The position numbers were made by a program, and so were the translations under genes. From positions 1-41,475 of the forward strand of contig MEDY01000276.1 of NCBI GenBank assembly GCA_001724265.1: a stretch of DNA of 41,475 nt. The letters are read 5' to 3'. The stretch comes from Rhizaria sp. SCN 62-66. Taxonomy: Eukaryota. This document shows positions 1 to 41,475 of this stretch, piece after piece (the first letter of the stretch is position 1; each line of letters opens with the position of its first letter). Below the pieces are notes generated by a model. That model worked only from the letters and a program-made list of their open reading frames with translations. It searched no databases and had not been told where the DNA came from.

Positions 1-2559
1 ACGGCCGCGCAGGACGCCGCCGCCGCGCGCGCCGCGACGCGCGCCGCCGCTGAGGCCGCGCGCCCCGCGGACCGCGCGGCCAGTCTCGCCGTCGTGCGCG
101 CCGCCGCCGCGGCCGCCTCCGCGAAGCGCGCCGAGGAGGCCGCCACGGCGGACTGCCGCGCGCGGTCTAAGTTCCTCGCCGAGGCCGCGCGCGCGGCGGG
201 CGCGCTGGCCAGTCTGCACGCGACCGCGCTGGACAAGCCCGTGACGGTGCCGGATGCGAGCATGCCCGTGGACGCCGAGGCGGAGGCCGAGGCCGAGGCC
301 GCCGCGGTGGCCGCCGCGCTGGCCGCGGGCGACAACGAGGCCGCCGCCGTCGAGGCCGCAGAGAGTGGGGCTGACGCCTGGACACTGGGCTCGCGCCGCC
401 GCCGCGCCCCCGCACCGCGGCCCGCGGACGAGGAGTTCGACGTCGAGGAGGCCGACACCGACGCCTACACCGGCGGCGACGATGCTGAGGCTAACCACGA
501 CGAGGAGGTTGAAGAGTTTGCTTATGGCGACGGCGAGAACAACATCAACGTGAACAACGGCGAGCACGACGAGGAGGACGACATGAACGCGATGTACGCT
601 GGCATCGACGCCGCGGACGCCGTGGCCGCCGACGCCGACGCCGACGCCGCCGCCGACGCCGCCGCCGCGCTCGACTCGGCCCCCGGGGCCGTGGCGCACG
701 CCGAGGTGGGCATGCAGGAGGCACGCCAGCGCCTTGCCGCCGTGTCCGCTGCGGCCGCCGAGTCCGCGCTCGCGCTCTCGGCCAAGCGCGCCGCCACGCG
801 CGTCGTCGCGCCCGGTCCGCAGCAGCGCAAGCTCAACGCCGAGGTCGCTGCCGCCGCGCGCGCGGCCGCGGAGGCGCGCGCGGAGAAGGCCGCCGCCGTG
901 GCCGCTCTACGTGCGCGCGCGCGCATCCTGGCCGAGGCCGCCAAGTCCGCCGGCGCGCGCGCGTCGCTGCCCACCCACGTGGAGCCCCCCGTCGTCGCCG
1001 TCATCTTTGACACCGACGGCGACGAGAACGTCGAGCACGCTGGCGCGGAGGCTGAGGCCGAGGCCGAGGCAGTGCCTGAGGAGGCTGAGTACGACGCGTA
1101 CGAGTCCGAGGCCTTTGAGGTCGAGGAGGCCGCCGTCGCCGCCGCCGAGCCCGACGCCGCGGCTGCCCACAGCGCTCCCGCCCCCGCTGCCATTGCTCCT
1201 GCCGCTGCCGCTGAGGACGAGGAGGAGGAGGCCGCCGCGGCCGCCGCGCTGGGCTCCGGCATGACGCTGCTGCAGCGCGAGGACTCAGCGCTGGCCGCCG
1301 CGCGCCTGGCCGGCATCGACGACGACGTCGCGTCGCAGTTCCGCTACAACGACGACGATGGCGGCGACGACGGCGACGCCGCCTACGCCGCCGCGGTCGC
1401 CGCCGAGCAGCACGTCGTCGAGCCCGCGCACGCGCACGAAGCCGATGCCGAGGCTGAGGCGTACGGCCACGGGATCACGTTCAGCCCCGCGGTGATCGCG
1501 GCGGGCAAGGCGCGCCGCGCGTCGGACGCCGCGTCGGCCGCCGCGAGCGCCAAGACCGCAGCCGCCAAGGCGAGCGCGCAGCCGCTGCGCGTGGTGGGCG
1601 CCGTCGAGACGCCCGAGCACGAGCGCGAGCACAAGCAGGGCGAGACCGAGCAGGAGCGCCAGGACCGCCTCTACTTCCAGAAGGGCATCCACTTCGTGCC
1701 CCCGTCGACTGCCTCTGCGCCTGCTCCCGCTACCGCTGCTGCCCCTGTTGCGTACCCTGCCGCGAGCGCGCTGTCGCCGACGGAGCCCGCGCCGACGGAC
1801 GCGGCGTCACTGCAGTCCAACATCACTGCGCAGCTGCACCGCGCCGTGCGCCGCGCGCTCGCGCCCGCGCCCGCCCGCGCCCGCGCCGGAGGTGCTGCGG
1901 CCACGTCCGGCGCGCTGACCGCGGCTATCAACGAGACGGTCGATGCATACCTCGCCACCGTCGCTGCGCCCGCGTCGCCCGCTGCTGCCGCGGCCGCGCG
2001 CAAGGAGGCGCTGTCTGCCGCGCTCACTGCGCCGGGCCCCAGCGGCGTGCCCGCGCTGCTGCACGCGTCGCGCTTGGGCGCCGCGGGCGCCGTGGAGGAG
2101 CTCATCGCGCTGTCGGCGGCCGCGGGCGCGAGCATCGACGTGCGCAACGCGCTGCGCGAGACGCCGCTGTCGCGCGCTGCCGCCAACGGCTTCACAACCG
2201 TGGTGCAGGCGCTGCTACGCGCGGGCGCTAACCCGCTGCTGCGCGACCACCAGGGCTGGACGGCGCTGCACGACGCCGCGTTCCGCGACCGCGCGGGCGC
2301 CATCGAGGCCGTCGTGGCCCACTGTGCCGCCGCGGGCGTGCCCGCCGAGGCCGTGCTCGAGGCCACCAACGCCGCCGGGTGGACGCCGCTCGCGCTTGCG
2401 GCCGCCAACGGGCACGCCGAGGCCGTGCGCGCGCTGGTCCGCGCGGGCGCCGACATCGACGCCGCAAACGCGGTCGGCGACACCGTGCGCGAGCTCGCCG
2501 GCGCGCACCCTGCCGTGCGCCAGGTCATTGAGGAGGAGCTCGCAGCGCTCGCACAGTAA
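1..2559 (+). CDS. Ankyrin-repeat protein with a long Ala/Glu/Asp-rich N-terminal region (5' end outside the window)
   Basis: The frame is open from base 1, so the GTG at 94 is not a true start. About four C-terminal ankyrin repeats at ~2044-2520 (GVPALLHASRLG..., ETPLSRAAANGFTTVVQALLRAGANP, GWTALHDAAFRD..., GWTPLALAAANGHAEAVRALVRAGADIDAAN). Third positions are strongly G/C. Ends in TAA 2557-2559, where GC content drops abruptly. Confidence 0.9.
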   Translation, partial: TAAQDAAAARAATRAAAEAARPADRAASLAVVRAAAAAASAKRAEEAATADCRARSKFLAEAARAAGALASLHATALDKPVTVPDASMPVDAEAEAEAEAAAVAAALAAGDNEAAAVEAAESGADAWTLGSRRRRAPAPRPADEEFDVEEADTDAYTGGDDAEANHDEEVEEFAYGDGENNINVNNGEHDEEDDMNAMYAGIDAADAVAADADADAAADAAAALDSAPGAVAHAEVGMQEARQRLAAVSAAAAESALALSAKRAATRVVAPGPQQRKLNAEVAAAARAAAEARAEKAAAVAALRARARILAEAAKSAGARASLPTHVEPPVVAVIFDTDGDENVEHAGAEAEAEAEAVPEEAEYDAYESEAFEVEEAAVAAAEPDAAAAHSAPAPAAIAPAAAAEDEEEEAAAAAALGSGMTLLQREDSALAAARLAGIDDDVASQFRYNDDDGGDDGDAAYAAAVAAEQHVVEPAHAHEADAEAEAYGHGITFSPAVIAAGKARRASDAASAAASAKTAAAKASAQPLRVVGAVETPEHEREHKQGETEQERQDRLYFQKGIHFVPPSTASAPAPATAAAPVAYPAASALSPTEPAPTDAASLQSNITAQLHRAVRRALAPAPARARAGGAAATSGALTAAINETVDAYLATVAAPASPAAAAAARKEALSAALTAPGPSGVPALLHASRLGAAGAVEELIALSAAAGASIDVRNALRETPLSRAAANGFTTVVQALLRAGANPLLRDHQGWTALHDAAFRDRAGAIEAVVAHCAAAGVPAEAVLEATNAAGWTPLALAAANGHAEAVRALVRAGADIDAANAVGDTVRELAGAHPAVRQVIEEELAALAQ

Positions 2560-3574
2560 GCAAGCCTCCCTTCCTGACGCTTTGCTTGTTGTTGTCGTGA
2601 AGAGCTATGGTGAATTCGGGGTTGTACAGTGTGTTTAAAAGTCGTTTTGTACTGCGCGTCTGATCGTATGATGCCAGCCATAGCTGTGTCATTGTGTGTA
2701 TGGCAAGGGCGGTGCTGAATACGATTTAAGTTGAGACAAGAAAGATGAGAAAAACGAGAGTCTGACTGCTGGATGCGAGGCCAGAGAAGTTCATCTCGGA
2801 GATGAAGCACCACGTAGTGCGCACTTGCTGGTGAATGTATTGTGTCATGGTACATTTTGTAAAGTAAATCGAGCAAAAGGATTTTGCGCGTGTTTTTGTT
2901 TTTTGTATGTGGATGTACGTATGTCGTATCGTGATGCGATCAGGTTGTTAATTGGTGTCAAGGAAGCATTAAGGTTGTCCTGTGCCGGAGCAACTCGCTG
3001 CAAAGAAATTGTTTGCATAACCTCTAAATACAATACAATATGTTAATAAGCTTAAGCTTATCATATTATTCCCACTTCTGCTTTGTATCAATTGTTAGCA
3101 AATTTTTTTTCATGTTGATTCATAATTGCTTTCATTTTCAGGCGTTAAAAAAATTGATCGCTCAAAATGAGTTTCTAATCGTGTGCAAATTGAATGTATT
3201 GAGTTGTGAGAGAAAAATTTAAAAAATAAATATGAATCGCACTGTTGAAGTTAAATTTTAAATTTCGCCTGAAAAGTACACTAAATTCTAGCAAATTACA
3301 TCTCAAAGCGATTTGGACGCACGCTGCACAGGTCAAAGAAATAAATCACATGAGAGAGAAACATGATCATCGGTGACAAGTACAAAAACAAGAGTTATCG
3401 TAAATTTAACTTCAAGAACGTATATTTACAAAAAGCGACACTTGAAGCTTTGAGGTACGTGATTTTCTTTTTCAAAATTCACAAGTGGAACGCAGCATCT
3501 AAATAGTCACACTGGCCACAATCGCAGTCGCAAAACAGGCCGACGTTGATCAAGCGCACTAAAGCAGCGGAAAT

Positions 3575-3781
3575 TCAGCGGTTTTTCTTCTCGTCGCCCT
3601 TGTTTGCCCTTGGCCTTTTTGCCCTTGTCCTTGCCTTTGCCCTTCTTCGCCGCCGCTCGGAACTTCTTCCGGCCGCCGCCGCCGTAGTCGCGGCCTGCGT
3701 GGCGGGGCCCAGCACCAGCACAATGGCCCGCGCGAGCACCGCGGGCATTGGCCGCCGGTCCGCCTTGGCTGACGTCTCCAT
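3575..3781 (-). pseudogene. Frameshifted GC-rich gene fragment (Ala-rich then Lys/Gly-rich)
   Basis: GC-rich island inside an AT-rich spacer. Protein-like codon usage runs METSAK...TTAAAA in one frame, KKFRAAAKKGKGKDKGKKAKGK in a second, then KGDEKKNR-TGA back in the first. This implies two compensating frameshifts near 3670 and 3601. Confidence 0.4.
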
Positions 3782-4050
3782 CAACCGTCACGTGGTAGCG
3801 TCACCAACGTCATTCCAATGTCGAACCTAATGTTTAGCGGGTGGCTGCAGATGGCAATTAGGTTTCCCTCGACCAGGTGCCAGTAAGTTGTCCCAGTTTC
3901 ACTCTTCTCATAGTGTTTGACAAGGACTCTTGAAGCTCATCACTCCGACATAAAATAAATATGTATTCGTGTCCGTACACGCATAAACTAATATAAACAT
4001 CAAATGTCAGTCGTGACAACCGTCGTAAACTCACTTGTAGTGATTAATTC

Positions 4051-7000
4051 TCACCACAGACTCTTAGCGCCGCTACCACCAACAGTCTTATTCTTGCGCG
4101 CGCGCTCCGACTCCTGCCTGGCGAGAACGGCAACGGCAGCACGCTGACTCGCGCTCATGCCACCCGCCACTGCCCCCATCGACGGCCGGAACGAGCCAAA
4201 CGCGTACGCACTTTCTGCGCCGCCACTGTGCCCTGCGGCTGTTGTGGGTGCCGGCGGCGCAAACGGAGCCACGGCGGAGACCACGTTCCGCGGCAGCAGG
4301 GCTGCGGATGAGCCGGTCGCAGAGCGGGCGAGCGGCGCGAGGCTGGGAAGCCCACTGAAGCCGGCATTGCCGCGTGCCGACTGAGAACCGTTGTTGTGGC
4401 TGTGCTGTTGCACAGGCACGTACATCGACTGCGCGGGTGAAGGCTGAGTTGTGGTGCGAGCGGACTGCGAGTGTGGGCGCAAGTGAGCATGCTGTTGCGC
4501 AAGAAGCGACAGTGAATGCAGTTGCGACGGCGGCTGTGCGCGCGAGTGCGGACGTGCTGCATGCAATGCTGATGCAGACGCGAGCGTTGTGCCCTCAGAA
4601 AGGATGGGGAGACCTGGATTCGGCCCAGAGCGTGCACCGCGCGCGCTCAACGGAGGCTTCGCTTGTGCCGAGACCGCGAGAGCTTGTCCTTGCGCCTGTG
4701 GGTCATCCAATTTAGTCGCCGCTGCCACTGAGGGAGCGAGGTGCGACAACGAAATGCCCAGCACTGCGGCCGCGGCCGCGAGCGAGGCTGTCGCAGTAAC
4801 GGAGAGCCCGTAGTGGGTCAGCAAGAGATTCTGGAAGTAGAGCTCCGGCTGCGACTGTGCACGTGCCTGTGCTTGTGCTGCTTGCAAATGCATCATTGAC
4901 TGCGACATGTTCTGCAGCTGCAGCAGAGATTGCGAAAGTGACTGCGGTAACGCCTCATCTCCATCTTGTTCTCCACGTGCAGCTACTGGACTCAGCGCCG
5001 TTGCAGGCAGCACAGCCTGTGCTGCACCGGGAGTCGCAAAGCGATGCGGTCGAGAGTGTTCAACATGCTCGCGCCGGCGCAGCTCAACAGCGGCTGCAGG
5101 CGGAGCCAACGCAGCAGCCGTGACGCCTGTCGGCCTGGGCGAAAGCGCAAGGGCAAGCTCAACACCGCGTGGGCCCTCTACAGACTCTGTAGCGGCGGTG
5201 GTATGATTACGAAACCACGGCAGCTGCTGCAGTCGCCGCAGTCGCTGGAGCGCACTCGAGATGGCGTTGTGTAGTCCCGTAGTGCTGAAGCCCGCCCCAC
5301 GCGCGCCGCCGCGCGTGGACGTCAGGGTGGGACGCGATCCAGACGTGTTCACTTCGTCTTCCGACTCGGAGACTTCGGGCAGCGCGTATGGGTGTGTCGC
5401 TGTGTACGTCGCGGCAGCCGCAGCAGCGACGGACTGACAGAACGCATCATAGAGCTCGCCACCCTCATTTGTCATAGGCGAGCGCAATGACAGCGTCTGA
5501 AAGGATTGTGCGCGCGACTGTGAGCGTGATTGTGAACGTGAATGAGATTGTGCACGCGAGTTTGAACGCGAGTCGTTGTGTGCATAATAGGGATGTACCG
5601 ACGACAATGATTCGTTTGCAGCGCTGCTTGTGTCAAACACAGCGCCTGTAGGCTTGGCTGCGCTACTCGCGTTTACATTCCGGCCTGTACCTGCATATGA
5701 CAGAAACGTCTCACGAGTCATCAGCCCGCCACGTCCGACGCCCACCAGTGCAACACTGGGGACTAGCGGCGTCGCCACTTCGGCACTGACCACTGAGCGT
5801 TCATTCACGGGATGAGTCTCTAGGGCTGACGGGACACGCGTGAGGTCACCCAGCGCGCGCGTGACCTCTGCCACCGCAGACGCCCGACTCGCCTCCACCG
5901 AGGCCGCCGGCGCCGCCACGGCCACAACGTCTGCGCTGCCCAGCCACTCGTCGCCGAGGCGGCCACGCAGACGGCCTGCGGCTGTGGGCGCATCGGCGGT
6001 GCTGCTGCTGCTACCACGCGGGTCAGCGCGCGCGTGCGCCACAAGAGCGCTGCCGCTGGCGGGTCTCATCGGCGAGAACGGGTTAGACACGACACGAAAG
6101 CCGCCGATGCGTGCGGCCGTCGAGGAGTGTTCGGTCGCGACGTCAGCACCCTTCGGCGTGAAGACAACGTAGTTGCCCTCGGCGTCAACCAGCTCTATGG
6201 ACTCATAGGCACCGTCGTCCCCGTCACGTGTTCCAGATCCGCGCCCGCGCCCACGGTGCTGCAGCTGCGACTGCGGCCGCAGCCACGCGCCGCGCGCGCT
6301 GCGCGCAGCGCCGGCAGTCGTGGAACTGGGCAGCGCAGGCGTCGGCAAGGACAGCGGCATTGGCGAGCCCTCGCGCCAGTCACCGAGCGCGGCTGTGTTC
6401 GAAGAGAACGAGCCAGATACCGGACCCGTGCGCCCTCCAGCATCGCGGAACTGCTGCCACAGCGGCGTCGAAGCCGCTGCTGCAGGCGTGCGTCCCTCTG
6501 CACCGACGACTAGCGGCGACGAAGCAGGCAGCGGCGAGAAGGCCAGCGCGGAGGGAATCAGGCGGCGCAGCGGGTGCAGCGGTGAGTGCTGCTGCGAAGA
6601 TGGGGTCTGTTGCTGCTGCCGCGGCGAGCCGTACGAAAAGGACGAATGAGAGCGATCCTGCTCAGCAGCGGAGATAACTCCGAGAGGAGGGATCCGCCAT
6701 GAGACGTGGGCATCCCCACCTTCACCGTCCAGAGTAACATCAGAACCCAGAGGAGCCTCACATCCGCAACTGAAGCCTTTAGCCCCGGCAACCGCGCCGC
6801 AGTTGGCGCACACGGAGCCGGCGACAGCAATCGCACCAGTGGCGCTCGGTGACGTCGCGCGCTGCGGATCGTCACCGCCGTCAACAGCCCTGACCTCGTC
6901 GCTCGAAGCAGCGGGCGTAGCGTGGCGGTGAGGGCTTACAGCGCCGCGGCCGCGCGCGGGCAGCGCCCCGCCCTGCGCGAGCCCCCGCGTGAGCGGGGAT

Positions 7001-10000
7001 GCTGTTGGCGTCAAGTGCGCGCGCATGAACTCCTTGTCCTTGAGCACCTTCATCATCGCGCCCATGCCGTGGCCGACCATGTTCGCGACGCCTGGCGACG
7101 CTGCGGCCGCCCCGGCGCGCGCACGCGCCTGCTCCTGCTCGCGGGCCAGCGTCCGGCTGCGGCGACCAAGGCGCGCGCCTTCGCGCCTCGCGGAGGCGAT
7201 CTGCAGCAGCAGCCGCACCATGCCGCTGCCGCCGCTGTTAGCGCCGTTACCGTCGCCCGGCGCACTGTGCGCGCGCAGCACACGCGCCACGGCCACAAGC
7301 TCGCGCGGGCCCAACCGCGGGCGCGGCGCTGGCGCAGTCGATGCCGCGGGCGAAGTGGGCCGTCCGACCGCGGCTGCGATGACGTCGTCGTCGCTGCTGC
7401 TGCTCAGCTGCGCATCGTCACCGAGCGCCGTGGCGCCAGGGTCTGAGTCGCTGGCCGAGTCAGAGTCCGAGGTCGAGGCAGAGTCGGACTCGGTACTGGG
7501 CGCAGTGGACAGGGCTGGGGCGTGCTTCTCCTTCTTCCCCTTGCCCTTCTTGCCAGCCGCGGCCTTGCCTTTGCCCTTGACCTGTGGGGACTTGGCACCT
7601 GCAGCGCGGGCCAGCGCCTCCTGGTGCTCTCGGTGCGCGCGGCGGGTCTGCCGGCGCCACAGCCGCCAGGCGGCGACGCGCGCGAGCGCAATCTTGACGA
7701 GCAGCGGCAACACTGACGACGCGGGCACGGACGCGCGCATCTCGAGCCACGCGATGCTGGCCTTCCGCCCGCCACTGGGAGTCGGGCTCACAGTTGCGTC
7801 AGCCGGCGCGGCGTCGTTCACGGGCGCGTTGCGAGAGGCACGCAGTCCGCGCGAGGTGTACGGTGCGCAGCGGCGCAGCAGACCCAGCTCAGTGAGACGA
7901 CGTTCACTCGAAGCAACGGCGACTGCCAGTAACGCTGCGCGCGAGCGAGCCTCAGCAGGAGGCGCAGTGTCCCAGTCAAACACATCTTTGCGCGCAGCCA
8001 CAGGGCCAGTGTTGGTGCCCGCATCCGAGAGCGACGACGCACCCAGATTGATGCGGTAGCGGGCGCCGAGTAGCGCCACGTGCGCAGCCAGAGCGGCGCG
8101 CGCTGCAGCGCCAACAGCGGGCGTCGGTGACCCGTTACCGAGCGCCGTCGCAAGAGCACTGGCAGTGCCCGCGGCGGCTGCAGTCAGCGCCTCTGGCGAG
8201 AGCTCCTCTTCGTTCGCTCCTGCCCCGATGCCGAACCCGCCGTCTCTGAGAGCGGCCAACCCGAGGCCGGCGGACGGGCCAAGCGCAACATCATCTTCGC
8301 CAGCACCCGCGGCGGCGGTAGTGGACCGCAGAATCGCCAAGACTTCTTCATCGAAGCCGTACTGGCTGTCACCGCGACGCCGCCGACGCCGCGGCGCTTT
8401 TCCAGCCTCAGCTTCCGCCTCAGCCGCGGCAGCGGCCGCCGCGGCATCAGCGGCCGCCTCATCAGCTGCCTCGTCCTCAGCGTCAGCCGCGTCGGTGTTA
8501 AACGAGTTCAAGATGGCGTCAAAGTCGACTTCTTCCGCACCCGCTAAGGCGCCGCGCTGCAGCTGCTCCAACATCGCCCGCTTCGCGCGCGCCTCACGCC
8601 GCATCAGCGCGATCTTCTGCCGCGCCAGCGCCTCTGCCGCGGCCTTGCGCTCCTGCACGAGCCGCGCTTCCTCCTCGGCCGCGGCGAGCGCGGCCTGCTC
8701 CAGCCGCCACGCCTCCTCCTGCAACTCCCATTGCGTCGGCGCGCGCACGGGCTTCGTGAGGAGCGCGTCCGACGCCGCGGTGGCGGTGCTCTCGGCGGTC
8801 GAGTCCGCGACGCTCGCGCCCGGTGCGGAGGCGGCTTCGCCATCACCCACACTGTTGCTGGCGGTCTTCGCGGCAGAATCACTCACAGACCCCGGTGCAG
8901 CCGCATCGCCAGTCGCAGCGTCAGTGACTTCGGGGACAGCAGCTATTTCATCGTCTTCATCAAGCGCGGGCTTGGCTGATCCATCGTGGACAGTGACCAC
9001 CAACTTGTGCGCAATACCCGTGTCGCGCACCGTCTGGATCGACGACTTGATGCCGTCCACGAGCAGCGTCGCGCTCGCATGCAGGTGTTCCATCCGGCTC
9101 AGACTCGCGCCGCCCTCCTTCGCGGCCGCGGCGTCGCTCTCAGTCGTCTGCGAGCCTGTACGGGTGACTGCAGGCGGCGCCTGGCGCGCTGCGGCGGCCG
9201 CGTTGGCAGCTGCGTGCGCGGCCGCAATCGCGGCGGCGCCCGCGCGGGGTCCACCCGGGCCGCGACCCGCCGCAGTGTCAGACTCAGAAGCCGCTGCAGC
9301 AGTGGCCTCCGCTGCTGCCGTGGCCGCAGTGGCCGCCAGCGCTTCGAGCTCGCTGGCCGCGGCTTCAAACTCGGCCACGACGGCCGCAGAGGCCGCGGCC
9401 TGCTCTGCACCGGATCCGCCTGCGGAGGCGGCGGTGGACTGCAGACGCGCGGCGTCATAGGCCTGGCGCGCGCCCATCACGATCTCGGCCATCGTTCGCC
9501 GCGGGGCCTTGACCGCACCGGGCCCCGTGGCGAGCGCCTGCGGCAGCGCTGACTCGAGCTGCAGCTTCGCGAAGCGGCCCATAAGCGCGTCGAGCTGCGT
9601 CTCCACCGCGCCCTTGCGCTCGCCGTCGGCCTCATCGCTGTCGTCGCCGTCGCGCGCCGCCGCCAGCGCCTGCGCCCGCGCGCGCGCACGCGCCTCGGCG
9701 TGCTCCCTGCGGCGCGCGGCGGCCCTGAGGTGCTCCTTCATGAGCGCCTCGGCGGCCTCGGCCGCACGTCGCCGTTCACGTCGCAGTCGCCGTAACACGG
9801 GCGCCATGCGGCTCGCCAGCGCCTCCTGCGCCGCGAGCAGCTCACCACGCGCGGGGTACAGCGACAGAGCGAGCGCGTGCTGCGCGCCGCCAGCGATGTT
9901 CGCATCGGTATGCGCGCGCGCACAGGCACGGGCAAGGCCGCGCGCCGAGGCCGCGCCGCGCGGCAGCTCCCAGCCCGCGGGCAGGGAGTGGCGGCGGCGG

Positions 10001-13000
10001 CGGCGCAGGCGCTGCAGCAGCGGCCGCATCAGCGCGGCGTGCGCCGAGGCCGCGTTGGGCGGTGGCAAGTGCGGCAGTGCGAGCGAAGCCAGCAGCAGCG
10101 AGTGCGCGTCAGGCAAGTGCGGGTGCGAGCCAGAGCGCGCGCGGCCGGCGCCGGTGCTGCTGGCGCCCGTGGACGCCGCCGCTGCGGCCAGCGCCGCCGC
10201 GTAGACGTCGGGCAGCGACTTGAGCCTGCGGCGGCGCCCGTAGCCGCCCGCGGCGGGGGGCGCGTCCGCGGGCAGCGGCTCGGTGATGGCGTTGAAGAGC
10301 GAGATGAGCAGGTCGCACGAGAGCGAGAGCGCCACGCCCGTGGTCCACGTGTCGGCAATGGCGAAGAGCGCGCGGTGCAGCATGCCCACGGTCATGTGCG
10401 CCAGCCCGGCCGAGTCGCGCCGCCAGTCGGCCTCAACCACGGCCAGCGCCGTCAGCGGGCTGTCGGCCGCGGCCTCGGGCCGCAGCGAGAGGTAGCTCAG
10501 CAGCATCGCGTGGCAGTATGTGCGCTTCGTGATCACGGCGCGCAGCTGAGCGCTCGCGGGATCCGCGGACCCTGCGGCAGAAGACGGCGCGGGACGACCA
10601 CCGTTGAGCGCTCTGGTCAGCTGTTGGTTGAGCGCCGCGGCCGACAGCGCGCCGGGCCCCGCGGCATGCGCAGGCGGCACGAGCGTGGACAGCGGCACGA
10701 ACTCGTGGTCGCACGCGGCCCACCAGAGCTTTGTGACGGCCAGCAGCGAGGGCTCGTACAACAGCATCTGGCGCCGCACCACGGTCGCCGTGTCGTACAG
10801 GTCCATGTTGCCTTGCACCGACAGCGGAATAGAAATCGGGGCACGGCTCGCAGCCACCGCGGCGGCTCTCGCGGCCGCCGCCTGCTCAGCGTCGTCGTAC
10901 TCGTCGTGATCGCCCGTGCTCGCGGGCGCGGAGGGCTTGGCCGAGCCAGTAATTGCACTAAAGCCGGAGCCGCTGGAGCGCAGTCCCGCGCGCAGCGGAC
11001 CACCACGCTGCGGCAAGCGCCGGTCAGTCGGCGGCGCCGGCGCAGCCAGCCCGGTCTTCGGGCCGGCACCGGTGGCGGCGCCGCGCGCGGGCAGTGACCG
11101 AAGCCGAGAGCCAGGCGTAGCGCCAGCTTCAGTTGCGACAAAGCCTGACGTCGCAACGCCGCGCCGCGACAGCTGCCGGCCAGTGCGCGACGGCGTGGCC
11201 GCGGCCGCAGCTGCAGCGGCGGCGGCAGCGGCGGCGGCAGCCTCAGCCTCGGCCTGCACAGCCGCCTCGGTCGCGGCCTGTGCCTGCGCCTGCTCGCGCT
11301 GGAGGCGTTTGCGGGCGAGGGCCTGGTCCGCGGCGACGGCGATGTCGCTGGCCGTCATCGCCAGCGCCAGCCCGCTGTCCTCGGCGTCGTCGGCGCCGTC
11401 CGCCGCCGCGTCCCCGCTGGCGGCGCTCGACCGCGGGCGCTGTGCGGGCGTCGGCGTGTTGCGCGGCTGCTCGGCGAAAAGCGCGACTTTGCCTTGGCGG
11501 CCCAGCGAGTACAAGTGGCTGCGCACGCGCGCGCACGAGTCGGCCAGCAGTTGTGCGTTCTGGAACGCCACGCCCAGCGCAAGCACGAGCGCATCCACGC
11601 CCGTCGCGCCGCCACCGCCACTGGCGGCGCCGGCCGCGGCGCCGCCGGAGTCGCTGTGGCGGGCCATGTGCGCGCCCGACGCTGTGGAGGCCGCTGAGGG
11701 GTCATCGCGAAGGAACGCAGCCGCCTTGTGCTTGAGCGTGCGCAGAAGCCGCGTCAGCTCGATCTCCTGCTGCTGCCTGCGTCGCTCCCAGAGGTCGCCC
11801 CCGCCGCGCGCGCGCCGCGCCCCCGCGCCGCTGCCGCCCGCCCCGGCCTCGTCCTCCCCGTCGTCGGCGCCGGCGCCGCCTGCCGCACTGCTGCTGTCAA
11901 AGCGTGAGGCCGCCGCGAGGAGCCCGCTGTGCGCGCGGGAGCGGCGACCGGTCCTGCGGCGGCGCAGCGCAAGCGCGAGCGGCGTGCCCAGCGCCGTGGT
12001 GGAGCCGGCGGGCGCCGCACGCGCGTATTCGCGCTCCGCCGCGTGAGCGCGCGCGTAGGTGTACGTATCACCGAACGCCGCCGTGTTGGCAAACGTTCGC
12101 GAGAACGTGTGACTCACGGCGTCCGCGCCAGTGTACGTGTTTTCGTACGAGCCTGTTTCAGTGTAGCTGGGCAGCGCGAGCCCCAGCGTGTCGGCGCGCG
12201 CGACTGGCGCCAACGGGCCCGTGCCCGTGGCCATCGCCTCAAGCGCCGCGGTCAGCTCGCCGCGGCTGTGGCTGAGCGCGAGAGCGTTTTGCGACTGCGA
12301 CAGAGTGAACGTGCCCGGCGGCGCGGGAACTGCGAAGCGCGACCAGTCGAGCCCCGTCGCACCCACATTCGAGGCGGCGACGGCGGCGGCGTTGGTGTTG
12401 TAGCCCGTGCCTTCCTCTTCTTCCTCGTCCTCGGCCCGCTCGCGGTCAAGCTCCTCGTCCTCGGAGTCTCTGCCGCCGTCTCCGTAGTCGTCGTCGTAGT
12501 CATAATCGTCGTCACTGTTGTAGCTGTCGCTGCCGTTCTGGTCGTCGCTGTCACTGTTGTCGCGGTTGTTAGACGCGAGTGCAGACTCACCCGCGGCGCC
12601 GACTCTACCGGGGCCGATGCTGCTACCCGCTCTATAGCCCGCTCTGTCTCGAGCGAGAGCGAGCTCGCGCGCGGCGCGCCGGCGCCTGCGGTTACGTCGA
12701 CGCTGCCGCCTGCGCGCGCGGTCGGCCCAGCGTGCGGCCTCGACCCCAATAAGGACGTCGTAGTAGCGGCCCAGCTCCGCCGACAGCTCGCTAGACTGGG
12801 CGAACATCGCGCCCACGGCGGCAACGTCCACGCCTGCGCCTGCACTCGAGCCAGGACGGTTGCTCCTCACGGTCAGAGCCGAGGAGGAGTCGGAGGCATG
12901 TGCAGCGGCAGCGGCGTTAGCGGGCGCGGGCAGCTGCAAAGAAGACGACGCGGCGACGAACGACGATGACGACGCGGTGCCCAGGCGGGGCAGCGCGGGC

Positions 13001-13464
13001 AGCAGCGGCGGCAGCGCGGGCCCCAACGCCACAGCGCCATTGCCTGTCACCGTCGCAGCCGCGGTCGCGGTCGCGGTAGCGGTGGTGAGACCGGTGCGGC
13101 TCCAGTCCTCGCTGCGCGCGGCGCTCTCCGCCGCGGCGGCCTTGCGCGCGCGCGCGCGCGCCCGCTGCGCGTGCCGGGTGTCCCGGTCGGCCGGGGCGCT
13201 CGCACCGGAGGATAACAGCGCGGCCGAGTACGCAGTGAGCGCCGCCGCCAAGGGGCGGTCCATGCCGGCCTCGTCCCAAACCGGCGCGCGCGGGCGACGA
13301 AAGCGCAGCGTCGGGGGCAACGTGCGTAGCGCCGGGTCCTCCTCGGCGTCGGCGTCGCGCGCGGAGGCCGAGAGCTGCTCAGAGTCGCTCAGCGGGTCCA
13401 CGGGTGGCGGCGCGGGCGGCGGCGCGGGGTTGTCATCCAGCAGCAGGGACATCAGACGCTCCAT
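4051..13464 (-). CDS. 3137-aa uncharacterised Ala/Ser-rich protein with an EF-hand-like conserved block, coiled-coil-like segments and acidic tracts
   Basis: 9.4 kb uninterrupted ORF from ATG (13462-13464) to TGA (4051-4053), with GC-rich codons and AT-rich flanks. Globular-looking block at ~10280-10820 (QGNMDLY...LWW...ITKRTY...EADWRRDSAG...LFAIADTWT...LFNAIT). Confidence 0.85.
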   Translation of the reverse strand: MERLMSLLLDDNPAPPPAPPPVDPLSDSEQLSASARDADAEEDPALRTLPPTLRFRRPRAPVWDEAGMDRPLAAALTAYSAALLSSGASAPADRDTRHAQRARARARKAAAAESAARSEDWSRTGLTTATATATAAATVTGNGAVALGPALPPLLPALPRLGTASSSSFVAASSSLQLPAPANAAAAAHASDSSSALTVRSNRPGSSAGAGVDVAAVGAMFAQSSELSAELGRYYDVLIGVEAARWADRARRRQRRRNRRRRRAARELALARDRAGYRAGSSIGPGRVGAAGESALASNNRDNSDSDDQNGSDSYNSDDDYDYDDDYGDGGRDSEDEELDRERAEDEEEEEGTGYNTNAAAVAASNVGATGLDWSRFAVPAPPGTFTLSQSQNALALSHSRGELTAALEAMATGTGPLAPVARADTLGLALPSYTETGSYENTYTGADAVSHTFSRTFANTAAFGDTYTYARAHAAEREYARAAPAGSTTALGTPLALALRRRRTGRRSRAHSGLLAAASRFDSSSAAGGAGADDGEDEAGAGGSGAGARRARGGGDLWERRRQQQEIELTRLLRTLKHKAAAFLRDDPSAASTASGAHMARHSDSGGAAAGAASGGGGATGVDALVLALGVAFQNAQLLADSCARVRSHLYSLGRQGKVALFAEQPRNTPTPAQRPRSSAASGDAAADGADDAEDSGLALAMTASDIAVAADQALARKRLQREQAQAQAATEAAVQAEAEAAAAAAAAAAAAAAATPSRTGRQLSRRGVATSGFVATEAGATPGSRLRSLPARGAATGAGPKTGLAAPAPPTDRRLPQRGGPLRAGLRSSGSGFSAITGSAKPSAPASTGDHDEYDDAEQAAAARAAAVAASRAPISIPLSVQGNMDLYDTATVVRRQMLLYEPSLLAVTKLWWAACDHEFVPLSTLVPPAHAAGPGALSAAALNQQLTRALNGGRPAPSSAAGSADPASAQLRAVITKRTYCHAMLLSYLSLRPEAAADSPLTALAVVEADWRRDSAGLAHMTVGMLHRALFAIADTWTTGVALSLSCDLLISLFNAITEPLPADAPPAAGGYGRRRRLKSLPDVYAAALAAAAASTGASSTGAGRARSGSHPHLPDAHSLLLASLALPHLPPPNAASAHAALMRPLLQRLRRRRRHSLPAGWELPRGAASARGLARACARAHTDANIAGGAQHALALSLYPARGELLAAQEALASRMAPVLRRLRRERRRAAEAAEALMKEHLRAAARRREHAEARARARAQALAAARDGDDSDEADGERKGAVETQLDALMGRFAKLQLESALPQALATGPGAVKAPRRTMAEIVMGARQAYDAARLQSTAASAGGSGAEQAAASAAVVAEFEAAASELEALAATAATAAAEATAAAASESDTAAGRGPGGPRAGAAAIAAAHAAANAAAAARQAPPAVTRTGSQTTESDAAAAKEGGASLSRMEHLHASATLLVDGIKSSIQTVRDTGIAHKLVVTVHDGSAKPALDEDDEIAAVPEVTDAATGDAAAPGSVSDSAAKTASNSVGDGEAASAPGASVADSTAESTATAASDALLTKPVRAPTQWELQEEAWRLEQAALAAAEEEARLVQERKAAAEALARQKIALMRREARAKRAMLEQLQRGALAGAEEVDFDAILNSFNTDAADAEDEAADEAAADAAAAAAAAEAEAEAGKAPRRRRRRGDSQYGFDEEVLAILRSTTAAAGAGEDDVALGPSAGLGLAALRDGGFGIGAGANEEELSPEALTAAAAGTASALATALGNGSPTPAVGAAARAALAAHVALLGARYRINLGASSLSDAGTNTGPVAARKDVFDWDTAPPAEARSRAALLAVAVASSERRLTELGLLRRCAPYTSRGLRASRNAPVNDAAPADATVSPTPSGGRKASIAWLEMRASVPASSVLPLLVKIALARVAAWRLWRRQTRRAHREHQEALARAAGAKSPQVKGKGKAAAGKKGKGKKEKHAPALSTAPSTESDSASTSDSDSASDSDPGATALGDDAQLSSSSDDDVIAAAVGRPTSPAASTAPAPRPRLGPRELVAVARVLRAHSAPGDGNGANSGGSGMVRLLLQIASARREGARLGRRSRTLAREQEQARARAGAAAASPGVANMVGHGMGAMMKVLKDKEFMRAHLTPTASPLTRGLAQGGALPARGRGAVSPHRHATPAASSDEVRAVDGGDDPQRATSPSATGAIAVAGSVCANCGAVAGAKGFSCGCEAPLGSDVTLDGEGGDAHVSWRIPPLGVISAAEQDRSHSSFSYGSPRQQQQTPSSQQHSPLHPLRRLIPSALAFSPLPASSPLVVGAEGRTPAAAASTPLWQQFRDAGGRTGPVSGSFSSNTAALGDWREGSPMPLSLPTPALPSSTTAGAARSARGAWLRPQSQLQHRGRGRGSGTRDGDDGAYESIELVDAEGNYVVFTPKGADVATEHSSTAARIGGFRVVSNPFSPMRPASGSALVAHARADPRGSSSSTADAPTAAGRLRGRLGDEWLGSADVVAVAAPAASVEASRASAVAEVTRALGDLTRVPSALETHPVNERSVVSAEVATPLVPSVALVGVGRGGLMTRETFLSYAGTGRNVNASSAAKPTGAVFDTSSAANESLSSVHPYYAHNDSRSNSRAQSHSRSQSRSQSRAQSFQTLSLRSPMTNEGGELYDAFCQSVAAAAAATYTATHPYALPEVSESEDEVNTSGSRPTLTSTRGGARGAGFSTTGLHNAISSALQRLRRLQQLPWFRNHTTAATESVEGPRGVELALALSPRPTGVTAAALAPPAAAVELRRREHVEHSRPHRFATPGAAQAVLPATALSPVAARGEQDGDEALPQSLSQSLLQLQNMSQSMMHLQAAQAQARAQSQPELYFQNLLLTHYGLSVTATASLAAAAAVLGISLSHLAPSVAAATKLDDPQAQGQALAVSAQAKPPLSARGARSGPNPGLPILSEGTTLASASALHAARPHSRAQPPSQLHSLSLLAQQHAHLRPHSQSARTTTQPSPAQSMYVPVQQHSHNNGSQSARGNAGFSGLPSLAPLARSATGSSAALLPRNVVSAVAPFAPPAPTTAAGHSGGAESAYAFGSFRPSMGAVAGGMSASQRAAVAVLARQESERARKNKTVGGSGAKSLW
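5504..5573 (-). repeat. Degenerate Ser/Arg/Gln tetrapeptide repeat (SRSNSRAQSHSRSQSRSQSRAQS)
   Basis: Imperfect ~12-nt periodicity inside the minus-strand ORF. Confidence 0.6.
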
Positions 13465-14696
13465 TGAGGCGCGAGGAGCTTACCGGAGTAAGGAAAAGCG
13501 CTCGGGCGCGCGTTGAGATGCTGATGAGATTGACTGCTAATCTTCACTGAGCTTGCGAAGGAGGGTGGTGTAGGGGGCTCCCAGCCTTGCTGAACGTAAA
13601 CACACCCACAAGACGGAATGCAGATCAAGAGCACAAAGACGCAACACAAATACCTGTTTGAAAGTATCAGTAAACACGGGCGCGAAAGCGACGTGCTTGA
13701 TGCGGCGAGATAAGTTGCCTTTTAAGCCTACACGTTGAAGAGGAGACAGAGCGAGGAAACCGTTTGGGGTATGGTGAGTTTAGAAGAGACTTTCCCTGGT
13801 ATCTATATGTTCTCTCGCAATATAATTAAGGAAAAATAAAGGCTGTTCTACAGGCAATGTCGTTTGCAATACGGCATTGCGATAGACGGATATTGTGCAA
13901 CTATCAAGCTTGTTTTTGAGAGTCATTTCGGGCCAACTGGACAACTCGTCTTCGATCTCGCCGGGCGGTCTTGGCTATTATTACATGCACTGATGTGTGA
14001 TGTCAACGCACGGGCGTATACCTTGGATATGTATTTTTTTTTATTAAGAGGTATGTTATGAGTTTACTTGCGACTGCTTAAGGCTTGTATTTGTCCTTAT
14101 GGATCTGCTATGCACATTTCGATGGTTTCGATCTTGCAGCATTCTGGATGAGTACTGCAGTAATCTGTGCCAGGACCAATCAAAACCTGCATGATTGTTG
14201 TGAGAGGCAGCCATTTCATGCTTATTTTGACACTTAACTGATGTTTTCTCTTTGGAGTCATGCTGAGGACGACAAAGTCTTGCAGTGTTATGAACTCATT
14301 CGTAACTTAAAGTCAGTGATACCAGAAGGCTAACCGTTTCCGTAGGCAAAATTAAAAAAATATATTATAGGCAAGGTTGTCAACCTTTGAATTCTAAGTT
14401 GAAATGGACAACAGCTTGGATTAAACTACGTTTTGACAACGTTTGGTAGATTGACCACAAATGCCGTCACAGCGTTGTGGTCGCGAGCTGGGTCCCCTGG
14501 TCCTATCTTCACAACGCCCCAAGTGCACGTGCTTCATTCTTCCGTCTTTTATAGAATCGACAACTTAATTGGAAGCACGACACGTAATATACTATGATTT
14601 TTCTTTCTAACTTTTCAAAACTGCCACTATCTCTCGTAAATTCTCATTTGATTTTCCCCTATTTCCCCTTCGCTCACCCAGAGACTTGCTCCGTCC
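13465..14696. promoter_or_regulatory. Divergent (head-to-head) intergenic region, probably holding both promoters and 5' UTRs
   Basis: AT-rich 1232-bp spacer between the ATG of the minus-strand gene and the ATG of the giant plus-strand frame. A pyrimidine-rich tract (14597-14671) precedes ATG 14697. No specific element is proven. Confidence 0.6.
13590..13653 (-). other. Candidate 64-nt spliceosomal intron in the 5' UTR of the minus-strand gene
   Basis: Minus strand reads CAG|GTATTTGTGTTG...T-rich...TTACGTTCAG|CAAGG. Based on motif appearance only. Confidence 0.3.
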
Positions 14697-17600
14697 ATGT
14701 CAACCGGAACGGCGCACATTCTCTCCCCAGCTGGGCTATGGGCCTCGCTTCCATACCGCCCCACGGACCAAGTATCTTCTTTTCTTGCAGACGCCGCGCG
14801 CTACCGCGATATGTTCATCGGTAGCCGTGGCTTCCCGCGCCTGCCTCTTGAGCCTCTCTCGCTCGCCACCCCCGCCGCGCCCGACGTCCCCGCACCCGCC
14901 CCGGCGCCTGCCCAGGCTCTCACACTCACACCGCTCCCGATCGCACTTGTTGCGTGCGTGCCCGGGACCGCGTTGCTGGCGGCCGCGTTCGCGCGCGCGC
15001 TGAACGGCCCGAACCTCTGCTCCCTCGCGCTCGCCGCCACACCCCTCGGTCTCGCTTGCGCCGTCCCCACATCCGCCTCTGCCGCGACAGCTGGTGCTGG
15101 ACAAGCACGCGCGGCTCACACAGCGGCAACCCAAATTGGCGCCGCTGCGCGCGATGTGTATTTCCTCTTGTGTAGCACGGACGTCGCCAACGATTCTTCG
15201 AGCGCAATGAACAGTAGCGCAACTGGTAGCGCAACCAGCTCTGTGCAACCCACTGCCACTGCGATGCACGGGCCGGCGCGGCTCAACTTTGCGATGCTCG
15301 GCCGCATTGACCCTGCGGCTGCGCTGCTCGACCGGCCGAGTTTCCACGCCTTCGAGGAGTACTTACATCTGCTCATCCCCTTAGAAGCGTTGTTGCCGCG
15401 CCACGCGCCTCTCTTTGCGCGCCTGTGTCCCACCACCGACAGCGCGAACTCTAAGCCAAGCGATAGTGACGGCAACAACAGCGAAGATGCGGAGACTGTG
15501 CTGGTCGCCGCTGCGGTGCTGCGCGCGCAGGGCTTCTCCACCGTGTTCTCATTGCTCGCTTTCTCGCCCGCCACCGACAGCGCCGCCGCCATCGCTGCCG
15601 CGTGTGGCCACAGCAACAGCAACGTGGCCGCCGCGGACGTGCGCGCGTGCCTGGCCCGCGCCGCAGACCGCGCGGCGCTGCTGCGCGCGCACGCTGCGCA
15701 CCTCGCGCGCTCCGCAGCTGCGCACGGCGCAGTGTACGACCCCGTCCGCGACACGGCGGCCGCGGTCCCGCCCGCGCCCGCACTCACCGTCGCGCAGACT
15801 GCAACAGCGGCGTCGGCCACCGTGGCCGCGCTGCAGCGTTTTGCGGCGGGGAACCGGGTCTACGGACTGCACCCTTGGGGCGTGCCGCGCACCGTCGGGT
15901 CCGAGGCCGAGTCCGCAGTCAATATCACAAACCGTACCGTCAGTGTCGCACCGAGCTTGCTCCGCGACGACTGTGCACACATGGCAGCCAATGTGGGCAC
16001 ATCGTCGTCACTGGCCGCACGCAGCTGTGGCTCCGCTGCGCTCGGTAGCGCGACTGAGGCGGCGCGGGCTGTCGTCACTGCGTGGGCGTCGGCCGCCGGC
16101 GTCAGTGCAGCCGTAACTGCGATGCTCACTGCGCCGTATTCTCCGCCTGCCGACAGCGCCGACAGTAAAATAATAGCGACTGGCGGCGCTGGTGTGGGCG
16201 CACTGTGGCAGCTGCTGCTGCTTGACTGCGACCGCCTGCGTGACTGGCTGACTGCACGCTTATCAGGCGCATCACCAGACTCTGCTGCAGAGCCAGCGCA
16301 ACACAACAAACTTGGGACGGAGACTGCGTCCGTAGCTGTGTTGGTGTTGTTTATCCGCGAACTTCAAGCCGCCAATATTGACTTCGACAGCGCTCTTGCA
16401 AAGTCGACTCAGACAACAGCCAGACAGAGTGCCGATGTATCTGCTCCTGCGGTTGAGCAGAGCACAGGATTTGCCGCACGGAGTGGTGCAGCTGCCGTGT
16501 GGCGCGACGGCAGTGCTGCGCAGCCTCAGAGTGCATTTGACGGCAGTGATCGGCGTGGCGCGAGCGCTGCTGCCGGCGATCTTGAGCTCGCTGTGCTAAG
16601 CCCGCGCACTGCCAATGCGAACCCCGTGTCAAGTGTTACAATGGCCGCATCGCCCCCCACGAAGACTGTCGAGAGCGGCGCGGTGCGTTTGTCGACGGGC
16701 AAGCTGCGCCACCTCTGGACCCACTTCACCACTCGCTTGCGCCGGCCCCGCGTTGCCTCCACGGTAGCTCCTCGCAGCGTTGTACAGTGCGGCGCGGCGC
16801 TCCGCGTCGATCAGAAGCAGCGCGGCGTCGAGTTAATGCCGCTGATTTCCGCCGGACCGGAGGCTGCTGCGGCTGACAACCGTGAGGCAGATGCGATCGG
16901 TGTTGATGCCGCGACGACAGATGCGGACGCTGACGCGAACGAGAGCTTACGCGCCGCTGCGTTGACGTCGCCGATGTTCGCGCTGTACGCTTCCCTTGTT
17001 GGCTCTCTTGTTTGGCCTCTGATGCGTGCGCTTCCGCCAACATCAACATTACCCGTTGCGGACAGTGTTCGCGATAGCGTAGTATCAGCTGCCATTATTG
17101 ATGCTGTCCCCGATGTTGCCGCGGCTCTTGACATCTTTGCTCTCGCACCCGCAGACGTCACGTTAACTCCAGAGTCTCTGTCCACGCACATCGCGACACT
17201 CAAGCTCGACTCCGACTCCGACACAGACACCGGTGCTGACGCTGCGGATACCGAGTCGCTGCATGAGCGCGAGCGCCGCCACCGGCAGCGCGCACAGCGG
17301 CAGCGCGGGCTTGACGTGTTGTACGCCGCGCTGCAATGGCTCGAGCCGCGCGGACTGTGGCGCCTGCTCCACGTCGCCGCCGCGGCCACGGCCAGCGCGA
17401 CGGCTGCGGCGGAGTGGGCCCTGGCCCCACAGGCTGCGCGCGATCGCGAGCTCGTCGCTGCAGCTTTGGTCGCGCTGAACGCATCACCCATCTTGGGCAG
17501 CGATGCAGGCGTGGGCCCTCCGAGCAGCGCGGTTGCCGTGACATTGACTAGTGAACGCTGCGCGGCGTGCGCACAGCAGCAGCGAGATCAGCGCGTTTCT

Positions 17601-20600
17601 GACTGCGAGTATGCGCTTGGTGATGATCCTATCTACGGCGTGTTCCCGGCTGCGCGGACCGTTGTTGTCTGCACCCATATCCGCTCTTCGAGTGCTGACG
17701 CATTGGTGCCTCTGGACTCACCCGCTTTCGCAGCCTCAACTGCAGCGGAGAGTCCCGCGCCTTCAGCGCCGACAGCCGTTCCGTCTGTGACAGATATTGA
17801 TTTGGCGCGCGTGCGGCTGCTGTGTGCACAAACGACGGCCCGCCGCAGCGTGACTGCGCTGTATGTTACCCTGTGTCTGCTCACGGTCACGCCATGCGAT
17901 CTTGAGGAGGTTGCCCGCGTTGCATCTGCGACTGCACCAAGTGCCGGAAACCCTATCTCGCCGCTTTCTGTTGAAGGCAGCGCCCCGACAGACGCCACAA
18001 CAGCCACATTTTCACTGGCCGACGCGGAGCTCTCTAGTGGCGCTATCAGTACTGCTTCTGCGAGGCGGGTAAACTTCCTGCCTGGCGGCAAGTTACTGCC
18101 TACGAGCGAGAGTGCTTTACTGCAGCTTCCGTCGGCACGTCGCCTTGTGCGGTCTCTTCACAAGTTTGCTTTATTGAGCAGCACGAACAGCAGGTAGCGC
18201 AACACTAACTTGCGCGCCTTAGAGCCACTGCGCACTGCAGCAGCAAACGCACTTTGTGCGCTGTCTGGTAGGCGCACACCCAGCACCGCAACAGAGCGCG
18301 CAGCGGAGAATGCCGCATTGACAGCTTACGCTGCGGCTCTGGAACCGTCTCTCGAGGTGCGCACGCGGGGGACTGAAGTTCTATCTGCTCCAGCACTTGT
18401 TGAGATGGTCTCTAGCTCAGGAACTCTTGACTCGACAAAGCCTTATGATGAGGACAACAACGAACGATTTGACCCATCGCCAATTGCGCGCTTATACTTT
18501 CAGTCGCCGTTTGCGTGGTCAGCGCCTGTTGTCACCGAGGCGACGGTCACTTACGTGCCGACGACTGGCGCTGATGGCGGCCGCGTCTTGACTGTGAACA
18601 AGCTGATGGCGCCTGTGTTGATCGATACCCACGCTTCAGGTAAGTTTGATTTGACGAACGCTGGTGGCCAAATCACATCGGGCGATGGGCTGTGCGTTGC
18701 ACTGATTCCACTGTCTGCGTTCGGTGACCTATTGTCGTCAGCGTCGCTGACATCGGGCGTGGTGTACTACAGCTTCACTCTCTACTTGTTGCACTCAACC
18801 GCAGATTCTGCCAAGTTACCGGCGCTGCCGCCAGCGTCTAGCCCTGTTGACCGTCCGACGCGTACACCGCTACTGCGCACACCGGCCCGCGTGCTCCACT
18901 TACCCTCTGCCGCTGGTGCGCGCAAGGCTGGTCCGATTGTTGTGATTGAGTCAGTGGCGACATCAGCGACATTGCTGGCCCACGCACCGCTCGTCTCCCT
19001 TCCGGCGTTAGCGTTGGCCCCGCCACACGCGTTTTTACGCGCCAAGGGCATAGGATTGCTCGCCACAGTTGACTCTGTGTGGCAGCTTCTCGCGCTTGTG
19101 TTGGGACTGCAGCGTGAAGTCACGGCGACTGTGCTTTCGCCAGCGTCAGCCGCAGCGATCGCAACCGCTGCTATTGCCGCAGCCCCTGTTCCATCTGGGT
19201 CTGTTACAGGCGCGCTATTCTCTGTTCTTTTGGACCAGGCTGCGTACCTTTCGCGTGAGGCGGCTTCGCAACTGTCTCATCTCACGACTGCTTTGAGGGT
19301 GAATATTGTTGAAACGTTAGAGTTCAAGGCCGCAGTTTCTACTCTTCGCATAGTTTTGTTCACTCTATCCCTTGCCGCACCTGTTGTGGCATCGTTAAGT
19401 CGTCCGTCGCCCTCGGATCAGGAGCTTGCGCAGTCGCAACCAGTACGACTCAACGCACACACCGGCCTGACAGGACATTCGTTAGCTGCTGCAGTGGGTG
19501 CTCTCGTACAGGCCTTGCTGCCTCCGTTTAATGCGCATCCGCACCGTACAAACGCTGTAAGCTCTCCCAACGGTGCCAGTCTGCCCGTTTGCCTTACTCC
19601 ACTTGAGCTCGCGAAATGCTTGCCGCCAAACACACTTGAGGCCCGCCGTGCCCTGCGCTCGGTGATCACTCTCGCTTTTCTCCCTATTGCTGCAACCGTC
19701 GCTCAGCCCTCGGGCGCTCCGCCGTTTTTCCCACTGATGTTGCTGGCGAACGCGCTAACCCCCGCGCTGTCAGCGCGCGACGTCCCCACCGTGCGCGCTC
19801 TCGCCACTGCAGCGCTTGCCCGTTTGCCGGCGTCGCCTGCACTACCGCTCGCTTCCGCGCCTGCAAAGGCTGCGGCGGCGCTGGCTCGCAATCGATACTG
19901 GGCCGAGGTCGCTGATGTTGTTGCGGCGGACACAGCTGTGGAGTTGGCGCTTTGGAGTCGCGAGCGCGCGCGCGCCCGTGCCCGCGCCCGGCGTGCAAGG
20001 AAGAACGCGATTTTGACGGCTGCAGGCCGTGCCCGAAGCCAAACCTGGACTGAGGACTTTTCAGCTGCGTCTCTCTTTTACTGCAAGTGTGAGGCCTCAG
20101 ACGCACCTGCGACTGCTGATGAGACTGTCGAGGCAGAAACATCGCAAACTGTTGACGATTTTGTGGCGAAGCGGAACCAGTTTGCGCTTGCGGACCCGGC
20201 AACGCTGCGCATGGTGCGTACCGAGAAAGCGGGGCTCTTTCTCGTCTCTATCGCTGCGAACCAAGTGTTTGCGTCAGACAGCCAGGACACAACGGTCAAT
20301 GCAGTTGCCACGGCCGTGACACTTATCCTGGGCGCAACCAACGCTGTTGCTTGGGACGATGGCGTGGAGAGTGCATGCGCGCGCTCTTCTATTGGGAGCG
20401 AAGACACTTTATTGACCGCAAATATTACCGACCCCCCTTCTCAACTGACAGGTGGGTTGTCACTCAGTGTGCTTGCGGACGCTCACTACCAGTGCTGCCC
20501 ATGGTTCTCCGAGCTTGTTTCGAGCCACAATAAGCATTGTGAGTCTGTGAAGAACGCCATTCACGCAGCCCACATAGCGCCTCGGACTAGTAGTGACACG

Positions 20601-23600
20601 TTTAATGCTCTCGCACAGTCTCACGTTGGTTGCTTCGCAAATAACGACGCAGCAAGTGGTGCACTTGTGGCGTGCTCAAAAACCTGTCTGTGGCTGAAGC
20701 TTTGGGCAGCACAAGACTCAGCGCTTTCATATGCACCCAACGCACGACCGGATGGGTCCGCGAATGTTGCTGAGAGCGATACTCGGTTATTGTCCCGCCG
20801 TGCACTGCTGCATCGTTTTGTCATTTCGTTCATTGACCAAAGCAAGACGGGTAGTGTGGCCAGCGATACTATTGCAACTGCGGTTCAGACGTATTTATCT
20901 GCGATTGCAGCACAACCGGGCTTCGCCACCGTTAAGGACATGGTTTCTGTGGCGAGCACTGCTACCATTGAGTTTAGGAGCGCCACGGATACTGTCCAAA
21001 CGAAAGCTATTCTCGGAACCACAGCGATTCTATTTGCTGCTCTGGCTGCCGGTCTGGCATTATCATCTACAACATGCAGTGCTGATGATACATCGCTGAT
21101 TTCAAACATTCTATTGACGGTGGGCGATATCACGGCGTCAGCATACGTCTCTACTGATGCGGCGCGCATTCTCGCGTCAGGAGACTCATTCGCTGGAGCT
21201 TCAGGTGAGATTGGTATCTCCGTCCCACAATCGCTTGTTTCTATGCTGCAACGTGGGATTGCCCGTGTTTCTACTGCTGTTGACTCCGTATTTGCGTCTA
21301 AAGTCGACGGTGGAGCCGACAGTCCGACGACCGCCAAGCATGTCGTCCACGATATTGCGATGATCTTACCACTCACAACGCGTGCAATCTGCACGAGGGC
21401 ATCTTCGCGCATGGTTTCTTCCCTGGCCTTACTGACCCACCCGAGCGAGTTGACAGCTGCTGTGATGAGTTACTCAGCAGAATCTGCGATGATAGCTGCA
21501 GATTTGGCGAAGACGAGTGCGTTTGCATCATGTGCTGCTGAGCTATTCGACAAACCTCTTGCGGCGTTACTTTCCCCTCTGGCAGCCACTTTACGCGAAG
21601 GCGCGGACGCGTCCACGTTGAAGGCTCTTGCGTGGCTCTCCGATACGTCGCTGATATCAGCGCACGCTGAGAGTGCGAACAAAAACGCTGCTGACGACAC
21701 CGTCTTACACGCTCTCTCTCCGGGGAGTCTTGCACTGACTCTTTTCAAGACTGCTACTCATGCTATTTCTTCTTCTGTTACTCTTGGTGGCTTTAACGGG
21801 GATTTCACGGTTGCTGTCAAAGAGTGCCTTCCTTTGAGCACACCACTGCTCTGCTCCGCATACGCTTTACTCACCGGGTCTGATGCTGGAGCCCCGCTTT
21901 CAGCTGCGGCGTTTTATGATCCAGTCATCTCTTCACAGCTTTTCAAGACTGCGACAGCAACGGTGGGCGCACATTCCAGCTCTAGGATAAGTTTGCACGA
22001 CACCGCTGCTGCCGGTCTGATGCACTGGAGCGATGCACTTGCATGCATCACTCCCATCATCACTGTTAATACCCGTTCTTTACACTTCTCATCTTTTGCT
22101 ATTTCGGTTGCTACCTCATGTGAGATGTACGATAGCATTGTCGCGCTCTCCACACTACTGGCACCGCATGACGGTGAAGTGCTGAACCTCGACGATGATT
22201 TGTCTGCTCTAATGTCGTTCTTTCCTTTGCCGATCCCACCCCGCCGCGTTCTGGCGAGCAAGACTGGTGCCGTGCGTGCAGAGAGTCTGACAGATGAACA
22301 GTGCGTCGCTGCGCGCAAATTCTTCAAGAACCACTCTGATGCTCTCATGCTTGCACCAGCCGGCCGGTGTGCAACAGTGTCTTGCGAGATGTCGCGCACA
22401 TTGCGTCAAACTCTCTCTGCTCAGAAGAGCGTCGATGACGCTTTAGACCACGACGACAGTGATATTGAGAGAGTGTGTGATGTGACTGTCGGGACAGAGA
22501 TGCTGACAATGGTTATCTGGCCTCTAGCTCTGCAACGTCTAAACTGTCTAGCACAATCTACTCTTCTTCCTAACATAGCACACTCTCAGTGCGATAAATC
22601 CGGCCAGATGTGCGAGTCACAACCGCTTCTGTGGTCAACCGCAATCGATGTTTTTGCACCAACTGTCGCGGAGGCAACTGCCGAGTTTACAGCCTCCCAA
22701 CAAGTCAACCGCTCTTGGGAGAGTTTTGTATGCGCTCGGCTTCGGACTGAGTGCGCAGAGTTGTCGTCGTTCATCATGAGCCCTGTGCAGGTCGCCGATG
22801 TGACTGAGTCCGCGACTTCGATTGCATCTGCATTTGAACTTGCCGATATTGTTGTGGCTTTGGCAGATGCTGCGTGCTCGCACACGAACGACGTGTCCCC
22901 CTTGAGCTTGCTTCTATCTCTTGCAAACGGTGACACCACGGGCGCGAAGACTGGTGTCTCAGAGTTGTGCCAAATTATTCGCGCAGTGCTGCCTCATGTG
23001 CCCTTCCGTGCACTTAAGCACTGCTCATTGTCGCATTCCCCTGATCCGGCTCCCGGAAAAGTGTACGATGCTGAGTCTACTGTTGGCATGATCAAGACAT
23101 ATCTCAGCTCGGCCGACGCATCTGTCCGCGGTGCCGTTCCCCTTCCTGTCTGCCGTGCACTGCTGGCGCTGTTTACAGACCGCGTTTGTCGGCTGTCATA
23201 TTGGCAGCGTCGCTGGCTGCATTTGCTCTCTACTCCGAACTCGTCATTGGCGAGCCTCGTGACGCTTGCCGTCCCCTTGACAACAAGCGCAGGCGATTCG
23301 GAGGAGTCATCGCTTGCTTTTTCTGAGGCTGTGTTTGCGTCAGTACTTTGGATTACCCCACAGCTACGAAATGTTGCTAGTGCATTGCTGACAACTGCGT
23401 CTCACTCAAACTACACAGAAAACGATGTGCTCTTGGCATTCAGTGCGTTCCAGCGTACTGCGCGTATTTTTTCCAGGATCAGGTCTAAGCTTATTGCATT
23501 CGCAGCTGCATTGTGCGCCTCAACTGCTGAGCTAGACACTCATGTGACAAATGCCAGCTATCTGCTGCTTCAAGCTCTTCCGCGTGTTGTGTTTACAGCG

Positions 23601-26600
23601 CACACAGTTGCCGATGCAGTTGTGCTTAACAAGGCATCGACGCAACTTTCGTCAGCGACATCTCTTCTAACATCGTCTGTAGGACGTTTCTCAGAAAACG
23701 TCAGACACATGGAAACTTCTCTCACTCTTTCTGTGCCACACCCCGCGTTGGCCACTCTCGTGGACTGCTCTCGGTTCGTGTCGATCCTCACTTCGGCGTA
23801 TGCTACTGTGACTTTTACGCCCGCGACTCACCTGTCACCTGCAAAGAGTCCTGTTGACCGAGTGACACACCAAGCCAAGCTTTTGTTTCACGCCCCGGGT
23901 CTGGCTCCTGCTGGGATCGACATCGCGGTCCTGAAGGCACTTTTTGCACGTCTTCAGGCATATACACTTTCGTTTCCGGCCACAACCGCGGCTATATTGC
24001 TTGGTGCAAATGACACTGGTCGCGCCGCCGATGAAAGTAAACGCATAGTCCCAAGCTTAAGCGCATTGCTGCAGTACGGACGAAAGGGCCTGCGTGCCGA
24101 TCCATTGCCGTCTGCGCCTGCTATGCAACTCACATTTGAGCAGGCTCTCACTTTGGGTGCGACGTTTATCGCTGATGCCGATCAGCTTAATACCACACTC
24201 ACCCGGTTGATTGCCCGCGGTGCTGCACCTACATGGGCACTGTCGCTTTTTCAGTCGCACTCGATGTCTGCAGTGGAGCTCCTCCGCGCGAGTCCACTTT
24301 CATGTGTGACAGGCTCGCTGAGTTCCGCTAAGGCTGATGCGGGCGCCACGACAGTGCGGTTTGCTGCTGATGTTCTGTCACTGCCACCTGTTCTGCACTC
24401 TGTTTCAGCCGCGTCTGCGTTGTGGTCTATCGCATGGCGCCATTGGCGACATGAACCGACCCGCGGCTGGGCACTTACGGTGTCCCCAACCGAGGCTGCG
24501 ACCGTCGCACTCGCTGTGTTAAAAGCAGTCCAGGCTATCAAGTCGGGGTCGACGCCGGATATCAAGTCTGTTACCGATGCTACATGGCGTCTTTTATGGT
24601 CGCATTTGTCATCAGTGTCAGCTTCCTTGACTGGCCTTGTGGCGGCAGACCAGTCCATTGCAAAGCAAAGTGCGCAGCCAATTGCGTTGTCGCAGCGCTT
24701 TGAGGCTGCCGCAGCCCGCGTCTTGTTGGACGTAGCTGGCTTGACTGTGATGCTAAAGTCTGCAGCAACGCGCCAGATCGGCGACACAAGTACGCTTATC
24801 GACGCGTTCTGGGAGGAGCTCATGCGCACATCGTTTCCATCCGTGCCTGCGCTTGCGTTGGTGGATCCCACTACGACCACGACAGAAGACGTCGGTAATG
24901 ACGGCGCACAGTGGCGGCGTGCTCGCAGGCAATGGGAGAGCGTGCAGCGAGATGCTGGTGGTGCTCTCTCTCTCGACGCACCTGACGACCTCCGCGTTGC
25001 GGCACCCACCGTTGTTCCTGTCCCGGCGCCTGCTTCCACTGCTGTAACTGCACCCACTGTTACATTCACCACGATTGACTGCTCCGCGGCTGCCGATGAT
25101 GAGGCCCCTTGTTCTCAAGCTTTAGTTGCGCTTCGCTGGTCGGTTGCCAAGCTTGGTCGTCTGCCGCTTCCACTTGAGTTGCTTGATCTTTCTGCCTTTT
25201 CGAGTCGTGATGGTATTGCTCTTGACTGTAGTAATGACGACATTGATCATGCCACGGCAGCGTTTGCGGCGCTTTTTACTCCGACACCACGTGTTTCTGC
25301 GCACATTGTTGTGAAGCTTCCGCACATTCTCACTGATGCATCTCATGCACAGTCCAGTATGCCATATTTAACAATCTTTCTCCAAGCGTTGATAAGCCGT
25401 GCACGGGCGTCCTCATCACCGCTGATGATCGCCCTTGTCGCTCCATCAGCAGCAGCCACTGCGGCAGCAAACTTGCACGTGAACGCAGCGATTGATGGTG
25501 TGGCTGGAGCCCGACTGCGAAGCCTTTTGCCTTCAGCACTTCCTTTACTGGATGACCCTACAGCGTTCCTCGATCGATTCACACCATGCCCCGTCCTCAC
25601 AGCTTCTTCGCAACAAGGCAACGTTGGTGCCGATTCATCGTCTCCTGCTGCTATGAGCAGTGAATCGTCGACGACGCAGTCGCGCACGCGGGTTGTTGGA
25701 AGTGTGCGGACACGTGTTCGCCGTGTTGCAGTCAAGTCGAAAGCACTACCTCTGAAGTCCACTGCGGCTGCCTTAGTCCCTCCAGCTGCGGCTGAATCTG
25801 TCGAGAACGTGCCCGAGAACACGAGCGCCATTGAGCCTGTGGTTGATGCGCCAGTAACAGAGAATCAGGCGTGGGGCCTTGCGCTTGGGCTCGACAAGTC
25901 AATGCTTTTGCACACCTCCTCAACAACGTTAACAACTACTTTGCCGACTCACTCACCTGTCGCCGTACCGACTGCTTCCGCAATAAAGCCAGCTATCACG
26001 CCCCGTCCCCGCCCACGCGGGCGCGCTAAGGTGCGTGCTGTTGCGACTGCTGCGTCCACGCCCGCTGCCGCAATGGAGGAGAGCGAGGAGGAAGAGGACG
26101 GTTCAGCGGGAGCGCTTGCGCGAGTTGTGCCCAAGACACTGATACAGCAGATCGGTCCTAGTACGACGGCCGCGCCGACTGCGACTGCGTCGGCACATGC
26201 AACGGCGTTCTGTCCGCTTAGCCCCTCAGTTCCAGCTCGTCTTCTTGCGCCCGCAGATGCAGAGAGTGACGGGTTTACGCTTAGTGGCTCTGGCCCGACA
26301 GACAAATCGGCCAAAGCCGATACCGCCGCGGATGTGGATGGCGATAGTGAGTCAGATAGTGACGATGATAACGCAGTGGACTTGCGCCCGCGTTTGGGCC
26401 TGCTTACGGTTGCCCATTCACCGCAGGCTATGATCGCATCAGGGACGTGCGCACGTTCGTGGCTGCGAATGACGCACCCGACAATGTCTCTTTCGACTGC
26501 TTTATCGACTGGAGCTATCCAAACTTGTTCTCTGTCGGGCGCGGTTAATGGCACAACAACAGCCATGTTAAACAGTTGCACAGCCGTTGCATCCAACGAA

Positions 26601-29600
26601 TATGGTGCTGCTGACCCCGAGGTTGTCTTGCGCGGTGGTCGTTTGTTTGTTGCTTTTGTAGATGGATCTTACGTCGACTCTATGTTGCTTGCAACTTTAT
26701 TGCGCAGCCCTTTGAGCCCATTGACACTGCCCACGTGCCCACTGCAGCCGAACGACACACTGCTTATTGTGCGGACGGGACCTACTACGGCTGATGAAAA
26801 CATGCTCTTCACACGCCTGAGTTTGGCTGGGTTTGCTGTGTTGACTGCGCAAGGCGTGTCCACGGGTAGTCATAATCTTGAAGCCTCACTCAACGCTCGC
26901 GCGTTTGCATCCGATACTGCGTCTATCCTAGCTCTTGCGTTGTCTGCTCATTTACCAGCTGACCCGCCTTATAGCTCTCAAGCTCTGAATCATGTTGCGA
27001 CCTCTGCTGCAGCTGTTGCCGAATGGCTGGCATCTGGTTGCAGTTCTATTTCGCTGCCTATGATTACTCTGTTTTTGTGGCTACACCCGGCGGTCACCTC
27101 ATCTGTGCTTGGTCAGATGCAATATGTCTCCGGAGCCAGGACACCTGGCAAGACATTGCGGACGTTGCCCACGATCCCGACTTTAGAGGCGCTTACTGAG
27201 TCACAAGAGAGTGAGGCGCCTGTCAGCTCACCAACGACGCTGCGTCGCGGAAGTGTACGGTCTCAGTCAACCATGCCTCCGAAGCACATTGTTGTTGCAG
27301 CTGCGGCATCGTTAGCGGCAGCGCTGCTGTCTCCAGTTCAAAACGCTTCGTAGGACATTGACAGCTATCATATGCTTCGCGCACTTATCTCTGCAATGAC
27401 ACTTGCTAAGTCGCGCATCTTAGCGGTCGCGCGAAACATGCTTGTTTTGTCACCACGTTTGCCACACATTGAGGCTGACGCGATTTTGGTTGCTTCGGCA
27501 CTTGCTGCCGTGCAATCGGTATCAGTGACTGCGTTTACGGGGAGCTACTTTGCGTCACACGCCGAGCTGCTACCCTTAGAGCTCTATCCCAACGTTGCCC
27601 CGTCCTTGGTTTCTCTTCCGCCACTCAGTCTATCAGATGCCCCCCGCAGCCACAATGCAGCGTGGGCATCTACCTCCGTTGCTAACATGCAATGGCTTTC
27701 CGCGCCGGCGCTACGCCATCCGTTCCTGCAGCACGATCGCCTGCTACTCAGGATTACGCTTGCATACGCTTCACTCTTTCCCGTCGAAGTGCCACACACC
27801 GGAGGCCGCGCAAAGAAGGCACCGCGGCACGATATCCCTGCTTCTCTGGCTCGCGCACTTGCACCCACAACCATAGCAGCCGCCACCACAAAGGGCCTCG
27901 CCACGGTGGCGGCTGCTGCAGCAGGTGCGCTAGCCGGTGGCTCGCGCGCGTCTCTTGCTCACCTCGCCGCGTTTGCCGTTGCAGTCTATTCTCTCGCGGC
28001 CACTGGCTCAGAGGACGGCACTGTCGCGAATCCGCTTATCAATATCAGTTCAGTGCCCCACGCAGTGCTACAGTGCTGGATCCGTTTACGTACACTCTGC
28101 TTCGGTCAAGGCCTTTTGCTGACTCCGGCCATTGCTGCTGTCTGCCACTCAGTGCTCTCCCAAGCAGCTGCTGGCGTTACCGTGATTGTTCTGTCACCAT
28201 CAAGTGCAACGCATGCTAACAGTGTGTATGCCAATGACCTCATGGCGATTGGCCGTGTTCTCGGGAAACTCCTTTCTCCCCATCCTCGTACCCTTACTCT
28301 GCCTGCAGCCCTGTCCGAGTCCTCAGAAGCCACCAAGGCTGTTCGTGTTGTGAGCGCCTTTTTGTCGAAGACTCTAGCGACTGCGCCCCATGGGCAGAAT
28401 AGCACTGTGCCTGCTAGTTCGGCGACTGAGCATGATACCTCGATCAAGCAAGTGCTCACACTCTCCGCTGTTCCCCACAGCTGGGTTACAAGTGACGAAG
28501 AGTCGCATTCACCTATCACGAAGCTGCTTTCTGGCCTCCTTGCCCCTGTTCCCCCGACTGTCGCACCGAGTCCGACATGCGTGTTTGGCGAGGCGAGTGC
28601 AGGAGTGATCATGCCTGCTCAAACGCTGCTTTTGATTGTGACGGCGCCTGCCGCTTACGGTAGCACGCCATTGCCGTGCTCTAGCTCTTCAATGCCAACT
28701 CCACAAACCACATCATATGATACAACATTGACATCGGCCTCAGTTGCTACTATGGTTGCTGACCTCTCCATGACCTTTGCGTGCCACATGTTTGGTACTG
28801 CAACACTTGCAGAGATTCCACTGGTATTTGCCCCAGCAGTGGTGAAAGCTGGTCCTGACCAGCCTCAAGTGAGCTTCGACTGTACGCTCGCAGGCATTGC
28901 TGCAGCTATTTCAGCATCATCGTCAGTGGCTGCTGGGGGGACACCACTCTTGGATTTAGCCCACTTTCTTCTCTCTTCTTGGGTTGTTGCATGTGGTGTC
29001 ACTCTAATTCAGACTCTTGTCAACTTGACACCGTTCATTACAGCCAATTGCAAGAACACCCACCCCGCTCAGACTTCGCAAATTTTTAGCCTGACCGTCG
29101 CATCGGCGCGGGCATTTACGAATGCTCTCACTTGGTCACAGTCGCAATCGCCTCATTCAGCCGCGCTTACGGCGCTTGCATTTGCACTTGAGGCGATGAC
29201 TGTGACTCTTTCAACTCAGGTTGTCGCTGCTCGCCCCGGCCATATTGCAAATACGCATTCTCTCGTTACTGCTGCTGTAAAGGTAGCCGCAACATCTGCC
29301 GCTCATGCCTGGAGCCCCACATCAGTTGACACTTCCTGTGCTATTAAGAAGGTGGGCAAGGTGTCCAAGGCTAGTGTCGTAGCTGCATCCCCTGTGGGAT
29401 CGTCGCATACGCTGAAGACAGGCTCTGCATCTACACTTGGAACTCCGTTAAGTCCGCACCTGCTTTCGCCACGTGCAGTTGGCTCACAAACATCACCAAC
29501 GTCTTCATGTTCAGAGCTTCTTGCGAGTGCCTCAGCGAGCGCGTGCCGTTTGCTGCGGCCTGCGTTGCTTGCTGTTTGCGCAGACGCCGGTGTCGGTGAT

Positions 29601-32600
29601 CTGACGAGCTTCTTCAAAAGCGCTGTGGCAGGGTTACGCCGCCGGTCTCTTTGGAAGAATGCGCGCACATCATGGCACGCGTCGTTAAATCGCAACGCGC
29701 GTGGCCCGTCTTTATCTGACGCAAATGCGACGAGTGAGACAGATGACTCTTCTGAGTCGGAGGATGACACGCGTACCTGTGACCAATTCAGACGAATCAG
29801 CTCACAGGAGGCAACTGCGTGGCTTCACCTCGTTCATGCCTGTCCGTGGCTCTACACCGGTAGCAGCACTACCGCTGCTCTAAGCGGGCCAGCGGCGACA
29901 CACACCACGCATGTGGCTCAAAGTAACGTCTGGTCCGTCGATCTTACGCAGTTCCCCCGCGATGTGGCGGTCTCAGCCGTCCAGCGCATTGTGCGCCTTG
30001 TTAACGACACATCTGACGTAATGCCAGAGACTCAAGATCCCCATCAACTCACACTTTGGCTCGCCGCTGCTTCCAACGATCGCGAACGGTGTACTCTTCC
30101 TGTGACTGCCCACGAGGCAAGGGACGCAATGAAGCATGTTGTGTTGACCCGTCCTCTGCCGCTGACTCCTGTATTGACAGATCGTCCCCTTCCAGCTCCC
30201 GGCTCAGCGGATGGACAAGTCTTGTCGCCACCTCAGCTGTTGGCGCCACCTCTGTTTGCATCACGTGCTTCTGGCGCACAGCGTGCTACTGATTCCCGAC
30301 CGACGGTTCATGCGCGTGACTTAGGCATTACTGTTCTCATTGTGCACGTTCAGCCCCTTGCAGTCGCCGATGCCATCGTGCCTATCAGCGCCAACATGCC
30401 GGTTGTTGTGCTTCCCAAACCACTCTTCCCAGCAGACTTTACTGCCCATGCAACGACGCAGGCGCTTCAACTCGCGCGTGGGGCTTTGATTGCAGGTGCT
30501 CGTGTTCAGAGTGAAGCTCCATACGTCAGAGCTCGTGCGTCACATGACGCCCATGACGTCCCGCCTGTAGTTACCATTCCTATCACATTTGCAACATCAT
30601 CCCAGGACTATTACGGAACTGTTCCATCCTTTGTTGGCTCGAATGAAAACGGGAGATCTGCGTTGAAGCCTTCTGCTCGGTTTGTTTCAACTTCATTGCA
30701 CGGAGTTCTGGTGAATTTCTCAGCGCGCGCTGTGCAGTCAAATTTGGTGAACCATGATGCCCAGAAATCAAATCACGTGACTGGTAGCCGATCAAGTGTG
30801 GTAACGAGTGACGACGATCTCCACTCGCACACACCCAACGCAGTGTTTAAGAAGTCATCTCAACATTGGATGACAGGTCTTATCGCTCCACACGCACGTG
30901 ACCCTTTTGCGCGTTACTTTCTGCATCCTCCAATGTCACACGCAGATCTAGCGAGCGCAATCGTTACAGCGCGTGCAAGTGCACGTGTCCAGGAGCCGTT
31001 GATGTTCTGGACAACTACCGTCTATGGGAGTAGTAGCGTGCACGCTGATGTTTCACCTTCAGATGTTGCTGTTGGTTTGTCGGCGAAGCTATACACGAAC
31101 GTATCACAGCATACGACAGCTACTGTTGCAACATCGACGATCACTGCGACCACAGCAGTGCCTCCACGCAGTGCGTGGGCGCAATCTCCTGGTGTAACTG
31201 TGTTTGCACTGACTGCACTCCAAAAGCGCGAGGATGTGTCCTTCATTATGGGTGGTGTCAAATCGAACTCTGTATCTCCTGCACGTCACTGGCTAGTCGC
31301 GCTATGCACAGCTGAAGATGTTGACGTCGGCCGAGTTGAATATCTTTTAGATCAGTTCAAGACTGGAGATGCAATGAGCAAGACCACGTTGGCTGTTGTT
31401 GTGATGTCTTCCACGTGCCCCAGCGTGTTCGCTGACTCCGCCCACTACATTGATACACTGCTGCCTCGGACTAGTGCGAATAGCTCTCTTCTTGACTGGA
31501 CTACTGCTACAACGGTTCCTCCGTCTATTGCATTGTCTTCTGACTGGACTATGGGCAGGTTGACTCTTCGATCAGCTACTGATGCAGTTTCTGCTGGCCA
31601 GTGTGATGCTTAGACTGCCGCGTTTGCGAGTATCGTCATGTGTTGCAACACCATTCTGAGCAGCACCTACTCAACTCTCTGTCTGCGTGCTGTTGTCCTC
31701 GCTCTCGTTCGCAGACTCGTGCTACAACGCTGTGGCAACGCGAGGTCTCTTGCCCACATGATGTCTCTTGTACCACCGGCAAACGCACACCCGATTGCGG
31801 CATCGGTTGCCGCTGCTGCCACAGTGCCCGCTGCTGCTTTAGCCGCGGCTATTGGCATGGGTAAGGGTGGATCTGCGCCGCTTGTCGATCGAGTATCTGC
31901 GTTTATTGGAACGTGGTTGTTCCGCACACTAACTTGGGTGCTGTCATACTTGCCTATCCATCTCCGCCGCCGCACTATCAACGCCGCCCTCGTCAACCGG
32001 AACTCAGGCATAACCGCATTTGTCGACAACTCCCCGTTCTCCGGGGTTGGGGCGTCGTATCTTGACGCATTCGACCGGAGCATGTCCGCTCAGCCGTCTA
32101 GGAGGCGATCACAGTCAGGAAATGCAGGCTCAGCTGCCGCCGCGGAGTGGCAATGTATTGTGGTGCTTTTGCACAGCTTTGCTGCTACTGAGCTACGCCC
32201 TCTTCGAGTGCCACAACCGACGCTGCTTGCACCATTGTCTGCTCCAACCAGTCGCACAGCGATTGCCAGCGCATCCCGGACTGCACAAAGCTCCCAGCGC
32301 CGCTCAGGCTACCCCAACGATATGCGCGGTATGCTGAACGTGGTTGCCAGTCAGGGAGCGCTCGATGGACAGGGCATGTCTGTTGCACTGCTGATGACTG
32401 CAGAGGCCGAGCGGGTCGGTCGTGCGACCAGGACTTGCGGGAACGTGTATAGTGCCCTTGTCCACGGTCACTTAGCGTCTGTGAGCCATCTTTGCTCCAC
32501 ACTTCATAACGCTGCAGGGCGTCCGATGGTTGAAACTGCGAGTGGCAATGGAGCTAGCAGTGTTCTGAAGGTCGTTCCAACCCCTGCTGTTTCGCAAAAA

Positions 32601-35600
32601 AAGAAACGGAAGGTGTTCTCTGCCGTACCAGAGGCAGAAACGCCGGATCCGACACTGTCAGCAAACGCCGAGCTGCAAGGCAATGTGAGCGACGTTTCCT
32701 CGGTTTGCACACATTCTCGTTGGGCTCTTGCTGCGGCTACAGCTAATGCGTGCAATGTTTCGTGGCCTTTCTTGTTTGACCTTTTGCTTTTGCCGACGCC
32801 TTTGAGTACTATGCCGATCAACCGCCCCGGCACTCATGTGTTCGCTGACGCTGGTGATCCCTTGCGAGGGCACTCGCTATCTGCTGTTCTGAGTAGTATG
32901 AGTGCCGCTGCAGCCACGCTGTCGCTGCTGCATCACACAGCTAATGGGCATCCTGCGGGCCCAGCCGCTGTGTCGGCTGCGACTTCAGCAGTTCCGTTGC
33001 AGCCGTTGCGCGTCGCAGTTGTACGTGGTAGCCCTCAACTTCAACGCGCAGTTGTTGCAACGGCTCTGTCTACCGGCCCTGCTGTTGCCGCGTACCTCCG
33101 GACAATTGCTTTTGCAAAGAAGGTTCTGACATCCAACGGTAGCTTTGCGACTTGTCGCGTTTCGGCCAACCCGAAACAGGATGCGAGTACCAGTGGCAGT
33201 GACAGTGACGGTATGTGGAGTGAAGGCGACACGGACACCGATGCTCCCAAACCATCCGACAATAGTAATGCCATGAGCGACTCTGCTTTGAGCAAGCTGT
33301 GCAGTGCAGTCGCTTTCGGTGATTACTCCGTCTTAGATGCTGCGACGTTGAGTCAAGCTGCAGACGAAGCAAACAAAATATGCATGCGACCAGTTGAGAC
33401 TGTTCACGATGATCTTGTCGATGCACCATCTCTTACGCCTGTGCCGTACTCATACCTGCTGACAGTTGCTACACATCCGCGTACACGTGCGTTGTCGGCT
33501 GCAGCGCTTGCGTTGTGTCATGCGCTTTCAGATGAGGCTCTTGAGGAGCTTGCTGTGACGCTCCTAGGCCGTCTTGACGGTGTGCTGTGGGTGGTACCTC
33601 GCGAGACACTGGGCGCGGAACTAGGCCTTGCGCCGACATACAGTAACCGCGAAGGACCTCGGGTAGGAGGCAACGCACAGCTGCTCTATGATGCCGAGTT
33701 TCCGTCACTTGCATCATTGCTCACGATTACAATCGAGATTGGTCTGAGTGATGCATTATCTCGCCCTGCGGCTGCTGTTACAGCTGTAATGACTGCCATT
33801 GGCACTATGCACGCTACATCAATGCAATCCTTGTTAGAACGCCGGAGAAATTTCGGCGCTGAATCAGTCGCATTCATCAATCCTCCCGTATTCGCAGAGA
33901 CCCACATGTTCTCAATTGGTACGGTTCTTGCAGAGATTATTGCGAAGACTGGCTCCGCCGAGGAATCCGATGCGGCACTTGTCATGCTCCATAATGCTGC
34001 ATATTTGGCTCCGACAGGTTTCAGTCTTACTTCGAACTCACGCGGTCATATTCTGAGCGCTGCTCTCAGCTCGTCATTTGCATCGATGCGTGCTTGTGCA
34101 ACTGCTATTGCAGCAACACATACCGTGCTATTGCTCAGGTCGTACGCGAACGCCGACTTGATTCGCGGCCCAACGTCGGTGCCCGAAGTTTCGGTACGCA
34201 CTCCTGAGGAGGAGGATGCTCTGACTGCAGCGGAGGCAGTGCTACTGTCTGGGTCGTGGGTGTTTGCGTGCAAACGGCGCGCTCGTGCAGTCGCCCTCGT
34301 TCTATCGTCTGTCGACCCTCTTCTTTGCTTTGTTCCTGAGATAGGACATTCGGGTGAGGAGTGCAAGGACGATGATGTTTCGGCGTTTGCCGCATTAGCG
34401 AGCGTGTCACCTCCACAGACTATGCACTTGCCAAGCCAAGTTGGTGACATCAAGATTGGCACTATCGGCTTGAGTCTTAACTCGCCAACTGCAGAGATGC
34501 TTTTGGAGCAGTACCCATTAGTGAAGAACACCAGCTCATCGTCACTGTCAACCGCCGATGTATCCCGTTCTTCGAGCCTTTCATCGTCACTATCTCCAAT
34601 TATGCCCATTGATAACGTTGCAAAACCGGTAAAGCTGACCGGTCTTGCTGCATTGCAACACAAACTTCGCACATCATCGACAACAAAGGCCGCTACAGCT
34701 GCGGCCTTGAACGCCGCGAACGTTGTCGCAACTGCCGCAGCTAAGGTTGCAGTTGTTGGTAAGGATGTCATCAGCAAGATTGCTGCGAAGGGAACAGCTC
34801 GTAGTAGCACAACTGCTCCCGTCTTTATTCCAGGGAGCTTGGATCACCAGACTTCAGTGACGAGTGCAACAGTGACGAGTGCAAATGGTGATGGTTTGGT
34901 CATTGGCACCTCTGTTGCCAAGACAGCAAAAAACAACGGCGCGTGGGTTGGCATGTTCTTGACGGCAGCACTCACTCAGGTTCTATCGGTTACAGGTCAT
35001 TGTACGCATGGACAAATCCACCGTGGTTTCACCTGTAGTCGATGTGATATGCTCAAAGACAATATGAAGATTGAATCAGCGTCTGATATCGCGTACTGGA
35101 TGTGCATTGCTTCATCCTCCCTTTCGGACTATCACACTCCACCAATGCACGAGGATGGTGCTACAGAACAGACCATTATGTCTTTCATGGATAGCGCGCA
35201 TGGCGACCTTAATGATGAGGACAGCTATGTTTCTTTGCTACGCTTCTCTGCGATCTTAACGCAGCCTGATGGTCCGGCTCTCTCAGCTGCAATCGAGTCG
35301 TTCTTAACACTCCTTTCGCCTAGTTCAACATCTTCTGCTCGTTTCACCGCGCTAGTCCCATCACTTCTTACGCGGGCACCTTTAGTTGCTGCAGTGTGCC
35401 CACGTCTATTTCATGCTGGCTCCACACCGCTGACTCGCCTCCTTGTGCGCAAGTGCTTGTTGCCGTGGCTCTCGCCCGCAGGACTTGCTGCAAGTCCCAC
35501 CGCTGGTGGACGACTAGACTTCTCAACGATTATGCGTGCTGCAGCGCAGGCTGTGGGTCGCGCGGCGAAACTGCAGCCACACGAGGTTGGGCTTCGCAAG

Positions 35601-38600
35601 TACTCTGCCGGTGACGGAATGGATGACTCTGACGATAATGATGACGGAGACGGAGATGCTGAAGGTATGGCTGATCGTGACACTGGTCACACAACGCGCG
35701 TCCGCGCAAGTGACATGTTCTTCACGACGGAAGAAATTAGCAACCGTCCTCGACGTAAGCGTTCCGTTCGTGCAACTGATGAGCATTCGATGAATGTCGG
35801 TTCTGCGATTGACCAAGCAGAAGACTCATCTCTGACTGACGTTGCTTCTCGCGGAGTCTCGCGCCAAGACTTTAAGATTGCGCCGTTGATTTTCAACAAC
35901 CTGACACCTTCGCAACCCCATGGTAAAATGTTAACGAGTGACTATACCCATGGACGTCGTGTCACTGTACTTGCTCCAAAGGCTGCTAGTAACGCCATCA
36001 CAGAGTTACTCCACACAGATACAACTTCCGACGAGAGCGGTGCGTTTGAATCTGCGGTTGCAGCTGCTAGTGCTGCTGCTGACGCTGTTGGTCCTGATAG
36101 TGTTGCCGCTGCCAATGCCCTGCGTCTTTGGCTTGCCGAGGACGATGACGAGGACGAGCTCCTGACTGAGCGACCACGCCCTTGCGACAGCTCTGAGTCT
36201 TCGTCACTGACTATGAACGCGTCAACCACTTCACAACCCGATGCGTATCAGGCGCTGAGCGAAAGCGCCGAGCTGGCAGTTAGCCAATCGAGCTCTCGGC
36301 TGCGGAATCGTGGTGGTCGTTGGGGAGGAGTGTTCTCACCAACAGTGACGTTGACGTCATCGACTTCTGCAAGTGCCGCCACTGCGGCGACGCACGGCAT
36401 TCTATCACCCACACATGATCGCAGTGAGAGTGGAGATGGTGTACAACATGATGCTATTGCCATGTCTGTACCGCAAATTTCCCGGACCAGCCACGTCGTG
36501 AACGCCGCCACGAATTCTCTCTGGGGTGATGATGGTGATGATGACGGTTATTTAAACGATGCGCTTGGATACCTCTCGATTAAGGTTTCAACGCTTACAA
36601 GCAATGCAACATCACCCAATATCATTGCGAAGGGTGCGCCTATTGTCATTGAATACTTTGATCCATCAAGAGACACACCCGCAGGCCGCGGCCGTTCTGT
36701 TGCTGCTGCGCCAGCTGGAGCTTCTTTAGGTGTAATGTCTGACGCAGCGTTCCTTGCTGCGGGGGCTGCGTCCACACCAGTTGGCGGAATGGATTCTGGC
36801 AAAACTTCTACACGCGGGCTTGCATTCCCCACGTTTACCCCGGTATCGTCGGCATCTCTAGCGCTGTCTCCTATCGAAAAGACTTCGGTACAATCTCCAC
36901 CTGAGGATGCCACTGAGGCCGCGGTCGCTGCTACAACCCTTACGAAAGCACTGTTCTTTGATCTCTCCGCAGCGACTTACTCCGTCTTCTCCCATTCTGC
37001 GGAGTCAGGTTCTCTTACTATTGACACGATGATCAGGAACACTACTGCAGCGCGCAGGTCATATGATATTCTCAGTGGAGCGTTTGTGACGGCATATTCC
37101 AGCGTGTTCTTGAAACAACTTGCGCTGTGCCGTTCGGAGCCTCCTGTGCAAGACCGACACAACACACATTTGGGATCTACTTCTACTGTTGTGCAACCGC
37201 GTTACAACACGTCGACCGTTGCGGATTGGGTTGCGCTGCTTACTCGTGCTGCGTCAGAACTCATTGCGCATCATGCTTATTTAGCCACAAGTACCTCTGT
37301 TCTGACAATGACACTGACGGCACTCGCATGCGTCGGCGGCCGCGCCTCCCTCTGCGCCGCGCAGCCCCGTGCACCTCGCACTGCTGTTAACGCAGTTGGT
37401 CCGCTTCTTGCGCTAGCGCTTGGCCGTGCACTTGCAGACGCCGCGTCTCAAGTCGGCCTTCCTCACTCGCCTCTCACACTCCGCGCCACACAAGACGTGT
37501 CTGCTGAACCCAGACCACTTGATTTCATTATGCTGCCTGCATGGGACAACATGTTCTTTGCGTCGGCCGTTGATGCATTGCTATCTGAGCCTGCAGATGG
37601 AGACTTGCCATGGACACCTCTTAAACCTGTTGCATTTGCACGTGATATCTCAGAACCCGCCATCAATAATGATGGTGGAGTTGACGAGCGTGATATTATG
37701 GATCTATCATTCGTGCCTGCTCCAGGTGAGGGCCAAGTTATGGCATCGCGTCGCAATGCCTCCTTTGACATCGCGATCAAGACAGTGGAAGCGACTTCTT
37801 CTCAAGATGCAGCATGGAGAGCTACCGCGACGGCAACATCTGTTTCTGCGCCACCTGAGCTCTTGCGCTTTCTTGCGCGTTTAAGTCAGCGCTTTGGCCC
37901 GCGCGGGTGCGCTGGTATTCTGCAGTCGTCGGCATTCGCGCGGATCTTGCCGCGCACTGCTGCAGTCCCGACCTCAACCGCAATCGCTACAGCATTTACA
38001 ACCCTTTCTGCAAATCAGCTGTCCGTTAGCAGTAGCGTACGATCTGCACCGTCCGCGTATGCCGCTTCTGTGGAGGCGGTGATGAACCTTGTGCCTCTTT
38101 CTGTCATTGCCCCGCCAGTTATCAGCGCTGCGTCTGCCGCACCCACGCTGGAGTTGGAGCTCCAGTCAGATGCCAATGGCGCAGTCACGTTGCTGCGCTG
38201 TGATCCTACCGCTGTCTGTGACCCTGCAGCAAGCGCGTCGGCATGGGCGCTTGCGCTGTCGACAAAACCGACAACTGCGCTCACGTCTGTGGAGTCATCA
38301 GCAGTCACATCATTGATGCGCTCGGCGACATCACCCGCAACTGCTGTGGGCGCCCTTTGGGCGTCGCTGATTTTGGCTCGTGCAGTTCCGGTTGCGTTGC
38401 GCAAATCGTGGCGCTCGTAGTCATTTGTGACCACGATTTCTGCTCGTTCGCGTGCGTTGATTGGCGTTGCCCCGGAGCTCGCGTCACTGTTTGCGACATT
38501 AAGTAACCCTAACGCACTTTCACCACCTAATCTCTGTTATGCCAATAGCTCCCAATCCGCACATGCACAATCGGATTCTACCTTGGCAATCGCCATGATT

Positions 38601-41339
38601 TTGAGTAACTTCGACGTCGTTGAGCACGCACGTGCACGTTTTTGCTGTGACCTTCCTTTGCCTGCGCCCCCACCTCAGCGCCCGCTGCCTCCTCTCCTTA
38701 CAGGTCGTTCGGTTGCCACTGAGGGCTTGCCCGGCGCAACGGCGGTATCCGTCCTCGACTCACTGGCACAGGCGCGCACACCAGAGCCCGACGACGCACA
38801 TTTCGACAGCTTTGGTGGCGCTAGCCCTGTGAAGCCTGTTGCAGCCCGGCGTGGTGCACTCTTTGACGAAGAGCTGAACTACTTTGCCGACACCGACGCG
38901 GGGGATGAGGAAGATAAGGAACGTGGACTTTGGCCGACCAGTGACGCTGAAACTGACGCTGAAAGCGAAGTTGAGGGCGTTGGCGTCGATGATTCACCTG
39001 CAGTCACAACTAACTTTGATGGCAACGCTGCAATTGTCTTCGCAACCGACGTCGATCCGCCGTCCCAGTCACACTCGCCGTTATCAGTAACACCGCGCAC
39101 ACCGCTACCGTCATTGATCTTGCAACGTTTTGTTACGCACGTGGCAGCGTTGTTCTTGTGTGACTTGCCGACCACTTTGACTCCATATGCTGCGCTGATA
39201 GCGCAACCTTTGTCGCGAATGGACCACTTCTTCCCTGCTGCCAATCCCGTAGTGCTTGACATTGCGACAACTGTGGGACCAGTGAGTAGTACTGCTACGA
39301 TGAAGAGTCCGACTAGTAAGTTTAAGATGCCGCAAATTAAGCCGGGGCACTCGGTTACAGCAGGGAGTGAGTTGGTCCCATCGCCTCAGAAGGCGCAACA
39401 TTAGGACGAACCCGTATCTGAAAGCTTCGCGGCGTTCAATCAGTTCTTCGCAATGTGGACACCACCTGAGGGTTCACCGCCCGCTACAACCTCTAAGCGC
39501 AACGCAACGAAGCAAAGTGCAGTGGAAACTCTAGAAAAAACGACTGGAGCTGCAGTTAAGCCGATATCCATCGACTCTGACCCGCTATGCATTGACAAAC
39601 ATGTCCGCACCCGCAGTCACGATGCTGCCGAAAATGAAGGAGAGGGTGGTTTGAGTCCTGGTGACAATGAGGGGTGCAACAATGACCAAGAGGGACTTGA
39701 GCTGTCTCATTCGTTGTCGGCGTATGGCGACTTAATAGCGCCATCTCTACTTGCTGCTGTATTTGGAGAGAGTAACACGGACGTGGCTACTGATACTGTC
39801 AACAATAATGATGATCTCGATCACTCCACCGTGACTGAGTTTACTTCCGTTGATCCCGTGCTGCTGCGGTGCCCCGTGTGCTTCTACGTTTCGAGCGTTA
39901 CATCACGTGCTGCAACCGTGATTGCGGCAATTACGAACGACGAAGAGGATGCGAACCAAGCTGCAGGTGCGGGTTCGAGCGTAACAAGCACAAACACCAC
40001 GGCGCGCTGGTGTCTGTCTTGTCATGCTTCAGCAGTTGCCATGGCTCCGGAGGCTGCTGCAAGTGTCTCGCCCAACGCACCAGTTGCCGCCGCCACACCT
40101 GTACCTGCCTTTATCATGGCTCCCCAGTCGGGCCGTGACGTGGTAGTCTCAGGCTATCATGCAGCAAGTCCGGATACTTTTGCCACTGATCAGAACGAAG
40201 AGCTCGCCCCCCGACTTACGTCACCCTACGCTTACCGTTTGTTGCGACTCCTAACAAATGCTAGTCTCTTGATTTCGGACCACATGCACCAACACAGGAG
40301 TGTGATTGCGCACGCATCTGCCGCCGTCAGTGCCAGTATGAGTGCAAACACAAGCAAGCTTGGCGCAACACCAGTGCAGACGTTGCCACAGATTGCCACC
40401 TTGGCCGTGGCCGCTGCAAAAGCTGCTGCCGAAGTTGGAGGCTCATCCGTGAGCCATGCAGGCATGTTCTTAGCCGCTGAGTCAGCATCACTTCGCGCCA
40501 CACTATGGCGCGAGATGCATCGCGATCTTGCTGCAATCTGCGCGCTGCTTTCTGCTTCATCTGTTGTTGCAGGACTTTCGCTGCACGTGTCGCTCGCCCG
40601 GTTGCGCTCCATGTTCCTCAGCGGCGCTGGGTCTGGTGGAGGTACCAGCCCTTTTGGCACAGATGCATGGCGCACAGCTCCTGGTCGCGACCGGTTTGAA
40701 GCCGCTGTTACAGCTGCTGTGCATACGCAGACGCCGCTAGACGGCGCATTACACGGGTGTGCGCATGTGGGCGCGACGACGGAGGCTGGCGCGGCTTTGC
40801 GGGGATTGACGCGTTGGTACGGCTTCGACGCTGCGCTACGCCAATGCCCGCGCTCACAACACCAGCGCCAGCGTGCACTGGTTGATTCGACCGCGGAACA
40901 TCAGGGCCGACCAGCTGAGCTTGCGGCAGCGCACCGCGCGAGGCGCCTGCTCCGTGCCACAGCGTCCGCATTAGACGCGGAGAACGTCATTCACGCACAG
41001 GCGCGACACGTGCAAACCCGCGATGCACGCGCTACGCAATCAATGGTTGCCAAGACTGCCCACGATGTTGTAACGTTAAGCGCAACTGCGGCGGCACTCG
41101 CAGATGCTGTGCATACGCCTGATGTCCGCGACGAAGATGTAAGTGATAGTGAAGACGATGACGGCGATGAAGGTGGCGACGATGGTATTCGCAGCGCAAC
41201 GTTTAACTCACTCGACAGTGTCGAATCACTGTTTGCACATGTTTTTGGAACTGCATATACGGCTGGTTCAGGAGGAAGCGTCAAAGAGAAGAAAAAGAAG
41301 AAGATTACCTCAGTCAAGAAAAATCTCAATGCTACTTAA
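14697..41339 (+). CDS. Giant ~8880-aa uncharacterised Ala/Ser/Thr/Leu-rich protein in one frame with five in-frame TAG codons
   Basis: ORFs starting at 14697, 18210, 27372, 31638, 38427 and 39453 all begin at positions divisible by 3. The first five each end in a single TAG followed by stop-free in-frame codons. ATG 14697 is the first after an in-frame TGA (14649-14651). The first non-TAG stop is TAA 41337-41339. Length is 26643 nt = 8881 codons. Confidence 0.75.
18195..18197 (+). other. In-frame TAG 1 (codon 1167)
   Basis: AGC AGG TAG CGC AAC ACT AAC TTG; STNSR*RNTNLRAL. Confidence 0.9.
27351..27353 (+). other. In-frame TAG 2 (codon 4219)
   Basis: GCT TCG TAG GAC ATT GAC AGC TAT CAT ATG; VQNAS*DIDSYHML. 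Confidence 0.9.
31611..31613 (+). other. In-frame TAG 3 (codon 5639)
   Basis: GAT GCT TAG ACT GCC GCG TTT GCG AGT ATC GTC ATG; QCDA*TAAFASIVM. Confidence 0.9.
34855..34884 (+). repeat. Perfect 15-bp tandem duplication (CAGTGACGAGTGCAA x2), frame-preserving
   Basis: Read directly from the sequence; encodes VTSAT/VTSAN. Confidence 0.85.
38418..38420 (+). other. In-frame TAG 4 (codon 7908)
   Basis: CGC TCG TAG TCA TTT GTG; KSWRS*SFVTT. Confidence 0.9.
39402..39404 (+). other. In-frame TAG 5 (codon 8236)
   Basis: CAA CAT TAG GAC GAA CCC GTA TCT GAA; KAQH*DEPVSESFAAFNQFFAMW. Confidence 0.9.
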
Positions 41340-41475
41340 AATACGCGAAGACTACACTAGACCTTTGAATTATCAAGTAACCATCGGTCCGTCGTAGGAT
41401 GGCGCGCCGACGATTTTCGCTCCGCGCGGGCCCGTCGGAAATTCCCGGAACTTTTCTTTGCCTAATAAAGACCAT

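Follow-up and report, generated by a model that had tools for sequence, protein, structure and literature searches.

A giant gene interrupted only by TAG codons suggests that UAG is read as an amino acid in an uncultured wastewater organism

Introduction

Genetic codes in which UAG and UAA differ in meaning are rare and uncouple two codons that normally go together, and each such case tests how a release factor loses UAG yet keeps UAA. In the nuclear code of Iotanema spirale (Fornicata), UAG encodes glutamine and UAA and UGA serve as stops, and in the rhizarian exLh UAG encodes leucine; the account of exLh counts 384 in-frame UAGs in 71 genes, with UAA (56 cases) or UGA (15 cases) as the only stops and with UAG rarest in highly expressed genes (as described in PMC5304391). 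Phyllopharyngean ciliates are described as having UAG-only sense codes with UAA and UGA as stops, widespread UAG usage and identified CUA-anticodon suppressor tRNAs, and Condylostoma, karyorelicts and Blastocrithidia as having ambiguous stop/sense codes that involve all three stop codons (PMC11687900). Genomic UAGs can also be restored at the level of mRNA. According to reports on fungi, A-to-I editing favours A after U, often in UAG, and fungal genes with a premature UAG that needs editing are known (PMC11156358, PMC5496914, PMC10776026). During sexual development of filamentous ascomycetes, restorative editing converts UAG to UIG, read as UGG.

Here, we describe a giant gene in a stretch of 41,475 nucleotides, the whole of which is called the window below. 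Similarly to Iotanema, TAG is the sole stop codon found in frame and the three gene ends of the window read TAA or TGA, and glutamine is the likely residue, given a TAG/CAG polymorphism. In Iotanema, however, many genes and conserved alignment columns are available, whereas the present case concerns one orphan gene in which TAG makes up 3.9% of TAG plus CAG; the lineage is also GC-rich and free-living in wastewater, and no relationship between the two is implied. As in exLh, UAG alone would be sense, and the restriction of TAG to the gene with the weakest codon bias parallels the rarity pattern of exLh. The dense usage of exLh contrasts with five TAGs in 8,880 codons, and leucine is not favoured. 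The phyllopharyngean codes, as described, were likewise mined from metagenome-type data and likewise decouple the meanings of UAG and UAA, with UAA a stop, but differ from the present case in that UAG usage here is rare and the 41.5-kb window contains no tRNA gene; large intronless GC-rich ORFs separated by kilobase spacers were moreover judged unlike ciliate macronuclear DNA. With the ambiguous codes the gene would share a stop codon read as sense within genes, and its low, selected-against TAG usage might resemble an ambiguous intermediate stage, although in-frame TAA and TGA number zero in 12,869 codons here.

Results

A single frame of 8,880 codons interrupted only by TAG

The features of the giant gene are as follows.

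14649..14651, + strand: in-frame TGA bounding the frame upstream, 16 codons ahead of the first ATG
14697..41339, + strand: giant gene, 8,880 sense positions including five TAGs, then a terminal TAA
14697..18197, 18210..27353 and 27372..31613, + strand: first three of six called ORFs, all in one frame
31638..38420, 38427..39404 and 39453..41339, + strand: last three of the six called ORFs, in the same frame
18195..18197, + strand: in-frame TAG 1, codon 1167, +4 base C
27351..27353, + strand: in-frame TAG 2, codon 4219, +4 base G
31611..31613, + strand: in-frame TAG 3, codon 5639, +4 base A
38418..38420, + strand: in-frame TAG 4, codon 7908, +4 base T; polymorphic, CAG elsewhere
39402..39404, + strand: in-frame TAG 5, codon 8236, +4 base G
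41337..41339, + strand: TAA from the frame scan, presumed terminator of the giant gene

The frame that opens with the ATG at 14697 extends over 8,880 codons to the TAA at 41337, and its only in-frame stops are the five TAGs. Of the remaining frames of this stretch, the two forward ones contain 301 and 413 stops and the three reverse ones 345, 148 and 383. Codon-position composition is common to all six segments (G1 0.35-0.42, GC3 0.49-0.67), and the giant protein is rich in Ala, Ser, Thr and Leu. The stretch 14697-41339 is best explained as one giant gene of 8,880 codons. A preliminary description had reported that six consecutive ORFs share one frame, that all five junctions are a lone TAG with TAA and TGA never in frame over 8,880 codons, that the gaps from each TAG to the next called start measure 12, 18, 24, 6 and 48 nt, and that two of the called starts are TTG and GTG; the ORF coordinates and the frame scan agree with each of these statements, and the TTG and GTG starts lie at 18210 and 38427.

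Standard-code gene callers give six proteins here, as in public collections. For six separate genes, however, the same frame would have been taken six times (chance (1/3)^5 = 0.004), with gaps of only 6-48 nt and with TTG and GTG as two of the starts. The TAGs, moreover, recur in contigs from independent studies, which argues against an assembly or sequencing artefact, and neither six genes nor an artefact is a credible source of this pattern.

Tiny in-frame introns holding the TAGs were also considered and rejected. Only three of the five TAGs follow a G (GTAG), composition does not change at the sites, five introns of length 3n would amount to a (1/3)^5 coincidence, and an RNA contig crosses 38418 without a gap.

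The TAGs are genuine and one of them alternates with CAG

Strains were compared in four runs over 20,000 bases that include the TAGs at 27351, 31611, 38418 and 39402, with the TAG at 18195 outside; runs X5, X7-X9, X11 and X12, which had small word shares, were left out of the strain and habitat evidence. None of the four runs differs from the window by an insertion or deletion over these 20 kb. X4, from another study, shows no difference from the window here: its listed pieces bridge the TAGs at 31611 (contig 30804-32810, unchanged) and 38418 (contig 37431-38915, T retained), and the bins that contain 27351 and 39402 are covered, with no difference listed. In X2, which comes from a third study, TAG is retained at 27351 (bridged by contig 27304-27916), 31611 (contig 29314-32813) and 39402 (contig 37508-40836). 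The ORF piece that ends at the TAG at 18195 is recorded on five contigs. With the TAGs recurring, free of indels, in contigs from independent wastewater studies, the five TAGs are genuine genomic codons and not assembly errors. At least three occur in populations that different studies sampled in different years, and the frame has therefore remained open ever since those TAGs arose.

Other data had been proposed as a place to look for CAG at the TAG sites. This was found at 38418 alone, with TAG kept at 27351, 31611 and 39402. The T>C change at 38418 translates as TAG to CAG (Gln) and was seen in two runs of one study, a DNA-like run (X2, depth 6.55/6.55) and a polyA-RNA run (X10, 2.9/2.9; contig 38385-38645, no gap). 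Leucine is not favoured at TAG because the alternative allele is CAG and neither TTG nor CTG. The TAG/CAG difference is also the single-step change expected between synonymous glutamine codons.

Variation was seen at 12 places in the 20,000 bases, the site at 38418 among them. The other 11 comprise seven nonsynonymous and four synonymous differences, against an expected nonsynonymous share of 0.72, so there is no clear purifying selection on the protein among strains. An X4 contig that matches 38071-38415 with unlike flanks was interpreted as coming from another organism, its low-identity match being due to chance, and was not taken for a junction at this TAG.

Pieces of the giant gene downstream of TAGs 1, 2, 3 and 5 are present in the polyA metatranscriptome X10, where 12 of the 14 aligned records match at 99% or more, although presence in the library alone does not prove transcription. 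The listed RNA contigs bridge one TAG site only, 38418, which reads CAG there. Parts of the compared stretch lack RNA cover in X10 and X6.

Codon statistics and the possibility of a decaying gene

The five TAGs might be ordinary nonsense mutations in a recently inactivated giant gene of standard code, in which case the protein would end at codon 1166 and the rest would be decaying. Several results agree with such decay: the giant protein has no homologue or domain, the 7:4 ratio of strain differences is near the neutral expectation, CAG at one TAG in another population is what a young nonsense allele would show, and TAG is the nonsense codon that single-step changes would produce most often here. 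For the codon composition of the giant gene, random nonsense mutations would yield 45% TAG, 28% TGA and 27% TAA. Five TAGs out of five have a probability of about 0.02 under such mutation, a modest value that counts against decay. The nonsense share of substitutions is 2.2-3.2%, and five neutral nonsense hits therefore imply roughly 160-225 substitutions. That many substitutions normally bring indels, and here they should have brought indels as well as other stops, yet TGA, TAA and frameshifts are absent over 26.6 kb, the strains differ by no indel, and at least three TAGs are common to populations of different studies and years. The other five frames, full of stops, also speak against an inactivated gene, which we consider unlikely.

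TAG is nonetheless far from a freely used codon. TAG/(TAG+CAG) is 0.039 vs 0.47 for TTG/(TTG+CTG), which leaves TAG about 12-fold below the level predicted from mutation alone. TAG is strongly selected against in the giant gene, and its decoding looks costly or recent.

Neighbouring genes and the status of UAA

Two other large genes lie in the window.

1..2559, + strand: gene 1, cut at its 5' end, Ala-rich, GC3 0.90, ends in TAA
4051..13464, - strand: gene 2, 3,137 aa, low-complexity, Ala-rich, GC3 0.77, ends in TGA

Gene 1 carries C-terminal ankyrin repeats (Ank_2, E 1.5e-25, Pfam), and gene 2 has no Pfam match and no PDB sequence match. Together they contain no in-frame TAG in 3,989 codons, where scaling to their stronger GC3 bias predicts only about 1.4, and so one of the three genes in the window, the giant gene, has TAGs. 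With a GC3 of 0.53, vs 0.77 for gene 2 and 0.90 for gene 1, this is the gene with the weakest codon bias. The preliminary description had stated that clear gene ends use TAA or TGA and never TAG. The three ends do read TAA, TGA and TAA, but the TAA ends are less certain than that statement implied, given a TGA shortly after the TAA of gene 1 and a level G+C around the TAA of the giant gene. TAG at none of three gene ends is an outcome that chance would often give.

One alternative is a code in which both UAA and UAG encode glutamine, with TGA as the sole stop and with TAA too rare to appear here. UAA and UAG usually change together, as set out in PMC11687900. Such a code would also fit the TGA end of gene 2 and the second stop of gene 1, a TGA six codons past its TAA. 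At the 3' end of the giant gene, G+C does not drop across the TAA (0.48 before, 0.51 after), and the frame continues past 41337 to a TAG at 41358 and then to TAA TAA at 41463-41468, with no in-frame TGA before the end of the window; the X2 contig diverges from the window past 41380. Across the three genes, however, in-frame TAA is absent from 12,869 codons that include 126 CAA, as is in-frame TGA, and in the giant gene a TAA:TAG ratio of 0:5 set against a CAA:CAG ratio of 106:124 gives p of about 0.046, again modest. In gene 1, the TAA coincides exactly with a fall in G+C from 0.78 to 0.47. A code with both codons as glutamine is thus distinctly unlikely.

Local signals, readthrough and editing

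If UAG were a normal stop, each of the five sites could instead be leaky through a signal of its own, and the reading of UAG by near-cognate tRNA-Gln in standard-code organisms, as described in PMC13192750, offers a precedent for such programmed readthrough. An alignment of the contexts revealed no motif shared by the five TAGs, whose +4 bases are C, G, A, T and G. The 120 nt downstream of each TAG form no structure more stable than shuffled sequences (z +0.25 to -0.76). Five leaky stops would in addition leave almost no full-length product unless readthrough were very efficient, which would equal sense decoding. Site-specific readthrough is very improbable, and since there is neither a shared motif nor a stable fold, a global cause is likelier than a site-specific one.

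Restorative mRNA editing, with the code remaining standard and UAG converted to UIG and read as UGG (Trp), would account for TAG being the sole stop type, and the locus resembles the ascomycete cases in that its genomic in-frame stops are TAG-specific while a full-length product would still be encoded. It differs from them in other respects. A predicted hairpin loop, the preferred fungal context, holds only one of the five TAGs (38418), the natural alternative allele at that site is CAG (Gln) and not TGG, and all five edits in one gene would need to be efficient. A gene from an ascomycete should normally have relatives in the protein collections, and no fungal homologues were found. Editing is therefore quite improbable.

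Homologue and structure searches

For the three large proteins of the window, about 12,900 codons in all, the ankyrin repeat was the only recognisable relative, and no match placed the organism (for the giant gene, among up to 5.8 billion sequences). Protein collections of 5.8 billion and 1.84 billion sequences were searched. Word-index searches with the giant protein (residues 4300-8880 near length; 5400-8880 and 1-4999 shorter) returned only its own pieces (P0002-P0005, P0009 and P0010), and an exhaustive HMMER search with its last 1,200 residues gave three matches, all the window's own. In Pfam nothing matched at E up to 0.01, and relaxing the limit to 5 added only two sub-threshold rows at chance level. 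A PDB sequence search with both halves of the protein found nothing, the ESM Atlas had no usable match for 2,000 of its residues, and nothing was found in JGI metagenome contigs (P0003 and P0002), IMG/VR (P0003) or GTDB genomes (P0003). Across these protein, PDB, Pfam, metagenome, virus and GTDB sets, no homologue showed which residue aligns with TAG. Self-BLAST of the giant protein likewise revealed no internal repeat from which that residue could be inferred, and an AlphaFold2 single-sequence model around TAG 3 was uninformative (mean pLDDT 35.8).

The window contains no tRNA gene of any kind, hence no CUA-anticodon tRNA, and no match to an Rfam family; an eRF1 gene is likewise absent from it. 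Full-text literature searches found no report of a UAG reassignment in a wastewater protist and listed the known cases only.

A sense reading of UAG

The organism is uncultured, GC-rich and intron-poor, lives in wastewater and bioreactor communities, and is most likely a eukaryote. Sense-reading of TAG in the giant gene is the best-supported explanation because the TAGs are genuine, indels and other stops are absent, TAG alternates with CAG, and the sites share no cis readthrough signal. We think it fairly probable that UAG is translated, most likely as glutamine, through a trans-acting property of the organism, and that UAA and UGA still terminate. The ribosome would translate through all five TAGs without stopping, and the cause would lie at the level of the organism and not in local signals. 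UAG could be decoded by a CUA-anticodon tRNA or through strong near-cognate reading by tRNA-Gln (CUG), and the release factor may recognise UAG weakly; the residue inserted would most likely be glutamine, and UAA and UGA would remain terminators. UAG would be tolerated but not freely used, and confined to the gene with the weakest codon bias. Its rarity and its restriction to that gene suggest that the reassignment is young, incomplete or costly.

The preliminary description had gone further and proposed that the organism as such decodes UAG as an amino acid. The sense reading is the best-supported one for the giant gene, but a completed reassignment fits worse than ambiguous or costly reading because TAG is much too rare for a sense codon in free use. 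A tentative extension is that codon capture has here been caught midway, in a eukaryotic lineage that is unsampled, with UAG probably glutamine and UAA and UGA as stops. Under codon capture, UAG reading would be efficient enough to keep the 7,700 codons past the first TAG open, and UAG would be strongly selected against, at about 1/12 of the mutational expectation, and limited to weakly biased genes; the lineage would be deep or unsampled.

A single gene thus suggests that UAG is read as an amino acid. If this is true, the organism would add a further case to the rare UAG-only codes. With UAG rare but tolerated in a free-living, GC-rich lineage outside the ciliates, it would give a view of the early ambiguous phase of reassignment.

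Effect on annotation

Standard-code calling splits the giant gene into six unrelated-looking proteins, and the same would happen genome-wide if the sense reading is true. Fragmentation of this kind had been predicted in the preliminary description, and public collections already hold the gene in six parts. The ORF pieces bounded by TAGs are each recorded on one to five contigs; P0010, the 1,166-aa piece that ends at the TAG at 18195, is recorded on five, and the 1,413-aa piece delimited by TAG 2 and TAG 3 is found again in another assembly, where it differs by a single S/F change.

A single reading frame broken only by TAG

The giant gene and its two neighbours in the window comprise the following features, with coordinates given 5' to 3' on the forward strand.

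14697..18197, 18210..27353, 27372..31613, 31638..38420, 38427..39404 and 39453..41339, forward strand: six called ORFs in one frame (giant gene)
18195, 27351, 31611, 38418 and 39402, forward strand: in-frame TAGs of the giant gene, with the frame read from the upstream TGA
14649 and 41337, forward strand: upstream in-frame TGA and closing TAA of the giant frame
1..2559, forward strand: gene 1, Ala-rich, with C-terminal ankyrin repeats (Ank_2, E 1.5e-25), ending in TAA
4051..13464, reverse strand: gene 2, 3,137 low-complexity residues, ending in TGA

As the preliminary description had proposed, six consecutive ORFs share one frame, and a lone TAG lies at each of the five junctions; no TAA or TGA occurs over 8,880 codons, so that TAG is the only stop before the TAA at 41337. 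The distances from each TAG to the next called start (12, 18, 24, 6 and 48 nt) and the use of TTG and GTG starts were also exactly as first described. The two other forward frames contain 301 and 413 stops across the gene, the reverse frames contain 345, 148 and 383, and codon-position composition is alike in all six segments (G1 0.35-0.42, GC3 0.49-0.67). Taken together, these observations confirm a single giant frame broken by TAG alone, far beyond chance. Segment 1 has a GC3 of 0.67 compared with 0.49-0.52 in later segments. The coding strand is pyrimidine-rich throughout, with negative AT skew in nearly all 1-kb bins (down to about -0.25), because NCN and NTN codons (Ala, Ser, Thr, Leu, Val) dominate; its GC skew is mostly negative.

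The product has no recognizable relatives. No Pfam domain was found in the giant protein even at E up to 5, no PDB relative was found by sequence search, word-index protein searches returned none, and its last 1,200 residues had none among 1.84 billion representatives. The protein contains no internal repeats, and a single-sequence AlphaFold2 model around the TAG at 31611 was unusable (pLDDT 35.8). Searches of JGI metagenome contigs, IMG/VR and GTDB genomes did not turn up the organism's DNA.

The TAG codons in independent sequencing runs

At least part of 31000-40999 was found in 12 of 13 listed bioreactor, wastewater and activated-sludge runs from 7 studies, and four of the runs contained half or more of the sampled words. 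Four runs were compared with the window across 21400-41399, a span that covers the four TAGs from 27351 to 39402. X4, a DNA-type run from a study other than the probable source, showed zero differences; its listed contigs span 31611 and 38418, and the covered bins containing 27351 and 39402 have no listed difference. X2, a DNA-type run from a third study, differed at 10 places, with contigs spanning all four compared TAGs; it retains TAG at 27351, 31611 and 39402 and has C at 38418, making the codon CAG. The same C was present in an ungapped 261-nt contig of X10, a polyA-RNA run of the same study. No insertions, deletions or joints relative to the window were seen in any of the four runs. In the protein collection each TAG-bounded ORF piece occurs on 1 to 5 contigs, and one piece has a one-residue variant of equal length (1,413 aa). 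Because X4 and X2 contigs span the TAGs and the TAG-bounded pieces recur, errors of assembly and sequencing are ruled out at the examined sites. The X10 polyA-library pieces suggest that the giant gene may be transcribed.

Several minor features emerged from these comparisons. The variant, located at 30657-30659 and corresponding to residue 1096 in the piece 27372..31613, is Ser in the window and Phe in another assembly (P0005 versus P0008, two database versions of the piece), and is absent from the 12 variable places of the compared runs. Past 41380 an X2 contig diverges from the window and continues in AT-rich DNA, so either the populations differ in the 3' flank of the giant gene or there is a break in one of the assemblies. 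Several X2 and X10 contigs end or start with unlike sequence at 36053-36112 (60 nt), where low-complexity sequence probably interrupts assembly from short reads; the repeat at 36522-36551 was skipped in the comparison. In one X4 contig, 36392 is followed by 21 unrelated letters and then by 26049; the likely cause is either a match of low identity from a different organism or a misjoin at a repeat.

Alternative explanations: decay, local readthrough, splicing and editing

If the giant gene were decaying, the five TAGs would be ordinary nonsense mutations. Under several mutation models, single-base nonsense changes for this codon content would yield 45% TAG, 28% TGA and 27% TAA, giving p about 0.02 for five TAGs of five. 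Nonsense changes make up 2.2-3.2% of substitutions, and five by neutral decay would therefore imply roughly 160-225 substitutions; indels usually accompany that many, yet the frame has no indel, TGA or TAA. On the other side, the 11 variable places besides 38418 comprise 7 nonsynonymous and 4 synonymous changes, where a nonsynonymous share of 0.72 would be expected, so strain differences carry no clear constraint on residues, and constraint is visible solely in the openness of the frame. We regard decay as unlikely.

Site-specific readthrough, which would place a local signal at each TAG, is highly improbable: no motif is common to the five contexts (next bases C, G, A, T and G), and the 120-nt stretches from the TAGs onward form folds no more stable than those of shuffled sequences (z +0.25 to -0.76). 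In-frame mini-introns holding the TAGs are also unlikely, with no consistent GT..AG, steady composition and an ungapped RNA contig at 38418. Under the standard code, restorative A-to-I editing that converts UAG into UGG would account for the TAG specificity, and is known in filamentous ascomycetes (PMC11156358, PMC5496914, PMC10776026). However, a hairpin loop is predicted around the TAG at one site of five, the natural alternative allele at 38418 is CAG rather than TGG, and no fungal relatives were found, making editing very unlikely.

Proposed decoding of UAG

The giant frame is best explained if UAG is decoded as sense, a reading that we consider rather probable. The earlier claim that the organism decodes UAG as an amino acid is partly supported, the evidence coming from one orphan gene. 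The interruptions are TAG-specific, context-independent and stable across populations in an intact frame, which points to a trans-acting cause: a tRNA would decode UAG and the release factor would recognize it poorly, as proposed for known UAG-only codes (PMC5304391, PMC11687900). Our best guess for the residue is Gln, since the one observed alternative, CAG, differs by a single transition and eukaryotes that reassign UAG/UAA most often do so to Gln (PMC11687900).

UAA seems not to be part of the change, because the frame has TAA:TAG of 0:5 (p about 0.046 given CAA:CAG of 106:124) and the TAA of gene 1 coincides exactly with a drop in G+C from 0.78 to 0.47. Both observations speak against a UAR code that leaves TGA as sole stop. 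Such a code is kept as a quite unlikely alternative because gene 1 has a TGA six codons past its TAA and G+C shows no fall after the giant gene's TAA.

With UAG read as sense, TAG is far from freely used: TAG/(TAG+CAG) is 0.039 compared with 0.47 for TTG/(TTG+CTG), and TAG is confined to the window gene of weakest codon bias, the giant gene. This resembles the rhizarian exLh, in which UAG is rarest in highly expressed genes (PMC5304391). Overall UAG usage is nevertheless dense in exLh and in the UAG-only ciliates, whereas here it is low. Such sparse use would suit a reassignment that is young, incomplete or costly, or else a genome-wide, efficient suppression in which UAG continues to act as a stop elsewhere. 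If the sense reading is true, the organism's code would be a new example of the rare nuclear codes in which UAG alone is sense, perhaps an early-stage one.

Neighbouring genes and window layout

Spacers between the genes are 1.2-1.5 kb, with G+C down to 43-50% (genes, 53-79%), and GC3 is sharply unequal among neighbours (gene 1, 0.90; gene 2, 0.77; giant gene, 0.53). No tRNA genes or Rfam families were found within the window. Several signs suggest a compact eukaryotic rather than bacterial genome, the eukaryotic origin being inferred: the spacers are long and richer in AT, gene 1 has ankyrin repeats, the giant ORFs are of low complexity and lack introns, and pieces occur in a library selected for polyA. 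Within the AT-rich convergent spacer of genes 1 and 2 lies a GC-rich island of 250 nt (3540-3800), overlapped by short minus-strand ORFs at 3575..3784 (69 aa) and 3507..3791 (94 aa, Lys/Gly-rich, apparently ending in TGA); it could be a small gene or exon.
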